A stretch of 64,000 bases of DNA. Source: Nitrososphaeraceae archaeon (GTDB lineage Archaea; Thermoproteota; Nitrososphaeria; Nitrososphaerales; Nitrososphaeraceae). The stretch covers positions 64,001 to 128,000 of the forward strand of contig DATGZA010000011.1 in the NCBI GenBank assembly GCA_035297365.1, written 5' to 3'. The position numbers were made by a program, and so were the translations under genes. Of this stretch, positions 1-64,000 are shown piece by piece. Each line of letters opens with the position of its first letter. Positions within the stretch are counted from its first letter, which is position 1. The notes below the pieces were generated by a model. That model saw only the letters and a list, made by a program, of their open reading frames with translations. It was not told where the DNA came from and ran no database searches.

Positions 1-1628
1 CAGTATTCATAATTTTCTTTATACCAGTGTATCAATTTGTTATTACTCCCCAAACAATAAACACAATCCATAAAATGACTCAAAATGAACAAGAAGAAAT
101 CGAATATGAACTTTCGTCACAATTGCCAACTGTTTTGATAGGTTCTCTAGTTACCCACCTCATTTTTGGTATTACTGTAGGTCTTGTTTCTTCTAGCCTT
201 TCTATAAAATTTGGTACTCGATATAGGTGTGCAAAGTGCGATATATCTTTCGGTAGAATTGATTCATATCAAAAACATGCTGAACTAATACATGGCACCA
301 AACCAATAGAACTAAAAAGGATAGTGATTTTGGGTGGCGGATTTGCAGGAATAAAAATATTACAACAGTTACAAAAAGAATTTCAAGATAATATTGATGT
401 AGATATAACTATTGTAAGTAGAGATAATTTCTTTCTCTTCACGCCTATGCTCCCAGAAGTAGCTGCAAGTGCAATAGAGACAAGACATATAATTACACCG
501 ATCAGATCATTCTGCAAAAGAGCTAGGTTTTTTGAAGCATACGTAGATTCAATAAATCTACAAAAAAAACAGGTAAGCATCAGATATAATATAGGAAAAC
601 AGTCCATTCCATTAAATGACAGAGTAAAAGTTCTAAAATATGATTATCTAGTTTTAGCACTTGGAGGAGAGACCAATTTTTTTGACATAGAAAGTGCATC
701 TAAAAATGCATTTACCATAAAGACTATTGGTGATGCTTTGTTATTGCGAGATCATGTTATAAATATGCTAGAGCAAGCTGATATGGAATATGAAAATATA
801 GAATTACAAAAAAGATTAATGACATTTGTAGTCGTAGGAGGCGGCTTTTCTGGTATAGAAACTGTTGGAGAATTAAATGATTTTGTTCGTGATTCTGTTA
901 AACAGTATTATCACAACATTGATATCAAATATATTAAAATAATATTGATAAATTCTGGTTCACGAATTTTACCAGAAGTCTCAGATGATTTATCAGAATT
1001 TACTCTAAATAAACTCGAAAAAAATGGAGTTCAAATTATCTTAAATAAAAGAGTTAAAGAAATAGATGAGAATTATGTATTATTAAACGATGAAGAGAGA
1101 ATATGGAGTAATACAGTAATTTGGGCGGGAGGAGTTAAACCGAATATCATTATAAGCAGTTTAAATTGCGAACATGATAAATCAGGAAAAATAATTACTA
1201 ACGAAAACCTAAAAGTAAATGGATATACGAGTATTTTTGCACTAGGAGATTGTGCTTTTATAATCGACCCTAATACTGGAAAACCATATCCACCTACAGC
1301 TCAGCATGCATTAAGGGCAGCTAAAATAGCATCTAACAACATAATTAATGAGATATACTCAAAGAAAAACAAGAAGAAAGAAGAATTAGTTTTTAACTAC
1401 AAAACTAAAGGTATGATGGCTCTTATAGGAAAAAGAAATGGTGTAGGTTTAGTATTTGGACACAAAATTCAAGGGTTTATTGGATGGCTATTCTGGAGGT
1501 TATATTACTGGGAAAATCTTCCAACTACCGAAAGAAAATTGAGAGTGATGTTGGACTGGTTTATAGATCTATTCTTCAAAAGAGACATAACGAGAATAAA
1601 AACTCGGACAGAACATGCAGAAAAATAA
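1..1628 (+). CDS. Type II NADH dehydrogenase-like FAD-dependent oxidoreductase with N-terminal TM segment and C2H2 zinc finger; probably 5'-truncated by the window
   Basis: ILGGGFAG and VVGGGFSG Rossmann motifs, FTPMLPEVA, IFALGDCA, PPTAQHA; CAKC-x12-H-x4-H before the catalytic domain; frame is open upstream of the called start at 27. Confidence 0.85.
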   Translation, partial: VFIIFFIPVYQFVITPQTINTIHKMTQNEQEEIEYELSSQLPTVLIGSLVTHLIFGITVGLVSSSLSIKFGTRYRCAKCDISFGRIDSYQKHAELIHGTKPIELKRIVILGGGFAGIKILQQLQKEFQDNIDVDITIVSRDNFFLFTPMLPEVAASAIETRHIITPIRSFCKRARFFEAYVDSINLQKKQVSIRYNIGKQSIPLNDRVKVLKYDYLVLALGGETNFFDIESASKNAFTIKTIGDALLLRDHVINMLEQADMEYENIELQKRLMTFVVVGGGFSGIETVGELNDFVRDSVKQYYHNIDIKYIKIILINSGSRILPEVSDDLSEFTLNKLEKNGVQIILNKRVKEIDENYVLLNDEERIWSNTVIWAGGVKPNIIISSLNCEHDKSGKIITNENLKVNGYTSIFALGDCAFIIDPNTGKPYPPTAQHALRAAKIASNNIINEIYSKKNKKKEELVFNYKTKGMMALIGKRNGVGLVFGHKIQGFIGWLFWRLYYWENLPTTERKLRVMLDWFIDLFFKRDITRIKTRTEHAEK

Positions 1629-1783
1629 TTTGCAAGAATGGAAAGACGGCTTAAGCGACGGTGCGATGAATAGTAAAATCAGTATTTCATGTATCAAAAG
1701 AATGTTTGGAGAATATGTTACTGTTATCAGATTTGAGAACATGATAAAGGACATTATACTAAAAGTATAATTGTACAACTTGC
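1629..1783 (+). mobile_element. Decayed IS5-family transposase C-terminal fragment
   Basis: Reads LQEWKDGLSDG...SCIKRMFGEYVTVIRFENMIKDIILKV*LYNL, resembling the W-K...S-x-I-K-R-x-F-G-E C-terminus of archaeal IS5 transposases; internal stop. Confidence 0.65.
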
Positions 1784-2076
1784 CTCAAAATATAACTGTT
1801 ACTTATTACTAGTTGGATATATATAAATAACGATTATCTGAGTTATGCAACAAAGCATAAATAATCTAAACTCTATCCAAGTTTTTTTTAAGAATGATTC
1901 AAAACAGAAAAGCTAAATATATTGAGTATAACATAAACATATGACAGAATCTGTCGTCTGTCGAACCGAGCGTGCAAATCCAGTCTAGACATCTTCCATT
2001 TTACGTGAGACATTATTAGTATACAAAAATTTCTTAACTCTGTAGTATCTTTCTAAGGATCATCATTTATACCAAT

Positions 2077-2148
2077 AAAAAATGTTACTGAACCCTGTTA
2101 ATATAAGGGCTTAGAGGATAGTCAACTGTTTTTGACGCAATTTTGTAG
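2077..2148 (+). repeat. Dispersed site A1 (left arm L1 + right arm A)
   Basis: aaaaaatgttact-GAACCC-N11-GGGCTT-agaggata-GTCAActgtttTTGAC-gcaattttgtag. Confidence 0.9.
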
Positions 2149-2452
2149 CCAGAAAAAGAGATATTGTGAATTGATAATCAGATGTAAAAGCAATTAAATG
2201 TAATTGTTCCTCAATTTATGATATAATTTCTATCATTATTCTTATATTATTATTGACATCTTTACGTCCATAATCTGAAAATCCTCCTAAAATTGGACAT
2301 AATCCGAAAGTTCTTTTATGGATGTTTAAATTTATAACTTAGCACCATAATAATAGTCTTATATCTGTATATTTTTACATCTTTTTCTGTGTCTTTTTTT
2401 GAGTAGATAAATATAATTATTGAAGTTGGGAATAAATGGTGAATAAGAAGAA

Positions 2453-2644
2453 ATGAGCGGCCAATATAGGGACTGCCTTTATCATATCACAATATATGCA
2501 GAGAGAGAAGGAACCCAGGACATACACTGTCAGACAGAAGCAACCAGAAATATATCATGTTGGACGGATTTAACAACTGTTAATTTCTGTGAATTCCATT
2601 ATCAATTAGTTTCTAGATTGATGGATGCTGAGGACAAAAAATGA
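2453..2644 (+). CDS. Small Cys/His-containing hypothetical protein
   Basis: 63-aa ORF, ATG start after a purine-rich run, tandem with the next small ORF. Confidence 0.4.
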   Translation: MSGQYRDCLYHITIYAEREGTQDIHCQTEATRNISCWTDLTTVNFCEFHYQLVSRLMDAEDKK

Positions 2645-2677
2645 TGAAGCAACAGAGATATCAAAGTAGTAACGGAT

Positions 2678-2899
2678 ATGTTTGTACAGTGTGAAAATAA
2701 GCAGTGTAAGAAATGGGTTAGATTATCCGCAGTAGATCCAGAAGATGGAATGAGAACAATTCCATTACTTTGTTTCACTAATTATAAAGGGAAAGGTGAA
2801 GATTTTTGTCTTATTGTAGTATCCTCTGACAAATTGGGTTGTCACCAATACACTCTACCTTCACATTGGGTATCGATCCAGAATCTATTCCATTATTAG
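2678..2899 (+). CDS. Small Cys-rich hypothetical protein; 3' end overlaps the opposite-strand gene
   Basis: CENKQC motif near the N-terminus; 73 aa. Confidence 0.35.
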   Translation: MFVQCENKQCKKWVRLSAVDPEDGMRTIPLLCFTNYKGKGEDFCLIVVSSDKLGCHQYTLPSHWVSIQNLFHY

Positions 2900-3664
2900 A
2901 TATTGATGTTGGGTCGAAATCTCTATCAACTATTATTCCTTTTTCCAACTGACATTCAATTAATGCATCAATCTCAGATTCGAAACCTGATCCTAAAATG
3001 GAAGAAAGGACAAGACGTAAGAAGTCATCGGATAGAATAACACCTGTTTCTTCTTCTGAATTTTGAATTATAGCACATAATTGTTCTATAGTATCCGTGG
3101 CAAATGTGATTACAAAAACCTCCTCCTCGCCTGGTGTAGTAATGGGTGGACCAATGGCGATAAAAGCAAAATCACCAAAATCTAAGATAGCAAGTAATTC
3201 TTCAATTGCTGCTTTGAGTTCAGGGTGTTCAGCAAAACATTCTTCACATCCTAGGTCTTCCTCTTCTTCTGGCGGTGGAGTAATTTTTACCTGTTCGTTG
3301 TCATTCACATTTGCGCATACGTTTAAAGGTTTCTATCAAAGTTTATTCTGTCTGCAAGTCCGTTACCGTTTTGAGTATTTGCTCCTTCCTGACCTCCTTC
3401 ATTTGTTGCTGCAGTAGCAGCACCGTCTTGAGGTATTTGGGTAATATCTATTCCATTGACATTTATGTTACTGTTTACACACTTTATTTTTTGGATATCT
3501 GTATAACTCTTTTTTTGATGGTTATTATCATATCCGTACTGGTCTCCGTACATTTGTGCAGTTGCATTTGTAATTGTTGATGGGTTCAAAGCCAGTATAC
3601 TTGTCGCTAGTATTGCTCCCAGTATAGAAGCAAAAACTATCATTCTGCTGTTGCTATTGCTCAT
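2811..3664 (-). pseudogene. CVNSNINVNG-module secreted protein, copy 1, split by a 1-nt deletion near 3325
   Basis: ORFs 3323..3736 and 2811..3308 join if AAC CTT TAA ACG is restored to AAC CTT GTA AAC GTA (NLVNV, as in the paralogs); likely start MSNSNSRMIVFAS at 3664. Confidence 0.8.
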
Positions 3665-3805
3665 TACATTGTTAAATACGATTTTAATATATCTAAGGTT
3701 GGAAGGAACATTATCTATCTTGTAATATTTTATCATGCTGAATTATTGACTATAAGAAGAATAGCAACTAATCTTTAAGTAAATATAATATGAAATATTT
3801 CAATA
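3665..3805 (-). promoter_or_regulatory. Conserved upstream leader of the CVNSNINVNG family (copy 1)
   Basis: Aligns by eye with 4456-4595, 25420-25554, 52133-52250 and 52905-53031; TATA-like ATATATTAAA about 20-27 bp before ATG. Confidence 0.7.
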
Positions 3806-3891
3806 ATCTCAAGAATTGTAGTTTTGTTAGTTAATTAATTAATTAATTACTAAGAAAAGGTACAACAACCAAAAAAACGAATGAAAAAAAT

Positions 3892-4455
3892 TTATGGCGG
3901 TGGCAGTATTATTAAGCCTAATTCTGCTAGACAATTGACTATTGATTCTTTTTGCTTGTCTGTTATATTCGGTATCCCACCAAGTAGGAGTCCAAGAGAA
4001 AGGTTTTCCGCGCTTCCATTTGGTGTCTCAGCGAAAAAATCACACAATTCATCGATTGAATCAAAGTCGGTGATCTCTAACGCAGTGGCAATTTGTGCTC
4101 TATTTAGAACTGAAAACAAACAGTCCTCACAAGTTAGTTGGTCAGGACCGTTTATCTGTTCATTGTCATTAACATTTACACAGATATTTACTAGGTTTCT
4201 ATCGAAGTTTATTCTATCTGCAAGTCCATTGCCGTTCTCTGTATTCGGTTCTTCATTTGCTGCTGCTACTGCTGCAGTATTGTCTTGTGGCACTTGTGTG
4301 ATATCTACACCATTGATATTTATGTTACTGTTCACACATTTTATTTTCTGTATTTCCGCCTTTGCATTTCCTATCATCATTAATGGGTTTAAAACCAATA
4401 GACCTGTCGCAACTATCACTGCGATAGAAGCCAGAACTATCTTTTTACTGGTCAT
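3892..4455 (-). CDS. CVNSNINVNG-module secreted protein, copy 2 (intact), helical Cys-containing C-terminal domain
   Basis: Signal-peptide-like N-terminus; IQKIKCVNSNININGVDITQVPQD...NGNGLADRINFDRNLVNICVNVNDNEQ. Confidence 0.8.
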   Translation of the reverse strand: MTSKKIVLASIAVIVATGLLVLNPLMMIGNAKAEIQKIKCVNSNININGVDITQVPQDNTAAVAAANEEPNTENGNGLADRINFDRNLVNICVNVNDNEQINGPDQLTCEDCLFSVLNRAQIATALEITDFDSIDELCDFFAETPNGSAENLSLGLLLGGIPNITDKQKESIVNCLAELGLIILPPP

Positions 4456-4595
4456 TACATTGTTAAATGCGAATTTAATATATCTATAGTTAGTAGGAAC
4501 ATTATCTAATGTTCTAATATTCTATCATTCTGAATTATTGACAATAAGAAGAATAGCAATTGATCTACAATTACAATATGAGGTATTGTAATAAT
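4456..4595 (-). promoter_or_regulatory. Conserved leader copy 2 with perfect inverted repeat GAACATTA-N2-TAATGTTC (4497-4514)
   Basis: The same palindrome occurs at 52174-52191, just upstream of the TATA-like box. Confidence 0.7.
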
Positions 4596-4705
4596 ATTAT
4601 GTGTTGGATTATAGTTAGTTAATTAGTTAATATATTCAAAATAAAAATAATGGTTATATCACTTGTTGGTATATTATGAAGTCACTGAAGGAAAGAGGGA
4701 CGAGG

Positions 4706-5011
4706 TTAAGAAAAGGTTTGAATTTGTCCACTTTTGAAATTACTATCGATAGAGACCCAGAGAGGTTTTTCATATCTTAATATATTTATAATATCATTAA
4801 ATCTATCTATATGATAAAAAATGTCAAATGTTCCGTCTTCATTTATGATATTCTTAGGAAGAGGTGAATCATCTACAAATCTAAGTGCCCCGAGGTTGTT
4901 GTTGTCCTTATCGGAGAGATGTATATATGCTGACATTTTAGGTACATCCTGGAAATTATCACTGTTATATGCTATTCGATATGAATCAATCTGTTTTGAA
5001 ATGAAAGACAT
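4706..5011 (-). CDS. Hypothetical protein, C-terminus possibly truncated
   Basis: 101-aa ORF with plausible composition (FNDIINILRYEKPLWV). Confidence 0.6.
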   Translation of the reverse strand: MSFISKQIDSYRIAYNSDNFQDVPKMSAYIHLSDKDNNNLGALRFVDDSPLPKNIINEDGTFDIFYHIDRFNDIINILRYEKPLWVSIDSNFKSGQIQTFS

Positions 5012-5076
5012 GACAGTCTAACGATTTTATTGTTATTATAACCTTTACATTATACTATTTATTTTATAGGATAGTT

Positions 5077-5619
5077 ATGTCAAAAGAAGAAATAGCAAAA
5101 TCAATAATTTCTCAAGAGATATGTCAAATAGATTCTGATACGTCTAAAATCAAAGAAAATGGATGTGCAGCATGTCATGTGCTATTTACCTTAGTTGATA
5201 AAATGCAGATAAGTGAACAAGATGCGTCAGAATTGCTATCAGAGATTTTAACCAATGAATCAAATCTAAATGATCAATTTATTGAAATGATCGAAACTAT
5301 TCATATGAAACAAAGAATGATTGGTGTAACATTTTCAATAAAAACCAGAGAAGCTAAAGATCGGTATATAGACTTAAATCTAAAAAATTTTTTGGAAGAA
5401 CTATCAACTGATTTGGTAAATTATGGTAGTGATATAATATTACATAAATTACTTTTATCATCAATTTCATTACAAATAGCACAAAATATAGGAATAGACC
5501 ACCATTCAGCAACTGAAGAACTTTATTATTATATTCGTAAAAATGAACAGAATACAAATCAAAACATAACACAGTTCATTGACAAATTTTATGAAAGAAT
5601 CATAAAAAGTAACAAATAA
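5077..5619 (+). CDS. Hypothetical protein with CxxCH-like motif (GCAACHV)
   Basis: 180-aa ORF, no signal peptide. Confidence 0.7.
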   Translation: MSKEEIAKSIISQEICQIDSDTSKIKENGCAACHVLFTLVDKMQISEQDASELLSEILTNESNLNDQFIEMIETIHMKQRMIGVTFSIKTREAKDRYIDLNLKNFLEELSTDLVNYGSDIILHKLLLSSISLQIAQNIGIDHHSATEELYYYIRKNEQNTNQNITQFIDKFYERIIKSNK

Positions 5620-5678
5620 GATATTAGCAGTATGTATAATGTTAAAATTTTTGATTTGAAAATTATTTAGTTTAATCA

Positions 5679-5840
5679 AGATCTGAAGGCTTCGACTATG
5701 ACATGTAATACGGATCAATACTCTCGTATTTAGTCATTTAGTAACTTATTTGAAATCTTTACCATATAATTCTGAGAGAATTTTGAAATAAAGATAAAGG
5801 GAATCAGTGGGATTTGAACGCTTCTATAAAGTGGGACCAG
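5679..5840 (+). repeat. Dispersed site B1 with long right extension
   Basis: gaaggcttc-GACTAT-gacatgtaata-CGGATC...gtatttag...gggaatcagtgggattt-GAACGC-N11-GGGACC; about 160 bp homologous to 49670-49830. Confidence 0.8.
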
Positions 5841-5901
5841 TTCCTTTTTGAATAAATTACTATTATCTATCCTATACTTTTGAATTTTTATTTCAAAATT
5901 T

Positions 5902-6060
5902 TTAGTTTACTAGGTCATCTATAGAAATTGGAGGATACTTTTCATCTAGATCTTTAACTATTTTAGTCTTTTCTAGATTGGTAGCATCATCAGCAATACG
6001 TTTGATTGCTACAGTTGCTTCATGCATTTCTTTAGTTCCTTGAGATATTTCATCGGTCAT
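5902..6060 (-). CDS. Small hypothetical protein (52 aa, below the ORF-track cutoff)
   Basis: MTDEISQGTKEMHEATVAIKRIADDATNLEKTKIVKDLDEKYPPISIDDLVN; AT-rich TATA-like run upstream. Confidence 0.45.
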   Translation of the reverse strand: MTDEISQGTKEMHEATVAIKRIADDATNLEKTKIVKDLDEKYPPISIDDLVN

Positions 6061-6251
6061 GCCTGCAGTATTTTTATAATGTGTATAAAATACTATAAAG
6101 ATATTGGTTGTTGTTCTCTTTGTATTTTTACTCCATGAATGATATAGGTAACATATATTATAAACAGTATAATTTAAGACAATAAATATATATTTTTACA
6201 TTTTTATTATAAATACAAACATCTAAAAATATTATATATCTATATGTATTA

Positions 6252-6869
6252 TTATCTTATTTTATTACCTAATTCTTCAATAAAAGCAATTTCTGATAAT
6301 GGTTTTCTTTCTCTAGGGGAATTAGCTTTTTCTCTATATCTTTCTGGTAATATTTCGTGAGAATCTTGATATCCAATTGCTATCATTATACCAATTTCAT
6401 ATTCATCGGGGATGTTGAAAACTTTCCCCGCTTTGTCTCTATCAAATCCACCCATTTCATGCATAATTAATCCTTGATTGAATGATTCAAGAAACATATT
6501 TTCATTGGCTGCACCTAAATCGTGAAAGTGAAGTCTATTATAAATTCCATTATCAGAATAAGTTTTTTTTGTTATTGCACAAATTAAAATTGGAGCTCGT
6601 TTAGCATAATTGTTTATTTCTAATAATACTGATCTTGCTTTATCAAGCTTCTCTGGCTTATCATCAGTAAAAACTATGTAACGCCATGGTTGTTCATTAC
6701 GCGACGATGGTGCCCATCTAGCGGCTTCGAGAATAGAAAGTAATTTTGATTTTTCTACTTTTTTAGTTGAAAATGCTCTTGCACTCCATCGTCTTGCAAT
6801 TAACTTATGTATTGGAAAATCTGTATTTGCTATTTTTGTTATCAAATTATTATTATTTTTATCGCTCAC
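6252..6869 (-). CDS. Nitroreductase family protein
   Basis: RRWSARAF, AARWAPSSRNEQPWRY, DLGAA, MGGFD, IAIGY. Confidence 0.93.
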   Translation of the reverse strand: MSDKNNNNLITKIANTDFPIHKLIARRWSARAFSTKKVEKSKLLSILEAARWAPSSRNEQPWRYIVFTDDKPEKLDKARSVLLEINNYAKRAPILICAITKKTYSDNGIYNRLHFHDLGAANENMFLESFNQGLIMHEMGGFDRDKAGKVFNIPDEYEIGIMIAIGYQDSHEILPERYREKANSPRERKPLSEIAFIEELGNKIR

Positions 6870-6945
6870 AAAAAATCACCGATTTCTCTTACTTTTTTTC
6901 TTATCCTTTGCATTTATATTCTATCCATTTTACTCTTGCAAAATA

Positions 6946-7016
6946 GATGTATGTGAACCCCTATATAACACGGGCTCGGAGAATAATCAACTGTTTTTGA
7001 CGCAATTTTGTAGTTC
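6946..7016 (+). repeat. Dispersed site A2 (L2 + A)
   Basis: gatgtatgt-GAACCC-ctatataacac-GGGCTC-ggagaataatcaactgtttttgacgcaattttgtagttc. Confidence 0.9.
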
Positions 7017-7177
7017 TGATCAGGAATTAATTACCTTACACTCTTATTATATTTTACATATATCTTATTTTATTTATAAAAATGAATTCAAATGAGACTA
7101 AAGTTTTCATTATTTTGATTTTTCAAATTTTTTTATAATATCTATCTGGTATAACAATCATATTATCAAAAGGGTAA

Positions 7178-7633
7178 CTAATGCCTTGAAGTCAATAACT
7201 TCTCTTTGTTATCTGCTTTAGCAAATGCATACAATGCATCATATACCGGAAATTGTTTTGCCATATTATCATAATCATCCTTTGATATAACATTAAAACC
7301 AGCAGCTATTGCAGCAAGTCCTGCTGACTGTGGTGTTAATTGTCTTTTTTCTGTGTCTGCACCTCTTACAATCTCTGCTAAGGTTAGTAGTTCTGGATTC
7401 TTTTGGTCAAGTTCATACTTTCTTATAATGGCATCAAATGAACATTCATCGCCATGATGACCCAATTCAACGTTCGGAACATCAAATGGAATAGCATCTT
7501 CATTTCTCATTATTTCAAGTACATTATGTGAAGGTACAAACAGAAATTTGGCTTCCTTATCTACAAAATTCCTTATCAGCCAAGGACATGCAATTCTGTC
7601 TACTTTAGCATGTTCTCTTGTTATCCATTTCAT
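7178..7633 (-). CDS. chrB: Chromate resistance protein ChrB domain protein
   Basis: MKWITRE...VDRIACPWLIRNFVD...PFDVP...HHGDECSFDAI...IVRGAD. Confidence 0.88.
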   Translation of the reverse strand: MKWITREHAKVDRIACPWLIRNFVDKEAKFLFVPSHNVLEIMRNEDAIPFDVPNVELGHHGDECSFDAIIRKYELDQKNPELLTLAEIVRGADTEKRQLTPQSAGLAAIAAGFNVISKDDYDNMAKQFPVYDALYAFAKADNKEKLLTSRH

Positions 7634-8022
7634 AAATGGTTTTTAATGAAATAATAGTATTTGAATCAATTTCTTTAGTAAATGTATTACTATAGTGCAA
7701 AAATGTATAGAGCATTAACCTATTAACCATATGGAACTGTATTTTAAGTTGTTAAACAGTAAATTTTAAATATATAAAGTATTTTTTATGAATCCCTGCT
7801 GTAGCTAAATCAATTAAGTGTATAGTTTGTGTACATGAGATAACTTCTATAATATATCAATCATAGTTTATTACATGATTTAGTCCACAATCAAGTTGCT
7901 AAATAATTTTCTATCTATGTTACTATCACTTCTTTAGAACGTTAATTCTGAATGTTCAAATACTAAAATTGCAATCATAATTGTTCCAATCTCAAAAATA
8001 TTTTAATCATATCTAACTGTAT

Positions 8023-9411
8023 ATGACTAACCAAAGATTACTTTTGGTTTCTATATTGACATTATTAGTAGCTGCAGGTCTATTGGTCTTAAGTCCTTCA
8101 ATGATAATATGAAATGCACAAGGACAAATGTACAACTACGACTACCAAAACGATCACTATAAAGTTTATCCAGATCCAAAAAAAGAGTTCTGATGCAAAC
8201 ATCCAGAAAATTAATGTATCAATACCAACATCAATGTAAATGGAATAGATATTACTGAGACTCCTAAACACAGTACTGCTCTAGCAACAGCAAATGAACG
8301 AGGTGCTGAAGGAACAGCAGAAACAGCAAATACTCAAAACGGTAATGGCCTTGCCGATAGAATAAACTTGGACAAGAATGTTGTAAACATATGTGTAAAT
8401 GTTAATTTTAACGAACAGGTACAAGAAAATCCTCTTACTTTGATGACTTGGAATATCTATCAGGGTGCAGATCTGTCACCAATATTTGCTGCTACTACCC
8501 CCAATGAATTTTTTAAGGCTGTCGGTGCTGCTTATAATAGAGTCCAAGCAACCAATTTTGTGGAAAGGCCGGATTCAATTGCAGACGAGATCCAGGAAAG
8601 TCAACCTGATCTGATAGGTCTTCAAGAAGTGATATTACTTAGGACACAAATTCCTTTTGACGGTCCTACGACACCTGCAACTACGATTTCATTTGATTAT
8701 CTTAAAATTCCTATAGACTCACTAGCTGAACATGGATTAATTTATGAACCGATTGTTGTTCAGACAGGTACTAATATTGAAGTTCCAGGCTTGACATCTA
8801 CAGGCCTTGTGAATATAAGACTCACTGACAGGGATGTAATATTGGCCCGAGCAGACAAAGATTTTACATTATCAAATATCCATCGAGAGCAGTTTGATGT
8901 GAAACTACCATTAACAACTCTATTTGGATCTATTAGTATACCACACTCATGGGTTTCAGTGGATGTAACGTTTGATAAAGGAGATAAAGGCCGTATCGTC
9001 TCTACTCATCTAAAGCCCCTGTCTCCTATTATTCAGGGATTACAAGCAGATGAGTTGTTAAATGGGCCTGCTAATACAGATTTACCTGTTGTGTTGATAG
9101 GCGATTTCAATTCAAATGCTTATGGAACTGGGACACAAACATACACAAAACTAAAAGATGCAGATTTTATTGATGCGTGGACTATAAAGGGAAAAGGCAC
9201 TAGTTTTACTTGTTGCCAGGCTTATGATTTGCTAAACCAGGATTCTTCCCTAACTGATAGAATAGATTTGGTGATGTTCCGAGGCAATTTTGATGTAAAA
9301 GATATAGAAATTACTGGGAATTCGCAAAATGATCGTACAATATCTGGTCTTTGGCCATCGGACCATGCAGGACTTGTGACTAATCTAATACTGAATAGTG
9401 ATAAACATTAA
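8023..9411 (+). pseudogene. CVNSNINVNG-module copy 3: decayed N-terminal module fused to an endonuclease/exonuclease/phosphatase domain (ORF 8368..9411 is open)
   Basis: 8023-8410 encodes frameshifted IQKI.CINTNINVNGIDITE...NGNGLADRINLDKNVVNICVNVN; the EEP domain has MTWNIY, LQEV, GDFNS, RID and SDH motifs. Confidence 0.8.
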
Positions 9412-9809
9412 CAATCTCAGCAGTGTTGAGAGATTATAATTGTAATAAGATTCAATACTATAAATTTGTAGATTGCAGATAAAGACAAAGACAATAATAA
9501 TATAATATAGTCAGAAATAGGAACAAACAAAATAACATTCTAAGAATATTGCAATTACTATTTCTTTAATAAATTCAATTTAACTATTTTACACTTTGCA
9601 GAATTATTACTAATATTTGATTTGCATTTACTAGAATTATTCACATATAGTTAGATCTTTCGTAAAATTAACAAGACCCTAATTTTTCATGGGCACATAT
9701 AATTTTCTAATTATCATGAACAATATTTTAGCTGTATTTGTAAGATGTTTATAGCATGTAGAAGAATTTAAAAAATACTATAATAAAGAATTAAAAAATT
9801 GAGTTGAAG

Positions 9810-10352
9810 TTATTTATTTAGTTTCCATATCTTGGTTATTGAATTTCCATTTTGATCTATTTCATCTGCATATATCCCAACTATATTATTTAGTATAGAT
9901 AATACTCCAGTATTAGTAGTATCAAAATTCACCGATCCCAAGTTTCTTAATTTTCCATCATCATCACGCTTTCCAATCCCACTAAAAGTATATTTTGCTA
10001 CCTTATTATCCAACGTTATAAGTATCCCGTGACCTTTTGTGTACTTATAGCCATCATCCTTTAAAGTAGACCAAGCAGTTCCAAAATCCATTATAGGAAT
10101 ATTCCCATTTAGTGTACCATTACCTGACCAAGATACTTCTAGTTCTGGTTTGTCCATATTGGTTAATCTCATTCCTGCACCTTGTCCTTTCAATACTAAT
10201 AGTAATTCACCTATATTTACAGAAAGATCTTTAGTGGTAGTTGTATTTGTCATGTTGTTCATATTAGTTTGCATTTGTGCATTAATCATACTTGATGTTG
10301 TCAAAAAAAATATCGACATAACCAGTATTCCAAAAGTTAATAGATATTTCAT
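9810..10352 (-). CDS. Secreted beta-rich hypothetical protein, paralog of 37344..37745
   Basis: Signal-peptide-like N-terminus; shared pattern D.GT.W.T....G..Y..G.G...LNN....EID..GN....W. Confidence 0.75.
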   Translation of the reverse strand: MKYLLTFGILVMSIFFLTTSSMINAQMQTNMNNMTNTTTTKDLSVNIGELLLVLKGQGAGMRLTNMDKPELEVSWSGNGTLNGNIPIMDFGTAWSTLKDDGYKYTKGHGILITLDNKVAKYTFSGIGKRDDDGKLRNLGSVNFDTTNTGVLSILNNIVGIYADEIDQNGNSITKIWKLNK

Positions 10353-10440
10353 ATCTAATTATTTATATATAAAATTCTAGACTAAAAATATTTGTTAAAT
10401 TTAATAAATGAAAAATTAGTAAAATCAAAAAATATTAGAG

Positions 10441-10502
10441 TTTAACTTTACTTTGCTAGTTTCTTCTACCTTTTTCAGAACAGTTTCAAGTTTCTGTGAC
10501 AT
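10441..10502 (-). pseudogene. N-terminal stub (MSQKLETVLKKVEETS) homologous to 43500-43644; possible tyrosine integrase remnant
   Basis: Shares tttttcagaacagtttcaagttt with 43613-43635; family assignment is from recall only. Confidence 0.4.
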
Positions 10503-11063
10503 TTAGATATCTTTTATTTTCCATGCATAATTAAAGTTATTTTGCACAATATCGTTGTAATATCTTTGTGTCAGTTCTATTGATCTATTGCAATTTTCTG
10601 TAACGCGTGCAATAAGTCTATTTATGAAATTTGTTAAATTACCTGTATAATCTTGTATTTTTTTTATCTATTGTATTATGTGTTTCCTGATATCTTTCTG
10701 GAATATTGAAAATTTTCCATGAATTATTGATTGATGTCGGGTCCAATTTTTTCTTTATATTATGGTATGATTGAATATTTTTTTCCATATAGTTGCAAAT
10801 AAAATATAAGATTCAATACCTATCCTCCATTTTCGTTACTAAATATTTTTATCTAAAATAGTTATATGATGTTGAATCATTTTATAATTTGGTTGTGATT
10901 CTTCTGAAATTTTATTGATATTTAAGGGATTTTTTATCAGAAGATCTAATACAATTGTTGCCTCCTCTAGCCTCTGCAAAAAGAAACCATAACAATCGAA
11001 TTATATCGGGATCAGGTATTGAGCATCAACAACAGTAGATAAGAATTACTTAAAAAGTTATTT

Positions 11064-11399
11064 TTAAACTACTCTTACTTCTTTTCCTTCTTTTATCATA
11101 TTGCCGACGCTTACATCACCAGGACCACTACTTGATACTGTGTTTGATTTGATTAATTTCTCTTTAACCTGAAAAAAGTCGGTACAAAAAATACACACTA
11201 TTTTCAGGATCCCTTTTTCAATAACTTCATTATATAATGGTTTTATAAATTCGTGTATTTCACTATCTACAATTTTAGCTCCTTCTCCATCCAAAATAAG
11301 TTCAGATTCTATTCCATTTATATCCAAATCCAATACATATTCATATGCATGTAATGTTCTTGCAATGTCAGATGGTTGTGCTAATGCAACAACTACCAC
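11064..11399 (-). CDS. DsrE-like small protein
   Basis: ELILDGEGA, VCIFC pattern and size fit a DsrE/F-like fold. Confidence 0.5.
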   Translation of the reverse strand: MVVVALAQPSDIARTLHAYEYVLDLDINGIESELILDGEGAKIVDSEIHEFIKPLYNEVIEKGILKIVCIFCTDFFQVKEKLIKSNTVSSSGPGDVSVGNMIKEGKEVRVV

Positions 11400-11654
11400 A
11401 TTCTTTTCATTTTTAATTTCTTCTGTTGTATCTATAATATAGATTGGTATATTTTACTAATATTTAGGTCGGAATAAGATTTTAATTTTTAATACCAAAT
11501 TGGAAATTTCGTAATTTTTATCTAAAATATTTTTTGTTCTATGTATATAAAAATAGAAATAAAGATTGTTTTTTTATTATCTAAGTTGCACATCGATTCA
11601 TTATTCTTTACGATTTTATAAAGAATAACTAATTAGTATGCCATTGCTTGATTT

Positions 11655-12611
11655 TTGTTAGGAATGTCTGTTTTCAATAGATACTATTATAGAATGTTTA
11701 AACCAAAACATTTGACATTAGGGGTAATATTTGCAATTGAAGCTTATGAAGGAGCAATTCCTAAAATGGAAAGACAGGTAGAGTTGGCTCAACGTGTAGA
11801 AGAGCTAGAATTTTCAGCATTATGGTTTCGCGATGTTCCATTATATGATCCTGGATTTGGAGATGTAGGACAAATTTATGATCCATGGGTTTATCTTGGA
11901 TATATTGCTGCACAAACAAAGACTATAGCTTTAGGAACTGCATCTATCATCTTTCCTTTAAGGCATCCAATTGACTTGGCAAAAGCAGCTTTTTCTGTTG
12001 ACCAATTAAGTAATGGACGATTGATACTCGGGATAGCATGTGGAGATAGACCTATTGAGTATCCAGCCTATGGAGTAGACTTTGAGATTAGAGATGTACT
12101 TTTTAGAGAAGGCGTTAATGATTTTCGCCGATTATCTGAAAGTTTTCCAAAATATCATTCGAAATTTGGATTATTAAATGGAGAAGTTGATCTTTTACCA
12201 AAACCTACATCTAGAAAACTACCATTATTTGTTACCGGAAATAGTAGGCAAACTATTGATTGGATTGCTGAAAATTCAGATGGATGGTTAATGTATCCTA
12301 GAGAAGTTCTTTTGCAACAACGTGTTATAACTAATTGGAATAATGCAGTCAAAAAAACTGGAAGTAGTTTTAAACCTTTTACTGAGTCATTATACATAGA
12401 CTTGACTAAAGACCCTGATGCCAATTTCGAGCGAATTCATCTTGGATACAGATTAGGAAGAAACAAATTATTTAAACATCTGATGAATCTAAAGGAAATT
12501 GGTGTAAATCATGTCCTTTTTAATCTTAAATATAGTAAGCGTCCTGCAGATGAAGTGTTAGAAGAACTCGGAAAATTCATAATACCATATTTTCCTCCTT
12601 TGAATGGATAA
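11655..12611 (+). CDS. Luciferase-like (LLM class) oxidoreductase
   Basis: ALWFRDVPL..P.FGDVGQIYDPWVYLGYIA, LRHPI, GDRPIEYPAYG. Confidence 0.9.
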   Translation: MLGMSVFNRYYYRMFKPKHLTLGVIFAIEAYEGAIPKMERQVELAQRVEELEFSALWFRDVPLYDPGFGDVGQIYDPWVYLGYIAAQTKTIALGTASIIFPLRHPIDLAKAAFSVDQLSNGRLILGIACGDRPIEYPAYGVDFEIRDVLFREGVNDFRRLSESFPKYHSKFGLLNGEVDLLPKPTSRKLPLFVTGNSRQTIDWIAENSDGWLMYPREVLLQQRVITNWNNAVKKTGSSFKPFTESLYIDLTKDPDANFERIHLGYRLGRNKLFKHLMNLKEIGVNHVLFNLKYSKRPADEVLEELGKFIIPYFPPLNG

Positions 12612-13028
12612 ATTTTCAGGTAATAGAAAATATGTGACAAGCCAAAATTCATCATGTAAGTTGTTATACTATTTCTTCCTAATCTCTCGTATAAATATTC
12701 AGATACTGCATCTTTTTGTTTTTCTATATTGGTATAGAATCTATTTACATATATATTCAATTTTATATTATGATTTGCTTTCATTTCATTTGGATTTATG
12801 GAGTCATCTTTGGAAGATGTATTACAAGTAAAGGCAGAATATTTACAATATATACAATGAAACGACTTTTTTATATATATATCCATTTTATAAAATTCCA
12901 AAATATTTTTATAAAATTTTAAAAGTGTTCTAAATAGAAGAATAAACTAATTATAAAATAAAAATTTTATTGTAATAGTTTTTCTATTTCATTTTAGGAC
13001 TGACAACTGACTCCCGGCAGGCATATTT

Positions 13029-13211
13029 TCAAGATTTTTTAATTTTAGCTTTTATCTTTTCCTGCATTTCAGGCTTCATCACATATTCACGAGTGTAGCC
13101 GTGGTCCTTAATTGCATGATCAACCAAATTATTCATTAATTCTTCTTCTGTTTCGCCAGTTCCTCTGAAATCACAGTCTACTCCAACATCTCTACATGAC
13201 ACAGATAACAT
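13029..13211 (-). CDS. DUF1059 family small metal-binding protein
   Basis: SCRDVGVDCDF...GETEEEL...HAIKDHG. Confidence 0.85.
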   Translation of the reverse strand: MLSVSCRDVGVDCDFRGTGETEEELMNNLVDHAIKDHGYTREYVMKPEMQEKIKAKIKKS

Positions 13212-13245
13212 TGCAAAGATTATGATTGCATTCTATTTAAGTTTA

Positions 13246-13259
13246 TGTCCTCGAGGACA
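13246..13259. promoter_or_regulatory. Perfect 14-bp palindrome TGTCCTCGAGGACA upstream of the DUF1059 gene
   Basis: 35-48 bp upstream of the start, next to a TATA-like CTTAAATAG on the minus strand. Confidence 0.4.
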
Positions 13260-13541
13260 ATAAAAAGAAGGACAAGGATGATGATTAAGACTACTTCTGA
13301 TAAATCTATAATCTTCTATAACAATCGCAATCGCAATATTAACTTGCTAAAATAAAGTAAATTAGTTTAGATGTTAATCATACATCTTTAGATTTTTGTC
13401 GTGTGTAAAAATAAATATAAGTATATAGCATACAATGTTCACAGAATGGTCAAGTTGGTTTTTATGACGATAGTTTCTACAAAGCCAAAGATGTTTGTAA
13501 TCTATTAATATTCAATTGTTATTTAAAAAAATCGATCGAGT

Positions 13542-13790
13542 CTACGCTGTCACAAGTTCATTACTTTTTATTTTTTCATAAAATTCCTTACTATCTATAT
13601 CCTGAGTAATCCATAAGTAGTTTGAATCTTGTCTTGAATTACTATCATCAATTTGTACAGCTTCTTCGTGTTTTACATCGTGATCCAGGATTTTTTTGTA
13701 TGAATTGATTCTATTTATTATTACGGATAGAATAGAAGGCCTTAATACTTGTGGATGAAAAAATTTTTTTTTATTCAACGACATATTCAT
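13542..13790 (-). CDS. Hypothetical protein
   Basis: 82-aa ORF with ATG and upstream TATA-like run. Confidence 0.4.
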   Translation of the reverse strand: MNMSLNKKKFFHPQVLRPSILSVIINRINSYKKILDHDVKHEEAVQIDDSNSRQDSNYLWITQDIDSKEFYEKIKSNELVTA

Positions 13791-14657
13791 TTACATATGT
13801 TAATTCCTTAAAGTGACTTATAAATATGATTATACTAGGTTCCTAGATATAAAAAAAAAGTTCCTCTGTAATAGTATTTTATCGTAATTAATCAAACTAC
13901 GGTTTGATCCTTTAATCTAATCGTAATTCAAAACCATTTAGAAATAAGATATTATTTTTGGTTATCATGTTGTATGGATTGAAGAATAATAGTTGCGATT
14001 GTAGACATATTATATATTAAAAGTTCTTGCTTATAGCGGACCTATTAATTTAGAGAATAAATGTATTAGTAATGTCGCTATAGTAATAGATTAATTTAAT
14101 TCAGCAAATATCATATGATAAACGAAAACCAATCTTAATTCATTAGCAAGAGTTTCGAAATTGATATTCAATTACAGATCTCATATAATATTTTACTGTT
14201 GGTACATGTATGTTATAAAAATAAATATTTTTGTGCCATGATCTAGATTGCATTTCTGTTTGTGTATATTTTTACTATATCTTTATGATTACAATTATCC
14301 ATTACAATTATCCTTATTCATAACAATTGCAAAAATGGATGTGATAGATATCATCAATACTATTACTACTATTATTATAATTACTTCTACTCTTGACTCC
14401 TACTTGCTCTTGTTCTAACTTCATACCACTATGCGAAGAGTCTAATCCAGTTATTTTTTCTGTATAATCGCCTTCAACTGCTACAACATACCATCCCTGT
14501 TTTTTCTAATATTATGTCTATTATTTTTTCCTCATCAAAACCAGATTTAGTAAATACTTATACCATGATTTTTTTGAAGTCGATTCAGGATATCTAGTAT
14601 CAGGATAGGATCTACTTTTTCAAAAAAAAGTTTTTTTAGGTCATTATTATTTTCTCT

Positions 14658-15266
14658 TTAGTAATCTAAACTCTGATTATAACTTCCAATATGAGTCTCA
14701 GGAGTTGATGATTTATTGACCATATCAGGATGTTGCACTATTGGAACTTGTGGCGGGAAAGCGGGAAGTTTATCATTTGGATCCCAGGTTAAAATTACTT
14801 TACCATAGGAATCTTCAATCATTTTCAATACTTTTTTCTCATCTTCTGCAGATAACATAGGGAAGTGAGGGTCTGCTCTATTTGGAGCAAATTCTGTTAC
14901 ATGATAATGCCAGTATGGTTTTTCTCTTTCTGGAAGTTTTTTATAATCTTCTGGTGTTATCATGTATTCTATTCCTATTAAAGTAGCATTCTTTTGATTA
15001 GCATCAAATAGAGTACATACTGCCATTATGATATGATGAGGAGTACAATAATGCCATACTCTTAAAGTAGGATCATCAAATACATGTCTTACAGCAGTCA
15101 ATGGGCCGGCTTTAAGTACTAAATTTGTATCATTAGATGTTTGTTGTTGTTGTGCAAATACTTTGCTGTTATTGTTGTCATCTGTATTTATTAATCCAAT
15201 TCCAATAGTTAATGTTATTCCTAAAATGCTCAAAAAGAGTAATAGATGTGTAGATTTTTCTAGCAT
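14658..15266 (-). CDS. DUF1264/OBAP-like secreted protein
   Basis: HYC...CTLFD...A.LIGIEYMI....Y..LP..EK.YWH.H..E; signal-peptide-like N-terminus. Confidence 0.75.
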   Translation of the reverse strand: MLEKSTHLLLFLSILGITLTIGIGLINTDDNNNSKVFAQQQQTSNDTNLVLKAGPLTAVRHVFDDPTLRVWHYCTPHHIIMAVCTLFDANQKNATLIGIEYMITPEDYKKLPEREKPYWHYHVTEFAPNRADPHFPMLSAEDEKKVLKMIEDSYGKVILTWDPNDKLPAFPPQVPIVQHPDMVNKSSTPETHIGSYNQSLDY

Positions 15267-15730
15267 CCAGATTTATTGTATAACGTATTATTTATCAAAT
15301 ATGTTTAGAGTGCATTGATCTGTACACCTATTTTATTAAAAGCATATAGTTTACTTGTCAAGTAATTATGATAGTTAATAGATTTATCATAAACCCCTAA
15401 AACTACTACACAGTTATATTTAGAATAAGTAAAAAAATACGACGAGTACCTTCGTAAGAAATCTCAACAGGAAAGAGTTAGTGTTATTACCATAGCAAAT
15501 AAAATTTTTGAAGAATATATTGACTGGCAACAATTTATAGAAAAATTTGGAACTATAGTTTTGAGAACCATTTTTCATGTTAATTGAAATAATACGTGAC
15601 AATATAATGTTTGTAAAAATAAAACTCAAATGTTCAACATAATAGAAATTGATCGGTTAAATACATTGGCAATGAAAAGTGAAAAGAATAATAAACTGAA
15701 AAAATAGTGCAAATTTTAAACAGTATATAA

Positions 15731-17029
15731 TTAATGTCCAAGATGTTCAGCACCTTGAAATGTTATGAATTGATGAATTGCATTAAGTAATTCTTTGTCT
15801 TTAGTTTCCAGTATTAATGTTGCACCATTATTTATTTCATTTATACTATATTTTATAAAATCCTTCTTTTCACTCATTATTTTAGTACCTGGAACGTCTT
15901 GCGCATGTATATAAAAAGGCTTGGTAAAGTTTCCTGATGAGAATTGCTTTTGAATATCAGAAATATGATCTTTGATTTGCTTTATGGTCTCCACATCACT
16001 ATTATTTAATGCAGTTATCACTATTTCGCCTCCTGTAGTAGTTGACTTAAACTCATGTAATATTTTGCTTTGATTAAAGCCCATAACCATAGTCCCTCTT
16101 TCTAGCATTGATATTGATGTTGACTGGTTATTGGTATCGTGTGCAGTAACGGTTGTTGAGTTTGTTAGTACGATCGCTTGACCTATCATCCAGGGATGAA
16201 TAGTACAATAATAATTGTAAGTTCCCTCTTTACCAAATATGTACGAAAAAGATTGACCTCTTGAAAGCATACCGGAATCAAATCTTAAAGCAGTATCTAT
16301 ACCTTCAGATAAAGGTCTTTGTGTTACGGTATGTAGATTACGATCATTGTTGGTCCATACTACCATCTGATCTTCTTTAAGATATATAGGATTTGGTTGA
16401 AAAGCATCAGTTGTATGTGAGGCTGCTCCTAACACTATTGATGTATATATTGTGTTATCACCATCAGCAGTTATTTGATTATTTCTCGGCATAGAAAAAT
16501 TACTTTTCGAACTTTCTTGCTGTTGTCCACCCTCCACCATCATATGATGATGTTTGCGATCCATAATAGATGGTTGTTGTCCACCCATCATCATCGGAGC
16601 CATCATCATACAGGGGATCATACTCATCATAGTCTGATTTCCCATCATCATCGGCGCCATCATCATACAGGGCATTGTCATACCTTGTCCCATTCCCATC
16701 ATCATCGATCCCATCATAGGCCATTGTTGTCCACCCATCATCATACCAGTATTATTCATCTGTTTCATCATTATATTTATCTTGCTGGGGTCAGTCATCA
16801 TATTCTGGTTCTGTGTTCCCATCATGTTATTCATCTGGTCTTTCGTAATTGGAGGATTTGCAAATACTGATTCTGTGTCTTTATAACTAGCAAGAAAAAC
16901 TATTACACTAAATACACATACCATAAAAAAGAGAATCAAGTATCTGCTATTCATATTATTAAAATTGATATTCATTAGATTGACAAAATCAACATTATAT
17001 AAAAAGATGTAGCTTATATTGTATAACAT
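15731..17029 (-). CDS. Exported Met-rich cupredoxin (plastocyanin/azurin-like) multidomain protein
   Basis: HTVT...FDSG...YYCTIHPWM type-1 copper motif; Met/His-rich tract; extra C-terminal domain. Confidence 0.85.
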   Translation of the reverse strand: MLYNISYIFLYNVDFVNLMNINFNNMNSRYLILFFMVCVFSVIVFLASYKDTESVFANPPITKDQMNNMMGTQNQNMMTDPSKINIMMKQMNNTGMMMGGQQWPMMGSMMMGMGQGMTMPCMMMAPMMMGNQTMMSMIPCMMMAPMMMGGQQPSIMDRKHHHMMVEGGQQQESSKSNFSMPRNNQITADGDNTIYTSIVLGAASHTTDAFQPNPIYLKEDQMVVWTNNDRNLHTVTQRPLSEGIDTALRFDSGMLSRGQSFSYIFGKEGTYNYYCTIHPWMIGQAIVLTNSTTVTAHDTNNQSTSISMLERGTMVMGFNQSKILHEFKSTTTGGEIVITALNNSDVETIKQIKDHISDIQKQFSSGNFTKPFYIHAQDVPGTKIMSEKKDFIKYSINEINNGATLILETKDKELLNAIHQFITFQGAEHLGH

Positions 17030-17373
17030 TATAATTTAATATTTTTAGAAGGTTGTCATACTGTACCATCCAAATCCAAAACCTAACACCAACAATAACA
17101 ACGATAAAATTTTCTTTAGAGTGCAAGCAATATATCAAATTAAGGGAACCGAAATTTGTTATATAATAATTGTACGTTGAAAAGGAATAAGTGGTTTATG
17201 ATGAAACATCTTAGTGAGCAACACAAAGAAAAAACTGTAAATTGACCAAAGACAAATATAATACGAACAAGAAAAGGAAAATATCAAATGAACCTTTTTT
17301 TCTAATAATGGTACCTCCCTATCAATATACAAAACGAGTAAAACCCATATAGTCTTTTAGGATAAGTTAAATA

Positions 17374-18735
17374 TTGAGTTGGTCAGCATTTGCTAAATTA
17401 AGTAATATTGTTAATTTACTTTCTCAAAAATATATTTTTATTTTTATTGCGTTAGCATTGCTTATATATTTTGATTCTTCCTTTGTGAATCTTAGTGAAG
17501 CAATGCACCTACCTACAAATAAAATCTATCTTATAGACGTTTTCCTAATTTTTGTAACTATTTTTATTGTGATTAACGTTTTGTTAATATTTACAATAAA
17601 AAATATATTTTCAAAGAATTATCGTATTTTAGGAACTAGAATAAAAGTTTTGCAAAGTTTCATCGTTTTGTATCTAATAACAGTAAGTATATTGATTATG
17701 ATTCTCATATTTGAAATATTATTATTAGAAAGGTATAACATATATTTGATTTATTCGCTTCTGATTATCACACATTTTACTGCTATTTATTTTAGTGTCT
17801 GGGGCACAGAAAAATTCTTAAAATGGTTCAAGTCTACTAAAGATAAATTATTATTAGTCTATGTTATATCATTTATAACTTTTTCCGTCTTAATTACACT
17901 ATCGTTCTTGTATACTATTACCGAACTCCAGCACTTCCCTGAAACAATAATACCTGGAGACTTAAAAAGAATGATCCATGCAGTATCAATCAATCTATCT
18001 GAAATATACCCCTTTTATAGAATATCCTTTTTAGTAACTTTTTGTATTATATGGGTTTTAACTGCTTTTCTATTATATGACTATTATGGGAGAAACAATC
18101 CCTTAAAATTTTGGGCTATTTTATCTATTCCTATCATATTTTTCTTAATAGATTTTTTTCCGGTTACATTAAAACTTTTGACAAGTTTATATCTATTAAA
18201 TCCATCTCTCTTTTTACCTCTTTATATAATACCTTCTACCATTGCTACCTTTATTGGTGCAGCTATGGTTAGTATAACGTCATGGTTAGTAATAAGAAAA
18301 ATAGAAAATAAAGTATTTAAAAATTATTTGATATTAGTCACACTTGGACTATTACTTATTCTTACATCTACTCAAGAAACTCTATTTCCTCGTTTTCTCT
18401 TTCCTCCATTTGGACTTATTACAATTCTCTTTGTAGGTTTAGCAATTTATTTACTGTTTATAGGATTCTATTCTGCATCACTTCATATTAGTAGAGATAC
18501 GGCTTTAGTCAGAAATTTTGCTAATAGAATTTACCAATATGAATTTTTTAGAAGTATTGCAAAATCACAATTAGAACAAGATATCAAAAATATAATACCT
18601 ATCGTCTTACAAAGTAAAGAATTTAATCTACAGAAACCCGAAAGCCTAGGACGGGATCTAAGAAAAGAAGAAATAGAAAAACTCTTTCAAATTGTTAGAA
18701 GACAGTTAGAAGATAAATTATCAGATAATAAATAA
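17374..18735 (+). CDS. Polytopic membrane protein with soluble C-terminal tail, paralog of 27370..28734
   Basis: About 10 hydrophobic segments; FPPFGL..SRD..L..FFRSIA motif near the C-terminus. Confidence 0.75.
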   Translation: MSWSAFAKLSNIVNLLSQKYIFIFIALALLIYFDSSFVNLSEAMHLPTNKIYLIDVFLIFVTIFIVINVLLIFTIKNIFSKNYRILGTRIKVLQSFIVLYLITVSILIMILIFEILLLERYNIYLIYSLLIITHFTAIYFSVWGTEKFLKWFKSTKDKLLLVYVISFITFSVLITLSFLYTITELQHFPETIIPGDLKRMIHAVSINLSEIYPFYRISFLVTFCIIWVLTAFLLYDYYGRNNPLKFWAILSIPIIFFLIDFFPVTLKLLTSLYLLNPSLFLPLYIIPSTIATFIGAAMVSITSWLVIRKIENKVFKNYLILVTLGLLLILTSTQETLFPRFLFPPFGLITILFVGLAIYLLFIGFYSASLHISRDTALVRNFANRIYQYEFFRSIAKSQLEQDIKNIIPIVLQSKEFNLQKPESLGRDLRKEEIEKLFQIVRRQLEDKLSDNK

Positions 18736-18821
18736 CGATAATGAATGGAGTATTAACAGAAACTTTTATCTAATCCTAAAAAGAGAAAAACTTAATATCA
18801 AAAATAAAATATAGATGATAC

Positions 18822-19547
18822 ATGAAAATATTTAACAAAATAATATTCATATCATTACTTTTGATTAATATCCCTGGCTCGTTTTTTTCATTTACAATTG
18901 TCTCAGCATTAGAATCGACAAGTGATTACGTCTTTGAACCGGACTCTAAACCTTATGGTCACACATATGGCGAATGGGAAGCAAAATTTTGGGGGTTGCA
19001 TGTTAATCTTCAACCAGACAAATCCCCTGCTTCGCCTTATTACAAACCTACTGAATGTCTAATATTGCAAGATGGGAATATGACTTTTCTTTCTGATTTT
19101 TACAGTGAAATTGAATACCGTAATTACGAATGTAAAATTTCTCAAACTCCAATTGTAATTCCTGCATTGACTGAAGGCTGTAGTTATGGAGAATTTGAAA
19201 GCCCAACTGATAAGATCATAGAAGATTGTATTAAGTCACATAACCCATATGCAGTGGTAAAAGTAACCATAGATGGAAAAGAAATACCCGATATTGATAG
19301 ATTCAGGATTACATCAGATTGGTTTATTTTGAATGTTACACAAAAAGATAATCCCTATGATATCAAACTTGGATCTCATAAAGCAAAAATAGATGCTATA
19401 ATGCCTATAGTAAAACCATTACCGTCTGGTGAACATGAAATTAGAACCGAGGTATTCCAAGATGTGCCATCCATAATTATGAGCGATGTTCCATTACATC
19501 GCGTAATAACATATAATTTAATGGTCGAACCAAATGTGAATAAATAA
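18822..19547 (+). CDS. Secreted Cys-containing protein, paralog of 26539..27258
   Basis: Signal peptide; DSKPYGHTYGEWEAKFW, VTIDGK, L.SG.H.I motifs. Confidence 0.8.
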   Translation: MKIFNKIIFISLLLINIPGSFFSFTIVSALESTSDYVFEPDSKPYGHTYGEWEAKFWGLHVNLQPDKSPASPYYKPTECLILQDGNMTFLSDFYSEIEYRNYECKISQTPIVIPALTEGCSYGEFESPTDKIIEDCIKSHNPYAVVKVTIDGKEIPDIDRFRITSDWFILNVTQKDNPYDIKLGSHKAKIDAIMPIVKPLPSGEHEIRTEVFQDVPSIIMSDVPLHRVITYNLMVEPNVNK

Positions 19548-19753
19548 TAACATTTTTATGAACAATCAAGAGCCTACATAGCCTAATGCTTTAAATGATA
19601 GAGTGAAAAAAGAAGAATTCAATAATCCTCTGATTCTATCAGTAAATTTGCTATATAAATTCTACAATGTTTAATATGATTTATTGAACTTTTTATAATA
19701 CATGTTCAATTTTATGCTTTAGACTTCCTTTCTCGTCAACTGATAGAGTTGGA

Positions 19754-19772
19754 AGCCGAGAGCGGAACTCGA
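19754..19772 (-). other. tRNA 3'-end-like fragment (Thr-like)
   Basis: Minus strand TCGAGT-TCCGC-TCTCGGC-T fits tRNA positions 55-73; no 5' half found. Confidence 0.4.
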
Positions 19773-19800
19773 CACCTGAACATTGCTATAATTATTAAGT

Positions 19801-19908
19801 ATTTCTGAATTATTGTGTTTCTACGAAATACTTTGCAAATCATTTGATGTATCAGAGCCTTGATAGTCAACGGGGTCCGAGGATAGTCAACTGTTTTTGA
19901 CACAATTT
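19801..19908 (+). repeat. Dispersed site A3 (long L2 + A)
   Basis: 60-bp left arm matches 31921-31979; GAGCCT-tgatagtcaac-GGGGTC-cgaggatagtcaactgtttttgacacaattt. Confidence 0.9.
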
Positions 19909-20133
19909 AATATTTCGAAAGAAATACTTTAAAGAATGACCGATTTTGATATAATTGATACCAATCTTATCTAAATAATAATACTAATGCCAGAAATGAC
20001 TAAAGCTAAAATCTGAAATTTTCTTTTAAAAGGAACTTTTAAATGAAAACTTGTAACAATCAACAAGAATGGAACCCGTAATATAGTTTCACTGTGATTT
20101 ATATTAAATAATAAGGTTAGTATTTTTTTTACT

Positions 20134-20200
20134 ATGGTGACATATAAGATATGCAGCTAAGGAAGCCAAACCAGCTCTAACATCTTTTTACTCTGAAAGA
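20134..20200 (+). pseudogene. 5' stub of an alcohol dehydrogenase gene like 41160..42209
   Basis: gatatgcagctaaggaagccaaa (20148-20170) is identical to 41176-41198; similarity continues to about 20200. Confidence 0.7.
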
Positions 20201-20349
20201 AATGATAATTTAATTCAAAACTATAACTATAATAATAATAATAAATTGATTTATCTAATAGAATTTTTATTGAATAATAAACTTAAGTCTATTTAGTAGG
20301 AAAAACGTAATACTCTAGGATAATAAGAAAAATATACTCTTCTTTCTAT

Positions 20350-20994
20350 TTGTATTTCTATATGGTTTCTAAAAATAAATTATACTATTATTATTATCTT
20401 GTTATTGATTTAGAAGGTTCTTCTTCGCAAAATATTCCATTAGATATTCAAATTGAGAAATTAGAAAAATTGAGACTCTGTGTTAGTAGAATTTTAAACT
20501 TTAACACAAGTAGACTACACCAAAAGAAAGTAAGATATATCAACTCAACAGGGGATGGTTATTTTATTATTTTTGATAAAGGAGAAGATGCATTGAGATT
20601 TTCAATTGATCTTCAAAAATATTTAAATGACCACAATAAGAAAATAAAAAACAAAAAATTTTATTCACAACAAGAAACTGATTCAAAAACAATTATAGTT
20701 AATACTGGAATTTCTTGTGGAATCGGTAAACCTCTTAAACAAATAGATGGACAAATAGCTTATTGGGGATCGGATGTTATATTGGCTCATAGGATTGCTG
20801 ATTATGCTAAAGGAGGTTATATATTATGTAGTTCTGATGTATACAAAAATATGAAAAATATTAATTTTGGTGAATTTGTAAATCTTGAATGTTCAACAAA
20901 TTTTAAACACAATTTAAAAACAGATGTATATTTATTTTATAATAAAGAAGATAAAGAAAAATTCGAGAATGTAAATATTCATCTTTTAAGATGA
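20350..20994 (+). CDS. Class III adenylate/guanylate cyclase domain protein
   Basis: VIDLEGSS, STGDGYF, NTGISCG, WGSDVILAHRI. Confidence 0.75.
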   Translation: MYFYMVSKNKLYYYYYLVIDLEGSSSQNIPLDIQIEKLEKLRLCVSRILNFNTSRLHQKKVRYINSTGDGYFIIFDKGEDALRFSIDLQKYLNDHNKKIKNKKFYSQQETDSKTIIVNTGISCGIGKPLKQIDGQIAYWGSDVILAHRIADYAKGGYILCSSDVYKNMKNINFGEFVNLECSTNFKHNLKTDVYLFYNKEDKEKFENVNIHLLR

Positions 20995-21542
20995 ATCAGT
21001 ATTTTTTTCGAATAACTTTAACAAAAAAGTACGGTTTAAATTCAAGAATTAAAGTAAAATTCTAAATTTTATTAATATAATATGTTTCATAATTTTGATC
21101 TACATTACTTTTCTTTAGTTTTAGGGTGTTAGATCCATTAATTATACTTGCAATATCTAGCAATGAATTTCATATTCAACTTCTTTATTTTTCATTTCGT
21201 TCTTTACAATGAAAGATTCTGCAAACGCTCAGTTTCCACCTTGCTAATTCTTATTCCATCGAATGAATAAATAATACTATATTTTTATCATCACTATCTA
21301 GTTGATAAGATAATGCAGTATTTCAAGGATAGAAGTGAATCTTTTGATGAATACTATCCCTGTAATAATAATTAAAATTGTGATCTAGAACATGTATATA
21401 ATTGGATAAAGATATTCGTATATGCATATAATACAACCAATACAACAACAACAACAAATAAGATTCCATTTTTTTGTGGAAGGAAATCGATTATCCTTAA
21501 ATTAACGGGACGTGCATCTCAATAGAAATCCTTATATAGTTA

Positions 21543-23246
21543 TTGCTAGTTGCTGAATATCAATATATGTTATTTCCCCATGGAAACAATCTTTTATTTC
21601 TATATTTATTATCAGCAACAACAATAATTTTATCAATTTTAAGTAGTAGTGATAATAATTGGCTTATTTCAACTGCAGAAGCTACTACTAATAATCTTCC
21701 TCTTTCGATACTTGATGGTGAGAATAATATTAGTAATACTATCACTACCACTCCCATCAAACATATTGTGATTCTCTACCAAGAGAATATTTCATTTGAC
21801 CATTATTTGGGTACATATCCCAATGCTAAAAATCCTCCTGGTGAACCCAAATTTGTAGCCACTCCAGATACTCCTCCCATTAACGGTCTAAACTCTACTT
21901 TGCTATATCAAAATCCAAATTCTGCTGATCCTGTTCGTATGGATAGATCTCCAGCAATAACTTGTTCTATGAATCATGGTTATACAGCTGAGCAAAGTGC
22001 ATATCATGGACGAGCTGATAAATTTGTAGAGTATGCTGGTCCTCCTTTTCCAGAATTTTGTACTGACCTCGAAAATAAGCAACTAGTTATGGGATATTAT
22101 GATGGTAACACGGTAACTGCACTATGGAATTATGCTCAACATTTTGCAATGAGTGATAATTTCTTTGGTACTACATATGGCCCATCTGTATTAGGTCATA
22201 TTAATCTCATTTCTGGTAACACATACGGTGCTTATATTGTTAATCCTATGCCACCCTATGAGACTCACACTCATGATGGATCTCGCATTATCAATGGTAC
22301 TCTTATAGCCGATAGAGATCCAGCATTTGATGATTGTTCCAATTCCACTTATTCTGTAATGGCTATGGAGGGAAAAAATATTGGAAATCTTTTAAATGCT
22401 AAAAATATAACATGGGGATGGTTCTCAGCAGGATTTATACCATCTATTAAAACTGCAGATGGTCAATGGCATTGTTCTTTTACAGGCATACAAGCATATG
22501 ACATATTCAACGGAAATAACAATACACAAATATATCATTATTATCCTGATGTAGAGCCTTTTCAATTTTATAATAGCACTTCAAATCCTCATCATTTACC
22601 TCCAACTTCAATTTCAATGGTCGGTCATACAGACCAAGCAAACCATCAGTATAATATGAGTTATTTCTGGGCTGCTGCAAAATCTGGAAATATGCCAGCC
22701 GTAAGTTTTCTTAAATCTCCTACATTTCAAGATGCTCATGCAGGGTTTTCAAATCCATTAGACGAACAGATTTATCTTGTGAATACTATAAACAGATTAC
22801 AGCAACTGCCACAATGGAATGAAACTGCAATTATTATTACATATGATGATTCTGGAGGATGGTATGACCATGTGATGCCACCGATTGTAGGTAGCTCCAA
22901 AGACTTGCAATTTGATAGAATATCCGGTATTGGTCAATGTGGTAATGCGACTACAACTATTGGACCTTTTCAAGATCGGTGCGGTTATGGTCCACGTTTG
23001 CCTATGTTAGTTATTTCTCCATGGGTAAAAGTTAATTTTGTAGATCATACCCTTACTGATCAGACTTCTGTTCTACGATTTATAGAGGATAACTGGAATC
23101 TAGAACGTATAGGACATAATTCCTATGATGAAAAAGCAGGTTCAATTTTGAATATGTTTGACTTTGACAGGAAAGAACAGCAACAACAGCTTGCCAGTCC
23201 TCTCTTCTTAGATCCTATCTCTGGGACACCAATTTCATCTAAATAG
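21543..23246 (+). CDS. Secreted phosphoesterase (phospholipase C / acid phosphatase family)
   Basis: PIKHIVILYQENISFDHY, MSDNFF, ITYDDSGGWYDHV, GPRLPMLVISPW. Confidence 0.92.
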   Translation: MLVAEYQYMLFPHGNNLLFLYLLSATTIILSILSSSDNNWLISTAEATTNNLPLSILDGENNISNTITTTPIKHIVILYQENISFDHYLGTYPNAKNPPGEPKFVATPDTPPINGLNSTLLYQNPNSADPVRMDRSPAITCSMNHGYTAEQSAYHGRADKFVEYAGPPFPEFCTDLENKQLVMGYYDGNTVTALWNYAQHFAMSDNFFGTTYGPSVLGHINLISGNTYGAYIVNPMPPYETHTHDGSRIINGTLIADRDPAFDDCSNSTYSVMAMEGKNIGNLLNAKNITWGWFSAGFIPSIKTADGQWHCSFTGIQAYDIFNGNNNTQIYHYYPDVEPFQFYNSTSNPHHLPPTSISMVGHTDQANHQYNMSYFWAAAKSGNMPAVSFLKSPTFQDAHAGFSNPLDEQIYLVNTINRLQQLPQWNETAIIITYDDSGGWYDHVMPPIVGSSKDLQFDRISGIGQCGNATTTIGPFQDRCGYGPRLPMLVISPWVKVNFVDHTLTDQTSVLRFIEDNWNLERIGHNSYDEKAGSILNMFDFDRKEQQQQLASPLFLDPISGTPISSK

Positions 23247-23681
23247 ATAATGAAAAAAAAGCAGTTAATTGTAGATGATATATCACAGTGATAAAAAATT
23301 ACTCTCTCTATAGACACATTCCGGAATAGCTTAATTAAGAACTTTAACCATTCTAAAATGTAAGAATCATGGGTAACAACAACAAAATCTTACAAATAAT
23401 TCAAAAGAAGAGGAAAAAATATAGCTCTGGTTGTACGATATCATGACAATATATTTCAGAAAGGAAGTTAGAGGTAGCTGATGAGATTCTATCACTTAAT
23501 TTTGTTATATATAATCCAGTTATTCCTGAAAACCTACGTAAAGGCCATGAAGGAACAAAAAATATGCATCTAAAACAATAGCAGCTGTTCCAGCAGATGG
23601 CAAACCTGCATATGACGATATTATCGACAAGTTGTTAGATTTTTATGATAGTAAGAATAAACAACAACAACAACATCAGAA

Positions 23682-23942
23682 ATGAAACTGAAGACTATAA
23701 TCAATATGGGTGACCCTACTGATATTCAGAATGGCGAGACCTGTCATGTATGTCAAAAAATATCTTTCTTCTTTGTAGAGTTATGGGAAGATAAAACATC
23801 AACTCCAAGGACAAGGATATGCAGTGAATGTATTAAACACTTGAATTCAAAGTTTACAAAGACATTCGAGTCAAGAAAATTTCTACAAGAGATAACAAAG
23901 TCAGAAACACTTCTAAAAGAATTTCTAAGGTCAAAACCATAA
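23682..23942 (+). CDS. Small zinc-finger-like protein
   Basis: CHVC...CSEC. Confidence 0.5.
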   Translation: MKLKTIINMGDPTDIQNGETCHVCQKISFFFVELWEDKTSTPRTRICSECIKHLNSKFTKTFESRKFLQEITKSETLLKEFLRSKP

Positions 23943-24274
23943 TGAACACTAAAAAATATTTATCCTAAACCTTCTCCTATTTATGATATCATTACATGTG
24001 GAACAAAAAGTCAAATTAATTCAGTTAAATATAAAAAGTTTTGGAAGATTAAGAGAGTATAACAGATATTATAATAATTATGACTACAATGTTAGTTCTT
24101 TTGACGCTATTATTGGAAAACTAATAGATTTCTAGGAGAAACAAAATATTGTTGCTATAGAAGAAACAGATGGTACAGTAAACTGATACAGTTACAACAA
24201 TGACAACGACGAGAAGAAAATGAAGATATTAGAGTTTTATGCAAAAAACATGAGAAAAGTTACTACCCATTATT

Positions 24275-24376
24275 TATTTGTCTAATCCAATTTGCTTCAT
24301 GAATTCAGCATTATCCCAAAATAGATGTTCTTCGGCAATCGGTCCATCTTCATTCCATCGCGCTATTGAAGCCATA
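24275..24376 (-). pseudogene. C-terminal fragment of an ester cyclase (SnoaL-like) gene
   Basis: Reads ASIARWNEDGPIAEEHLFWDNAEFMKQIGLDK*; no N-terminal part present. Confidence 0.55.
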
Positions 24377-24549
24377 AATCTTATTCCTGAATAAGAATAC
24401 TTCCAATTCATCCTTTTTAAAAATTTATCTTCTATGATTGATAAAATTATTCATGAGTTTAATTGTTATTGATATTGCTAGAAATCAATTTTATTTATTT
24501 TACCTTATTATTTATTTATCAAAAATGTGTTATAACAACTAATTATGAA

Positions 24550-25116
24550 TCAATCTATCCACTTGAACGATTTTAACATTTTTTCAAAGTCTGGAACATA
24601 TTTTTCATATAGATTTCCAGAAGCCGTGTATCCTATACGATATGGTTCTTTATTATGAATTACATAATATTGTAAGAACTTGAATCCTTCCTTCTCTCCA
24701 ATTCCTTCTGCATATATCTGTCTTGAGGTTTCATTAGCCACTGTTACGTTTTTCTCTGAAATAACTTTCATTAAATTTTGTTCGTCTATCATATATTTTA
24801 CATATGCATCAAGAGGTGCATTTTTGATACCATAATAAGCATCTTGTTTAAAAGACGCTGCCGCGTAAGTTGTGTTTGACCCAAAATGTTCTGATGGCAT
24901 TGCACCTATTGAGTTAGACGGACCAAAACCCAGAAGTTCTGTAGCATAACCATCCGAAAAGACTTCATACCTCCAATTATCTGGAATTTCAACTTGAAAA
25001 TATAAAGTTTTTTCTATTGTAGTATTACCATTTTGTGCATAAATATTAATAGTAATTACAGAAAAATTGAGGATAACAATAACAAGAATAACACCACTTA
25101 AAGTGATTATTCTCAT
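24550..25116 (-). CDS. Secreted PsbP-related protein
   Basis: Signal peptide, F.VEIPDNW, Y.IGY...YEKYVPDFEKMLKSF. Confidence 0.75.
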   Translation of the reverse strand: MRIITLSGVILVIVILNFSVITINIYAQNGNTTIEKTLYFQVEIPDNWRYEVFSDGYATELLGFGPSNSIGAMPSEHFGSNTTYAAASFKQDAYYGIKNAPLDAYVKYMIDEQNLMKVISEKNVTVANETSRQIYAEGIGEKEGFKFLQYYVIHNKEPYRIGYTASGNLYEKYVPDFEKMLKSFKWID

Positions 25117-25419
25117 TATTAATTTTTTAATATCTTGTCTTTTAAAGATATTGATTTTTGAATATAATACTCACAGAAATTATCAGCTATTGTTTTCGTA
25201 GAAATCTATTAGTATCACAATTATGTCATCAAAAGAAATTGTATTGTCATCATCATCATGATTATAATATCTGTTATGCTCTCTTAACCTTAGAAAAGTC
25301 TCTCTTTTTAATTGAATTAACTTGAATTGTGGTTCTATTTCTCTTTGTTGTTCAAACAATTATAATTATAATAAAAGAAGGAAGATTTAGAATGAATATT
25401 TTTATTTATTTACTAGATT

Positions 25420-25554
25420 GAAAATATTTCATATTGTGCTTGTACATCAAATGCGATTCTTCTTATAGTCATTAATTGAGAATGATAAAATATTACAAGA
25501 TTCGATAATGTTTCTTCTAACCATAGATATATTAAATTCGTATTTAAAAATGCA
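25420..25554 (+). promoter_or_regulatory. Conserved leader of the CVNSNINVNG family (copy 4)
   Basis: attcttcttatagtcattaattgagaatgataaaatatt...gataatgtttcttctaaccatagatatattaaattcgtattt. Confidence 0.7.
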
Positions 25555-26180
25555 ATGAGCAATCAAAAGATAGTTAATGCGTCTATACTGGGAGCAATAC
25601 TAGCGACAGGTCTACTGGCTCTAAACCCATCAATGCTTACAAACGCACAAGCACAGATGTACAATTATGATCATGGAAATGATACTATAAAGTATACTCC
25701 GATTCAAAATCACCTGATGTAAACGTTCAGAAAATAAAATGTGTAAATAGCAACATCAATGTCAATGGTATAGATATAACCGAAATACCTCCAGATGGTA
25801 CGACTGCAGCAGAAGCAGCAGAAAATGAAGGCGGAGCAGGAGCAAATAGCCAGAATGATAATGGTCTTGCAGACAAAATAAACTTCGACAAAAACCTAGT
25901 AAACGTATGTGCAAATATAAATGATAACGAACAGACAAAAATCAGTTCTCCAAAAGAAGCAAATTTGCTTGTGACCAAAACTGTCACCTGTGAGGACTTT
26001 TCTGATGAGTCGGTTCCTTCGGTTCAACAGGGGGTAAATCCTTGTCCAGTACTTGAAGCCACAATAACCGAAGATCAATTTGATATTTCGGTATCAGGTA
26101 ACAATCCAGTTCGACCTCAATTTCAAGGTTCAGAAGGAGGACATGAAACTCATAGGACACTTACTATCAAAATAATATAA
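25555..26180 (+). pseudogene. CVNSNINVNG-module copy 4, frameshifted near 25690, with a short beta-rich C-terminal part
   Basis: MSNQKIVNASILGAILATGLLALNPS then, in another frame, VQKIKCVNSNINVNGIDITEIP...KNLVNVCANINDNEQ continuing into ORF 25965..26180. Confidence 0.8.
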
Positions 26181-26409
26181 CCGATCATTTTTTTATTTTT
26201 TGTTTATTAATCTATTACTCTAGTGATATTAATTTATTTTATTAATATAGCCATGGTTACCTTAGTGATGAAATTACCTTTCACTTAATTTTGGAATGAT
26301 GTTTTTCTACTGCTTCTCTGTTGTGTGGTTTCAACAAACAGTAGCATAGATTCAAATCTCTATTAAAGAAAATGTTAAGGTTGGTATACGCATGCTAAAT
26401 TCTAAGTTT

Positions 26410-26526
26410 AAAAAATGTTATTGAACCCTATTAATATACGGGCTCGGAGCGCTTCGAGTTTGACATTTAGTTGGGATCTGTCTTTACAAATTTAAACTTT
26501 AACTTTTTAAAATCAATGTGACCATT
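26410..26526 (+). repeat. Dispersed site B2 (L1 + B)
   Basis: aaaaaatgttatt-GAACCC-N11-GGGCTC-ggagcgcttc-GAGTTT-gacatttagtt-GGGATC; right extension matches 51542-51617. Confidence 0.9.
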
Positions 26527-26538
26527 TTAAAAAATCTT

Positions 26539-27258
26539 TTACCGTACAAAAATTTTAAAACTAGCCTCCCTCATGGGATCAAATCTTGGTGGTGGACCTT
26601 CGTTACCCTTAAGCAGATCAACAACTTTCAATTCTATGTCATGTTTTCCAGGAGACAGTTCATGCAACAATAAGAAATAACCAGTAGCTAGCGCCTTATA
26701 TGTGCCAGGATTGATTGTTCCCCAAATGTCTATTGGGCGCTCGGGAATCGTAATATTAAAAAAGTCAGTTTTAATTAATGATCCAGCAAGATCCACGTTT
26801 TTACCATCTACAGTAACTTTCATGTTGTTAAGGGGAGTAAGAATATTATCAGCACATTCTACTATTTCTGCATCAGTCATCGGACCAGAAGTACCACTAT
26901 CACAGAAAGTCGTTGTTATTGGAAGCATGACAGCTTTACCAAGTGGAACATTGCAATTATAGTTGATCTTGCCCTCACCTGGAATAACATCTGGTAAGAA
27001 CCATACAGGACCACTTTGCATTACAGAACATCTTTCAGAATCAGAATAATCCTTTACTGGATGTTTGTCGATAGGAATACCTGCCCACCACGTCCACCAT
27101 TTTGCCACCCATTCTGAATAAGGACTGTCATATGGCGAAGAATCTATTGTAAATATGTCAAAATTTGAGCTGGCTATAGTAGTAGTAATTATTCCGTTCC
27201 AACTGAGAATTATAATAAACAGAATAGGTATTATAATTCGAACAAATAGTGGGTTCAT
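26539..27258 (-). CDS. Secreted Cys-containing protein, paralog of 18822..19547
   Basis: Signal peptide; DSSPYDSPYSEWVAKWWTWW, QSGPVWFL, VTVDGK, LSPGKHDI. Confidence 0.8.
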   Translation of the reverse strand: MNPLFVRIIIPILFIIILSWNGIITTTIASSNFDIFTIDSSPYDSPYSEWVAKWWTWWAGIPIDKHPVKDYSDSERCSVMQSGPVWFLPDVIPGEGKINYNCNVPLGKAVMLPITTTFCDSGTSGPMTDAEIVECADNILTPLNNMKVTVDGKNVDLAGSLIKTDFFNITIPERPIDIWGTINPGTYKALATGYFLLLHELSPGKHDIELKVVDLLKGNEGPPPRFDPMREASFKIFVR

Positions 27259-27369
27259 AGTGAAAAGTATGTCCCTGTTCTTTATTTCTTTTTATATATA
27301 GATGTTTATCTTACCAACAGTATCTCTAATAAACATGTTTTAGATATTAATAAATAGTAAAGTCTGAGA

Positions 27370-28734
27370 TTGCACGAATCGAAGAAAATTCAATATATTT
27401 TTAGTTCATCAGGTCTTATTATTGTAGTAGGATTTGTAATTGTTCTACTTCATATAGTTGACATGACCGCAGGCGACACTTGGGCTTTGAACATCAATGA
27501 CCGTAATTCGTTTCAATATATAATAATATATTTTATAATCACGGTGACATCACTAGTTATCCAAGCTTTCCTTCTTATGATCTCTATAAAGATAGCATTT
27601 ACAACCAAGAAAGCAACCTCGCATCTATCAATGATAACCAGATACCTTTATGTAGGATCACATATGGCAGTAATGGGTTCCATTGCATATTTATTGGCAG
27701 AACAAGTAGTAACATATAGATATCATACGGTATTACTCGAGTTAATAGTAGCACTAAGTTTTATACCATCAATTTTAATCTTCATTTCATTAGCATTCAG
27801 AAATCTAAAGTCATTTTCATCCACTAAAAGAAAAATCGTTATGGTATACGGTATAGCCATAATTGCGATTGCAGTACAATTGATCATTGCCTTTTGTTAT
27901 ATAGAGATCAATCTCTATAGTAAACCTGAGATCATAACTCCTGATAGGAATCCATGGGCATCCTATTTCTATACAAGTATCCAAAGTAAAATGTCCGTAA
28001 GTTATGAGATTAGTGAGGATATTTCCTTTATTATCATATGGATGGCTTCTATATTACTTACTAAACCATATGCACAAAAGATTGGGAAAATAAAATATTC
28101 GATAACATTGAGTGTTCCAATAATATACTTCCTATTTCAGTATTCTCCACTATTGTTGGAACAAATGGGAACATTAAGTTTTCTTGTTATGGCAGAAGGA
28201 TCATTATTTTTATATTTTTACAATTTTGTTTTAAATACAGTTAATATAGGAACGGGAATATTAATTGGAATCTCATTTTACATATTATCTAGATCTTTGG
28301 TCTATGATGATTTAAAATATTACCTGATAATATGTGGCACAGGAATCATGATTATCTTCAGTAGTGGTGTTTCAACAATCTTAACCTTAGCTCCTTTTCC
28401 AGCATGGGCTATTGTTTCCCTTTCATTTATCTTGCCAGCATCATTCCTATTTTTAATTGGGCTCGATTCAGCAACATATTATATTGCAAGTGACACTTTG
28501 ATACGTAGGTATCTGTATAGACATAGGGATCAATTTGGTCTATTCCAAGCTTTGGGTTATACAAAAGCTTCCGACATTGTTGAGCAAAAGGTACGTAAAC
28601 AACTCGATAATCTCAAAGATAAAACATTTTTTGAACCAGTATATGAATTAGAAGATACGAAACAGTATATCCAGAAGGTAATAACAGAAATGAAAGAATC
28701 TGATACAAAAATAGATAGTTCAAAATCGGATTAA
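27370..28734 (+). CDS. Polytopic membrane protein, paralog of 17374..18735
   Basis: Similar length (454 vs 453 aa) and hydrophobic pattern; PFPAWA..IASD..LFQALG tail. Confidence 0.75.
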   Translation: MHESKKIQYIFSSSGLIIVVGFVIVLLHIVDMTAGDTWALNINDRNSFQYIIIYFIITVTSLVIQAFLLMISIKIAFTTKKATSHLSMITRYLYVGSHMAVMGSIAYLLAEQVVTYRYHTVLLELIVALSFIPSILIFISLAFRNLKSFSSTKRKIVMVYGIAIIAIAVQLIIAFCYIEINLYSKPEIITPDRNPWASYFYTSIQSKMSVSYEISEDISFIIIWMASILLTKPYAQKIGKIKYSITLSVPIIYFLFQYSPLLLEQMGTLSFLVMAEGSLFLYFYNFVLNTVNIGTGILIGISFYILSRSLVYDDLKYYLIICGTGIMIIFSSGVSTILTLAPFPAWAIVSLSFILPASFLFLIGLDSATYYIASDTLIRRYLYRHRDQFGLFQALGYTKASDIVEQKVRKQLDNLKDKTFFEPVYELEDTKQYIQKVITEMKESDTKIDSSKSD

Positions 28735-28831
28735 TTTTCGATTAAGTTAGGAATTAATTTATGTATATAAAAAGCAATAATCAATTGTATCTACTCTAAA
28801 AATAATAAGTTTTGATCGAGATATTAATTAG

Positions 28832-28901
28832 ATATTAATAAACTTATTAATGAGGGTGCAAACAGAGGATAGTCAACCGTTTTTCACATAATTTTGTAGT
28901 T
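28832..28901 (+). repeat. Dispersed site A4 (L3 + A, with AAAC inserted in the core)
   Basis: atattaataaact...gggtgc-aaac-agaggatagtcaaccgtttttcacataattttgtagtt; partner of 59168-59238. Confidence 0.8.
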
Positions 28902-29042
28902 TGATAATTTTTGTGATTACCTTATTCCTTCCTTATTTACAAAAGACTTTGATATTAATCAAAAGTTTTGTTATTCAATTCCTTAAACACATAAAATAAG
29001 AGTAAGATGAGGAGATGCTTCTGTAAAAAAATTTTAGGTAAA

Positions 29043-29267
29043 TTAAAGTTCTTTACGTTCTACACCAAATGCTACTTTTATTGTAGTTTTATATTGAGTA
29101 ATATTACCTGTATTAGGATCTACTGTACCAGTCTTACTTATGACTTCGAGTCCTGTAATTCCACGTATCGTCTTCGTTGCCTCATCTAGGGCAACTTTGA
29201 CTGCCTCTTGCCATCCCTTATCTGAACTACCAACAAGTTCGGTTATTGTTGCAATATGATGAGTCAT
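29043..29267 (-). CDS. Dodecin family flavin-binding protein
   Basis: ELVGSS..GWQEAV..AL.EATKTIRGI...YK..IKVAF. Confidence 0.9.
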   Translation of the reverse strand: MTHHIATITELVGSSDKGWQEAVKVALDEATKTIRGITGLEVISKTGTVDPNTGNITQYKTTIKVAFGVERKEL

Positions 29268-29781
29268 ATTTGTTATGAGTATTCATGCTTATTAATGGTT
29301 ATCAATAAAAGAATCTAAGAATTATTATAAAAACATGCAAATTGACAGAATTATAAATTTGTTGTATGCAATCGACCGTCAAATGGAAATTAATTATTTT
29401 CAATATTTTTAATATATACTTTAATAGGTTTTAAATCACTATAACAAAACAAAAATTTGGTTATTTATTAACCAGTTTTTGATTTAATAGTCTGAATCCT
29501 TTGTTTCTCTGTATGATGATAGAATAAAAACTAATAACGATTTTTATTTAAAAGATGTGAATATTATCTTAAATTAACAGAACCCAATTTTCCCTATCAA
29601 CGATAAGTCATATTCTAAGTCATCCAGATTGAACGCTTAAGTACACCTTTATTCGTGATTGAAAATAACTGTTGTAAAAAGGAAATTTCGATATTTAAAA
29701 TTGATAGTAATGGTAGGATTATCATTAACTAAATGATTATTTTTATTTGTAGGTATAAAAGAATAAGAATCGCTACAAATA

Positions 29782-30900
29782 TTGTACAATATGAATTACA
29801 TTGGCACCATGCATGAGAATGAACTAAAAAATGGAGAACATAAAAAAGTAAAAGTTAAGGACAAAGAAATAATCATTTTTAAATTAAATGATAATATAAC
29901 TGCCATTAGTAATACATGCCTTCACAAAGGAGGACCTTTATCTGAAGGAAAAGTGGAAAAAAAATATGGTGGTTACTATATTACTTGTCCATGGCATGGA
30001 TGGGAATATAATCTTGTTACGGGAAAGGCACCTCCAGGATATGAAGAACAACAAGCAATGTACGATGTAATTGTAAAAGATAATAAAATACACGTTTCAG
30101 AGAAGCCTATTATATTACCTTTTAGGGGAACACATAAAGAAAATCCTTTACAAGACCTTATAGAGTTAAAATACGATACAAGTTCTACTTCTCTGAATAT
30201 ATTAGGAATTTCAACTACAAATATGAATGAGAAATTACCTAGGATTTCAACATCAGAATTAGTATTGCAAGAAGCACTCGATTATGCTAGGAGAGAGTAT
30301 CAAGCAAATACAGTAATGATAAGACTTTCAGATATTGAATTTAGGCATTGCGAAGGATATTATAGTAGAAATGAAATGGCGTGTACTTGGCCTTGCTCGA
30401 TATCCGAAATGGATAGTAATGATGGAATGAATGATATATATCGAAAAATGATTCTATGGGCTGACATAGTAGTAGTTAGCACCCCTATTCGATGGGGTAA
30501 TGCTTCATCACTTTATTACAAAATGATTGAAAGGCTTAATTGTGTTCAAAATCAAATAACATTACATAATCGCGTTTTAGTAAACAACAAAGTTGCAAGT
30601 TTTATAATCACAGGTGGCCAAGATAACATACAAAGTGTTGCTGGACAGATGATGATGTTTTTTAGTGAGTTAGGTTTTACATTACCCCCTTATTCATTTA
30701 TGGGATGGAGTAGAGGTTGGATAGCTGAAGATATGGAACATAATGTACAACAATTCAAGAAATCAAGGTATATCAAGAGATCTTTAAGAGATCTAGTTGA
30801 TAATGATATAAAATTATTAAGACAATTGAAAGGAGATCCTTGTATCCATATTAATTTCCCTCAACCAAAAATTACTGATACTTCTTCTTATAATAAATAA
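29782..30900 (+). CDS. Rieske [2Fe-2S] domain fused to a flavodoxin-like NAD(P)H-dependent FMN reductase domain
   Basis: CLHKGGPL...CPWHGWEY; CEGYYS...CTWPC, ADIVVVSTPIRWG, ITGGQD. Confidence 0.85.
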   Translation: MYNMNYIGTMHENELKNGEHKKVKVKDKEIIIFKLNDNITAISNTCLHKGGPLSEGKVEKKYGGYYITCPWHGWEYNLVTGKAPPGYEEQQAMYDVIVKDNKIHVSEKPIILPFRGTHKENPLQDLIELKYDTSSTSLNILGISTTNMNEKLPRISTSELVLQEALDYARREYQANTVMIRLSDIEFRHCEGYYSRNEMACTWPCSISEMDSNDGMNDIYRKMILWADIVVVSTPIRWGNASSLYYKMIERLNCVQNQITLHNRVLVNNKVASFIITGGQDNIQSVAGQMMMFFSELGFTLPPYSFMGWSRGWIAEDMEHNVQQFKKSRYIKRSLRDLVDNDIKLLRQLKGDPCIHINFPQPKITDTSSYNK

Positions 30901-30920
30901 ACTTCTCAAAGGGATAGCAA

Positions 30921-31640
30921 ATGGATAGTGATGTTATTTCTTATAACAAAATTATACCTTTGAGAACTATTTGTAGGGTAATTGCTAAAATAAAGTCACA
31001 GCAAATAGAATCTTTACCCCACTTTGGTCATGAAGCATTATTTTTTCAGAATAATGCAGTAACAACCGGACTAATGAATAATACAAAAGAACTTAAGATA
31101 GATTTTTTTAGTGGCTTATTTTTATCTTACAAGAATGAAGATACTATACAAATCGATTTGACATCTAAAAATATTCAAGATATATATGACTTTTTTACTA
31201 ATAATTTTGATCTTTCTATATCCCAAGAAATCACGAATCTGGATAGTCAAGAATTACAAAATCATTATTATTTTATGTCAAAGGCTAACCTTAGCTTAGA
31301 AATATTTAGAATGAGGTTGGGTGGAAAGTTTACGCTTGTGCATTTGTGGCCACATGGATTCGATCTTTCTGTAGAATATTTTACTGGAATACAGAATCAG
31401 CAAATTGGAATTGGAATATCACCTGGAGAAGAAAATATTTCCTTACCTTATCTCTATATCAATCCTTATCCTTTCAATCAAGAAATCAAAGAGGAAAAAT
31501 TACCATTAGGGGAATGGTATGATAAATCATGGAAGGGAATAAAAGTCGAGTGGAATGAGATATCTTCTAAAAATGAAAAAGAAATTGCATCTTTCATCTC
31601 CCAATTGTTTAAAATATCATACAAAAATTTTATTAAATGA
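30921..31640 (+). CDS. Hypothetical protein (DUF5996-like)
   Basis: VHLWPHGFDLS...GISPG...PYLYINPYP. Confidence 0.6.
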   Translation: MDSDVISYNKIIPLRTICRVIAKIKSQQIESLPHFGHEALFFQNNAVTTGLMNNTKELKIDFFSGLFLSYKNEDTIQIDLTSKNIQDIYDFFTNNFDLSISQEITNLDSQELQNHYYFMSKANLSLEIFRMRLGGKFTLVHLWPHGFDLSVEYFTGIQNQQIGIGISPGEENISLPYLYINPYPFNQEIKEEKLPLGEWYDKSWKGIKVEWNEISSKNEKEIASFISQLFKISYKNFIK

Positions 31641-31920
31641 TATTGTAAAACTCCTTTGTTAAATTAAGCAGTAAAAATTATAGGCAAAAATATCCCGTCT
31701 ACTATATGAAAATTAAACTTAGAAATATAACATCTAGCTTTATTGTAATGTATTTTTCATATTTGTACTTGTTCTAAGTTTTAGAAAATATAGTTAAAAT
31801 ACTGCAACCTTTTAAAGATCAAAAAAGAAGTTATGTTGCTGAATGGTATTGGATTCACCGATTTGGTTCATTGCAGATCTATAACAAGCATAGAAGTATT
31901 TCCGTATTCATAGTAGGTAA

Positions 31921-32035
31921 ACATTTCTAAATTATTGTCTTTATAAAATACTTTGCAGAAAGTTGATGTAAAAGAGCCTTGATACTATATGGACTCGGAG
32001 GGTAGTAAACTGTTTTTGACACAATTTTGAAGTTC
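31921..32035 (+). repeat. Dispersed site A5 (long L2 + A)
   Basis: GAGCCT-tgatactatat-GGACTC-ggagggtagtaaactgtttttgacacaattttgaagttc. Confidence 0.9.
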
Positions 32036-32211
32036 TATATCAAAAATATCCACAAATTGTTCTTACATTCTAACAAAAATACCATCGATATCTCACTTTT
32101 GATATGGGTGTAGAATGGATGAAAAACAATAGTAAATTAGAAAATTTTACATTACTCAACTACTTACCTATTAAAAATTTTTAACGTGATACCTATAATT
32201 CTATTTAATTA

Positions 32212-33516
32212 ATGGATAGTATAAACAAACAAGTTCCACTTTATCCTCTATTATTAATTAATTTTATAGGAACTTTAGGTTTTAGTATTGTTTTACCTTT
32301 TTTGATATTTTTAGTCATAGATTTTGGAGGGAATGCTATAGTCTATGGAATACTAGCTGCAGTATATCCTGCATTTCAACTAATAGGAGCTCCATTTCTA
32401 GGAAGATGGTCTGATATTTATGGGCGAAAAAAAGTTCTTCTTGTCAGTCATGGAGGAACATTAATTGGTTGGATATTTTTTCTTTTTGCATTATTTTTGC
32501 CTGTTGAAAATCTTTTTAGTATTAATTCTGCTCTTTTTGGAACTATTGTTATAACTCTTCCTTTACTTGTATTATTTTTTGCACGTTCTATTGATGGGAT
32601 AACAGGTGGCAATATTTCTGTTGCCAATGCCTATCTTGCAGATATTTCATCAGATGAAAATAGAAGTAAAAACTTTGGTAAAATGGCAATATCTTCGAAT
32701 CTTGGTTTTATTGTGGGTCCCGCATTAGCAGGAATTTTAGGTGCAACTATTTATCAAGAAATATTGCCTGTCTTGGCTGCTCTATTTCTCTCTCTAATTA
32801 CCTTAATAGTCATAGGTTTCGCTTTAAAAGAATCAAAGTCTCAATCGGCTGTTACGAAACAAATTCCGGAAGAAGAAAGTGTTAGAAAAGTTTTTGCACA
32901 TGAATGCAAAGAATGCTACCAGCCTGAAAATCCAAAGAAACTTAAATTCCAAGATGTTTTCAAGTTAGAAAATATTCCATTTCTAATTGTCTTATATTTT
33001 TTTATTTTCCTTGGATTTAACATATTTTATACATCTTTTCCAATTCATGCAGTAAATGATTTAAAATGGTCAGTAACCGAACTGGGAATATTTTATGCAG
33101 TATTAAGCGGAATCATGGTTTTGGTACAAGGTCCGATTTTGCATAAGTCTTTAAAAAAATTCTCTGAAGAAAAACTAGTTATAATTGGAAGTATCATTTT
33201 AGGTACAAATTTTATTTTATTTGTATCAAATGATGATATCTTAATTTATGTTGCTGCAATTCTATTTGCAGTTGGGAATGGGCTGATGTGGCCATCTTTT
33301 ATGTCAATGCTTTCGAAGATTTCTGGTAATATATATCAAGGATTCATACAAGGAGTTGCAAGTAGTTTTGGAAGTTTAGCAAGTATTTTTGGACTAACAA
33401 TAGGAGGATTTCTGTACAATTTAATCGGAGGATTTACTTTTCTAATTAGTGCTGGAATCATATTTGCAATTTTTATTATGTCTTTTAGACTATTGAAAAT
33501 GAAAGTGTTTAACTAA
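32212..33516 (+). CDS. MFS transporter (TetA-like drug:H+ antiporter family)
   Basis: GRWSDIYGRKKVL motif A, GITGGNISVANAYLAD, GFIVGPALAG. Confidence 0.9.
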   Translation: MDSINKQVPLYPLLLINFIGTLGFSIVLPFLIFLVIDFGGNAIVYGILAAVYPAFQLIGAPFLGRWSDIYGRKKVLLVSHGGTLIGWIFFLFALFLPVENLFSINSALFGTIVITLPLLVLFFARSIDGITGGNISVANAYLADISSDENRSKNFGKMAISSNLGFIVGPALAGILGATIYQEILPVLAALFLSLITLIVIGFALKESKSQSAVTKQIPEEESVRKVFAHECKECYQPENPKKLKFQDVFKLENIPFLIVLYFFIFLGFNIFYTSFPIHAVNDLKWSVTELGIFYAVLSGIMVLVQGPILHKSLKKFSEEKLVIIGSIILGTNFILFVSNDDILIYVAAILFAVGNGLMWPSFMSMLSKISGNIYQGFIQGVASSFGSLASIFGLTIGGFLYNLIGGFTFLISAGIIFAIFIMSFRLLKMKVFN

Positions 33517-33612
33517 CTAATTATAAAAAATAAAAAAGGTCTATCAAAATAGGATGTTATAGTTTAAATATAGTCTAAATTAAGCAATGTTTACCATTTT
33601 TTTTATTCTTTG

Positions 33613-33686
33613 AAAAATGTTATTGAACCATACTAATATAGGGGCTCGGAGGTTTGTAAAATGATTTTGACACAATTTTGTAGTTC
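33613..33686 (+). repeat. Dispersed site A6 (L1 + A)
   Basis: aaaaatgttatt-GAACCA-N11-GGGCTC-ggaggtttgtaaaatgattttgacacaattttgtagttc. Confidence 0.9.
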
Positions 33687-33713
33687 TATAGTTAGAAAAA
33701 ATAAATTATATCT

Positions 33714-34022
33714 TCATTTTCCAATTTTATTATGCACATCATCATATCTTTTTAGACCTACAATTTTTACGGTATTAAATAAGCCTAGTCCTGCCTCAAT
33801 GCATAGGCTCTCTATATCATGAGCACTTTCTGCTTCGAAAATTATCATCCATTCATGTTCAAGGACTGACATGTAGAATGCTTCAATATTTTTTACTCCA
33901 TATTTTGATTTATTTTGTTCTAGTTTATTTTTGATTTCAAGAAATACTTTTTTAGCCTCCACATTGTTCATAGGACAAGATTCTGGACTATGTATAGCAA
34001 ATGCACCAAAGAGATTTACCAT
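33714..34022 (-). CDS. Hypothetical protein (HSPESCP motif)
   Basis: 102-aa ORF; H.P.SCP...EH...IFEAES pattern. Confidence 0.7.
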   Translation of the reverse strand: MVNLFGAFAIHSPESCPMNNVEAKKVFLEIKNKLEQNKSKYGVKNIEAFYMSVLEHEWMIIFEAESAHDIESLCIEAGLGLFNTVKIVGLKRYDDVHNKIGK

Positions 34023-34165
34023 AATATTTTTTATAAAGAAATGAGGATATTAAGTTATACGATTTATAATTTAATATTTTTTAGTGAATTGCATCTTTTA
34101 CAATATATTGATTCTGTTACATCAATCGTTAGACTATTATTTAAAAAATTTTTAAATGTGCTAAA

Positions 34166-35218
34166 TTATAATTTTTGTGGAGTAGTAACTAATTTTCCAA
34201 ATAATTGTGATTCCATCATTTTTATGTGACCCATTACCATATCTTCAAAAGGATAAACTGTATCTATTATTACTTTTATTTTTCCTTTGCTTATCCATTT
34301 AATAACTTCATCTAGTTCCGCACGACTTCCTTGGGTAGATCCAAGAATATTTAGGCCTCTAAAGAAGAGATATCTCAAATCTATTTCTGAATCATATCCT
34401 GTTGTTGCTCCTGTAGATACTAAAGTTCCACCCATATTTAAGAGGCTAACTTCTTTTGGAAATACAGATTTACCTATATGTTCAAAAATAATATCTACGC
34501 CTCCTTGATTATTTGTTAAATTTCTAACTTTCTTGTACCAATCAGGTTCTCTATGGTTGACAACATGATCAGCACCTAATTCAAGACATTTATCCATTTT
34601 TTCCTGTGAACCAGCCGTTGCAATAACATCACAATTGAATAACTTTGCAATCTGAATACCTGCTATTCCCATACCACTTCCACCTCCCATAATCAAAACA
34701 GTTTGCCCTGGCTGAATATTAGTTCTAGTAACTAACATGTGCCAAGAAGTTACCCCCACCATAGAAATAGCTGCTGCATCTTCAAACGAAACATTATCAG
34801 GAACTTTTATAACATTAACTTCTGGTAAATATGTATATTGCGCAAATCCCCCCCATAACGGACCTGTTTGAAAACCCCATACTTGTCTATGACGACAATC
34901 ATATTCTTTTCCAGAAGTACATTCCTTACATATTCTACAGGTTAAAGTAGAATGTCCCACTATTCTATCTCCTATTTTAATATCTAAAACATTTTCTGCC
35001 ACATCTACTACTGTACCTGAAACATCACTTCCAGAAATGTGAGGAAGAGGAATTTTGATTGGTTCTCCCCATATTCCCCAAAGATCATCATAATTATAAG
35101 AAGCTGCTTCAACTTTTATAAGAACTTGGTTATGTTTAATTTTAGGAACTTCTATCTCTTCTATTTTTACAACTTTTCTTGGATCTTTGTTATGTTCATG
35201 ATATACAGCTGCCTTCAT
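34166..35218 (-). CDS. Zinc-binding dehydrogenase (MDR superfamily)
   Basis: PHISGSDVSG, CRICKEC..G....C, GGGSGMG. Confidence 0.92.
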   Translation of the reverse strand: MKAAVYHEHNKDPRKVVKIEEIEVPKIKHNQVLIKVEAASYNYDDLWGIWGEPIKIPLPHISGSDVSGTVVDVAENVLDIKIGDRIVGHSTLTCRICKECTSGKEYDCRHRQVWGFQTGPLWGGFAQYTYLPEVNVIKVPDNVSFEDAAAISMVGVTSWHMLVTRTNIQPGQTVLIMGGGSGMGIAGIQIAKLFNCDVIATAGSQEKMDKCLELGADHVVNHREPDWYKKVRNLTNNQGGVDIIFEHIGKSVFPKEVSLLNMGGTLVSTGATTGYDSEIDLRYLFFRGLNILGSTQGSRAELDEVIKWISKGKIKVIIDTVYPFEDMVMGHIKMMESQLFGKLVTTPQKL

Positions 35219-35480
35219 TTCACTAAAAAGTATACTATAGGAAATTTAAAGAATAGGTTTACAAAGTATTAAAAAATAATTATTACAAGAGAAAAAAAAC
35301 AATCTGCAACGATAAATCTAAAGTAATTTAAAGCAAGAAGGAGATTGTAAAAAATCTTCCTGTTTGTAAATTAAGAGAGTTAAGTGGATATCATATCCTC
35401 GGTTATTAGTATTATATTAAAAAAATATATTTTGCATTTGAACTGAATTTAGTTATATATCAAAAACTTACAGCTGCAGA

Positions 35481-35520
35481 GAGACGATAATCAATTGATT
35501 TTGACACAATTTTGTAGTTC
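35481..35520 (+). repeat. Dispersed site A7 (right arm A only)
   Basis: gataatcaattgattttgacacaattttgtagttc. Confidence 0.75.
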
Positions 35521-35709
35521 ACAAAAAAGAAATGTTGTAAATTGATTAGTAATATTTGAATGCAAATTAACTAAAAATAAAGAGGCAGAACCTTACTAAC
35601 TAGATGCAAAATTTCTTATACTGATCGCCCATGTAAGATGTGTTATAACCTTACTCTAAGTTTTGGTTATTGACTTGAAGATAGAAACAAAATAGAATTA
35701 TACTGGATA

Positions 35710-36636
35710 ATGTATGGCAATTTAATGGAAAGATTTTTTTGGACCCAAAAGGAGGACATCGGTGCTTCACCTAGAACGGATCATTCAATGTGCTATGACT
35801 CTGATAAAGAGAAAGTAGTGCTTTTTGGGGGTGTGGCTGCCGGTACTAATCGTCTAGGTGACACTTGGATATGGAATGGCAATGAATGGACTCAAGTATC
35901 TGATACCGGACCATCACCAAGATCCGGTTCGGATATGGTTTATGACTCTTTTAGAAAAAAGTCTGTTTTATTCGGCGGCTATGCCGGAGGTTTGCCAACT
36001 GACCACTTTAATGATACTTGGGAATGGGATGGCCATGAATGGACTCAAGTAGCTGATACCGGACCATCAGCACGTCGAAATCATGCTATGGCATATGATT
36101 CCACGAGGCAAAGAGTAGTATTATTTGGCGGAGCACCCTTTAATGGTCCGTTTTTTAATGATACTTGGGAATGGGATGGCAATGAATGGACTCAAGTAGC
36201 TGATACCGGACCATCAGGACGCCATGCACACACTATGACGTATGATGAGTCTGCACAGATCGTGTTATTATTTAGTGGATCAACATTAATCGGGAGCTCA
36301 GTGGGAGAGACATGGGGATGGGATGGCAATGAGTGGACACACTTGCAGCATCTAGGCCCTGGCCGTTTAGTCGGATCACCTATGGTATACACAGTTCACG
36401 GTACAATTCTTTTTGGAGGAAAAACTGTAAATGACGAAGTAAATGATAATACTTGGCTGTGGGACGGTCCATTTTGGACTCATACTCAAGATATAGGTCC
36501 TAGCGCTAGATACGGTCATGCCCTCGCTTATGATAGCAGAAGAGATAGAGTAGTACTATTTGGTGGAGGAGTAGTTGCTGCTGGAATGCCACCTCTTGGT
36601 GATACATGGGAACTCAAAATAGAACCAATCTCATAA
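35710..36636 (+). CDS. Kelch-like beta-propeller repeat protein
   Basis: Six repeats of GPS.R..H.M.YDS....VVLFGG...DTWEWDG.EWTQ. Confidence 0.88.
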   Translation: MYGNLMERFFWTQKEDIGASPRTDHSMCYDSDKEKVVLFGGVAAGTNRLGDTWIWNGNEWTQVSDTGPSPRSGSDMVYDSFRKKSVLFGGYAGGLPTDHFNDTWEWDGHEWTQVADTGPSARRNHAMAYDSTRQRVVLFGGAPFNGPFFNDTWEWDGNEWTQVADTGPSGRHAHTMTYDESAQIVLLFSGSTLIGSSVGETWGWDGNEWTHLQHLGPGRLVGSPMVYTVHGTILFGGKTVNDEVNDNTWLWDGPFWTHTQDIGPSARYGHALAYDSRRDRVVLFGGGVVAAGMPPLGDTWELKIEPIS

Positions 36637-36868
36637 ATATACATTATTTTTTTGTTCTACTTGATAATAATTTTATACAAGGATTATGTAAAAAATTTAT
36701 GTCAAATCTGTTTCCTTTGACAACAACGTATTTAAAAACAATTTATAGACAAATTTTATTAAATAATCATAAAAGGTAACAAATGAGATTTTAACATTAG
36801 ATTTTAACATTATTTATAAGGTTAAAATTTTTGACCTTAAAATTACGTTAGTTTAGATTTAAGAATAT

Positions 36869-36915
36869 TGGAGGGGCTTAGAGTATTACATGGATTTTGA
36901 TCCGGTAACATAATA
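36869..36915 (+). repeat. Dispersed site B3 (degenerate)
   Basis: ggaggggcttagagtattacatggattttgatccggtaacataata; shares cggtaacataata with 42303-42315. Confidence 0.65.
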
Positions 36916-37343
36916 CTGGTTATAGCTCATTACCTAAAATGATCTATTTTTTTTATTTAGTATTACATATCGTCCCTTTATTAATTCATTTATATCTTTA
37001 AAAATCCATCTTATTTATTCTAGAAAATTTTATATATTATTGATATTTGTTAATTTTAAAATGTGAATCAAATTTTTGTTAAATCTATTAGTATCTCCCC
37101 CTTATCATCATAATACTATTAGTGTCATACATTGTACCTTGCATATTTGCACAAGATGAATCATCAGAGGTAATGTCTTCTATGAAATTTTAGGATTTAG
37201 ATTGATATAAATAGTAACATGTTTATATTTCAGTGAAGCGATTAAACTATTTGCGATAGCGATAGAATTTTGTGATACAAGTTATTTAAGAAAGATATTT
37301 AATTCTTGAATTTGTTTAAATATTGGTACTCTAATGTAGTCAT

Positions 37344-37745
37344 ATGTTAGGAGCAGAAATAGGTCATGAAGAGGGTCAGATTATTGGACGTAGAGTGTTG
37401 GAGGAAGTTCCCAAAATAGAAAATACGTTTAATGCGGAGGGTAGTTTTAGAGGAATAGATATCAACGATCTAGGAACTTATTGGACCACTGTAAGACCAG
37501 GAGGAGTATTATATGGAGAGGGACAAGGAGTCTTAGTTAGTACAGATGGTCAAATGGCTACATGGACAGCACAGGGATTGGGTCGATATATATCTTCAAG
37601 AGTAATAAGATTTCGCGGTAGTTCATTTTATAGAACAGATTCAACAGGAAGTCTTGCTTTTCTCAACAATATGATGGCAGTTTTTGAATTTGAAATAGAT
37701 GAACGAGGTAATACGTCCGCAAGAAATTGGGAATGGGAATTTTGA
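37344..37745 (+). CDS. Beta-rich hypothetical protein (no signal peptide), paralog of 9810..10352
   Basis: GTYWTTVRPGGVLYGEGQG...LAFLNN...EIDERGN...WEW. Confidence 0.75.
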   Translation: MLGAEIGHEEGQIIGRRVLEEVPKIENTFNAEGSFRGIDINDLGTYWTTVRPGGVLYGEGQGVLVSTDGQMATWTAQGLGRYISSRVIRFRGSSFYRTDSTGSLAFLNNMMAVFEFEIDERGNTSARNWEWEF

Positions 37746-37870
37746 CTAAAAATAACCAATATTGTTATTTTTACTTTTATTCTTTTGTCTCCCTTTTTAT
37801 CAATTTAATTTAGTTTAATTATAGTATCTATAAACACTATAATTATCTTTTCCAAAGAACTTATTTCATT

Positions 37871-37928
37871 TCAAATGGTTGACGGGCTCGCAGGTGTATC
37901 AACTGTTTTTGGCACAATTTTGTAGTTC
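37871..37928 (+). repeat. Dispersed site A8 (L4 + A)
   Basis: tcaaatggttgac-GGGCTC-gcaggtgtatcaactgtttttggcacaattttgtagttc. Confidence 0.88.
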
Positions 37929-37982
37929 CCTTTAGAGATATTTATAAAAGATATTTTCTTACTAACATATAGATAAACAATA

Positions 37983-38294
37983 ATGGCATTATATATAGTG
38001 AGAGCAAAACCAAAAAATGACCTGTCTGGTCTTAGGAAAGAATTGAATTCTGGAGAAATATCAAGACTTAGGCCATTTGGAAAAACACTACAATATGGGT
38101 TAGATAACGCAAAATTTGATCCCAAAGATGGATATGCTTTATGGATAGAAACAGATTATTGTACTCCTCCATTAGCCATGGAAAGAGAAAGTGTCCTTGA
38201 TAGATATTTTGAGGATATTAAGGTTCAACTTATTGCCTCAGAAAAAGAAGGATGGGATAGAATTGCCAATATTCCTGGACTTTGGACTAAATAG
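37983..38294 (+). CDS. Conserved-looking hypothetical protein
   Basis: Y.VRAKP...L..GEI..LRPFG...W.E.DYC.PPLAMER..VLDRYF. Confidence 0.75.
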   Translation: MALYIVRAKPKNDLSGLRKELNSGEISRLRPFGKTLQYGLDNAKFDPKDGYALWIETDYCTPPLAMERESVLDRYFEDIKVQLIASEKEGWDRIANIPGLWTK

Positions 38295-38330
38295 AAAAAT
38301 GTATGACTAAGTGTTGCTTAATTATTTCAT

Positions 38331-39968
38331 ATGGTTGAAAGAAAAGGACAACTACACGAAGAAGAAAATATTCCAGCATCCGGTCTGAGTCCTTTTAGAT
38401 CTAATCTGTATAGGACGTTGTGGATTTCTGCCCTCTTTTTATATATTGGTGCAGCTATGTACGATATAGGGGCATCATGGTTAATGACTTCACTTGCCCC
38501 AAATCCTTTATTCGTGTCCCTTATCACAACAGCGACTACTCTACCAATTTTTCTCTTTGCATTACCATCTGGAGCATTATCTGATATTTTTGACCGGCGT
38601 AATATACTCATTATTGCTTGTGCATACATGTTGACAATTTCTATGATACTAGGAATGCTCACTCTTGTTGGTGTGACTACTCCAGTGGTATTACTGATAT
38701 TTACTTTTGCGTTAGGAGCAGGCATGACTATGATTAGGACTCCTATTATTCCCATCATGAGTGGACTAGTATCAAGTTCAGAACTACCTGCTGCTCTAAC
38801 CCTTAGTGCTGTTGCTGGCAATTTAGGTCGTATCGTTGGCGCCGCAGTTGGTGGTTTTATTGTAGCAATAGTTGCACCCTGGGCTGTATTTTTTCTTAAT
38901 TCAGCTTCATTTATTGGTATGATTATTGTGCTAAGTAGATTACCAAAAAAGTCTGAGGTCAATCAACAAAGCTCCCTACCTCCAGAGAATATAATTCGAG
39001 CTATTCGAGCTCAGATACGATATATACGCTATTCTCAAGCAGCACATGTGTTAATTGTCCGTGCTGGTTTATTCACATTATGTAGTAGTGCATTATTATC
39101 TCTCTTGCCAATCTTAGCTAAACATGACTTGGGACTTGATTCGACAGGTTTTGGACTGCTATTAGGATCTTTTGGTACGGGTGCGATAATTGGTGGAATT
39201 GTAATTTTGCCAAAATTGCGATCTAAGGTTTCAGTAGAATCTCTTATTACAGGTTCCATAGGGTTACTGGCAATGGTAATATTAACAATGGGGTATTTAC
39301 GAGATTTTGCCATTCTTTGTGTAATCATGGGGATAGGAGGGATAGCTTACATCACGATATTATCAAAATTTTATACCATTGGAATAAAATCTGCCCCAAA
39401 GTGGATTGGAGCCAGAGTATTGGCAGTTTATCTACTCATACTAAATGGTGGCTTGGCAGTTGGAAGTGTAATATGGGGTACAATGGCTAACACATTTGGC
39501 ATCCAAATTACCCTGTCAGTAGCTTCGCTAGCCTTAGGTGTAAGTATTCTTGCTAAGAAGCGTTATAACACTACTTTGTTGGATGATCTAGATTTTACAC
39601 CAGCAAGTGATCACTGGTCACTTCCTGCCGAGCTCTTAATTGATCCCCCACAAAGTGACAATCAAGCCCTAATAACAATTGATTATAAGATTGATCCTAA
39701 ATTATCTGACGAGTTTGAGCAGAATGTTCGTGAGTTAGGACGTATTCTTAAGAGCGAAGGAATGGCCTATTGGGAATTATATCAAGACACAGCAGATATT
39801 GGCCACTATATAGAAATCAGAATTGCAGACACTTGGACTGAACACATGCGTCAGCATGAACGCGTTACCAAGAACGTTCAGGCCATGGAAGATAAAATCC
39901 GCTTACTTCTCAAAGATGGTCCGAAACCAATAGTTGCTCATTATATAGGTAAATCTGCTCCCAAATAG
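38331..39968 (+). CDS. MFS transporter (MFS_3/DUF894 type) with soluble C-terminal domain
   Basis: GASWLMTSL, LPSGALSDIFDRR; C-terminal W.EH.RQHERVT. Confidence 0.9.
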   Translation: MVERKGQLHEEENIPASGLSPFRSNLYRTLWISALFLYIGAAMYDIGASWLMTSLAPNPLFVSLITTATTLPIFLFALPSGALSDIFDRRNILIIACAYMLTISMILGMLTLVGVTTPVVLLIFTFALGAGMTMIRTPIIPIMSGLVSSSELPAALTLSAVAGNLGRIVGAAVGGFIVAIVAPWAVFFLNSASFIGMIIVLSRLPKKSEVNQQSSLPPENIIRAIRAQIRYIRYSQAAHVLIVRAGLFTLCSSALLSLLPILAKHDLGLDSTGFGLLLGSFGTGAIIGGIVILPKLRSKVSVESLITGSIGLLAMVILTMGYLRDFAILCVIMGIGGIAYITILSKFYTIGIKSAPKWIGARVLAVYLLILNGGLAVGSVIWGTMANTFGIQITLSVASLALGVSILAKKRYNTTLLDDLDFTPASDHWSLPAELLIDPPQSDNQALITIDYKIDPKLSDEFEQNVRELGRILKSEGMAYWELYQDTADIGHYIEIRIADTWTEHMRQHERVTKNVQAMEDKIRLLLKDGPKPIVAHYIGKSAPK

Positions 39969-40861
39969 TTTCTTCAACTCCAATGGTTCTCTTTTTTTAT
40001 TCTCGAGAGTCCTGGATTTTTTTTGGATTTGCCACAATTCCATTATTGTTTCTTTCCAATCTCTTCATTCTCATGGATTTCAGGCCAGAACGATACAAGC
40101 AATTTATTATCTGAATCTAAAAATCTTAGTCATTTTGTATTCAAAGTATTAGGGTAATTTTGGATTTCCAAGATTAATAATATGGTATATAGGAGAACTC
40201 AACAAATGTATATTTATGCTCAAGGATTGTAATCTAATCTTTACCTATTAAGAGACCGAAAGTATCTATTTAATATAAAGATGTTTAAAAGTAAAACAAT
40301 TAAGGAAATGATACCGCTCTAAAAGGAAGCTTAAATGGGATATCACCATTATTATTCTCCTGTTTTCCTAGGACAATTTGATTATAAAACGAGATCTCGC
40401 TACTTAGAAATAGAATACTTAGTAAAATATAAGATATATTATTTTCTTCAAAAACTCATATATTGTGTATATACAATTTCTAAATATATTAATATGAGGT
40501 AACATAGTTTATAGACTAATGTCATAGAGCCATATCTTTAAATTAGTTACATAATACTTAAAATCTTAAATCTGACCTCTCTATTCCCGAGATATAATAA
40601 TTATTCATTCGCAAAACAGAATAAAGAAAATTAATGAGTAATGAATTTTAAATATCTCTTAATGTAAATAATAATCCCTAGATGTATCATCCTTTTATAT
40701 GATGAAATTATTGTTTCTAATTTAGTCTATAAATTATGTGTTAAAATTTCGTAGTACCACAAAAATATCCTTATTCCCTTATTATTTTTGATATTATTTA
40801 TTATTTGATATATCAAATAATTTTAATCGAGGTACATATACATAACACAAAATATATTTAA

Positions 40862-40976
40862 TATAAATGAACTATTTTTTATCAATCAATGAATTAAAGG
40901 TTAAAAGATCAAACATGTTGTTGTGATAATAGGGACTGGGAGAAGACTTAGAGTACGACATGTACTTGGAATTGGT
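40862..40976 (+). repeat. Dispersed site B4 (L5 + B)
   Basis: Left arm ataaatgaa...aatgaattaaaggttaaaa matches 59766-59810; gacttagagtacgacatgtacttggaattggtt. Confidence 0.75.
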
Positions 40977-41159
40977 TTGTGAAAAGTATTATATATTTAT
41001 ATCAAAGTAATTCACAGTAATTAAAAATTATTCCCTATATTATAGTAACATAGATATTCTTATAGGAAAATAATATTGTGATTCTGTGAAAGTATTGATT
41101 ATAAAATAAGATTTCAAAATAAGTAAATTCATAACTACCTTTGAGCTGTTTTAGAATCT

Positions 41160-42209
41160 ATGATTCATGTTATGGGATATGCAGCTAAGGAAGCCAAAGC
41201 GTCTCTAACACCTTTTTCTTTTGAAAGACGGGACCTCCGTGATCATGATGTAATGATTGATATTCAGTATTGTGGGATTTGTCATACAGATATTCACCAA
41301 GTAAATAATGAATGGGGACGATCAATCTACCCTATGGTTCCAGGTCACGAGATAGTTGGAAATGTTTCACATGTAGGTTCACAAGTTACGCGATTCAAGG
41401 TTGGTGATAAAGTAGGTGTAGGTTGTTTTGTTGATTCTTGCCGCAATTGTCATGCTTGCCGTCAAGGGATCGAACAATATTGTAGTAATGTTCTAACAAC
41501 TTATAATGGAATAGAAAAAGATGGCAAAACTCCTACTCAAGGAGGATATTCTAAAAAAATTGTAGTAGATGAAAACTATATCCTTCGTATGCCTGACAAC
41601 CTTGCTCCAGAACGTGCAGCTCCCCTTCTTTGCGCTGGTATAACTCTTTATTCACCTCTCATACATTGGAAAGCAGGACCAGGAAAAAAAGTTGCTATAA
41701 TAGGTCTTGGTGGCTTGGGACATATAGGTGTAAAAATTGCACATGCACTCGGCGCAGAAATAACTGTGTTAAGCCATTCACTTAAAAAACAAGAAGATGC
41801 CAAGAAAATGGGAGCTCATAAATTTTATGCTACATCAAATCCAAAAACTTTCGAAAAATTTGAAGGATATTTTGACATTATAGTCAATACAGTTTCAACT
41901 GATCTTAACTTGAGCCAGTATTTGAATCTGCTTAAACTTGACGGAACAATGGTAATAGTTGGAGCTCCAGAAAAAGATGCTCGAGTAAGCGCACAATCTT
42001 TGATAAGTGCTCGTCGTAATCTCGCTGGTTCTCTAATTGGTGGAATTAATGAAACTCAAGAAATGCTCAATTTTTGTAGTAAACACGATATTGCATGTGA
42101 CGTTGAACTCATTCCAATTCAAAAGGTGAATGAAGCCTATGACCGTATCTTAGATAGCGATGTACGATATCGTTTTGTAATCGATTTAAATTCTCTTGGT
42201 AAAATGTAA
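41160..42209 (+). CDS. NAD(P)-dependent zinc alcohol dehydrogenase (cinnamyl ADH / YahK-like)
   Basis: [50 protein letters not shown]. Confidence 0.95.
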
Positions 42210-42263
42210 CTATGAAGTTGAACTAATAATATCTGGTCAAAAGAATAGCATGTGTATTTTTAT

Positions 42264-42320
42264 CGGGCTCGGAGGACTTCGAATTTCTATTAAATCAGGG
42301 TTCGGTAACATAATATTTAG
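42264..42320 (+). repeat. Dispersed site B5
   Basis: c-GGGCTC-ggaggacttc-GAATTT-ctattaaatca-GGGTTC-ggtaacataatatttag. Confidence 0.85.
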
Positions 42321-42646
42321 GAGGATTTTCGTTATTTACTTATATTGAGGGATTAGAATCTGGAAGTGAAGATATAGAAAAAATTGAAAAGGCCTTAGAG
42401 ATAAGCCAATATTAATCTAATAATTAGATTAATCTAGTTTTATTGTTATGTTTGATAATTTGAATTACCAAATGGTTGAAAGGAATTCAAATTTATAAAT
42501 GATATTTTAATAAAGTTTTAGTTGAATATAGTCAAGTGTTAAGCATTTTCTAGCATTTTCTATTATTTTTATTGTCCAAAATTTATATATTTTAGCAAGT
42601 CATAAAAATTAAAATAAATAAAAATAAGGTAAAAAATCACTTATTA

Positions 42647-43282
42647 TTATTCTACTTTAATTTCTTTTCCTTTAGGCTTTGTCTGTTTCCTTCTATTAAA
42701 TACGATTTCCAGAATTCCGTTATTATATGTAGATTTAACAGTTTCAATGTCTGCTTCTGTTGGTAAATCTATTACCTTATGGTATTTTCTTTGTGGATTA
42801 TCACTTATAATTTCTACCGAATTTTCGTAAGCATTTATCTTTATATTTTCTTTTTTGATACCTGGCATTTCTACTACAATTTTTACTTCCTTATCTGTAG
42901 CTGATATATCAACTAAAGGTTCTCTTTCTGAAGAAATTGATGGTTGTTTGAAGAATCCTGCCCTGCCTGTAAAAGGAGATTTTACGTTACCAAATTCTCT
43001 TATATCTGGTTTTCCATCAGGTCCTATGGTCATAGAATAGCCATATATTATTGGACCTACTTCTCTAACTTTTCCACCTTCCGGTGTTTCGTATTCTTTA
43101 ACTAAATCTTTTGGTACTCTGTTTTCAATATTTTTAAATGGTTCAGAAAACGTTCTTTCTATTTCGTTTCTCATTTCATCAAATTCTCTGAATAAATCGT
43201 TAAGGTTCCAGCTGCCAAAAGGACTTCGTCCACCAAAAAATCTTTTGTCCCAATCTCTTGGAATTATATCTCTATTACTCAT
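42647..43282 (-). CDS. hsp20: Archaeal small heat shock protein Hsp20
   Basis: GPIIYGYSMTIGPDGKP.IREFGN, REPLVD, EMPGI.KE.I, YNNGILEI. Confidence 0.93.
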   Translation of the reverse strand: MSNRDIIPRDWDKRFFGGRSPFGSWNLNDLFREFDEMRNEIERTFSEPFKNIENRVPKDLVKEYETPEGGKVREVGPIIYGYSMTIGPDGKPDIREFGNVKSPFTGRAGFFKQPSISSEREPLVDISATDKEVKIVVEMPGIKKENIKINAYENSVEIISDNPQRKYHKVIDLPTEADIETVKSTYNNGILEIVFNRRKQTKPKGKEIKVE

Positions 43283-43499
43283 TGTAAGATTTCACCATAT
43301 GTTGTAATACACATTACATTATATAAACCTTATTACACAATTGAGTTCGTTTAAATGATTTATTATTGCGATGAATATTTTTATTTGATGACCTATATTA
43401 TGAGAAGTTATCTCTACTACTTACCTTATTATTTGACACGAGGAATAACGGCTATAGAAAAGGAAATAAATATTCTTAATTATTAACACGTTAATGATT

Positions 43500-43644
43500 T
43501 TATTTTTTTTTATCAATAATTTCTGATAGTTGGTGCTTGTATGTCTTGATTCCTGATATCTGTAATATTCTTGTATCAAATGCCTGTTGGCATTATTGCA
43601 ATCTCATTTATTTTTTTCAGAACAGTTTCAAGTTTTTGGTGCAT
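43500..43644 (-). pseudogene. Frameshifted N-terminal fragment, possibly of a tyrosine recombinase/integrase
   Basis: MHQKLETVLKKINEI / CNNANRHLIQEYYRYQESRHTSTNYQK after one frameshift; recalled resemblance to N-terminal domains of Nitrososphaeraceae integrase-family proteins; no catalytic domain visible. Confidence 0.45.
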
Positions 43645-43679
43645 TTACAGGTCTCTCCTTCCTGTTTTATTACAATATT

Positions 43680-43746
43680 CATGTATATGAAACCAGATAT
43701 AGTACGGGCTAGTAGGACTTGGAATTTGGCTTGTAATTGGGATCGG
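43680..43746 (+). repeat. Dispersed site B6 (L2-like + B)
   Basis: catgtatat-GAAACC-agatatagtac-GGGCTA-gtaggacttg-GAATTT-ggcttgtaatt-GGGATC-gg. Confidence 0.8.
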
Positions 43747-44013
43747 CTTTCTGTTATTTTATCTTACATTTTTAATATGAAGAGTTGACTAATCACAAAA
43801 TATTAATTCAGTTAATGGTACTCGAACCGTTATTTATCAAATGAGGGTTCAGTATCAAGTATTGATATATTTATTCAAATAATTTTGAATGTACCAGACA
43901 CAGTGGGGCTCTTCACAGTTCCAAGATTCTAATTTTCTACAATGCTGTCAATTATCATTATTTTTGCGATATGGGAAGAAACATTATAAAACAAGCCTTT
44001 ACAGCTTCTATTT

Positions 44014-44643
44014 TCAATACTCTTTGTATCTGAAGCACTTTATCTCATGATCATTTACCATACCAACTGCCTGCATAAAGGCATAGCAGATGGTTGAGCC
44101 GACAAATTTGAAACCACGTTTAAGCAAGTCTTTGCTCATTATAACCGATTCCTTAGTGTTAATTGGAATATCTTTAATAGTTTTGATCTTGTGATTGATC
44201 GGCCTACCATCTACAAACTGCCAGATATAGACATCAAAGGAACCGAATTCTTTTTGAATTTTCAAAAATGCATTAGCATTTTTGATTGTAGATTCAATCT
44301 TCAACCGATTACGGATAATCCCAGAATCAGTAAGAAGTCGATCTATTTGTTCCTTCCCATAACGAGCTATTTTGTACGCATGGAAATCATCAAACGCCCT
44401 GCGGTAGTTATCACGCTTATTCAAAACGGTTTGCCAAGTAAGACCTGCTTGGGCACCCTCAAGAATTAGGAATTCAAAGAGTGTGCGGTCGTCATGTACT
44501 GGTACACCCCATTCCTTGTCATGATACTCAATCATAAGAGGATTTTTACATCCTACCCAACTACACCGTCTTTTGTTGTACATTCCACTTTCATTAGAGA
44601 AGGTATAGTTACTTGTGGATATAGCGTTCGACGATTTGTCCAT
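44014..44643 (-). CDS. tag: DNA-3-methyladenine glycosylase I
   Basis: RCSW, YHDKEWGVP, LEGAQAGLTW, GIIRNRLKI, GFKFVG..ICYAFMQAVGMVNDH. Confidence 0.95.
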   Translation of the reverse strand: MDKSSNAISTSNYTFSNESGMYNKRRCSWVGCKNPLMIEYHDKEWGVPVHDDRTLFEFLILEGAQAGLTWQTVLNKRDNYRRAFDDFHAYKIARYGKEQIDRLLTDSGIIRNRLKIESTIKNANAFLKIQKEFGSFDVYIWQFVDGRPINHKIKTIKDIPINTKESVIMSKDLLKRGFKFVGSTICYAFMQAVGMVNDHEIKCFRYKEY

Positions 44644-44775
44644 TTGCTTTAAAATAATATATCAATAATATTAAATTTATTATGTAACCTACAAGTATTA
44701 TGTTAGCACTATATTTCTAGGATGTAGTCAACTAGTTTGTTTGGATAATAAATTCATAATTTTGATTATCTTGAA

Positions 44776-44846
44776 GATGTATCAGAGCCTTGATGTTATA
44801 CGGGCTCAGAGGATAGTGAACTGATTTTGACACAATTTTGTAGTTC
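44776..44846 (+). repeat. Dispersed site A9 (L2 + A)
   Basis: gatgtatca-GAGCCT-tgatgttatac-GGGCTC-agaggatagtgaactgattttgacacaattttgtagttc. Confidence 0.9.
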
Positions 44847-45712
44847 AAAAATAATATAATAATAAAGTGACCAACTGATTTTCTCAAATAAAATTTTTCT
44901 GATAACTTCAGTGTCCGTAAGCTATAAAATATCTTGTATATTTACAAGTTTTCTAAATAATCTAAACCACAATACCTGAAGCAAAAATTATTTGTAATAA
45001 ATAAATTTTCTCAATTATTATAATATAGTTCCACGATTAATATTATTTTTTAACTATACTGATCTGCGTCAAATTCAATTTTTCTTCGACCAATTTATCC
45101 TCCAACAACAGATCGGGCACTCGAACCTCGAAGCAATAGTTCTACAGTATTATTCATCATTTACAGATTTCACAAATAAAATATCTGCATATTTCAGAAC
45201 AAAATGATTCAACTTGAATATGAGAAATTATTTGTTTGCCGAAATTGATAATTAGAAAAAAGAAGCTAGTTGATATATAAACAAATATCTATTAATTTCA
45301 TATATCGTGTAAATATTTTCAATTCAACTATCTGTCAAAATCTTAAATAAAATCTAAACTACTCTCTGATCTATTATAATGTTCATTATATGTATTAATG
45401 AAGTGTTACGAATGTAAGGTTGTTAGTCATTCTGGCAGGTATACTTTTGTTTTCTCTTATAGGTCTACTATCAGCTACAGCAATAACACAAACAAACAAT
45501 AATTATAGTAGAACATCCATATGCACAAGTTGCTAATAACAATGAAAATCTCTCAATTTTATTTTCCTTGGAAGCAAAACCAGTTGGGAACAACCAAAAT
45601 AATGTCACCCAATTAATCAATCAACATAATAACTCTAAAATGAGAGATATAGAATCTGCATTCAACAATACACTAGTTTCTAAGAACCAATTTAAAAATG
45701 AAGCCAGCTTTT

Positions 45713-45758
45713 TATCTTCTAGTGATAATAAAAGATATCTTCTAGTGATAATAAAAGA
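45713..45758 (+). repeat. Tandem duplication, 2 x 23 bp
   Basis: tatcttctagtgataataaaaga twice. Confidence 0.8.
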
Positions 45759-45848
45759 TATTTTGGTCTTCAGTTATTTATTTTTAATTATATAATATTT
45801 GGAACATAAACTAAACTTAGATTAGTTAATTTCTTTGTTGATATTCGG

Positions 45849-45902
45849 TTCTTCTCCAAGGTACAAAATACTGTATGCTTTATTATCTTGTATTGTAAAG
45901 AT
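45849..45902 (+). repeat. Exact 54-bp copy of 46131-46184
   Basis: ttcttctccaaggtacaaaatactgtatgctttattatcttgtattgtaaagat. Confidence 0.9.
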
Positions 45903-45938
45903 AAATAGATTATTAATGAATAATGCATTGTTATCATT

Positions 45939-47366
45939 CTAATTCTCTTTATCATCCTCTTCATCTTTATCATCCTCTTCATCTTTATCAACGGCTTCAT
46001 CTTTATCATTAGATGAGAAAATAGAGGACAAATCAGGATTGTTTGCAGCAATAGGAGAAAGATTAGGATCTAATATTTCAAATGAATTAGCCATCATTTG
46101 AACATTAGGCAAATGTTTATCATAATCTTTTTCTTCTCCAAGGTACAAAATACTGTATGCTTTATTATCTTGTATTGTAAAGATGTCGGATCCTTTTACT
46201 TTTGAATTATCTGCAGTGTTCGTTCCATTATAAACTAGTTTGTAGGCTGATACTTTCTTGACTCCAAGAGTTGCAGTAGGATCATATTCCAAGATATTAA
46301 ATTTAGTATTCTTTGAATTAATTAATTCATTAATTTTTTGAAGCGAAAATTGTTCTAATGATCCTTTTATTTGTTGTGTTTCGCCATTTCCTGTTTGTTG
46401 TAATGAAGAGCTAACAGGTTGGACACTTACTAGAATATTAGCTTTTATCTTTTTGTCTGTTGCAAGACTTTGTAGTGGTGATGTTGTTATTCCGTCCTGC
46501 GATTCAGCTAAACTAAACATAACGGGTATACCACCTTTGTCATTTCCTGCTTTTGTCCAATTAGCAGGATATTGCATTTTAAAGCCCAATTCAGGATTTT
46601 CATATACTAACAAGTCAGATTGTTGAGCTGGAGGCGGACAGTTTGGATTATTTGGGTCACCTTCAGGTGGACAAGGTGCCGGTGGTAGGGGCGGTGGTGG
46701 TGGTGGTGGTGGCACGTCTGGGACGCATTTGTTTGTGGTAGTATCAACGTGTTGACCTGCTAGACATTCTACTGGCGGTGGTGGTAGACAGTTTCCATTT
46801 GTTGATTCACCTTCTGGTGGACAAGGTTGTGGCGAAATATCAGTATCCGATTCGGGCGCATCCAGAACTGATGCTTGCATGTCGATATCATTACCAATGG
46901 CAGCAGAAATATCGTCAGAAGGTTGTTGTAATGTTGGAGTAGTGGAAATGCTTTCTTTTATCCCTTCATCATTGATACTACTGCTACTCTCACTTATTCC
47001 TGTTTCTACATTATCATTTGGATTTTCAGGTTCAAATGGGATAGAAAAACCAATTTCTGGTTGATTTGATGCCTCCTTATCATCATCTTCTTTCTCTTTA
47101 TCTTCCTCCTCCTCTTGTTCTACTTCCTCTTGTTCTACTTCCTCTTGTTCTACTTCCTCTTCACCAAAATCATCTTCTTGTGAATAGGCTAATGATAAGA
47201 GGTTCCAGTTGACTATTGCCGAAAGTGACTCCAGATATGCGATAACATTTTTTGAACCATCCGGATTAAAATTTATTGATGCTACAGAACTTGTTACGGT
47301 AAATAATATTGAAAGAATAAAAAATGTTATTGTTGTAAAATATTGTAAATTTTTAACATTCTTCAT
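45939..47366 (-). CDS. Secreted acidic/Pro-rich protein with C-terminal PsbP-related domain
   Basis: Signal peptide, EEVEQ repeats, poly-Pro/Cys linker, YENPELGFKMQYPANW...AYSILY...MANSFEI. Confidence 0.8.
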   Translation of the reverse strand: MKNVKNLQYFTTITFFILSILFTVTSSVASINFNPDGSKNVIAYLESLSAIVNWNLLSLAYSQEDDFGEEEVEQEEVEQEEVEQEEEEDKEKEDDDKEASNQPEIGFSIPFEPENPNDNVETGISESSSSINDEGIKESISTTPTLQQPSDDISAAIGNDIDMQASVLDAPESDTDISPQPCPPEGESTNGNCLPPPPVECLAGQHVDTTTNKCVPDVPPPPPPPPLPPAPCPPEGDPNNPNCPPPAQQSDLLVYENPELGFKMQYPANWTKAGNDKGGIPVMFSLAESQDGITTSPLQSLATDKKIKANILVSVQPVSSSLQQTGNGETQQIKGSLEQFSLQKINELINSKNTKFNILEYDPTATLGVKKVSAYKLVYNGTNTADNSKVKGSDIFTIQDNKAYSILYLGEEKDYDKHLPNVQMMANSFEILDPNLSPIAANNPDLSSIFSSNDKDEAVDKDEEDDKDEEDDKEN

Positions 47367-47741
47367 TTACATTAAATAGTAATGACAATGACAAACTAAA
47401 ATATATAGTTATTTCACATAATTTTTTATATATTATTCAATATATAAAAGATTTAACTAAAATATCATAACATTTAATAACTTTTTATAAAATTTCCATC
47501 TATAAGTTTCGCTACATCTAAATACACTATAATATTCTATTCTATCTCGTATTCAATAATTCAAATAGAAATCAGTCTAGTATTCCATAACGAAAAACCT
47601 AAATAAAAATAATTAAAATTTGGACATAAATTATTATATGAAAAACAGAATATTATGATTATACAAGTTAAAAATATAAGATTTCTTTAGGCAGAAAATC
47701 TGAATATAGTTTACCACTTAATTCCAATTCATTTAAAAAAA

Positions 47742-47757
47742 TTTTCGGCGCCGAAAA
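47742..47757. promoter_or_regulatory. Perfect 16-bp palindrome TTTTCGGCGCCGAAAA between divergent genes
   Basis: GC-rich palindrome in an otherwise very AT-rich spacer. Confidence 0.45.
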
Positions 47758-48047
47758 ATTGTTATATTAGTAGTGTTATTAAAAAAATTTATTTAAATTT
47801 CATGCTATACTCATCTTTTACTAAAACAATGACAATTGTAAAATTCTATTTACATATTTACATGATATTATATTATAAAATTAGATATATTTATAAATGA
47901 AAGGACTCATTCGATGAAATCATTTTAATAAGATTGTAATTTTATCTATTCAATGGAAACTAATATAATACATTTTTATTCTTATTTAATTGATATTTAT
48001 TTTACAAATATTGCTATTATCTTAAAGACTTATGGAAGTTTTCAAGA

Positions 48048-49238
48048 TTGAGTCGTTTTTCTCATAAAGGAATAAGATTTTCAGGTGACTCCATAAAAAG
48101 TTGTATCTGTTTTATTGACGTTATAGATTCAACAAAAAATACTTTGAAATTTAGTGATTTAAAAGATACAAGAAAATATTACTCGACATTTATTAACTCC
48201 ATAAATGAAATAGTAAAAAAGTATAATGCAAAGATTATAAAAAATATTGGCGATTCATTACTATTTTATTTCCCTGATACTGCTGATACTATGAAGATTT
48301 CAAGGTTTGTAAAGGCATTAGAATGCGGTTTGGAAATTCTTGAAAATCGTCAAAATGTTAATGATAAAGTAGCAGCTGAAAACTTTCCGCCATTTAACTA
48401 TAGGATAAGCATGGATTACGGAGTGGTTGAAATAGCCTTATCAGGCGAGTACAATCAATTAGATATTTTTGGATCCGCAGTAAACCTATGTGCCAAAATT
48501 AATATTCTATCTAACCCAAATGAATTAGTAATAGGAGACAATTTGTACAGAATCCTAAAAGCTTATTCACCTATTGTCGAAAAGCATTACTTGTTTAATT
48601 TTTCTAAAGATTTTACTGTTTTAAATGGTTGTGCAACTTGCTCTCAAAAGGATGTATGCAAATTGTTTCGTGTATCAGGAGAGTATATGACTTTAGAGGA
48701 TACTAAATACTCGTGCTATATTCTTAAAAGAAAATATCCAAAAAAATTATCCCATAAAAATCAATATATTTCCAAATTGAATAATACAAGAGGTCCTCAA
48801 TTTTCTGTTCTTGCTGGTCAGAGAGATCAGGTTGAATATGAGAAAGAATATAGAGATTATAATAATATAAAAAAAATTATTCTGGTTGATGATGATCCTG
48901 AAGTTTTATACACTTTCAAATCATTTTTGACTGAATTTAAGTACAATGTTAATTCCTTTACAGATTACGAACAGGCATTACAATACATGAGATCAAATCC
49001 ATTCTATGATAATCTTTTGATAATAACAGATATTGTATTAAAAAAACTGAATGGATTGCAGTTTTATCTACAGGCCAAAACTATTGATCCGACTATAAAA
49101 TTTCTTTTTATTACGGCATATGATATTGTAGATGAGGTAATATCCGTAATCCCTGGACTGAATAAGAGTGATATAATTAGAAAACCTATAGAAAAAAATA
49201 GGTTTGTGAATAAGGTAAATTCACTACTACCTATTTAG
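48048..49238 (+). CDS. Class III adenylate/guanylate cyclase with C-terminal response-regulator receiver domain
   Basis: FIDVIDST, KNIGDSLL, RISMDYG, DIFGSAVNLCAKI; ILVDDD...ITDI...NG...FITA...KP. Confidence 0.88.
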   Translation: MSRFSHKGIRFSGDSIKSCICFIDVIDSTKNTLKFSDLKDTRKYYSTFINSINEIVKKYNAKIIKNIGDSLLFYFPDTADTMKISRFVKALECGLEILENRQNVNDKVAAENFPPFNYRISMDYGVVEIALSGEYNQLDIFGSAVNLCAKINILSNPNELVIGDNLYRILKAYSPIVEKHYLFNFSKDFTVLNGCATCSQKDVCKLFRVSGEYMTLEDTKYSCYILKRKYPKKLSHKNQYISKLNNTRGPQFSVLAGQRDQVEYEKEYRDYNNIKKIILVDDDPEVLYTFKSFLTEFKYNVNSFTDYEQALQYMRSNPFYDNLLIITDIVLKKLNGLQFYLQAKTIDPTIKFLFITAYDIVDEVISVIPGLNKSDIIRKPIEKNRFVNKVNSLLPI

Positions 49239-49652
49239 TATTTTACATTTTGAGCACTAATTATGTGAGGGTAGGTCATAATTCAATAAACAAATATCGT
49301 TTCACTAAAAATAAAAAATTCTATGAGGTAATAGACAGAAAATTTTTGAAATTTTTTATCTACTGTAAGATGAAATAATTTTAAATCGGATAAGAAAATA
49401 AGATTCATTTCATTAATATTTCAAGAAATTTTTAAAAATTACGTTATAAATATTCTATTTGAACATAAAATATTATCTGAAATCTCATAAATACCGTCAT
49501 AGTTTTGATAAATTCTTTCAACGTCATTTTTGGGGAATTACAGATGACGATAGAAAAAATACAATTCCAAATCTTATTTACAAAAAATATCCTGATTTAT
49601 TTAGTAATTGAGGTTATATTGATCGTTTGGAATTACAGTTGCAATTAATAAT

Positions 49653-49830
49653 GACTTTATTATACAAATGGGTTCTGAGGGCTTCGAGTATGACATGTAG
49701 TTGGGATCGGTTAACTAGTATTTATTAATTTGGTAACTTATTTGAATATTTGCCAAACAATTTCTAATATATTAGAAAAATGAAAAAGGGAATCAATGGA
49801 ATTTGAACCCTTCGATAAAGTGGGACCATT
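49653..49830 (+). repeat. Dispersed site B7 with long right extension
   Basis: GACTTT-N11-GGGTTC-tgagggcttc-GAGTAT-gacatgtagtt-GGGATC...gggaatcaatggaattt-GAACCC-N11-GGGACC. Confidence 0.88.
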
Positions 49831-50177
49831 ATTATATTTCTAATAAACTGATTATACATATTTAATGAGTTAAACTACTAGTCAAATATTAAGTTTCGTT
49901 GTAATTTTTGAGCCTAATTTGAGTGTAAAAAGATAAAGGACAACACTAGTAAAAATTTGGGTCAATAAGATGATTGTTAATTTCTAATTATGGGCTATTG
50001 AATTAGGGTAAATGATAAGTAACTCAAGTTTATAAGAAAAGCTAAAATCATCATTCACTTAAAGGTTAGACACTTGCAATAGTTTCTCCATCAATGACAT
50101 ATTGAGTATGGTAATATAAGTAGTCAGGTTGGATACTAAGATACAATGACGATAACGTTGCTCCCTTGTACCAGTCA

Positions 50178-51158
50178 CTACAGCTGACCTATCAAACGCA
50201 TGAGTTGGGATTGCTCATTCTTCTCATCTACAACAGGCACCAAGCTTACCATAAGTTCATCCAAACCTGCATCCAGAAGTTTGGTCAACGATGTAGCTAC
50301 TGTGTCTTCATTTCCAGAGATTATCATATTATTAACAAGATCATCAGTCACTTTCTTATCTGATGTTAGTGGGAAGCCTGCATCAGCAAACATTTTAACA
50401 TAAAAAGGAAACATCGCGTACATATCAAACATTTTATGACCTTCGACCATTACAGAATCATGATCTTGGCTAAGTGCTACCGGAACATGTGCTACCAATG
50501 GAGGAGGGTATGAGCGTCCATTAGCAGTAGCTGCTTTACGTAATAACGGAATTCCAGTATGGAGTAAATATGGAACAGGACACATCCATGAAAGAGCTCC
50601 ATCAGCAATTTCCCCAGCCAATTGAAATGCCTTTTTTCCTAGTGTTGAAATTAACACTGGAGTTTGAGCTGTACGTGGAAATTCGATTACAATGTTAAAG
50701 AACTCTCCATGATGGTCTACCTTGCCATCCCTGAGGATGGAATGCAGCACTTTTACATATTCGCGTAAATGAACCAAGGGTGTTGTCTGGGGTAAGCCGT
50801 ACATATCTTCTACAATAGTACGATGACTAGGCCCAACTCCAAGGCGCAATCTACCTGGTGCAATATCATGAAGAGCAAGAACCTGTTGTGCTAGGACTAC
50901 AGGATGCCGTGGATATGTTGGTACAATAGACGTTCCTAAGCGTACTATAGATGTTTTTATTGCTGCTGCTGCAAGTGTTGTCAGTACATCAGGGGACCAA
51001 GGAGTCTGGGCCATCCAGATTTGCTGGACACCGACAGTTTCGGCTGCAGCAATTGTTTTTATTGCTGCTGTTGCATTTGTCCCATTTACGATGAGTCCAA
51101 CACATTCGGGTATTGGTCGTCGAATTGGAGAAACTTGTAAATCTGAATATTTTGTCAT
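50178..51158 (-). CDS. LLM class flavin-dependent (probably F420) oxidoreductase
   Basis: VRLGTSIVPTYPRHP..LAQQ, GRLRLGVGPSH, LAGEIADG. Confidence 0.9.
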   Translation of the reverse strand: MTKYSDLQVSPIRRPIPECVGLIVNGTNATAAIKTIAAAETVGVQQIWMAQTPWSPDVLTTLAAAAIKTSIVRLGTSIVPTYPRHPVVLAQQVLALHDIAPGRLRLGVGPSHRTIVEDMYGLPQTTPLVHLREYVKVLHSILRDGKVDHHGEFFNIVIEFPRTAQTPVLISTLGKKAFQLAGEIADGALSWMCPVPYLLHTGIPLLRKAATANGRSYPPPLVAHVPVALSQDHDSVMVEGHKMFDMYAMFPFYVKMFADAGFPLTSDKKVTDDLVNNMIISGNEDTVATSLTKLLDAGLDELMVSLVPVVDEKNEQSQLMRLIGQL

Positions 51159-51480
51159 ATTTTAGTCTCCCATCTTATTTGCTTATCCATTTCTAGAAAT
51201 CCCACATTGATAGAATATAGAACATGATACAGAATAAGTATTGCACTGTATGTGCTTCTACTAAATCGCTGTTATTAAAAGCATTTTTTAGGTAATTAAT
51301 CATCATCATCACTATTTTTTCATTAATAAGAATTATAAATCTGATATTGTTTTTTAAAAAGTTTTATTTCTATAAATTCTAAGTTATTATTTTTAGTAGC
51401 AAACACAGTAGCCGTAGGATTACTATTTCTATTTTTATTACTTCAGAATCAAAATTGTTATCTTAAATATAGAGGGTGTT

Positions 51481-51617
51481 ATCTGCTTGGCCCCATTGAC
51501 TAAATGGGCTCAATAACTAAAACTTAAGCTTGGAATGCTTCGAGTTTGACATGTAATTGGAATATGTTTTTTAAGATTTAAAATTTGACTTTTCGTATTC
51601 ACCAATAATGTGACCAC
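51481..51617 (+). repeat. Dispersed site B8 (L6 + B)
   Basis: atctgctt-GGCCCC-attgactaaat-GGGCTC...ggaatgcttcgagtttgacatgtaattggaat. Confidence 0.85.
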
Positions 51618-52074
51618 TGTGAAACCTATTAGAAGAATCAAGGGTTTAAAGAGAAAAAGACTAGTTTTTGATATTGTAATTCAATTAGGAGGTAAAGTAC
51701 AAAGTTCACAAAGGGAAAAGAGATATCAAGACTGGTTTATTGGATTTACTTGTCTATTATGAAGCACCAGAAGGAAAGAGGGACAAAGTAAAGACAAGGT
51801 TTGAATTTATTAAAAATAAATCCGGTAGGGTTATAATACAAAATCAGTAAGTAACTAATAACAATACTATACTATTGTTACTACTACAAATATTATATAG
51901 TAATATTTCAAATAGTACAAATACTATTAGTAACATGATAAAAAGTATACATGAATAACACCTGTTGTTACGGTTGCAATACTCCGATATACTGGAATAT
52001 AGAGAAAGGAGAGTATTGGGAACTATTCCAATGTAAAAAACATATCTGTTCTTACCTGCAGAATAAACCAATAA

Positions 52075-52250
52075 CACACTAACTAACTATCACTGCCATA
52101 GAAGCTAGATCTATCTTTTTGTTAGTGGTTATTACGGTGTTATTTACGAATTTAATATATCTGTGGTTAGAAGGAACATTATCTAATGTTCTAATGTTCT
52201 ATCATTCTGAGTCATTAACTATAGTAAGGATAGCAATTGATCTTCAAGTT
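52075..52250 (-). pseudogene. CVNSNINVNG-family copy 5: conserved leader plus decayed signal-peptide stub
   Basis: Leader nearly identical to 4456-4570 including the palindrome; stub reads TNKKIDLASMAVIVS*. Confidence 0.65.
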
Positions 52251-52306
52251 CAATTGGTTGACGGGCTCGGAGGATTGTCAACTGATTCTGACACAAATTT
52301 ATAGTT
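52250..52306 (+). repeat. Dispersed site A10 (L4 + A)
   Basis: tcaattggttgac-GGGCTC-ggaggattgtcaactgattctgacacaaatttatagtt. Confidence 0.88.
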
Positions 52307-52484
52307 GAGATCATTTTTTCTATTATTAATTATAATACTTTTAAATGTAATAAAAAAATTACTAATTTTATATAATACTATAATATTAGTTCAAATAATT
52401 CTGTAGAATAAGATAACTTCGAGGTTCATTTTATAATAATTATTAAAAATTTTGGGAATTAAAAAAGGAGAATTAATTAAGTTA

Positions 52485-52733
52485 TTAATTATTTTGACAT
52501 ATCTTATATTTTTCACTCTCTTCGGGATCATCACACAACGCATCTTCATAAGCTGTTCGCTCATCGTCATCATCTATTTCACATTTATTTTTATCATCAT
52601 TCCATTCTCCACTATAATTTGGACATAATTCTTTTGCCTTGTCTTCTGCATATATATAGTGTGTTTGAGTCATTGTAATAACTGCAATGATCAAGGTAAC
52701 CATTGTTCCAAGTTTTAATACTGATAGTTTCAA
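52485..52733 (-). CDS. Small secreted Cys-rich acidic protein
   Basis: Signal-peptide-like N-terminus, 4 Cys. Confidence 0.6.
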   Translation of the reverse strand: MKLSVLKLGTMVTLIIAVITMTQTHYIYAEDKAKELCPNYSGEWNDDKNKCEIDDDDERTAYEDALCDDPEESEKYKICQNN

Positions 52734-52904
52734 TTTATAATTAATAACCCCAACATATTATTTAACACTTTACAACCATCAATTAAATCATGTTATTATT
52801 TATTTGGTCCAATGAGGGGGCTTAAGGACTAGTACTGGGTCCATTATATTTCCAACCTCTATGAAATTTCTATGGTACATATGTTGGTGTTGCTATACAA
52901 AGAT

Positions 52905-53031
52905 TTCACTTTCTACCTTAATATCATTTTCTATTCTTCTTATAGTCAATAATTCAGAATGATAGGATAATACAATATAAGATAATGTTTCTTCTAACCT
53001 TCGATATAATAAATTCGTATTCAAGAATGTA
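52905..53031 (+). promoter_or_regulatory. Conserved leader of the CVNSNINVNG family (copy 6)
   Basis: ctattcttcttatagtcaataattcagaatgatag...gataatgtttcttctaacc. Confidence 0.7.
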
Positions 53032-53508
53032 ATGAGCAATAGTAATAACAACAGAATGATAGTATTTGCTTGCATACTGGGAGCAATACTAGCAACAAGT
53101 ATACTGGCTCTAAACCCATCAACAATTACAAATGCACAAGCAATGCCATATGGCAGTGAAGATTATGACTATCGATATTCCTATGGTGATCAATATGGAG
53201 ATGGTCGCAACTATTATCAAGACGAGAATAGATATAGTTATGATAATAACCATCAAAAAAAGAGTTCTCACACAGATACCCAGAATATAAAGTGTGTAAA
53301 CAGTAACATAAATGTAAATGGAATAGATATTGTAACTAATATCAAAATAGAAATAAATGCAAACCTATATCTAGAAAAATGTGCTGCATACTTTACAGAA
53401 GAAAATCAAAAATTTATGTATCAAAGAAAAATAATATATTCTCAAAGATTTTCAAATGAAATAATGTATGTTAGTTCTTTTATACTAGTAGTTAAAACTA
53501 CAAATTAA
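53032..53508 (+). pseudogene. CVNSNINVNG-module copy 6, family similarity ends after NGIDI (about 53330)
   Basis: MSNSNNNRMIVFACILGAILATSILALNPS...QNIKCVNSNINVNGIDI then unrelated AT-rich sequence. Confidence 0.75.
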
Positions 53509-53779
53509 GGATCAAGATAACCAAAACCATTTACGAGGTCCATAACGAGATTTAGTATGTCTATTTACATAAATTCGTGATATTGTGTTATATTATTGTC
53601 TACTTATATTTATCTTTCATAATTTATTATTTATCTACCTAATCAGTAGTTAACCAATTAATTAATCGATCATTTCATACGGAACTTGTAGATGGTTTCC
53701 GATGTATTTCTTTTTCAATTTCTTTTTATTATGCTATCCTTCCAGTGCCTACAGAATAAAAGTGGAAAATTGATTTGTT

Positions 53780-54205
53780 TTATTTTCTGATGGCAGTTTT
53801 ATTTTCTGCGGATGGTTCAAGTCCTATTTTATCGACTAAAGAACAATGATGTTCTGCCTCATATTTTCCATCTGAACTTGTTACATAGACATCACATTCA
53901 CCGAATACACCAGATAGTTGTTTTTCCCATGTAGGACTCTCGGTATTAGGGATGGATATCTTTATCGTATACCAAATGTATTCAGTACCTGCTTCACAAG
54001 TCGAATTAAATTTAGCATCACAATGAGGTGGATCCACTGGAACTTCCATCCATAATTCTGCAGTATTATTACTCAAGTTATGCAATGTCATATGTGTGGA
54101 TGCGGCATAGATATTTTGAGTCAATACAAAAGTTGTTCCACTTATTGCAGCAATTAATATTAACATGAAGACTAAATTTTTCTTAATTAGAAATGGTTTC
54201 GTCAT
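53780..54205 (-). CDS. Secreted hypothetical protein
   Basis: Signal-peptide-like N-terminus, 4 Cys. Confidence 0.65.
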   Translation of the reverse strand: MTKPFLIKKNLVFMLILIAAISGTTFVLTQNIYAASTHMTLHNLSNNTAELWMEVPVDPPHCDAKFNSTCEAGTEYIWYTIKISIPNTESPTWEKQLSGVFGECDVYVTSSDGKYEAEHHCSLVDKIGLEPSAENKTAIRK

Positions 54206-54211
54206 TTTCAG

Positions 54212-54454
54212 TTAATCTCTTTTGAATTTCTTTGATTCTTCTTCTGTTACTTTAAAAAAGACGGTATGACCATCAAAACTGTCTACTAAGTTTTTAGGAA
54301 TATAAAATTTGTCTTTGTCTACAGTGCCTTTTTGTGTTATTATATAGTCTGCACCAACGTCTTGAACTTCTCCAAGATTTGCATCACCTAACCCTCTTGC
54401 TTCTTTTTTAATGATATCTGCAGAATTATATCGAGTGTTTTTTTCACTTGACAT
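54212..54454 (-). CDS. Small PRC-barrel-like protein
   Basis: KKEARG...LGEVQDV...YIITQKG...FYIPK..V..FDG. Confidence 0.7.
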   Translation of the reverse strand: MSSEKNTRYNSADIIKKEARGLGDANLGEVQDVGADYIITQKGTVDKDKFYIPKNLVDSFDGHTVFFKVTEEESKKFKRD

Positions 54455-54592
54455 ATATTAATAAGTATTACATTTTATATAACTATTTTATTTTAAAATC
54501 TACAAATATGCTACACAAAAGAAAATGTTGTAATTAACTAATATAATATTAAAAACTTTGTATCTTTACGTATATTAGGATTCCCTCCAAGA

Positions 54593-54853
54593 TTATGGTA
54601 CGAGACATCCTATATCAAGTTGGGTTATAGAAAGAACAAATACATGACATACTAGATTTAGAAAGGTAGTGCAATCCTTTCCAATCTGATATAAAGAGAA
54701 ATAAGAATCCAAAAAATTTGATAAAGATACATCATACAATAAATAGTGAGATAGTTGTGAAATTGTTACTACAAAAACAAGGTCATAGAAAAGCTCTAAC
54801 CAAGTTGCATGATGTTCTTCATTTTTATTTTTTTTATCTTGATTATTATCCAT
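54593..54853 (-). pseudogene. N-terminal fragment of a low temperature requirement protein A (LtrA) gene
   Basis: HATWLELFYDLVFVV.ISQL, then loss of similarity; far shorter than the family. Confidence 0.7.
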
Positions 54854-54907
54854 TTTATTTAAATAGTATTGTTCAAATTATTATTTTGATAATATTATGA
54901 AGAACTA

Positions 54908-54985
54908 TTATTTCTCATGTAGTCCGGTACCGATAATCGCGATACGGCGTATTGGTTTAGTGAAAGACATAATTCGTTTCTCCTC
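54908..54985 (-). pseudogene. Stub of a Rossmann-fold dehydrogenase (3-hydroxyacyl-CoA dehydrogenase-like) with Shine-Dalgarno-like GAGGAG
   Basis: MSFTKPIRRIAIIGTGL then a stop; locally GC-rich. Confidence 0.55.
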
Positions 54986-55615
54986 TGCGTTATATGGTTA
55001 TTGTTTTATATCTTTCTTTATGGGTATTCATACTATCTCTGAAGGCAATTCAGTAGTATGAAGTTTGCCAGCAGGTTTCCCTGCACGATCAATAATAATA
55101 TCTTATTATCCGTTCAGTTGATCTTAACACAATAGATCGACCACTAAAGTCAATCACAAACATCCCACATTCATGTATTGGAGAATGATTCACAGTCTTA
55201 TCAAAAGAAGGATCACTACGAACTGTGCAATACAGCATATGGTTATTAAGATAGAAATAGATAAGAAACATATGATATAATGAGCTAATTTTAAGAGCAT
55301 AAACTTATTGTATTAATTATTTTAGGTGGATATTGTTAAAAGTTTATTGAATTTATTTTTATAATAAAATAGAGTTATGTAATGATTTATTTTAATATTT
55401 TACCTTTTATAGGTTTTAAATCCATATTGCGTTCAAGAAATGAAAAGTAAAGCAAGCCTTTTGTATTTATGAATATGATCAATACATTCAATGAGTGAAT
55501 AAATTTAACAATCCAAAGACATTTAACAAACTATATAATACTTGTTACTGCATTAGCCCAAAACTATGTAAGATGATTTATCAATTTTATATACGATGTT
55601 GTCTTAGAAAAGTAT

Positions 55616-56086
55616 ATGTCAAATAACACTAACAATAGTACTTCAGATGCCGAAATAGCATCATCTTCTAGTAAGGAAGAAATAATAAAAGGATTAAATG
55701 AAGACTTGGCAAGAGAATATAAAGCAATTATCCAGTATGTGGTATTCAGTTCTACATTGAAAGGCGCCGAATATGGGGAAATTGCCCAACAGTTGAAAGA
55801 ACATGCATCACAGGAACTAGAACATGCCCTAGAGGTAGCTAAACAGATCGACTATCTAGGTGGAGACCCGACAATGAAAGGTGAAGATGCTGAGTATTCC
55901 CAGGATTCAAAGACAATGCTTGAGATAGACCTAAGAGCTGAACAAGAAACCATCAAGAATTATAGAGAGAGAATCCGTCAGGCTGAACGTGCTGGTGAAT
56001 TTGCTTTATCTGAGACATTAAGAGAAATTATTCAACAAGAGCAGGATCACGAAATAGATTTGAAAGATGCTCTAGGATTAAGATAA
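55616..56086 (+). CDS. Ferritin-like (bacterioferritin-type) protein
   Basis: LNEDLAREYKAIIQY, E.EHA, LGG.P, E..E.DH. Confidence 0.88.
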   Translation: MSNNTNNSTSDAEIASSSSKEEIIKGLNEDLAREYKAIIQYVVFSSTLKGAEYGEIAQQLKEHASQELEHALEVAKQIDYLGGDPTMKGEDAEYSQDSKTMLEIDLRAEQETIKNYRERIRQAERAGEFALSETLREIIQQEQDHEIDLKDALGLR

Positions 56087-56352
56087 TAAATTAATTTCCT
56101 AAATATCAATAATTATTATTTATTTTTACTCTAAAATTAGTAGTTAAATCTATTAAAATATGTAGATCCAAATGAATAAAATGTGAAACTAATAATATTG
56201 TTTTTCTCAAACACTAGCACAAAAGATTTGGCATATTGAAATAAGTTTTTTGATAATTAAAATTTTTAATGGAAAAACAAACTGACAGATTATTTTTCTA
56301 TTCTAAATGAAGTTTTGAAAAACTTTATTACATAAAATGAAGTAGGATTCAT

Positions 56353-56441
56353 ATCTGCTTGGTCCCATTTACTAAATGGGTTCAATTGTAAAAATACCAG
56401 GCTTCGAGGGCTTCGAGTATGACATGTAGTTGGGAGCGGTT
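56353..56441 (+). repeat. Dispersed site B9 (L6 + B)
   Basis: atctgctt-GGTCCC-atttactaaat-GGGTTC...gcttcgagggcttc-GAGTAT-gacatgtagtt-GGGAGC-ggtt. Confidence 0.88.
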
Positions 56442-56848
56442 GTCTGTTATTTAATTTTATTTTTTAACATCAAGAATAGTCTACACAAAATGTTAGGTCG
56501 AGGAGTGGCATTAGAATACTTATTCATCGAATATGGGTGGTTTCTATTATTAAGTATAAATATTTAACATTAAAATATTATTTTTCGTATTTCACCAAAA
56601 GATATTCTAGATTAAAATCACTTGTATTATTTACATCGTTGTAAGCAGAACCAAAGAGAGTTTTCAATCATGGTACTTTTAAAGTCTTGGTATACTAGTA
56701 AATTTTTTTAAATCCATATCTGATTATTTTTAATATCGATATTCACATAAATTATTTTAAATATTGATTTGATATCAAATTAATGGCAAAAATCAGAACA
56801 AATTATAAAAAAATATCTGTTATAATAATTTTATTATTATCTTTATTT

Positions 56849-58849
56849 TTATCCAACTACCATGTTGAACAAAGATGATATTCCATCATTGTCACTCAGG
56901 TCAATAAAGGGGTTGAATGTCAGGCCGTTGTTGTTACTTGCTCTAAAGAAGATATCTGTATCAACACCATTACTGTTATCTCTCCAAGCAACATAGACAT
57001 TGTTGCCAGCGACTATCATCTGTTGTAAATCCGATATTCCATCATTGTCACTCAGGTCAATAAAGGGGTTGAATGTCAGGCCGTTGTTGTTACTTGCTCT
57101 AAAGAAGACATCATCGTCTCCACCATTACTGTTATCATTCCATACAACATATACATTTTTTCCAGAAGAAAGTATTTGCTTGTCGTCAAATTCTTTAGAG
57201 TTCCCATCATTGTCACTCAGGTCAATAAAGGGGTTGAATGTCAGGCCGTTGTTGTTACTTGCTCTAAAGAAGATATCTCGATCACCACCATTACTTTGGT
57301 CATTCCATATAATGTATACATCATTGCTAGACACAAGCATTTTGGGTCTAAATGAATTTCCATCATTGTCACTGAGATCAATGACAGAATTGAATGTGAG
57401 GCCTATGTTATTACTTGCTCTAAAAAAGACATCAGTATCTCCTCCATTAATTTGATCCCATACAACATAGACATTGTTTCCAGAGGCAAGCATCTGTATG
57501 ATTGATGCATCACCCATAACGTTAAGATCAATAAATGGGTTGAATGTCAAGCCATTGTTGTTACTTGCTCTGAAGAGTAAATTACCACCGTTGGGAATAT
57601 CTTGATGCCACACGACATAGACATTGTTGCCAGCAGTAACAATCTGTGGTCTACCAGTCGCTGGTTCAGGGGGACTGCTGAGTTCTATAACAGAATTGAA
57701 TGTCAGGCCGTTGTTGTTACTTGCTCTGAAGAGGAAATCATCACCATTGCTTTCGTCACTCCACAAAACATAGACATTATTGCTAGAGACAAGCATTTGT
57801 GGACTAAAGGAGTCCCCATCATTATCACTAAGGTTAATAACAGCGTTGAAATTCTGTCCGTTGTTGTTACTTGCTCTAAAAAAGACATCTATATCGCCAC
57901 CATTAGATCTATCATTCCACAAAACATATACATTATTGCCAGAGACACGCATTTGCTGATCAGATGGTGATCCATCACTATCACTTATATCAATAAAAGC
58001 GTTGAAATTCTGTCCGTTGTTGTTACTTGCTCTAAAGAGAATATCGTTAGCGCCACTACTGTGATCTACCCATGAGACATAGATATTATTGCCAGAGACG
58101 AGCATTTGAGGATTACCAGAGTTTCCATCATTGTCACTCAGGTCAATAACAGGGTTGAATGTCAGGCCGTTGTTGTTACTGACTCGAAAGAAGATATCTA
58201 CATCACCGCCGTTACTCGTATCTTCCCAGACAACATAGACATTGTTGCCAGAGACGAGCATTTGCGGTAAGAAACCCGAATCTCCATCATTGTCACTCAG
58301 GTTAATAACAGGGTTGAATGTCAGGCCGTTGTTGTTACTTGCTCTAAAGAAGATGTCAAAATCGCCACCGTTAGTGTTATCTCTCCAAGCAACATAGACA
58401 TTATCATCTTCTGGTTGTTGTTCTACTACTATGCGTTGATTATTCAAATTCAAATTTGCACAGATGTTTACAAGATTTTTATTTGTAACGATATTATTAT
58501 TATCATCGTTATGTTTATGATCTTTTAAATTATTATTGTTAGTATCAGCAGAGAAAGTATCTATATCAGACTCTACTCCATTTACATTCAGGTTATCGTT
58601 GCTACAGTCAATAATTTGTTGATTGTTATTTCTTGTGGTTGGAATAGTAAAGGTAGGATAATAAGCATCTTCTTTTTCACTATAGTTATCCTCAACTGCT
58701 ATAGCATCATTCAAAACTCCAAGAGTGGATAAATATGAAATAGGAGATACTGAAAATATATTTCCAATTGTACTAAGAGACAAAATTGTTGTTAGAAATA
58801 TTATATGGATTTTCCGGTGTTTGCAACTACTATTACGATACATATACAA
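56849..58849 (-). CDS. Secreted BNR/Asp-box repeat (sialidase-like propeller) protein with a diverged CVNSNINVNG module (copy 7)
   Basis: IIDCSNDNLNVNGV...KNLVNICANLN, then nine repeats of NVYVxW...FFRASNNNGLTFN...LSDNDG. Confidence 0.85.
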   Translation of the reverse strand: MYMYRNSSCKHRKIHIIFLTTILSLSTIGNIFSVSPISYLSTLGVLNDAIAVEDNYSEKEDAYYPTFTIPTTRNNNQQIIDCSNDNLNVNGVESDIDTFSADTNNNNLKDHKHNDDNNNIVTNKNLVNICANLNLNNQRIVVEQQPEDDNVYVAWRDNTNGGDFDIFFRASNNNGLTFNPVINLSDNDGDSGFLPQMLVSGNNVYVVWEDTSNGGDVDIFFRVSNNNGLTFNPVIDLSDNDGNSGNPQMLVSGNNIYVSWVDHSSGANDILFRASNNNGQNFNAFIDISDSDGSPSDQQMRVSGNNVYVLWNDRSNGGDIDVFFRASNNNGQNFNAVINLSDNDGDSFSPQMLVSSNNVYVLWSDESNGDDFLFRASNNNGLTFNSVIELSSPPEPATGRPQIVTAGNNVYVVWHQDIPNGGNLLFRASNNNGLTFNPFIDLNVMGDASIIQMLASGNNVYVVWDQINGGDTDVFFRASNNIGLTFNSVIDLSDNDGNSFRPKMLVSSNDVYIIWNDQSNGGDRDIFFRASNNNGLTFNPFIDLSDNDGNSKEFDDKQILSSGKNVYVVWNDNSNGGDDDVFFRASNNNGLTFNPFIDLSDNDGISDLQQMIVAGNNVYVAWRDNSNGVDTDIFFRASNNNGLTFNPFIDLSDNDGISSLFNMVVG

Positions 58850-59167
58850 AACATTGCAAAAACATTTGTATATTATTATTTTGAAAAATTTCTAGGGGTT
58901 AATTTAATTTAATAGCTCATAATTAAAAATAATACTACAAAATAACAAGTGATGATGTATCTAATATGATTATGTTAATATCAACTAGTATAATATTACA
59001 TAATTAGAATTAATTTTTAATATTTAAAATGAAGCCACAAACCCCTGGTTAAAAGCGATCTTGATTTTCATCAAGTTACATCTCGTCGTCATATGACTCT
59101 CAATTTCAGTCGTTGGCAATTACAACAATTGCATCTACTTTAAAACAATATCTTCGGCATTAATAGC

Positions 59168-59238
59168 ATATTAATAAACTAATACGTAGGCGCTCAAACG
59201 GAGGTGTGTAAACTGTTTTTGACACAATTTTGTAGTTC
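59168..59238 (+). repeat. Dispersed site A11 (L3 + A, with AAAC inserted in the core)
   Basis: atattaataaact...ggcgctc-aaac-ggaggtgtgtaaactgtttttgacacaattttgtagttc. Confidence 0.85.
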
Positions 59239-59311
59239 AGAATAAGTATTTTTTTAAAGCGTAATAATATTTTGATCGAACTTATAATATTGTATATAAC
59301 TTATAATACTA

Positions 59312-59746
59312 ATGGCAGGAATGACTAAAGATGAAATCCGAAATTTTCTTTTAAAAGGCACTTTTACAGGAAAACTCGGAACAATTAACAAAAATGGAAC
59401 ACCGCATGTAGTTCCTATTTGGTATACATTAGATGACGAGGATAATATTTTATTTAATACAGATAATAATTCAGTAAAAGCAAAAAATATTAAACGTGAC
59501 AATCGAGTCCGCTTATGTGTAGATGATCAGACTCCTCTTTTCTCATTTGTTACTATTGACGGTGTAGCAGAAATAATTAGTAAAGAGCCAAAAGAAGTTT
59601 TCAAATGGGCTAAAATTATTGCTGCAAGGTATATGGGTGATGATAAAGCCGAAGAGTATGGTAGGAGAAATAGTTCAGAAGGTGAACTATTAATAAAAAT
59701 AAAACCAACCAAGGTTATTGGTCAAAAGGATACAGCAGGATGGTAA
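59312..59746 (+). CDS. PPOX class (probably F420-dependent) oxidoreductase
   Basis: GTINKNGTPHVVPIWY, K.KNI.RD.RV.LCVDD, IAARYMG. Confidence 0.9.
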   Translation: MAGMTKDEIRNFLLKGTFTGKLGTINKNGTPHVVPIWYTLDDEDNILFNTDNNSVKAKNIKRDNRVRLCVDDQTPLFSFVTIDGVAEIISKEPKEVFKWAKIIAARYMGDDKAEEYGRRNSSEGELLIKIKPTKVIGQKDTAGW

Positions 59747-59765
59747 ATAATCAATTCAACTTTTC

Positions 59766-59893
59766 ATAAATGAATTATTTATTTTATAAATTAATGAATT
59801 AAAGGTTAAAAATTATACGGGTCGTTGGTATTATAGAGGGTTCTGAGGGCTTCGAGTTCTCATTATAACAGGGTTCGACTACCGTGTATTTAG
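59766..59893 (+). repeat. Dispersed site B10 (L5 + B variant)
   Basis: GGGTTC-tgagggcttc-GAGTTC-tcattataaca-GGGTTC-gactaccgtgtatttag. Confidence 0.85.
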
Positions 59894-60428
59894 CTTTTTC
59901 TCATGATAACTTAAAAGAATATTTATCTTTACTAATACACAAACTTCCATTGAAAATTTTCTGTAATTCAAAAAAAATTAGAGTTCTACAGCAACCATAA
60001 TTATTTTCTAACAAAATTTTTATCTAAATAGTGATAACGTGGTAATACTTTAACATATATCAGAGTATAGCTAGCAATATATGCCTGAAAACGCAAATAA
60101 ACAGCGACAACAGGACAACAAACAAGAGAAAAAGGTTGTTAATCATAAAAAGAGAAAATTTAAAAGTACGTAGTTCTTTAGGATTTTTATCCTGATAAAT
60201 TTATTTTGCATTATTTATTGGTAGAGTCGCATTCTCTATCTAGTTATATTTTTCTCTAAAAATTCACTAATCTATTAACTTCAGCATTTTTCACTAATAC
60301 AACAATATTTTAGTATTACGAACAGAATTTCCAGCAACTTTAATTTGTATCTATTTTTTTAGGTCTTATTGATTTAGATATATACCTAAAAAACTCTTTC
60401 ATTAATGACTTATATCCATAATTAAATA

Positions 60429-61236
60429 TTATTTTAATGAAATCAAATTACTATTTTTATCATTTTCGTCATCATCACAATCACAACTATTACAACTTTT
60501 TGATTTAACATTCACTTTTTTATTTGCTTCAATGAATACTACTGTTAAGGCTCCTACTAATAATGCTAGTGGAATTGCCAGAACAATAGAATAATTATAG
60601 AAGACTATTCCAATAGTTTCAGCAGTTAATATACAAGCGCTTTCTGCAGTAATTAAAATAACCAGACTAGTTTTTAATATATAGTTTAAGTTTGGCTCTT
60701 TGTTTAGATATGATATTTTCTTTATGCCTTTTATAAAATATCCAAATGTTAGAAACATGTTTGAAAGAAATCCTTTATTTGATTGCTGCTCTAGCACTGA
60801 ACAACAACTTTCAATCTTTCCCTCGGTTCCAGTATATCGCCCTAATATTGTCATAAAAGTAGTAAAACCAGCAAGAGCATATCCTATAATGTATGCTAAT
60901 GTAATTCCTATTAAATTGAAACCAAATGTATACTCCAATATTCTCACCTATTTCTGCTGCCATTATGCAAAGGATTTCTATCCCTAGTGCAGTGGGATAC
61001 ATATTTTTTGTAATGTTTAAAAATAATTTACTCTTTGATTTTAGAGATAAATCTGGTAGATATAAATCTGGAGATAAAGATTTTTTTCTCAATATATTAG
61101 TATGAATAGTAATACAACAGCAAATCTCCTTAATACAATTTTTACATCGTATACCATTATTTATAATATTATTATTGTTATAATTACAATTTTCAATAGA
61201 ACATTTGCATTCAGAACAGACAATATACTTTCCCAA
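60429..61236 (-). pseudogene. Cys-rich membrane protein split by a frameshift near 60928
   Basis: ORF 60811..61236 (...AAEIGENIGVYI) joins ORF 60429..60947 (FGFNLIGITLAY...); Cys clusters at both ends and in the loop. Confidence 0.6.
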
Positions 61237-61588
61237 TATTGTATTATTTCTAATTACAAGATATTAGGTTTTACTTCTTTTTCGTCTTATAATAGTGACA
61301 ATTAAAAAATCAATTATTTACTGAATCAACTAGAACTGATGTGGATTCTTTTGGAGCTACATAAGCAATAAAAAATATGTATACTGCTATTATTATACTT
61401 CCAATTGAATCCATATTGGTATCTCAAAATACCCTGCTAGAACGCTTCCCAATCCAACAATTGAAGCAGAACCATCCATCCTTTATAGAATTTTTTGCAT
61501 CCAAATTCAAAGTTCATCAGTTTATTTTTTTTGAAATTTATGGAAAATTGCAATTTAGATATTGATTAAACATTATAACCTAAAAGAG

Positions 61589-61606
61589 CGCCCGGGCCAG
61601 GATTTG
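61589..61606 (-). other. tRNA 3'-end fragment (Asp-like), possible att scar
   Basis: Minus strand CAAAT-CCTGG-CCCGGGC-G fits tRNA positions 56-73; GC-rich in AT-rich context; no 5' half. Confidence 0.5.
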
Positions 61607-62113
61607 TATGTTCACTTCTAATCCGATATTTTGGATTCATATAATAATGTTACACAAAGGTAGAAATAAATTTTTCTTTTATTAATTGATTAAATGATTA
61701 TCATAAGTATATTTTATATTTCTCAAGTGGTACAACAACATTAAAAATAAATTAATATGATAGAACAAGTTAGATTTTAACTTGCTATATATGGAAATTT
61801 ACATCATTTGTATTTAGCTTTTTATTATGAAATCAGATACCCCCTAGAACGGATGAATACATTAGGTAAGAGGATTCGGGCGCATTATTTTTGATTGTAA
61901 TTATATAGTTAAAGTCTGAATTATCAACAAGCTATTTACATACGGCTAAAACAATATAGATTATATAGATTTTAAACTATCTTCAGTTTTCAATAAATTC
62001 AAAATAAAATTTATCATTTTTATCTAGTTCATATAAAAGAATTGTTAGATATCTTTAAATTATTGTTCACTGAAGCAAAATCGACAAAATCAAGGAATGA
62101 ATTTGAGTAAATA

Positions 62114-63763
62114 TTGGAACAACTGATAGAACTTTTAGTTCTATTGGGAGGAACGTTAGTTCTAGCAACTTTTTTTGGAATGTATTTAGCTAGAATGATT
62201 TCCTATGAAAATAGACCGATAGAAAAGACACTTGCAATAGTGGAAAGCAGATTTTATCGACTAATTGGAATAGATGTAAATAAACAAATGACTTGGAAAG
62301 AGTACTTTTTTGCTCTTTTCATAACTAACATGGTAGTTGTGGTTATAGTAGTTTTGATACTTACGTTTCAAAATTATTTACCATCAACAACGCCAGTGCC
62401 AGGTCTATCAATTGATTTAGCTGTTAATACAGCAATATCATTTATCACTGATACTAACTTACAGCATCTTGCAGGTGACCAACAACTATCCAATTTATCA
62501 CAAATGATAGCTATCACCTTTACCATGTTCGTTGCACCAGCTTCTGGTATTGCTGCTGCTTTTGCTTTTATACGTTCTTTTATAAGAAAAAATTTTGGAT
62601 TAGGTAATTTTTACATGGATTTTATAAGAATTATTTTAACCTTATTGTTGCCTGTATCATTCCTTTCAGCTTTAATCTTGATGGTGTTAGGAGTTCCACA
62701 GACACTTGATTCATCAATAACAATTACTCCATTAGAATCTACAATTAATAACGGTAATAATATAACAACAACATTAACAGAACAGACAACAACGATAGGA
62801 CCTGTTGCGTCTTTAGAATCAATTAAGCTATTGGGAAGTAACGGAGGTGGTTTTTTTGTATCAAATTCAGGACATCCTTATGAAAATCCTACTGGTTTTT
62901 CCAATCTATATGAAATGTTTCTAATGTTAATAATTCCACTATCATTTCCCATATCATATGCTAAATTAATGGGCTTGGGCAGGGGGTTATCGATTCTTAC
63001 TACAATGTTAATTGGATTTGGTGTACTATTGACATTTTCATTATCAACTCAAAACGGCCCTAATTTATTAGAAACAAGATTTGGTAGTTTTGGTAGCGCA
63101 TTATTTGATACTTCATCTTTAGCAACAAATACAGGAGCAGCTAATTCTTCGTTAGCTGGAATGTCTTCAAATTCTATCACAGCCTTTTTCCTAGCAATGT
63201 TTGTTCAGGCAATACCTGGTGCCGTAGGTACTGGAATGATGATGATGATAGTATACGTACTTTTGACACTTTTTATTGTAGGTCTAATGGTAGGAAAAAC
63301 TCCAGAATTTATGAGTATGAAAATTAGTCCAAGGGATATCAAATTAGCAATGTTCATTTTCCTCATACATCCAGCTCTTATCCTGATACCAACTGTCATT
63401 TCATTTACATCAGGAAATGCGCAGACCATAGTGGGAGAAAAAGTAACTGCAATGGGATTTACTCAAACATTATATGAATATACTTCATCCGCAGCAAACA
63501 ATGGTTCAGACTATTTTGGAACGTCGGCTGATACTCCGTTCTGGAACTGGTCTACTGCTATTGTAATGTTTCTTGGAAGATATGTACCATTAGGATTGAT
63601 GCTAGGTATAGCTGGTTCGTTTACGATAAAGGATAGAAAAGAAGTTATAGAACCAATCAAAACACAGGGACCTTTGTTTATTTCTGTATTGATTGTTATG
63701 ACATTTCTGTTAACAGCACTTTCATTCTTCCCCTTTCTTGTAATGGGGCCAATTTCTATTTAA
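62114..63763 (+). CDS. kdpA: Potassium-transporting ATPase subunit A
   Basis: NTAISFITDTNLQH, GPVASLESIKLLGSNGGGFF, HPYENP, GLMVGKTPEF, SSAANNGS. Confidence 0.96.
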   Translation: MEQLIELLVLLGGTLVLATFFGMYLARMISYENRPIEKTLAIVESRFYRLIGIDVNKQMTWKEYFFALFITNMVVVVIVVLILTFQNYLPSTTPVPGLSIDLAVNTAISFITDTNLQHLAGDQQLSNLSQMIAITFTMFVAPASGIAAAFAFIRSFIRKNFGLGNFYMDFIRIILTLLLPVSFLSALILMVLGVPQTLDSSITITPLESTINNGNNITTTLTEQTTTIGPVASLESIKLLGSNGGGFFVSNSGHPYENPTGFSNLYEMFLMLIIPLSFPISYAKLMGLGRGLSILTTMLIGFGVLLTFSLSTQNGPNLLETRFGSFGSALFDTSSLATNTGAANSSLAGMSSNSITAFFLAMFVQAIPGAVGTGMMMMIVYVLLTLFIVGLMVGKTPEFMSMKISPRDIKLAMFIFLIHPALILIPTVISFTSGNAQTIVGEKVTAMGFTQTLYEYTSSAANNGSDYFGTSADTPFWNWSTAIVMFLGRYVPLGLMLGIAGSFTIKDRKEVIEPIKTQGPLFISVLIVMTFLLTALSFFPFLVMGPISI

Positions 63764-63843
63764 CAAGGTGACAAATTATTAACAGAGAAGATAATAAAAC
63801 TAATCAATACAAGAATAACAATAAAAAAAATACATCTGGTAGA

Positions 63844-64000
63844 ATGTTGTTTTATAATTTGACTAATAATATAAACAGAGATATTTTAGTAGATTCTACA
63901 AAGAAACTTAATCCTAAATACCTTGCAAAAAACAATCCCGTAATGTTTACTGTAGAATTAGGCTTTTTTATAGTATTATTTATTGCAATATTTCCTAACA
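63844..64000 (+). CDS. kdpB: Potassium-transporting ATPase subunit B, N-terminus (runs off the window; start uncertain)
   Basis: DSTKKLNPKYLAKNNPVMFTVE directly after kdpA. Confidence 0.85.
   Translation, partial: MLFYNLTNNINRDILVDSTKKLNPKYLAKNNPVMFTVELGFFIVLFIAIFPN

Follow-up and report, generated by a model that had tools for sequence, protein, structure and literature searches.

Accretion of integrative elements with cis-mobilizable elements (CIMEs) in streptococci gives tandem att-flanked units, some of which carry no recombination genes and are possibly excised by the integrase of a neighbour. These arrays are bacterial, linked to conjugation and made up of two or three units. The pdif modules are bounded by 28-bp Xer-bound sites of 11-6-11 layout, which alternate in orientation around the modules. 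Thaumarchaea are described as lacking xerA in the part of the study drawn on here (Cortez 2010, PMC2958812). For the tycheposon islands of Prochlorococcus, the sections of the preprint used here (bioRxiv 10.1101/2020.12.28.424599) describe tRNA-integrating elements with an inward-facing tyrosine integrase, of which successive integrations push the older ones deeper, leaving partial tRNA copies and fragmented integrases scattered in an island whose cargo is adaptive accessory genes; there are one or two elements per genome. In Thaumarchaeota, according to the portion of PMC6563490 considered, 39 of 68 integrated elements lie in the 3' part of tRNA genes, with att repeats of median 17 bp, a tyrosine recombinase and a median length of 17 kb, as single or double and occasionally tandem integrations. 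That portion has no long arrays in which tens of att copies bound very small units without an integrase, and tRNA-Arg is not mentioned in the main text. Our literature search found no description of such arrays, within a scope outside which lie the supplements of PMC6563490 and of the tycheposon preprint, which could list tRNA-Arg targets.

A co-oriented array of composite sites

The DNA analysed here is a 64,000-nt stretch (the window) of a Nitrososphaeraceae genome. All 21 sites of the original prediction were found, on the + strand and intergenic (Table 1). They fall between ORFs of at least 100 aa, and two overlap only short TTG-start ORFs without family match. The core GGGCTCGGAGG, with at most one mismatch, occurs eight times in the window, always on the + strand, against 0.03 expected, and eight or more matches were reached in 0 of 100 shuffles. 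The 11 listed copies of arm A were all recovered by repeat family search and nhmmer, on the + strand. For arm B, seven of the ten listed copies were confirmed by nhmmer (E<0.1; window positions 5688, 26451, 40946, 43717, 49680, 51537 and 56410), while the other three (36870, 42265 and 59838) belong to a variant, arm B'', which in a by-eye reading has the core and GCTTCGA in common with arm B.

Table 1. Att-like sites, integrase remnant and Pfam-assigned genes, in window coordinates
Feature	Position	Strand	Basis
Att-like site: left arm F1 + core + arm A	2078..2152	+	repeat search, nhmmer
Att-like site: arm B, degenerate core	5645..5720	+	repeat search, nhmmer
Nitroreductase	6252-6869	-	Pfam scan
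Att-like site: F2-like left arm + core + arm A	6943..7017	+	repeat search, nhmmer
ChrB_C	7178-7633	-	Pfam scan
EEP phosphatase	8368-9411	+	Pfam scan
LLM monooxygenase	11655-12611	+	Pfam scan
Cupredoxin-domain protein	15731-17029	-	Pfam scan
Att-like site: left arm F5 + core + arm A	19843..19917	+	repeat search, nhmmer
Phosphoesterase	21543-23246	+	Pfam scan
Att-like site: F1 + core + arm B; 19 nt 95% identical to tRNA-Arg 3' end	26407..26482	+	nhmmer, blastn
Att-like site: F4 + arm A, core reduced to GAGG	28829..28903	+	repeat search, nhmmer
Rieske/FMN reductase	29782-30900	+	Pfam scan
Att-like site: F5 + core + arm A; opens 1.65 kb MFS-transporter block	31962..32036	+	nhmmer
MFS transporter	32212-33516	+	Pfam scan
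Att-like site: F1 + core + arm A	33613..33687	+	core search, nhmmer
Zn-ADH	34166-35218	-	Pfam scan
Att-like site: arm A, left flank unique	35447..35521	+	repeat search, nhmmer
Kelch	35710-36636	+	Pfam scan
Att-like site: variant arm B''	36835..36910	+	by eye; missed by arm B HMM
Att-like site: F3 (integrase-proximal arm) + core + arm A	37855..37929	+	repeat search, nhmmer
MFS transporter	38331-39968	+	Pfam scan
Att-like site: arm B	40897..40975	+	nhmmer
Zn-ADH	41160-42209	+	Pfam scan
Att-like site: exact core + arm B''; 12-nt run identical to tRNA-Arg 3' end	42230..42310	+	core search
HSP20	42647-43282	-	Pfam scan
Integrase remnant, truncated: aa 17-46 of MPQKL-type integrase, 63% identity; divergent from site at 43708	43508..43597	-	tblastn
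Att-like site: F2 + core + arm B	43673..43748	+	nhmmer
3-methyladenine glycosylase	44014-44643	-	Pfam scan
Att-like site: F5 + core + arm A	44773..44847	+	core and repeat searches, nhmmer
Cyclase/receiver	48048-49238	+	Pfam scan
Att-like site: arm B	49637..49712	+	repeat search, nhmmer
LLM monooxygenase	50178-51158	-	Pfam scan
Att-like site: arm B	51493..51568	+	repeat search, nhmmer
Att-like site: F3 + exact core + arm A; 12-nt run identical to tRNA-Arg 3' end	52234..52308	+	core search, nhmmer
Att-like site: arm B	56366..56441	+	repeat search, nhmmer
Att-like site: F4 + arm A	59165..59239	+	repeat search, nhmmer
Att-like site: variant arm B''	59803..59880	+	by eye

The bounds first given for the array (2077-59893) did not hold, as it continues far past the window on the same contig (C11), from ~40.4 to ~143.4 kb, and the 21 sites all belong to this one array. 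HMM searches of the 2.5 Mb genome (G000) and of related genomes placed 28 of the 34 matches in G000 on C11, all on the + strand, and found the motif in all 24 genomes of the genus and in none of 16 other genera. Two genomes of the genus, G012 and G018, have almost no arm A; the exact cores of G012 sit inside a repeat-protein gene, with one degenerate site on its contig C17. Viral contigs gave no matches to arm A. Orientation is uniform in 78 of the 79 sequences with two or more sites. In a relative, G017, whose site-bearing stretch measures ~220 kb, two orientation switches occur within 190 kb, which, judged from site orientation, does not fit replichore polarity. No integrase was found at the G017 orientation switch, where the genes, named by eye, are metabolic.

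Pfam scans confirmed that the enclosed genes are unrelated accessory functions; they detected no recombinase among the 40 window ORFs scanned and no primase or helicase in the window cargo. Small proteins repeated in the array were rejected as recombinases (signal-peptide-like N-termini, no Pfam match). IS6-like fragments in the arrays, labelled by sequence appearance, were rejected as a source of the sites, showing no link to the arms. Folds and direct reading revealed no terminal inverted repeat across the 85-nt site, which argues against a MITE or IS terminus.

Arm A holds a dif-like palindrome, TGTGTCAA-CTGATT-TTGACACA, of 8-6-8 layout (11-6-11 if imperfect), contrary to the claim that the sites have no dif-like layout; of 161 canonical copies, 11 have it in perfect form and the others with imperfections. 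The attC end motifs RYYYAAC and GTTRRRY are absent on direct reading, as had been stated. Around two thirds of the sites carry one of at least four conserved left-arm families, and every family pairs with both arm A and arm B; for family 1, upstream homology is seen in just 26 of 703 site pairs. A left-arm hairpin, GAGCCC-N11-GGGCTC, is paired in 556 of 1368 cells and is a feature of some arm families only. Direct reading also showed leftward TATA-like boxes and gene starts within left arms, and two T-runs in arm A.

Blocks hold 1-9 ORFs, on both strands. Across 250 arm A matches from all loci, flanking genes in the same and opposite orientation number 98/116 upstream and 101/116 downstream, and for arm B 40/14 and 12/40, respectively. 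The original prediction that flanking genes point either way is thus borne out for arm A and not for arm B, which is biased to convergent gene ends. This placement of arm B, together with the boxes, gene starts and T-runs mentioned above, would suit a cis-acting DNA or RNA signal (promoter, terminator, insulator or small RNA) for expression or chromosome organisation, with blocks swapped by homologous recombination at the repeats. RNA-library contigs span two sites, one contig lying over the site at 42265, which is not proof of transcription. However, the orientation of arm A is independent of its neighbours. Moreover, an RNA gene or element was rejected, as there were no Rfam matches in the window at gathering thresholds, no tRNA in the window by ARAGORN and no consensus structure on either strand by RNAalifold (230 arm A and 57 arm B copies). 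Such a signal would also leave the tRNA 3'-end identity, the integrase remnants and the near-absolute co-orientation over 100 kb unexplained, and we regard it as very improbable.

The tRNA-Arg(TCG) gene and the adjacent integrases

The 3' end of tRNA-Arg(TCG), when reverse-complemented, gives the core GGGCTCGGAGG; the runs of identity measure 12 nt in sites with arm A or B'' and 19 nt in those with arm B. In G017 the gene was located by ARAGORN at C10:1147352-1147426, and its 3' end reads CGGGCTCGGAGGGCTTCGATCCC on the other strand. In G000, blastn gave matches of 100% over 19 nt at C11:134710, C11:143378 and C6:194, and of 95% at C11:90439 and C11:106264. Neither the window nor C11 has a tRNA gene, and there is no intact tRNA-Arg(TCG) gene anywhere in the G000 assembly (97% complete), so that the anchoring of its array is deduced from relatives: the array in the window would be anchored, once or now, at this tRNA.

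ARAGORN found the tRNA in eight of nine loci of relatives. It is followed by an inward-facing tyrosine integrase in four of the seven ORF-scanned loci (436 aa in G017, 479 aa in G010, 440 aa in G003 and 333 aa in G016), and it lies at or near a contig end in G006, G018 and G022. The Pfam scores of these integrases are marginal, from 18.6 to 28.1 bits against a cut-off of 27.1. The 436-aa ORF of G017, which lies with F3 left-arm sequence directly 3' of the tRNA, scored 28.1 bits against PF00589 in the genome scan and 26.3 bits as a protein; the 440-aa ORF of G003 has only a sub-threshold match to the N-terminal domain PF02899 (19.3 bits against 22.3). About 70 nt on from left arms F2 (30 of 288 sites) and F3 (29 of 288) there are truncated ORFs starting MPQKLETVLK.. 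or MPTKL.., which are the N-termini of the tRNA-adjacent integrases. By tblastn, 14 of 295 sites have an integrase remnant next to them, in each case divergent from the site; those on C11 of G000 lie at 60.5, 107.7, 137.7 and 149.9 kb.

Since the core is a tRNA 3' end, relatives show the tRNA-integrase layout and left arms contain integrase 5' regions, we consider, with a probability of roughly 80%, that the sites are att sites of integrative elements targeting the 3' end of tRNA-Arg(TCG) and that the array arose by tandem accretion. The left arm would be the integrase-proximal end of the element to its left, with the leftward promoter and integrase start of that element; the middle part, of 11-19 nt, would partly duplicate the 3' end of the tRNA and be the stretch of identity with that target; and the right arm (A, B or B'') would be the integrase-distal end of the element to its right. 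If one element after another integrated at the tRNA or at a site copy already present, the elements would come to lie head to tail, and their sites would be co-oriented however the cargo genes are directed. The majority of units would then have lost their integrase by deletion and frameshift, leaving 1-4 cargo genes between two sites, and blocks would be reassorted between species by site-site recombination, fresh integrations and ordinary deletions. The tRNA-adjacent tyrosine integrase would catalyse the exchange, and this would take place in the tRNA-derived core. An inversion has to be postulated for G017, since its tRNA sits at 1.147 Mb and the main + array, at 1.176-1.359 Mb, is oriented away from it.

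On this reading the array is a tandem tRNA-targeted island, a case that the original prediction listed as established and then set aside because there was no tRNA in the window and the gene is missing from the whole assembly. That prediction proposed instead a candidate integron-like non-attC system, possibly undescribed, which would require a dedicated, unrecognised recombinase unrelated to the tRNA-linked integrase. Co-oriented sites do separate accessory genes, and no known recombinase family was found on C11 (PF00589, PF00239 and PF01797 all without matches there). That system is nevertheless scarcely credible, given that the core is a tRNA-Arg 3' end, that an integrase adjoins this tRNA in relatives and that truncated integrases abut many sites. 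Its cassettes would be multi-gene and on both strands, and attC-like hairpins were rejected, as single-stranded folds of eight sites on both strands did not surpass those of shuffled sequences (z between -1.85 and +2.22), with no end-to-end hairpin. PF00589 has four matches elsewhere in G000; the three intact integrase types of this genome were rejected as the array enzyme, because their distribution within the genus is patchy (17, 16 and 19 of 24). They also occur in 4, 3 and 4 of 16 other genera, and none is array-specific.

Reassortment of gene blocks at the sites

The comparison of genomes supports the view, already part of the original prediction, that these are recombination sites bounding gene blocks: the combination of blocks changes from one genome to another, with the breaks exactly at the sites. 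Between genomes, 212 site pairs are homologous downstream and 156 upstream, with just 10 on both sides, and in 534 of 535 pairs the homologous flanks have the same orientation with respect to the site. The 1.65 kb MFS block, for example, is 95% identical in locus L034, where it is followed by arm B and not arm A. In fine mapping, upstream-block homology extends through the left arm and the core to ~10 nt into arm A, and downstream-block homology begins only past GTAGTT; these limits do not put the exchange within the tRNA-derived core. Among the indels that separate G000 from G017, two are ordinary deletions whose ends are not sites.

Some of these data could also be explained if the array were still active, as an integron-like platform in which integrase-less minimal cassettes with complete composite sites are excised, re-inserted and exchanged between species by an integrase acting in trans, in the manner of CIMEs. 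We think this unlikely, though worth weighing. Equally tentative is the corollary that the tRNA-Arg island is an archaeal functional analogue of a chromosomal integron with tens of cassettes. Strand exchange may in that case occur at the dif-like palindrome or at the arm A end, and not in the tRNA core. The abrupt end of block homology at GTAGTT and the 8-6-8 palindrome are in keeping with such activity, as are the free combination of left families with arms A and B and the persistence of conserved left arms where the integrase is gone and the upstream DNA is unrelated. In the 10 orthologous site pairs, too few for a conclusion on selection, sites are 92% identical and flanks 84-89%; this conservation is overstated, since the sites were found through conservation and decayed ones were missed. 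One contig from another soil metagenome joins 35521 to 37929, that is, the end of one arm A to the DNA after the arm A of the site at 37890, but the joint is weak (57 letters on its shorter side, aligned at 90% likeness) and may be an assembly artefact at a repeat. Public runs from 10 further soil-metagenome studies contain 55-69% of sampled words; where contigs join or break off at sites, other repeat copies or repeat assembly may be the cause, so that such cases carry little weight, and neither an excised circle nor a re-insertion was seen in the assembled contigs of public runs. Moreover, the G000 assembly has no intact integrase of F2 or F3 type, and independent integrations plus deletions account for the reassortment without mobilisation in trans.

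With tandem accretion as the preferred reading, one soil Nitrososphaeraceae genus builds and turns over an accessory store of 100-220 kb (redox enzymes, transporters, stress proteins and DNA repair). Small integrase-borne elements would use a single tRNA-Arg gene as landing pad, and the island reassorts at the leftover sites. The partial tRNA-Arg copy with arm A or B offers a simple marker for gene flow among uncultured soil archaea. As a caution, arrays that look like "novel recombination sites" call for an initial comparison with the tRNA 3' ends of related genomes, since the tRNA that anchors them may be absent from the window or even from the assembly.

Comparison with known systems

The locus works somewhat like integrons, including archaeal ones as far as covered in the part of PMC9668308 used here: in relatives an integrase lies by a primary site, the tRNA; a long array of co-oriented sites separates accessory genes; and the sites are more alike within a lineage. 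In integrons an IntI-type integrase, divergent from attI, stands at the array head. In contrast to integrons, the sites have no attC hairpin and are partial tRNA copies with duplex arms; the cassettes comprise several genes on both strands with their own promoters, whereas those of integrons are mostly single ORFs that lack a promoter and share one orientation; and each unit would originally have brought its own integrase. The palindrome of arm A resembles the core of dif. Unlike Xer/dif and pdif, the sites are co-oriented and not alternating, the palindrome is confined to arm A, and no Xer-like protein is tied to the sites.

The streptococcal CIME arrays are similar in their tandem att-flanked units, partly without recombination genes, and differ in being bacterial, conjugation-linked and limited to two or three units. 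Of the known systems, the Thaumarchaeota elements and the tycheposon islands come closest. With the Thaumarchaeota elements, as presented in the portion of PMC6563490 considered, the array shares a tyrosine integrase at the 3' part of a tRNA and short att repeats. The likeness to tycheposon islands extends to partial tRNA 3'-end repeats that bound units, a full-length tRNA with adjoining integrase (in G017, G010, G003 and G016) and fragmented integrases beside partial tRNAs (14 of 295 sites; F2 and F3 arms together at 59 of 288). This likeness is one of layout; tycheposons in the strict sense are marked by their integrase lineage and hallmark replication genes. The present island is archaeal, a single tRNA (Arg-TCG) would seed at least 27 HMM-found sites on one contig over ~100 kb, and units are mostly of 1-4 genes without integrase. 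The island-building process is already known and its scale here is unusual, extending tycheposon-type island building from marine cyanobacteria to Archaea at a much larger copy number.

Architecture and context of the sites

The core GGGCTCGGAGG occurs eight times in the window with at most one mismatch, always on the + strand, where chance predicts 0.03 copies. A repeat search and a direct listing of the window recovered arm A in all 11 copies, and the arm B copies as well. HMMs built from the window's own site copies found 11/11 arm A sites and seven of the ten arm B sites at E<0.1; the remaining three arm B positions (36870, 42265 and 59838) carry a variant right arm, named B''. Every site lies between ORFs of at least 100 aa. 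The co-oriented intergenic sites of the original prediction do exist. Flanking genes point either way, as had been stated: arm A is oriented independently of the adjacent genes, both upstream (98 same, 116 opposite) and downstream (101 and 116). Arm B is mostly found between convergent genes.

The full site is modular, with a left arm of about 35-45 nt, the 11-nt core and a right arm. At least four left-arm families, with 38, 30, 29 and 22 members, were recognized among 288 sites, 99 of which have unique left flanks. Each family is paired with arm A as well as with arm B, and the families mostly stand beside unrelated upstream DNA (in the largest, 26 of 703 pairs are homologous upstream). Arm A reads GG-TGTGTSAA-CTGWTT-TTGACACAATTTTGTAGTT, its final 25 nt being almost invariant. 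An 8-6-8 palindrome within it is perfect in 11 of the 161 canonical copies. Arm B is GCTTCGAGYATGACATGTARTTGGGATC, and B'' is a third type of right arm.

The sites matched no Rfam family. With 230 arm A and 57 arm B copies as input, RNAalifold recovered no consensus structure for either of the two strands. A left-arm hairpin is confined to some families, with pairing in 556 of 1368 cells. The original prediction had set the sites apart from attC, and rightly so: folded as single-stranded DNA, eight window sites did not outperform shuffled sequences (z from -1.85 to +2.22, both strands included), and no end-to-end pairing was seen.

The enclosed genes are, as described before, unrelated accessory functions according to Pfam scans of 40 window ORFs, among which no recombinase was present. 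They encode a nitroreductase, LLM monooxygenases, a Rieske/FMN reductase, two Zn-dependent dehydrogenases, a 3-methyladenine glycosylase, PNPOx, ChrB_C, two MFS transporters, HSP20 and a ferritin. Other features were observed among the blocks (see the table). About ten repeats of 150-165 nt in tandem (repeat families D1-D3 and D9) make up a 666-aa ORF, which matches BNR/Asp-box weakly. KdpA and the long ORFs after it probably form a kdp operon for potassium transport, which lies inside the array within a 10 kb stretch free of sites. Small proteins that share signal-peptide-like N-termini and match nothing in Pfam form a family with copies across the array and in the long-read MAG G017, a genome of the same genus; one copy is truncated precisely at the left arm of a site. 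Finally, 12 pieces of a transposase-like ORF from seven sources (longest 211 aa) lie in array blocks and look IS6-like by eye.

Coordinates of features in the array and in related loci (G000, source genome; C, contig; L, retrieved locus)
Feature	Location	Remarks
Integrase remnants, G000	C11: 60.5, 107.7 and 137.7 kb	107.7 kb is window 43.5-43.6 kb; extra fragment at 149.9 kb
tRNA-Arg(tcg), G017	C10:1147352-1147426	ARAGORN
Integrase ORF at tRNA-Thr(cgt), G000	C12:33265-34714	L001; 467 aa from GTG; tRNA at 33265-33339
Orientation switches, G017	C10:1.170-1.177 Mb and 1.359-1.362 Mb	L127, L136, L145; leftward to 1.170 Mb, rightward 1.177-1.359 Mb, leftward again at 1.362 Mb
3.26 kb difference	G000 46255 versus G017 local 181880/185163	
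Indels, ~788 bp each	G000 C11:83350-84139 versus G017 local 212996-213003; G017 local 195804-196593 versus G000 C11:54672	
666-aa ORF	window 56849-58849 (-)	
KdpA	window 62114-63763 (+)	540 bits
Long ORFs after KdpA	C11: 127.8-130.6 kb	
Small-protein family, window	3323-3736 (-), 3892-4455 (-), 53032-53508 (+)	
Small-protein family, C11	39.6-40.2, 89.4-89.9, 136.0-136.6 kb	
Truncated small-protein copy	window 52119-52254	ends at left arm of site 52269
Transposase-like fragments	G000 C11:49253-49534; G017 local 187877-188284, 226346-226998; L109:5398-6033; others	

Distribution of the array and reassortment of its blocks

In the source genome (2.52 Mb in 110 contigs), the whole-genome HMM scan placed 17 of 21 arm A matches at E<0.001 on contig C11, which holds the window, as well as 11 of 13 arm B matches among those listed at E<1. 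The sites of C11 cover 40.4 to 143.4 kb, on the + strand throughout, and the matches elsewhere are on contigs C6, C26, C27 and C60. Thus, the array is localized to C11, and the motif is genus-wide: the arm A pattern (at most 3 mismatches) was present in 24/24 further congeneric genomes and in 0/16 genomes of other genera in the order, and the reversed pattern, used as a control, gave no match in any genome. Two genomes of the genus, G012 and G018, both 98% complete, are nearly without arm A, with one match each. In G012 (C17, ~109.2 kb) an F2-like left arm and core are joined to a tRNA-Arg-like sequence, called as a tRNA by neither ARAGORN nor Rfam; it may represent a target that is hybrid or decayed.

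Named records with the motif are Nitrososphaeraceae or Nitrososphaerales soil MAGs, together with two contigs labelled as bacterial MAGs. A 484 kb contig filed as a 'beta proteobacterium' MAG (CAWJAU010000023.1; G042:C23, first 40 kb, loci L139 and L140) has six arm A sites in its first ~20 kb, at 27-41% GC, and 60-68% GC beyond 20 kb; it looks like a chimeric contig, with an archaeal array fused to bacterial DNA. One arm A was also seen in the 'Bacilli' MAG contig CALVUW010000002.1 (L060).

All retrieved sequence together holds 295 sites in 117 sequences, and site orientation is uniform in 78 of the 79 sequences with at least two sites. Only a 300 kb stretch of G017, the same genome as G041 since their coordinates are identical, departs from this, with site direction switching twice; where the arrays diverge, the intervening 6.7 kb contain metabolic genes and no recombinase.

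Comparison between genomes showed that blocks are reassorted at the sites. Where 300-nt flanks of two sites are homologous, they face the same way with respect to the site in 534 of 535 pairs. Among between-genome site pairs, downstream flanks are homologous in 212 and upstream flanks in 156, and both sides in only 10, or six once the G000-G017 pair is excluded. These two genomes are collinear at about 92-95% identity over 5.5-85 kb of C11 and scrambled past 85 kb, and a 3.26 kb difference between them has an arm A site at either end. Locus L034 holds another copy of the block at window 32008-33652, at 95% identity, followed there by arm B instead of arm A, with homology ending at GGGCTCGGAG. 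Two more G000/G017 differences, each of which removes or adds one entire site, are ordinary deletions: one truncates a gene in its 3' part, the other lies between direct repeats (short TTAAnTTAAy). Sites are therefore also lost through non-specific deletion, which counts against a purely site-driven reassortment. In MAGs recorded as separate species, array segments were observed to share 97-100% identity over ~490 nt including a site (L030 with L108, L082 with L117, L046 with L085), reflecting either recent block transfer or closely related populations.

A tRNA-Arg gene as probable target and a proposed model of tandem accretion

In G017, the exact core adjoining a match to the tyrosine integrase domain PF00589 forms the end of a gene for tRNA-Arg(tcg). 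Read on the opposite strand, the 3' end of this gene, CGGGCTCGGAGGGCTTCGATCCC, comprises the core and the first bases of arms B and B''. In blastn against the source genome, the tRNA gave 19-nt matches at five arm B/B'' sites (three at 100%, two at 95%), and arm A sites have 12 nt in common with the tRNA 3' end. Immediately 3' of the G017 tRNA lies an F3 left-arm sequence; 59 nt past the tRNA begins a 436-aa ORF that reads into the element and scores 28.1 bits for PF00589 in the genome scan and 26.3 as a protein (cut-off 27.1). The next site, 4.6 kb onward, is F1 + core + B''. The same tRNA-then-integrase layout is present in G010 (479 aa, 28.1 bits), G016 (333 aa, 18.6 bits) and G003 (440 aa, weak match to the N-terminal SAM-like domain only). 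In G006, G018 and G022 a contig ends at or close to the tRNA, and in G015 the tRNA has no integrase ORF after it.

Within the arrays, truncated ORFs starting MPQKLETVLK.. or MPTKL.. begin about 70 nt past F2 and F3 left arms; these are N-termini of the tRNA-adjacent integrases. By tblastn, integrase remnants were detected at 14 of 295 sites, each divergent from its site. The source assembly has no intact tRNA-Arg(TCG). Its contig C6 opens with two sites 1276 nt apart, in agreement with the 1275 nt between the B'' and A sites beside the G017 tRNA; the tRNA-proximal part was probably lost in a contig break, and the source array may be anchored in the same manner. A second integrase of the source genome (contig C12) adjoins a tRNA-Thr(cgt) gene; its ORF overlaps the tRNA, so the true start must be further inside. 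It has the C-terminal Cys-pairs and ILECLK motif of the tRNA-Arg integrases and also the tRNA-then-integrase layout, and the element looks like a sister family with a different tRNA target.

According to these data it is likely, with a probability of roughly 0.8, that the array arose by tandem accretion of integrative elements aimed at the 3' end of tRNA-Arg(TCG), the sites being att sites. In site orientation, each unit would consist of a right arm (A, B or B''), cargo, the integrase gene and a left arm; a junction would place a partial tRNA copy between the left arm of one unit and the right arm of its successor, and most units would since have lost the integrase, the presumed enzyme. Such composite junctions would account for co-orientation whatever the gene direction, free combination of left and right arms, cargo orientation fixed relative to the sites, leftward promoters and gene starts within left arms, and confinement to one region and one genus. 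As the main G017 array faces away from the tRNA, an inversion of ~190 kb is required; reversing it would give a single leftward array of ~220 kb starting at tRNA-Arg.

The variable positions are linked such that upstream-block homology spans the left arm and the core and reaches ~10 nt into arm A, and downstream-block homology starts only past GTAGTT; the 27 nt between these limits show too little variation for the exchange to be located. In a contig from another soil metagenome, window position 35521 is joined to 37929, from the end of an arm A to the DNA after the next-but-one site (57 letters on the shorter side, aligned at 90% likeness). It is conceivable, if rather unlikely, that minimal integrase-less cassettes are still moved in trans, with the island functioning in the manner of an integron. 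Orthologous sites are slightly more conserved than their flanks (92% versus 84-89% in 10 pairs, site detection being biased toward conserved copies), and none of the integrase types is universal in the genus. Going back to the accretion of tRNA-targeted elements, one part of the integron-like interpretation is supported, namely that the sites are recombination sites bounding reassorted blocks; a new integron class was rejected, as the core is the end of the tRNA-Arg gene and the eight sites folded have no attC fold.

Comparison with known systems

Archaeal integrons reported so far are of the classical attC/IntI type (PMC9668308), and 'Nitroso' has no occurrence in the text of that paper. Of 68 integrated elements mapped in Thaumarchaeota, 39 occupy tRNA genes, with short att repeats (PMC6563490); unlike here, arrays of tens of sites are not described in the portion of that study considered. 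No description of these arrays was found in the main-text literature searched. The closest described system is the tycheposon-built island of Prochlorococcus (10.1101/2020.12.28.424599), a tRNA-proximal island with inward-facing tyrosine integrases, older elements pushed inward by new ones, and fragmented integrases and partial tRNAs dispersed within the island. Island building by tRNA-targeting elements is an already known kind of process; the present case stands out as an archaeal tRNA-Arg island, of unusually high copy number and very small, mostly integrase-less units, that is conserved throughout a genus.

Follow-up and report, generated by a model that had tools for sequence, protein, structure and literature searches.

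Krupovic et al. (2019, PMC6563490) described thaumarchaeal integrated elements whose tyrosine recombinases recombine with the 3′-distal part of a tRNA gene, leaving short direct repeats. Most of these are classed there as 'cryptic integrated elements', and arrays can be built by re-using one site. The tandems described in that article hold at most two elements per target, namely a pair of proviruses in an intergenic target and a pair of casposons in ef-2. Hackl et al. (bioRxiv 10.1101/2020.12.28.424599) described the tycheposons of Prochlorococcus, which integrate at tRNA genes and usually bear integration and replication modules. Later insertions displace older elements deeper into the island, and these islands contain scattered, fragmented integrases and partial tRNAs, with niche-adaptive cargo carried as plug-in cassettes. 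Integrons are reported in Archaea too (bioRxiv 10.1101/2022.02.06.479319). Finally, the 'suicidal' archaeal tyrosine integrases of the SSV type also act on tRNA genes, and their att site lies within the integrase gene, which is split upon integration (PMC7253208).

The repeats analysed here lie in a window of 64,000 nt from a Nitrososphaeraceae chromosome, and their closest analogues are the tRNA-targeting thaumarchaeal elements and the tycheposon islands. As in the former, and as expected of an integrative element that targets a tRNA gene, the core of the repeat is a tRNA 3′ end, a tyrosine recombinase stands beside the att site (in relatives) and the repeats are direct and co-oriented. The locus differs from the elements described by Krupovic et al. 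in its at least 31 co-oriented sites over 103 kb, in having most units without integrase and in its three right-arm types, which combine with several left-arm types. The main text of that article has 0 occurrences of 'tRNA-Arg', its targets being listed in its Table S2, so that overlap is possible. With the tycheposon islands described by Hackl et al. the locus shares the plan of a tRNA-anchored, flexible island of gene units, whereas the host there is bacterial and the integrase lineage putatively different; here there is one site per ~2.6 kb, and no replication genes were found among the 40 ORFs of contig C11 that were scanned with Pfam.

Searches with nhmmer models built from the site copies of C11, the contig that contains the window, located 31 modular sites between 40.4 and 143.4 kb (~103 kb), all 31 on the plus strand and 20 of them in the window (Table 1). 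Elsewhere in the genome, nhmmer found seven clear sites (three on C6, two on C26 and two on C60) and two very weak matches. Each site has three parts: a left arm that varies, the core GGGCTCGGAGG and one of three right arms (A, B or C). The third type, C, is seen at window positions 42265 and 59838, and arms B and C have GCTTCGA after the core in common. With at most one mismatch the core occurs eight times in the window, always on the plus strand, against 0.03 expected, a count that was reached in 0 of 100 shuffles. The core is perfect at 8 of 34 sites and beyond recognition at several, and the tendency for cores to be better nearer the supposed tRNA end falls short of significance (rho −0.33, p 0.054, n = 34). 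A 28-mer from arm A, with up to three mismatches allowed, has 18 matches across the 2.52-Mb genome, of which 15 are on C11, all on its plus strand, and the same search with the 28-mer written backwards returned 0. Of 24 further congeneric genomes 22 carry arm A, and none of the 16 examined from the order's other families does. The spacing between neighbouring sites on C11 has a median of 2.6 kb, with 19 of 30 intervals no longer than 3.5 kb and the smallest at 639–735 bp. Units today mostly hold one to three ordinary accessory genes without integrase, and the genes that flank the co-oriented sites lie on both strands.

Table 1. Sites and units of the array in the window (window coordinates).
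Feature	Position	Strand	Evidence or remark
Site: L1, core GGGCTTAGAGG, arm A	2077..2149	+	nhmmer E 5.5e-13
Degenerate site: decayed core, arm B	5650..5716	+	E 1.4e-4; syntenic B site at G041 1265203
Site: L2', core, arm A	6946..7017	+	E 2.8e-14; G041 synteny block ends here
Site: long L2 (~75 nt), core, arm A	19801..19917	+	nhmmer
Site: L1, core, arm B	26410..26484	+	18/19 nt identical to tRNA-Arg(TCG) 3′ end
Site: L3, variant core (..CAAACAGAGG), arm A	28832..28902	+	nhmmer
Site: long L2, core, arm A	31921..32036	+	nhmmer
Single-gene unit between two sites	32037..33612	+	MFS transporter ORF 32212-33516
Site: L1, perfect core, arm A	33613..33687	+	nhmmer
Site with arm A, no recognisable core	35450..35521	+	G041 synteny block ends here
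Unit: Kelch-repeat ORF 35710-36636 and 133-aa ORF	35522..37883	+	skipped exactly by one soil contig
Site: L4-like, core, arm A	37871..37928	+	nhmmer; G041 synteny block begins here
Site: L5, decayed core, B-like arm	40862..40978	+	nhmmer E 5e-4
Site: unique left arm, perfect core, arm C	42240..42315	+	nhmmer E 4.4e-15
Site: L2', core, arm B	43680..43752	+	nhmmer
Site: L2, core, arm A	44776..44847	+	nhmmer; soil contigs break here
Site: unique left arm, core GGGTTCTGAGG, arm B	49640..49716	+	nhmmer
Site: L6, decayed core, arm B	51481..51571	+	nhmmer
Site: L4, perfect core, arm A	52250..52307	+	nhmmer
Site: L6, decayed core, arm B	56353..56445	+	nhmmer
Site: L3, variant core GCTCAAACGGAGG, arm A	59168..59239	+	nhmmer
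Body of 0.64-kb mini-cassette, one PNPOx-like ORF 59312-59746	59240..59765	+	
Site: L5 (mini-cassette end), core, arm C	59766..59887	+	nhmmer

Preceded by a C, the core is identical to the 3′-terminal 12 nt of tRNA-Arg(TCG) from G041, a long-read genome of the same genus (the same genome as G017), in which aragorn places the gene at C10:1147352-1147426 with the terminus ...GATCGAAGCCCTCCGAGCCC-G. The A sites at C11:116263, C11:137766 and C6:1487 match these 12 nt at 12 of 12 positions. At B- and C-type sites the match is longer and extends into part of the T-loop, reaching 19 nt at perfect B sites: those at C11:134711, C11:143379 and C6:211 equal the last 19 nt of the tRNA at 19 of 19 positions. 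In the window, the core and GCTTCGA of site 26410..26484 resemble the T-loop and 3′ end, and the core of site 52250..52307 is flanked by a GTTGAC/GTCAAC inverted repeat. No intact tRNA-Arg(TCG) is present in the assembly of this genome, and C11 is tied to C6, the contig nearer the tRNA, by a 136-bp end overlap, which fits C68 too. In G041, whose tRNA spans 1147352-1147426, sites come after it at 1152054-1169966. Site orientation in that genome is 28 plus to 8 minus, and since the majority point away from the tRNA, inversion must be assumed.

A tyrosine-recombinase-like ORF of 436 aa begins 58 nt past the end of tRNA-Arg(TCG) in G041, and the sequence separating tRNA and ORF is left arm L4 in reverse complement. 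This ORF scores 26.3 bits against Pfam Phage_integrase, slightly below the cut-off of 27.1, its orthologue in G010 scores 28.1 bits, and the match to NCBIfam XerA_Arch (E 1.2e-6) reaches 28.3 bits where the curated cut-off is 220. A threshold of E ≤ 1e-5 yields 1687 homologues, a large number of which are named integrase or XerD at source, and residues R180, K208, R298, W320 and Y330 are invariant among 40 sequences. The best 11 Foldseek matches are all tyrosine recombinases, with weak E-values of 0.017–0.13, and the catalytic domain was modelled poorly (mean pLDDT 64; residues 183–252 and 299–336 below 50). Assignment to the tyrosine recombinase family draws on the conserved R-K-R-W-Y positions together with borderline HMM scores and weak fold matches. 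The tRNA is assembled in six of the 24 other genomes of the genus, and in four of the six, G041 included, it is followed by a complete ORF of 333–479 aa that matches Phage_integrase, mostly weakly (28.1, 26.3, 18.6 and 14.8 bits against the same cut-off). Of the other two, one has a partial homologous ORF after the tRNA and one runs off its contig.

The assembly of the window's genome contains no full-length integrase of the tRNA-Arg family, and PF00589 (Phage_integrase) has no match on C11, which holds only N-terminal integrase remnants (60165-60464, 137573-137706 and 149754-149900). Such remnants lie 60–68 nt from a core and on the opposite strand at C11:60524, C11:137766 and G041 1327256, 1328919 and 1283541. 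They adjoin L4 and L2' arms, the distance being 60 nt at two L4 sites of C11. Just 2 of 30 clear C11 sites have a remnant beside them, one more lying at 149.8 kb without a site, so that a simple version in which the units are decayed integrase-bearing elements would require much deletion. Integrase fragments adjoining att sites are a likeness to the SSV type as described in PMC7253208. A gene-splitting integrase of this kind was rejected, as the G041 integrase has its ATG 58 nt beyond the tRNA end and its ORF is whole at 436 aa; because the full gene begins outside the site, the C11 fragments are deletion remnants rather than split halves.

The sites are read as att sites because their core is the 3′ end of tRNA-Arg(TCG), an integrase adjoins this tRNA in relatives, and remnants stand beside L4 and L2' arms. 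These same three observations weigh against another view of the repeats, as modular regulatory or RNA elements (a 3′ end or terminator joined to promoter modules) whose arms were exchanged without a site-specific recombinase, through ordinary homologous recombination or gene conversion. Such modules would suit the strong conservation of the arms throughout the genus, the T5 and T4 runs in arm A and, by our own reading of the map, the finding that roughly half of the sites (about 15 of 30) follow a plus-strand ORF by no more than 500 nt. However, the sites keep to one strand though their flanking genes lie on both, are limited to one chromosomal region, and gave no Rfam family at gathering score and no stable fold, which renders this view improbable.

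Folding bears equally on the integron, which the locus resembles as a co-oriented array of small units with recombination sites between them and an integrase at one end (here in G041). A classical integron would have attC sites that fold as single strands and recombine at attI through an IntI-type integrase, and the short, often one-gene units with their conserved boundary repeat would fit. Nevertheless, five sites folded as single-stranded DNA on both strands (10 folds) gave z-scores between −1.67 and +1.56, and none formed a long imperfect hairpin. The sites are of a tRNA-derived, double-strand att type whose core is a tRNA 3′ end rather than an R''/R' box pair, genes lie in both orientations, and the G041 integrase adjoins the tRNA gene. 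Given the absence of attC-like folds and of a PF00589 match on C11, and the place of the G041 integrase beside a tRNA gene, integron membership was rejected as scarcely credible.

The first-pass annotation had proposed that left and right arms are combined in different pairs at a shared core: L1 with both A and B, L2 or L2' with A four times and an L2'-like arm with B, and L3, L4, L5 and L6 in two copies each. All of its coordinates were borne out (Table 1), and the ~11 bp that it gave as common to arms A and B is correct for those two arms. Left and right arms proved incongruent, congruence having been set beforehand as a possible refutation. In a set of 48 well-anchored sites drawn from this genome and one relative, left arms fall into classes, three of which (13, 10 and 7 members) each pair with two or three right-arm types. 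Within this genome, left class Lc1 stands with five A and two B sites and Lc2 with four A and two B; with the sites of G041 included, right-side partners extend to type C and to the tRNA body itself. The switch points are fixed rather than scattered, similarity changing at the core in most placeable pairs. Among 43 site pairs with a common left arm and different right arms, similarity stops at core positions +9 to +12 in 30 and +2 to +6 in 8, with 5 unplaceable, and in 156 of 208 pairs with a common right arm and different left arms it starts at −5 to +1, the pairs being mutually non-independent.

The suggestion that this mosaic represents attL/attR-type hybrids, with a crossover in or next to the core, is thus supported by the incongruence, the switch at the core, the tRNA-derived core, the integrase beside the tRNA and the integrase remnants. 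A site is more aptly seen as the place where two neighbouring inserted units meet, its left arm ending the left unit and its right arm beginning the right unit; the sites are not necessarily products of exchange between sites already within the array. Non-autonomous, MITE-like transposon ends spread by a transposase would likewise appear as short multi-copy repeats with defined boundaries. Yet the left and right parts assort independently about a tRNA-derived core, all 31 C11 copies are clustered and co-oriented, no target-site duplications were seen in the flanks inspected, and folding no better than shuffled sequence gives no sign of terminal inverted repeats. Such an origin is very improbable.

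It is proposed, with a probability of roughly 80%, that a series of integrase-mediated insertions at the tRNA-Arg 3′ end built up a tandem array of mostly integrase-less units. The repeats would be att sites of integrative elements that target the tRNA-Arg(TCG) 3′ end, the core corresponding to its last 11–12 nt. A tyrosine integrase encoded beside the tRNA would join a circular element (left arm–core–right arm) to the tRNA end or, alternatively, to a core already present in the array, and successive insertions would pile units head to tail. In an array site the left arm would then belong to the unit that finishes there and the right arm (A, B or C) to the unit that follows, and such a junction would account for the observed free arm pairing with the switch in the core. 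The present units may be decayed elements or small cassettes moved in trans. The action of the integrase on these sites, the exact positions of cleavage, present-day activity and mobilisation in trans are inferred. Weighing against the proposal are the missing tRNA and full-length integrase in this assembly with its ambiguous contig link, the few sites with a remnant, the site orientation in G041, the scarcity of perfect cores and their non-significant trend, the poorly modelled catalytic domain and the many synteny-block ends far from sites (see below). In addition, three pattern scans of IMG/VR returned no free element carrying such a site, the single match being a chance one inside coding sequence.

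By cross-genome comparison, some units behave as discrete cassettes. The 0.64-kb PNPOx unit occurs in three contexts (the window, C11:137766-138410 and G041:1316129-1316790); homology begins in one core and stops in the next, and the flanks differ each time. A 1.3-kb unit with two bounding sites, C6:194-1509, shares 99.24% identity with G041 and heads the 115 alignments of 500 bp or more (next 96.5%; weighted mean 90.7%); it adjoins right arm B in this genome and C in G041. At a place where C11 has a single site, G041 has two A sites with an additional 3.25-kb unit exactly filling the interval, and the order of units beyond C11:85 kb differs between the two genomes. Synteny-block ends fall within 30 bp of a site in 8 of 59 cases against 1.87 expected (maximum 7 in 2000 randomisations), the other 51 lying farther away, and ends of within-genome repeats near sites are not significantly enriched (6 of 115 against 3.6 expected).

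Soil contigs also join sequence across units. One from run X5 has a joint 35521->37929, with 57 nt on its shorter side, and omits the unit between; another joint is 44845->37930. By our own mapping, 11 of the 14 ends of seven large soil joints lie within ~60 nt of a site, although these joints derive from k-mer assemblies and the arms are repetitive, so that artefacts or joints between paralogous sites are possible. Contigs break at site 44776..44847 in all four soil runs compared, their continuations differing before 44797-44819 in at least three of the four and after 44850-44852 in all four.

These data invite a bolder reading, a dedicated integron-like platform on which the tRNA-Arg integrase, acting in trans, cuts out integrase-less units of 0.6–3 kb (one or two genes, with conserved left and right arms) as circles and inserts them again, making the array an actively shuffled reservoir rather than a graveyard of decayed elements. 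The short intervals, the core-bounded mini-cassette, the cassette nearly identical across species, the altered order past C11:85 kb and the soil joints over whole units all point this way, as do L1 and L2 arms kept beside unrelated cargo without an integrase remnant. Against it stand the mixed gene orientation, the many decayed cores and the doubts about the soil joints; moreover, homologous recombination between arms of 30–45 nt could also duplicate units. No circular junction or excision product was seen. This reading is tentative and less likely than not.

On the preferred reading of serial insertion at the tRNA, more than 100 kb of the chromosome of a soil ammonia-oxidiser-type archaeon is split into small, swappable gene units. 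More speculatively, a tRNA-Arg(TCG)-specific tyrosine integrase might move small integrase-less cassettes in trans, amounting to integron-like gene capture on a tRNA gene in a soil Nitrososphaeraceae genus. If so, cassettes of one or two accessory genes, bounded by a right arm (A, B or C) and a left arm (L1, L2 or others), would make up genus-wide, constantly reshuffled stocks of stress, redox and transport genes, 100–200 kb in size, and would provide a main route for gene gain and duplication in these archaea.

The window covers positions 64001-128000 of contig C11 (151.6 kb, in a 2.52 Mb assembly of roughly 30% GC and 97% completeness). The sites on this contig consist of three parts: a variable left arm (L1–L6), the core GGGCTCGGAGG, with AC before it in most cases, and a right arm, either A-type (..GTCAACTGTTTTTGACACAATTTTGTAGTTC) or B-type (GCTTCGAGTATGACATGTAGTTGGGATCGG..), to which a third type, C, is newly added. 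The arm sequences reported in the first-pass annotation were present at every position it listed. Allowing at most one mismatch, the window contains eight copies of the core, where 0.03 are expected. Profile scans located 31 sites on C11 between 40.4 and 143.4 kb, all 31 on the + strand and 20 within the window, and only seven further clear sites in the rest of the genome (three on contig C6, two each on C26 and C60). Because the site models derive from copies on this same contig, those copies match by construction; this does not account for how the sites cluster or for their strand bias. Spacing between sites on C11 has a median of 2.6 kb (range 0.64–12.9 kb), and both strands carry genes between them. 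Only 8 of 34 cores are perfect, and core quality showed no significant correlation with position along a pseudo-scaffold assuming the C11–C6 link, which is ambiguous (rho −0.33, p = 0.054, n = 34), or along C11 alone (rho −0.27, p = 0.13).

Coordinates of the features discussed (window positions unless a contig, genome or locus is named; G041, a congeneric long-read genome, is numbered on its contig C10)
Feature	Location	Detail
Type C right arms	42265; 59838	GCTTCGAATTCTCATTATAACAGGGTTCGGTAAC
Variant cores	28858; 59190; C60:49118	left arm L3 and arm A each time
L4–A sites	52250-52307; C11:137766	GTTGAC..(14 nt)..GTCAAC flanks core
L4 sites with integrase remnant	C11:60524; C11:137766	remnant 60 nt to the left
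Third integrase remnant	C11:149.8 kb	interrupted
GC-richer DNA	C11:149912-150400	outside window; GC 0.43 vs about 0.30
Repeat of C12:39574-40585	C11:150390-151394	81% identical
tRNA-Thr(CGT) and integrase ORF	C12:33265-34702	
tRNA-Arg(TCG)	G041:1147352-1147426	
G041 array (loci L142-L153)	G041:1147-1362 kb	strands -,-,-,-,- at 1147-1170 kb; + for 28 sites at 1176-1359 kb; - at 1361.9 kb
PNPOx unit	59199-59848; C11:137766-138410; G041:1316129-1316790	0.64 kb
Unit shared with G041	C6:194-1509	site at each end
Soil joint omitting one unit	35521->37929	
Junction of 103-aa ORF and MFS_3 gene	38295	
Arm C reached by soil jump	42289	
~137-aa protein family	3323-3736 (-); about 4192-4509; 8022-8376; 25498-25898; 52981-53331	with a long antisense ORF
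666-aa BNR/Asp-box protein	56849-58849 (-)	
Sites in MAG contig L083	5582; 7185	L2'-core-A

The core matches the 3′ end of tRNA-Arg(TCG). In G041 (identical with genus member G017; 340 kb of its 1.8-Mb contig was examined), this tRNA ends in ...GATCGAAGCCCTCCGAGCCC-G, and reverse-complementing its last 12 nt, counting the discriminator base, gives GGGCTCGGAGG with a C before it. The additional GCTTCGA in arms B and C corresponds to the T-loop of the tRNA. Three B sites of the present genome match the last 19 nt of the tRNA exactly, and three A sites match the last 12 nt. Readings of the arms as promoters, C/D-box sRNAs or sigma-54-like elements, made from sequence alone, were dropped once the tRNA identity emerged. 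The assembly of the present genome contains neither tRNA-Arg(TCG) nor a recognisable archaeal SSU rRNA, and scans of the window returned no tRNA, nor did any Rfam family reach its gathering score there. Six of the 24 other genomes of the genus have the tRNA assembled, and element sequence directly follows its 3′ end in all six. Most G041 sites point away from the tRNA; a single inversion, from about 1170 to 1361 kb, of an array of ~215 kb once contiguous with the tRNA would explain the orientations.

The first-pass annotation had proposed that left and right arms are paired in different combinations, as in attL/attR-type hybrids, with the crossover in or next to the core. Both parts of this proposal were borne out. 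Among 48 well-anchored sites (the remaining 17 of 65, with more than three mismatches in the core or flanks cut short, were dropped), three left-arm classes, with 13, 10 and 7 members, were each joined to two or three right-arm types. In 43 pairs sharing a left arm but differing in the right, similarity stops at +9 to +12 in 30 pairs and at +2 to +6 in eight, with five unplaceable. Correspondingly, in pairs sharing a right arm but differing in the left, similarity starts between −5 and +1 in 156 of 208. All sites share a block from about −2 to +10, with the arms changing on either side of it. Exchange between A-type and other sites must therefore be confined to this 12–13-nt block.

Several sites depart from, or add to, this plan. 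The variant core GCTCAAACGGAGG, present at three sites, can be read as the core carrying an inserted AAAC (4 nt). A 6-nt inverted repeat brackets the core at L4–A sites, and GAGCCC or GAACCC, able to pair with the core GGGCTC, lies 11–13 nt upstream in L4, L2 and L1. These motifs may be integrase core-binding half-sites.

In G041, a 436-aa ORF begins 58 nt past tRNA-Arg(TCG), and its predicted product is a divergent tyrosine recombinase. The ORF scored 26.3 bits against Pfam (cut-off 27.1; an orthologue scored 28.1) and 28.3 bits against NCBIfam XerA_Arch (E 1.2e-6; curated cut-off 220). It has 1687 homologues, many labelled integrase by their sources, and residues R180, K208, R298, W320 and Y330 are invariant across 40 sequences. 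A first structure model, from three sequences, was unusable (pLDDT 42). Foldseek with a second, built from 40 sequences and of mediocre quality (mean pLDDT 64), returned tyrosine recombinases in all of the top 11 rows, weakly matched (E 0.017–0.13, none at E ≤ 0.001); a PDB sequence search gave no hits.

Left arm L4 is the reverse complement of the 58-nt tRNA–integrase spacer, and N-terminal integrase remnants accompany two L4 sites on C11, on the opposite strand, as expected. Similarly, remnants lie 63–68 nt from three more sites in G041, one of them an L2′ site (a variant of L2) matching the integrase type beside the tRNA in G003, another genome of the genus. The six genomes with an assembled tRNA carry four complete integrase-like ORFs, of two families (one of 436–479 aa, the other of 333 aa), and one partial ORF; in the sixth the position falls off the contig end. 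A full-length integrase of the tRNA-Arg type is not assembled in the present genome. A third remnant on C11 is interrupted by a GC-richer insertion directly after its 5′ part; the inserted DNA may be an insertion sequence whose arrival eliminated the att site. The DNA that follows recurs on contig C12. That contig also carries tRNA-Thr(CGT), followed after ~400 nt by a 468-aa Phage_integrase ORF (54.9 bits), which is a second, separate tRNA-targeted integrated element of this genome.

It is proposed, with a probability of roughly four in five, that the array arose by serial integrase-mediated insertion. The integrase would insert units at the tRNA-Arg(TCG) 3′ end or at cores already in the array, and each site would be the junction between two neighbouring units, hence the free assortment of arms. 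An SSV-type reading was rejected because the integrase gene is intact and lies outside the site. Nor is the array an integron: the five sites folded as candidate attC, on both strands, form no stable structure (z −1.67 to +1.56), C11 encodes no IntI, and the core is a tRNA end.

Individual units behave like cassettes. Homology of the PNPOx unit, which holds one PNPOx-like ORF, starts in the GGAGG of one core and stops at the next core, with different left neighbours and right arms at all three places. The C6 unit matches G041 at 99.24% identity, higher than any other of the 115 alignments that reach 500 bp (next 96.5%). The two genomes share its left flank, but the right arm next to the unit is of type B here and of type C in G041. 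Where C11 has one site, G041 has two A sites with an additional 3.25-kb unit exactly between them, and beyond C11:85 kb the shared units are ordered differently. Of 59 synteny-block ends, 8 lie no more than 30 bp from a site, against 1.87 expected; within-genome repeat ends do so without significant excess (6 of 115 against 3.63). By our own mapping, contigs from four independent soil runs contain seven large joints, read from the contig-covered parts of the stretch, with 11 of 14 joint ends within ~60 nt of a site; one joint omits exactly one unit. These joints are weak support, because the arms are repeats and the contigs are k-mer assemblies. The numerous integrase-less units may be decayed elements or cassettes moved in trans. 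That the array is an actively used, integron-like platform is conceivable but somewhat doubtful.

Contigs from two soil runs also jump to an arm C from the junction of a 103-aa ORF and an MFS_3 gene. These genes occupy different units in G041, which suggests that an att site was lost at the junction.

The units carry ordinary accessory genes. They include transport and ion-handling proteins (MFS transporters, KdpA, a ferritin-like protein), redox proteins (two Zn-dependent alcohol dehydrogenases, luciferase-like monooxygenases, a nitroreductase, a Rieske-FMN reductase, a plastocyanin-like protein), stress, repair and signalling proteins (HSP20, 3-methyladenine glycosylase, ChrB_C, adenylate cyclase), a phosphoesterase, and BNR and Kelch repeat proteins. 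Among 40 C11 ORFs scanned with Pfam, none matched a mobility or replication family. A dispersed family of ~137-aa, low-complexity, probably secreted proteins, with no Pfam family, gave 25 tblastn matches on 14 contigs (eight on C11), in both orientations and both inside and outside the array. The 666-aa BNR/Asp-box gene has strong internal DNA repeats and related copies on C54 and C96.

The arm A 28-mer, with at most three mismatches, occurs in 22 of 24 further congeneric genomes and in none of 16 from other families of the order; its copies are co-oriented within each multi-match contig inspected. Among the 80 listed matches of the exact arm A 19-mer in a species-genome collection, 74 are titled as Nitrososphaeraceae or Nitrososphaerales soil MAGs. 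The other six have non-archaeal titles; in five of them the match arose by chance and no core is present, and the sixth holds a genuine site pair. This pair lies on a 483,732-bp contig titled uncultured beta proteobacterium, where the locus has 27% GC and the taxonomic label looks at odds with the content. Scans of IMG/VR with the A, B and C patterns gave 0, 1 and 0 matches, with no free element bearing such a site; the sole match was a chance one, inside coding sequence and without a core.

Tandem re-use of tRNA att sites and the dispersal of partial tRNAs in islands are already described (PMC6563490; bioRxiv 10.1101/2020.12.28.424599). In a non-exhaustive literature search, nothing was seen for a soil thaumarchaeal genus that matched the array's scale or site density, its three-by-several arm combinatorics or its sub-kilobase integrase-less units. 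The expanded genomes of terrestrial Nitrososphaerales are put down to gene duplication and lateral transfer (PMC7603488). The array, probably tRNA-anchored and with more than 30 att-bounded units, makes up at least 4% of a 2.5-Mb genome, has its signature in 22 of 24 sister species, and offers this genome flexibility both a concrete mechanism and a locus that can be mapped. Among archaea it would parallel the tycheposon islands of marine cyanobacteria and, if the small units move in trans, represent a cassette system of origin independent from integrons. The 12-nt core and its arms are ready markers with which gene flow between soil ammonia-oxidiser relatives could be followed in metagenomes.

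Follow-up and report, generated by a model that had tools for sequence, protein, structure and literature searches.

The stretch of DNA considered here, 64,000 nt of contig C11 from a soil Nitrososphaerales (ammonia-oxidising) archaeon and referred to throughout as the window, raises the question of why short sequences resembling the 3' ends of tRNAs lie along one strand when no full tRNA is found in it, on which ARAGORN and Rfam agree with the original prediction. That prediction, made from the letters alone, had picked out three such motifs, and all three are confirmed on the minus strand: 19754-19772, which reads TCGAGTTCCGCTCTCGGCT, 61589-61606, which reads CAAATCCTGGCCCGGGCG, and a repeated core, the B core, TCGAAGCCCTCCGAGCCC. 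The host assembly is 97% complete and in 110 contigs, with C11 making up 6% of the host genome; positions in the window are given as plain numbers, those on the contig carry the prefix C11:.

Each 19-mer of the window was set against the 3'-terminal 19 nt of the 33 host tRNAs, which gave seven matches at ≥15/19 on the minus strand and none on the plus strand, whilst 20 Markov-shuffled windows gave 0-3 each (mean ~1). Five of the seven are cores of the B and C types (15-17/19), another is the motif at 61588-61606 (17/19) and the last is the 19754 motif (15/19). The B- and C-type cores and the 61588-61606 motif are well above chance and are independently supported, the 19754 motif is at chance level. 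Genome-wide, a search at ≤2 mismatches gives 32 additional copies of the 17-mers at the 3' ends of host tRNAs, compared with 1-3 for shuffled 17-mers.

The B core has no match in the window when read with gaps at its hyphens, as an ungapped pattern it has five copies at ≤3 mismatches, all on the minus strand (0.01 in shuffles). Tyrosine-integrase elements that target tRNA genes are distinguished by a direct repeat that exactly duplicates the 3' portion of the gene, and such a repeat is present here: the core matches the host tRNA-Arg(TCT) at 17/18 and the 3' end of tRNA-Arg(TCG) of the near-complete congener G069, an ARAGORN prediction, at 20/20, with the Asp-type motif at 61588 matching at 17/19 together with its flank. 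It was correctly proposed that the core covers tRNA positions 55-72, as it does on the G069 tRNA-Arg(TCG), and three host sites are 100% identical to that tRNA over its terminal 20 nt. By this identity the site core goes back to the att sequence of a tRNA, namely the last 20 nt of tRNA-Arg(TCG), and is of Arg type, none of the three isotypes (Ile/Val-like, Thr-like and Asp-like) that had been offered. tRNA-Arg(TCG) is absent from the host assembly, and the only close host tRNA, Arg(TCT), lies on a different contig with no array adjoining it. As both tRNA-Arg(TCG) and any intact integrase of the family described below are missing from the assembly, the anchor of the array has to be inferred from relatives.

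It is apparent that the core is only the middle of a longer composite junction site of ~100 nt, made up of a left (P) arm (three types, A, B and C), the tRNA core and a right arm. The core ends with the discriminator base of the tRNA and starts in the T-loop beside a B or C arm, in the T-stem beside an A arm; a right arm with the motif GGGYTCAnATAC lies 9-11 nt past it. A search of the host genome with nhmmer gave 30 site matches, 25 on C11 and two on C6; those on C11 are all on the minus strand, span C11:40,365-143,447 and include 16 within the window. The leftmost of these in the window, at 2059-2154 (nhmmer E 5e-15, arms read), is an Arg-type junction site with an A left arm, a degenerate core and an R1 right arm. 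Further Arg-type sites with an A arm, all placed by nhmmer and aligned arms, are found at 6916-7048 (core 11/11, R1-like arm), 19826-19931 (core 9/11, R2 arm), 31958-32049 (R2), 33598-33720 (R1), 37826-37956 (R3-like), 44764-44876 (R2) and 52228-52340 (core 11/11, R3-like). The same two methods place an A arm with a decayed core at 35486-35544, a degenerate B-type site at 43671-43776 and two half-sites, one at 28863-28906 in which an A arm and the first core bases are joined to an unrelated right arm, R4, and one at 59199-59254 (A arm and R4 arm). Four sites were recognised by nhmmer, by the core pattern and by comparison with tRNA ends: an Arg-type site at 26383-26512 with a B arm, a tRNA-like core (26439-26457) and an R1 arm, an Arg-type site at 42213-42339 with a C arm and a tRNA-like core (42264-42282), a B-type site at 49670-49740 whose core (49669-49687) is 15/19 to a tRNA end, and a B-type site with a decayed core at 56400-56463. 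Degenerate B-type sites at 5680-5745 (repeat family D10, alignment) and 51528-51593 (repeat search, alignment) and a C-type tRNA-Arg-like core at 59837-59855 (core pattern, tRNA-end comparison) complete the set, and every one of these features is on the minus strand.

Unrelated cargo is flanked by conserved left arms (~45 nt) and right arms (25-75 nt), and left and right arm types are freely recombined across the junctions. A hairpin formed by the core and right arm was considered, with 80% of cells paired, and rejected, with none of the 6 pairs showing compensatory change; of four sites folded, two did no better than shuffles. In the loci of relatives a gene of a divergent tyrosine-integrase family starts 50-70 nt after GGGYTCAnATAC. 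The motif is present regardless of the tRNA acceptor sequence, and since it is kept whatever that sequence it is read as a putative protein-binding arm motif and not as a stem.

The motif at 19754-19772 does not share this anatomy. From the site core at 19881 it is ~110 nt away on the downstream side, immediately beyond the conserved R2 arm; it has no GGGYTCAnATAC behind it and is unique to its own cassette, being absent from the other cassettes with R2 arms. Its best tRNA match is tRNA-Thr(GGT), and in 151 family genomes no tRNA ends in it at ≤2 mismatches, so that the suggestion of a Thr-like fragment finds no cognate tRNA and, on the tRNA-end comparison and the family genome search, the motif is unsupported as a tRNA or att remnant. 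It is unlikely that it is nevertheless a real, diverged att remnant, left by an element whose target was a Thr-like tRNA in a different host lineage. Its strand is that of all the other tRNA-like fragments, with nothing at ≥15/19 on the plus strand, it resembles the host Thr tRNAs in its discriminator T and its GGCT ending, and a 17/19 orphan look-alike occurs in a genome of another genus (G064), likewise outside any tRNA and with no large ORF nearby; yet chance alone would give about one 15/19 match per window, and the missing tRNA and arm motif count against it too.

A short (~100 nt), intergenic and tRNA-related repeat could also suggest a non-autonomous transposon of tRNA origin, MITE- or SINE-like, that has spread between genes, although this is very improbable. 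Copies of such an element would not be expected to face one way, yet all 25 on C11 do, and 27 of the 30 matches are clustered on two contigs. Neither the direct-repeat search nor a reading of the aligned sites made terminal inverted repeats or target-site duplications evident, the arms are modular, and the sites coincide with synteny breaks and, in relatives, with a tRNA and an integrase.

It is the relatives that link the sites to a recombinase. In G069 tRNA-Arg(TCG) is followed directly by an R3 arm and then an intact tyrosine integrase of 436 aa, and most of the integrase loci read in relatives likewise have the gene behind a tRNA end or att core with the same arm motif, the tRNA targets of the paralogues including Arg-TCG, Arg-CCT, Lys-TTT and Val. 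This integrase is very divergent, scoring 26.3 bits on PF00589, just below the cut-off of 27.1 bits, and having no sequence relative in the PDB at E ≤0.01. The host assembly contains no intact integrase of this family, an intact gene beside a tRNA or core being seen only in relatives, and PF00589 has no match on C11. Remnants of the integrase are present in the host directly behind R3 arms at C11:137,614-137,706 and C11:60,114-60,464 (8 stops), with a third at C11:149,754-149,900. The original prediction had named a cognate tRNA and an integrase at the array boundary as things to look for, and these are found in G069, but no integrase was found at either end of the C11 sites, Pfam giving no recombinase among 10 ORFs from each end region of the contig, 8 and 9 of which lie beyond the outermost recognised sites. 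The derivation from tRNA att sequences thus stands for the core, with an integrase directly after the G069 tRNA, and for the motif at 61589; these two do end tRNAs of the host or its relatives, whereas the 19754 motif falls away.

The sites separate cargo cassettes of 1-3 genes, with genes on both strands. Among the 30 largest ORFs of the window Pfam identifies no integrase and no evident phage or plasmid replication gene, the cargo instead including oxidoreductases, MFS transporters, Hsp20, a Dps-like ferritin, a DNA glycosylase, cyclases and Kdp. Of the 21 congeners searched, 20 have the site family, at up to 32 scored copies and mostly in one orientation per contig. The host and G069 are colinear over C11:1-85,179; over C11:85,180-151,608 they have in common only scattered cassettes, placed in a different order. 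The array region of G069 covers ~215 kb and has 27 site matches, with the single intact integrase of the family beside the tRNA. In G069 the intact tRNA-Arg(TCG) thus stands at one end of the array; in the host all the repeats on C11 share one orientation, but that tRNA is not in the assembly.

Taken together, the identity of sites and tRNA ends, the single orientation of the sites, the order of tRNA, arm and integrase in relatives, the integrase remnants and the differences between genomes at the level of cassettes make it highly probable that the window lies inside an island of >100 kb that arose through successive site-specific integrations at the 3' end of tRNA-Arg(TCG), which can be read as a tRNA-anchored accretion island, tycheposon-like or integron-like. 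Elements carrying an integrase would enter at the tRNA, probably by a crossover within the core, and would push older elements outward, although the direction of growth is itself conjectural. Most units are by now cargo cassettes without an integrase, of which the host keeps only stubs and pseudogenes. The island may still be mobile at the present day.

Whether cassettes reached the array only inside such elements is a further question. R1 and R2 arms in the host never have an integrase remnant behind them, therefore decayed full elements cannot explain every cassette. It is possible, though we hold it to be the less probable case, that the cassettes without integrase are themselves the mobile units, inserted and excised in trans by the one integrase beside the tRNA, in which case a circular cassette would carry a complete attP-like site of left arm, core and right arm. 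The arms conserved around unrelated cargo, the lone integrase of the G069 array and the shuffled order of cassettes in the tRNA-proximal part of the array are all consistent with this. So is a 1.3 kb cassette on C6, which has perfect cores and no integrase and is 99.2% identical, core to core, between the host and G069, where a 20-kb stretch of core genome is 96% identical; against G117 the cassette is 95% identical and the core genome 68-74% (~71%), with just one end of the shared cassette at a site in G117. In G069, however, it lies directly behind an integrase-bearing element and so may have travelled by accretion, the integrase stubs behind R3 arms indicate that at least some cassettes are decayed elements, and the cassettes have genes on both strands and no sign of a common promoter. 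Nor were circles or empty sites observed in the contigs assembled from the soil runs. The contigs of these four public runs over 24001-44000 do have joints at or near cores, 26440 to 31994, 26457 to 42289 and, running backwards, 43708 to 31994 and 42276 to 37978; these were rejected as excision products, their sides being only 23-55 nt (21-58 nt for the joints at cores as a whole) and a possible source being other junctions of the repeat family. Two longer replacements in the same contigs, 35270-37184 and 39959-41017, do not end at cores. In its widest form the proposal, which we put forward only tentatively, is that the genus keeps an integron-like capture platform at tRNA-Arg(TCG), with dozens of integrase-less cassettes bounded by composite tRNA-derived att sites of ~100 nt, one divergent integrase acting in trans to insert, excise and shuffle them, and exchange between species, and that this may be an independently evolved archaeal counterpart of integrons and tycheposon islands.

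Of the systems already described the tycheposons of Prochlorococcus are closest to the favoured accretion island, being elements with tyrosine recombinases that enter particular tRNA genes and displace older elements into the island (bioRxiv 10.1101/2020.12.28.424599). Both kinds of island have partial tRNAs and fragmented integrases scattered throughout and carry niche-adaptive cargo such as nutrient and stress genes, and integration at a tRNA gene with partial tRNAs and decayed integrases is what is found here. The present island differs in having an archaeal host, an integrase that by its profile scores appears different and very divergent, no replication module in the cassettes scanned, and at least 25 junctions in one island, each with a long composite site. 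Within Thaumarchaeota, a survey of 20 genomes describes integrated elements at the 3' ends of tRNAs with tyrosine recombinases and att sites of median 17 bp, which can form arrays by re-use of a site (Krupovic et al. 2019, PMC6563490). The phylum, the tyrosine recombinases, the 3'-distal tRNA targets and the short att sites of those cryptic elements are shared with this island, but the survey describes individual elements, and in the parts of it available neither an array of 100-215 kb of integrase-less cassettes nor an anchor at tRNA-Arg(TCG) is found. An open-access keyword search found no description of an array of this type in Nitrososphaerales, which is no proof of absence.

Integrons, known from bacteria, have reportedly also been found in archaeal MAGs. 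Like them the array has small cargo cassettes in order, sites in one orientation and, in G069, one integrase at the entry end. Its junctions, however, are tRNA-derived att sites, with a tRNA core and arms, and not attC hairpins, the sole inverted repeat being that of the hairpin rejected above; entry is at a tRNA gene and not attI, the cassettes are often multi-gene with genes on both strands, and no IntI-type integrase was found on C11, with the G069 integrase scoring 28.3 bits on the NCBIfam XerA/integron-integrase model against a cut-off of 220. The CIMEs of Streptococcus are att-flanked remnants of ICEs or IMEs that have no recombinase, adjoin an intact element in a tandem array at a tRNA-type site and can be mobilised with it. 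Att-flanked remnants without a recombinase in tandem at a tRNA-type site are also what this island contains, but CIMEs are bacterial, linked to conjugation and usually number one or two, compared with dozens here.

Ammonia-oxidising archaea have a large part in the soil nitrogen cycle, and the ways in which they acquire accessory genes are little understood. Here one tRNA-anchored locus of 100-215 kb gathers stress, transport, redox and phosphatase genes and a whole kdp block for potassium uptake, with the order of cassettes varying between species. A tRNA-Arg core followed by GGGYTCAnATAC is a simple signature by which islands of this kind, and their pool of cassettes, can be recognised in metagenomes, and the integrase family together with the sites makes a defined pair of recombinase and substrate for biochemistry.

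The kdp block begins with kdpA at 62114-63763 on the plus strand (Pfam KdpA 8.5e-162), and the motif at 61589 had been proposed as the edge of the island before it. This does not hold, as Arg-type sites run on to C11:143,447 and an integrase remnant follows at C11:149,754-149,900, so that the kdp genes lie within the island, as cargo, and not outside it. In annotation the kdp genes of the window and their neighbours should be treated as flexible island cargo and not as core genome. The array of G069 has no match of ≥250 nt to the kdp block. The motif itself belongs to an Asp-type junction (61540-61640, minus strand; tRNA-end comparison and Rfam alignment), in which 61588-61606 matches the last 19 nt of the host tRNA-Asp(GTC), with ~45 nt of similar flank downstream of the 3' end of that tRNA. 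The tentative Asp-like call was right, the Rfam alignment giving the anticodon loop CUGUCAC of tRNA-Asp(GTC). A tie between this type of site and kdp in other genomes was looked for and rejected, with the site occurring without kdp in G069 and G112, and the left arm of the junction is kept in two congeners. A Val-type junction lies just beyond the window, and the Asp and Val junctions are best explained as the work of related systems that target other tRNAs.

The tRNA-end-like core repeated in the window is well beyond chance. Its consensus, TCGAAGCCCTCCGAGCCC, has five copies in the window when up to 3 mismatches are allowed, every one on the minus strand, whilst shuffled sequences would be expected to give 0.01. 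The two isolated motifs, at 19772-19754 and 61606-61589, have the minus-strand letters originally reported for them, and the statement that no full tRNA is present agrees with both ARAGORN and Rfam, which gave no match in the window. The host assembly (2.52 Mb, 110 contigs, 97% complete, ~30% G+C) has 33 tRNAs by the Rfam tRNA model, intron-bearing as in archaea. The core matches 17/18 positions of tRNA-Arg(TCT) on contig C79, with the match stopping one base short of the tRNA end. When all window 19-mers were scored against every host tRNA end, with 20 Markov shuffles as the null, the window gave seven matches of at least 15/19, every one on the minus strand, compared with 0-3 in each shuffle (mean ~1), thus the core copies and 61588-61606 (17/19) exceed chance and the motif at 19754 does not. 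A genome-wide search with the 3' 17-mers of host tRNAs, allowing up to 2 mismatches, gave 32 copies beyond the tRNAs themselves, where shuffled 17-mers gave 1-3, therefore tRNA-end remnants are a general trait of this genome.

The core is part of a composite site of ~100 nt, in which a left arm is followed by the core CTCCGAGCCCG and a right arm. A profile built on 14 seed sites found 30 matches in the host genome, with 25 on C11, the contig whose positions 64,001-128,000 make up the window, all on the minus strand from C11:40,365 to 143,447 and 16 of them inside the window; the others are two on the 9-kb contig C6, one each on C60 and C26, and the gene of tRNA-Arg(TCT). The sites, junctions of the tRNA-3'-end type, share a single orientation and typically lie 1.5-13 kb apart. 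Left arms of types B and C have tRNA identity from the T-loop onward and those of type A in the last 11 nt only, and these are found with the right-arm types R1, R2, R3 and R4 in many pairings, a pattern that should be produced at junctions between adjacent integrated units. Half-sites, in which an A arm and CTCCG run into unrelated sequence, occur at window 28863-28906 and 59199-59254 (both minus strand) and on C60, and suggest exchange inside the core. A repeat of ~130 nt (77-87% identity) is also present at window 3655-3781, 4446-4573 and 52123-52250, its third copy abutting the site at 52228-52340.

A sequence model of the site found it in 47 of 151 family genomes, with high numbers confined to the window's own genus, where it is present in 20 of the 21 genomes searched, the highest counts are at least 32 copies per genome and most contigs carry a single orientation. 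The near-complete congener G069 (3.5 Mb, 10 contigs) has an intact tRNA-Arg(TCG) at C10:1,147,352-1,147,426; the B-type core is exactly the last 20 nt of this gene, and the acceptor 5' strand, GGGCTCG, is the perfect complement of CGAGCCC in the core. Directly behind the tRNA lies an R3 arm identical to the host R3 arm at C11:137,7xx, and ~60 nt past this arm begins a 436-aa ORF with a weak Phage_integrase match (PF00589, 26.3 bits, just below the 27.1-bit cut-off), which scores 28 bits to NCBIfam XerA (cut-off 220) and for which no sequence relative was found in the PDB. This first unit of 4.6 kb consists of the integrase, an unknown gene and a SIR2-like gene, and closes with a C-type arm and core. 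Intact paralogues in this integrase family are numerous in the genus, with a match at E <=1e-30 in 14 of 22 genomes, and upstream of every N-terminus read is a tRNA 3' end (Arg-TCG, Arg-CCT and Lys-TTT among them) or an att core, then 9-11 nt and a GGGYTCAnATAC-like motif. As R1, R2 and R3 are variants of this motif, all the window junctions are tied to that integrase family.

The tRNA-Arg(TCG) gene is absent from the host assembly, with the anticodon in none of the 33 tRNAs and the 5' two-thirds of the G069 gene finding no match, and no intact integrase of this family is found there either. The search for a cognate tRNA and an integrase was thus successful in G069, where the two adjoin, and not in the host. 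Integrase stubs do lie behind junctions of this type in the host, on the minus strand and directly after R3 arms, at C11:137,614-137,706 (90% identity to residues 1-31) and C11:60,114-60,464 (44% identity, 8 stops). There is a further N-terminal stub at C11:149,754-149,900 (78% identity to residues 1-49), which, as part of C11:149,754-150,030 (L006:9754-10030), follows a GC-richer DUF1326-like fragment in an in-frame fusion that is the scar of a deletion or recombination. The sole intact tyrosine integrase near a host tRNA, on C12 beside tRNA-Thr(CGT), is distant (23% identity). It is probable that a tyrosine integrase recombines an attP of left arm, core and right arm with the 3' end of tRNA-Arg(TCG), the tRNA being restored and the exchange point lying, from the half-sites, inside the core; repeated entries would stack the units, with integrases presumably lost through later deletions.

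The original prediction that the sites derive from tRNA att sequences stands for the core, although the isotype is Arg and not one of those listed, and for the motif at 61589. The latter has its best host-tRNA match (16/18) on C64, to a tRNA-Asp(GTC) with the anticodon loop CUGUCAC in the Rfam alignment, bearing out the Asp-like reading; an ARAGORN call of Gly(TCC) depends on an odd intron and was rejected. The junction resembles this tRNA from the T-loop up to the end of the gene (17/19) and over ~45 nt of the downstream flank, and as its left arm and core recur in G069 (C4) and in the congener G112 it is a second att type. It is not the edge of the island before kdpAB, as had been proposed, because Arg-type sites follow at C11:134,7xx, 137,7xx and 143,3xx. 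The kdpABC block and two further ORFs lie between this junction and an A-type half-site at C11:133,351-133,385, and no counterpart of the block of at least 250 nt was found in the G069 array. Contig C64 (2,436 nt) holds just two tRNA genes, for Lys(TTT) and Asp(GTC), which contain introns and face outward, and stops a few hundred bases past each; its ends look like assembly breaks at repeated att arrays.

The Thr-like reading of 19754-19772 finds no such support, the best host-tRNA match, to tRNA-Thr(GGT), being at chance level (15/19) and no tRNA in the 151 family genomes ending in the motif at up to 2 mismatches. Its position is just beyond the conserved 75-nt R2 arm of the site at 19826-19931, ~110 nt past that site's core; it has no arm motif behind it and is missing from the other five R2-arm cassettes. 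The one other match in the family genomes, in G064 of another genus (17/19), is likewise an orphan. We read the motif as chance, or as a remnant decayed beyond proof.

Cassette content varies from one species to another, and the breaks are at the sites. C11:1-85,179 is colinear with G069 C10:1,206,754-1,274,056 at 86-96% identity, including distal sites that have decayed in parallel, whereas for C11:85,180-151,608 the shared sequence is limited to scattered cassettes, differently ordered. Given the minus-strand orientation of the sites, the side of C11 nearer the tRNA is that with the higher coordinates, and the variable part is therefore the proximal part, as might be expected with entry at the tRNA. 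The G069 array covers ~215 kb with 27 site matches (C10:1,147,352-1,361,871), five plus-strand sites behind the tRNA and then ~180 kb of minus-strand sites, which implies that a large segment of the island has been inverted; an IS-type rve transposase is also present. A cassette at C6:194-1509 runs from core to core with one 185-aa ORF and no integrase. It has 99.2% identity to G069, against 96% for a 20-kb core-genome stretch, and 95% to the genome G117, against just 68-74%, and so shows recent exchange. It is possible, though less likely than not, that such integrase-less cassettes move on their own in trans; otherwise they would travel only with a complete element. The C6 cassette sits directly behind an integrase-bearing unit in G069, and the G117 copy has only its downstream end at a site, itself decayed.

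Pfam searches of the 30 largest window ORFs, which lie on both strands, found no integrase or evident phage or plasmid replication gene. Redox functions include NDH-2, two luciferase-like monooxygenases, a Rieske/FMN reductase, two Zn-dependent alcohol dehydrogenases, a nitroreductase, a PNPOx-like protein and a cupredoxin. There are also an EEP nuclease/phosphatase and a phosphoesterase, two MFS transporters and KdpA, the stress and repair proteins Hsp20, 3-methyladenine glycosylase and a Dps-like ferritin, and Kelch, PsbP-like, BNR and two cyclase-domain proteins. Two PNPOx-like paralogues, at window 59312-59746 and C11:137,841-138,323 (both plus strand), each adjoin an A-type site and match one G069 cassette at 80-84%, thus this cassette has duplicated within the array. 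Adenylate/guanylate-cyclase-domain genes recur at window 20350-20994 and 48048-49238 and at G069 L035:13995-15209, one being fused to a response-regulator receiver domain. A 666-aa ORF at window 56849-58849 (minus strand) has ~10 tandem units of ~156 nt with weak BNR/Asp-box matches. In contigs from other soil runs, window 35270-37184 (Kelch gene) is swapped for 212 other letters and 39959-41017 (MFS-ADH spacer) for 1,620, the ends of both replacements being away from site cores.

The array is best read as an accretion island anchored at tRNA-Arg, with an unusually large number of well-preserved composite att junctions, and is conserved across a genus of ammonia oxidisers from soil. It is not an integron by the tests applied, in which the integrase fell well under the XerA/integron-integrase cut-off and the sites were tRNA 3' cores with arms and not attC hairpins. 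The closest analogue is the tycheposon-built island of Prochlorococcus (bioRxiv 10.1101/2020.12.28.424599), and integrated elements at tRNA 3' ends are described in the same phylum by Krupovic et al. 2019 (PMC6563490). Keyword searches, and the portions available of the tycheposon and Thaumarchaeota papers, gave no account of so long an array of cassettes, or of sites and an integrase with this architecture.

Other tRNA ends are copied in the host. Contig C58 carries a second array, in which the tRNA-Lys(TTT) 3' end is copied four times in one orientation, at 5930, 9717, 11146 and 20632 (minus strand), each copy followed by 9-10 nt and a GGGTTC-type arm motif; the intron-bearing gene itself is at C64:497-584, and relatives have a paralogous integrase behind the same tRNA end. 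Copies of the tRNA-Val(TAC) 3' end lie at C11:136,696-136,712 (1 mismatch; window coordinate 72,696, outside the window) and C9:52,440-52,456 (no mismatch), the latter followed by a heavily broken integrase pseudogene with 17 stops.
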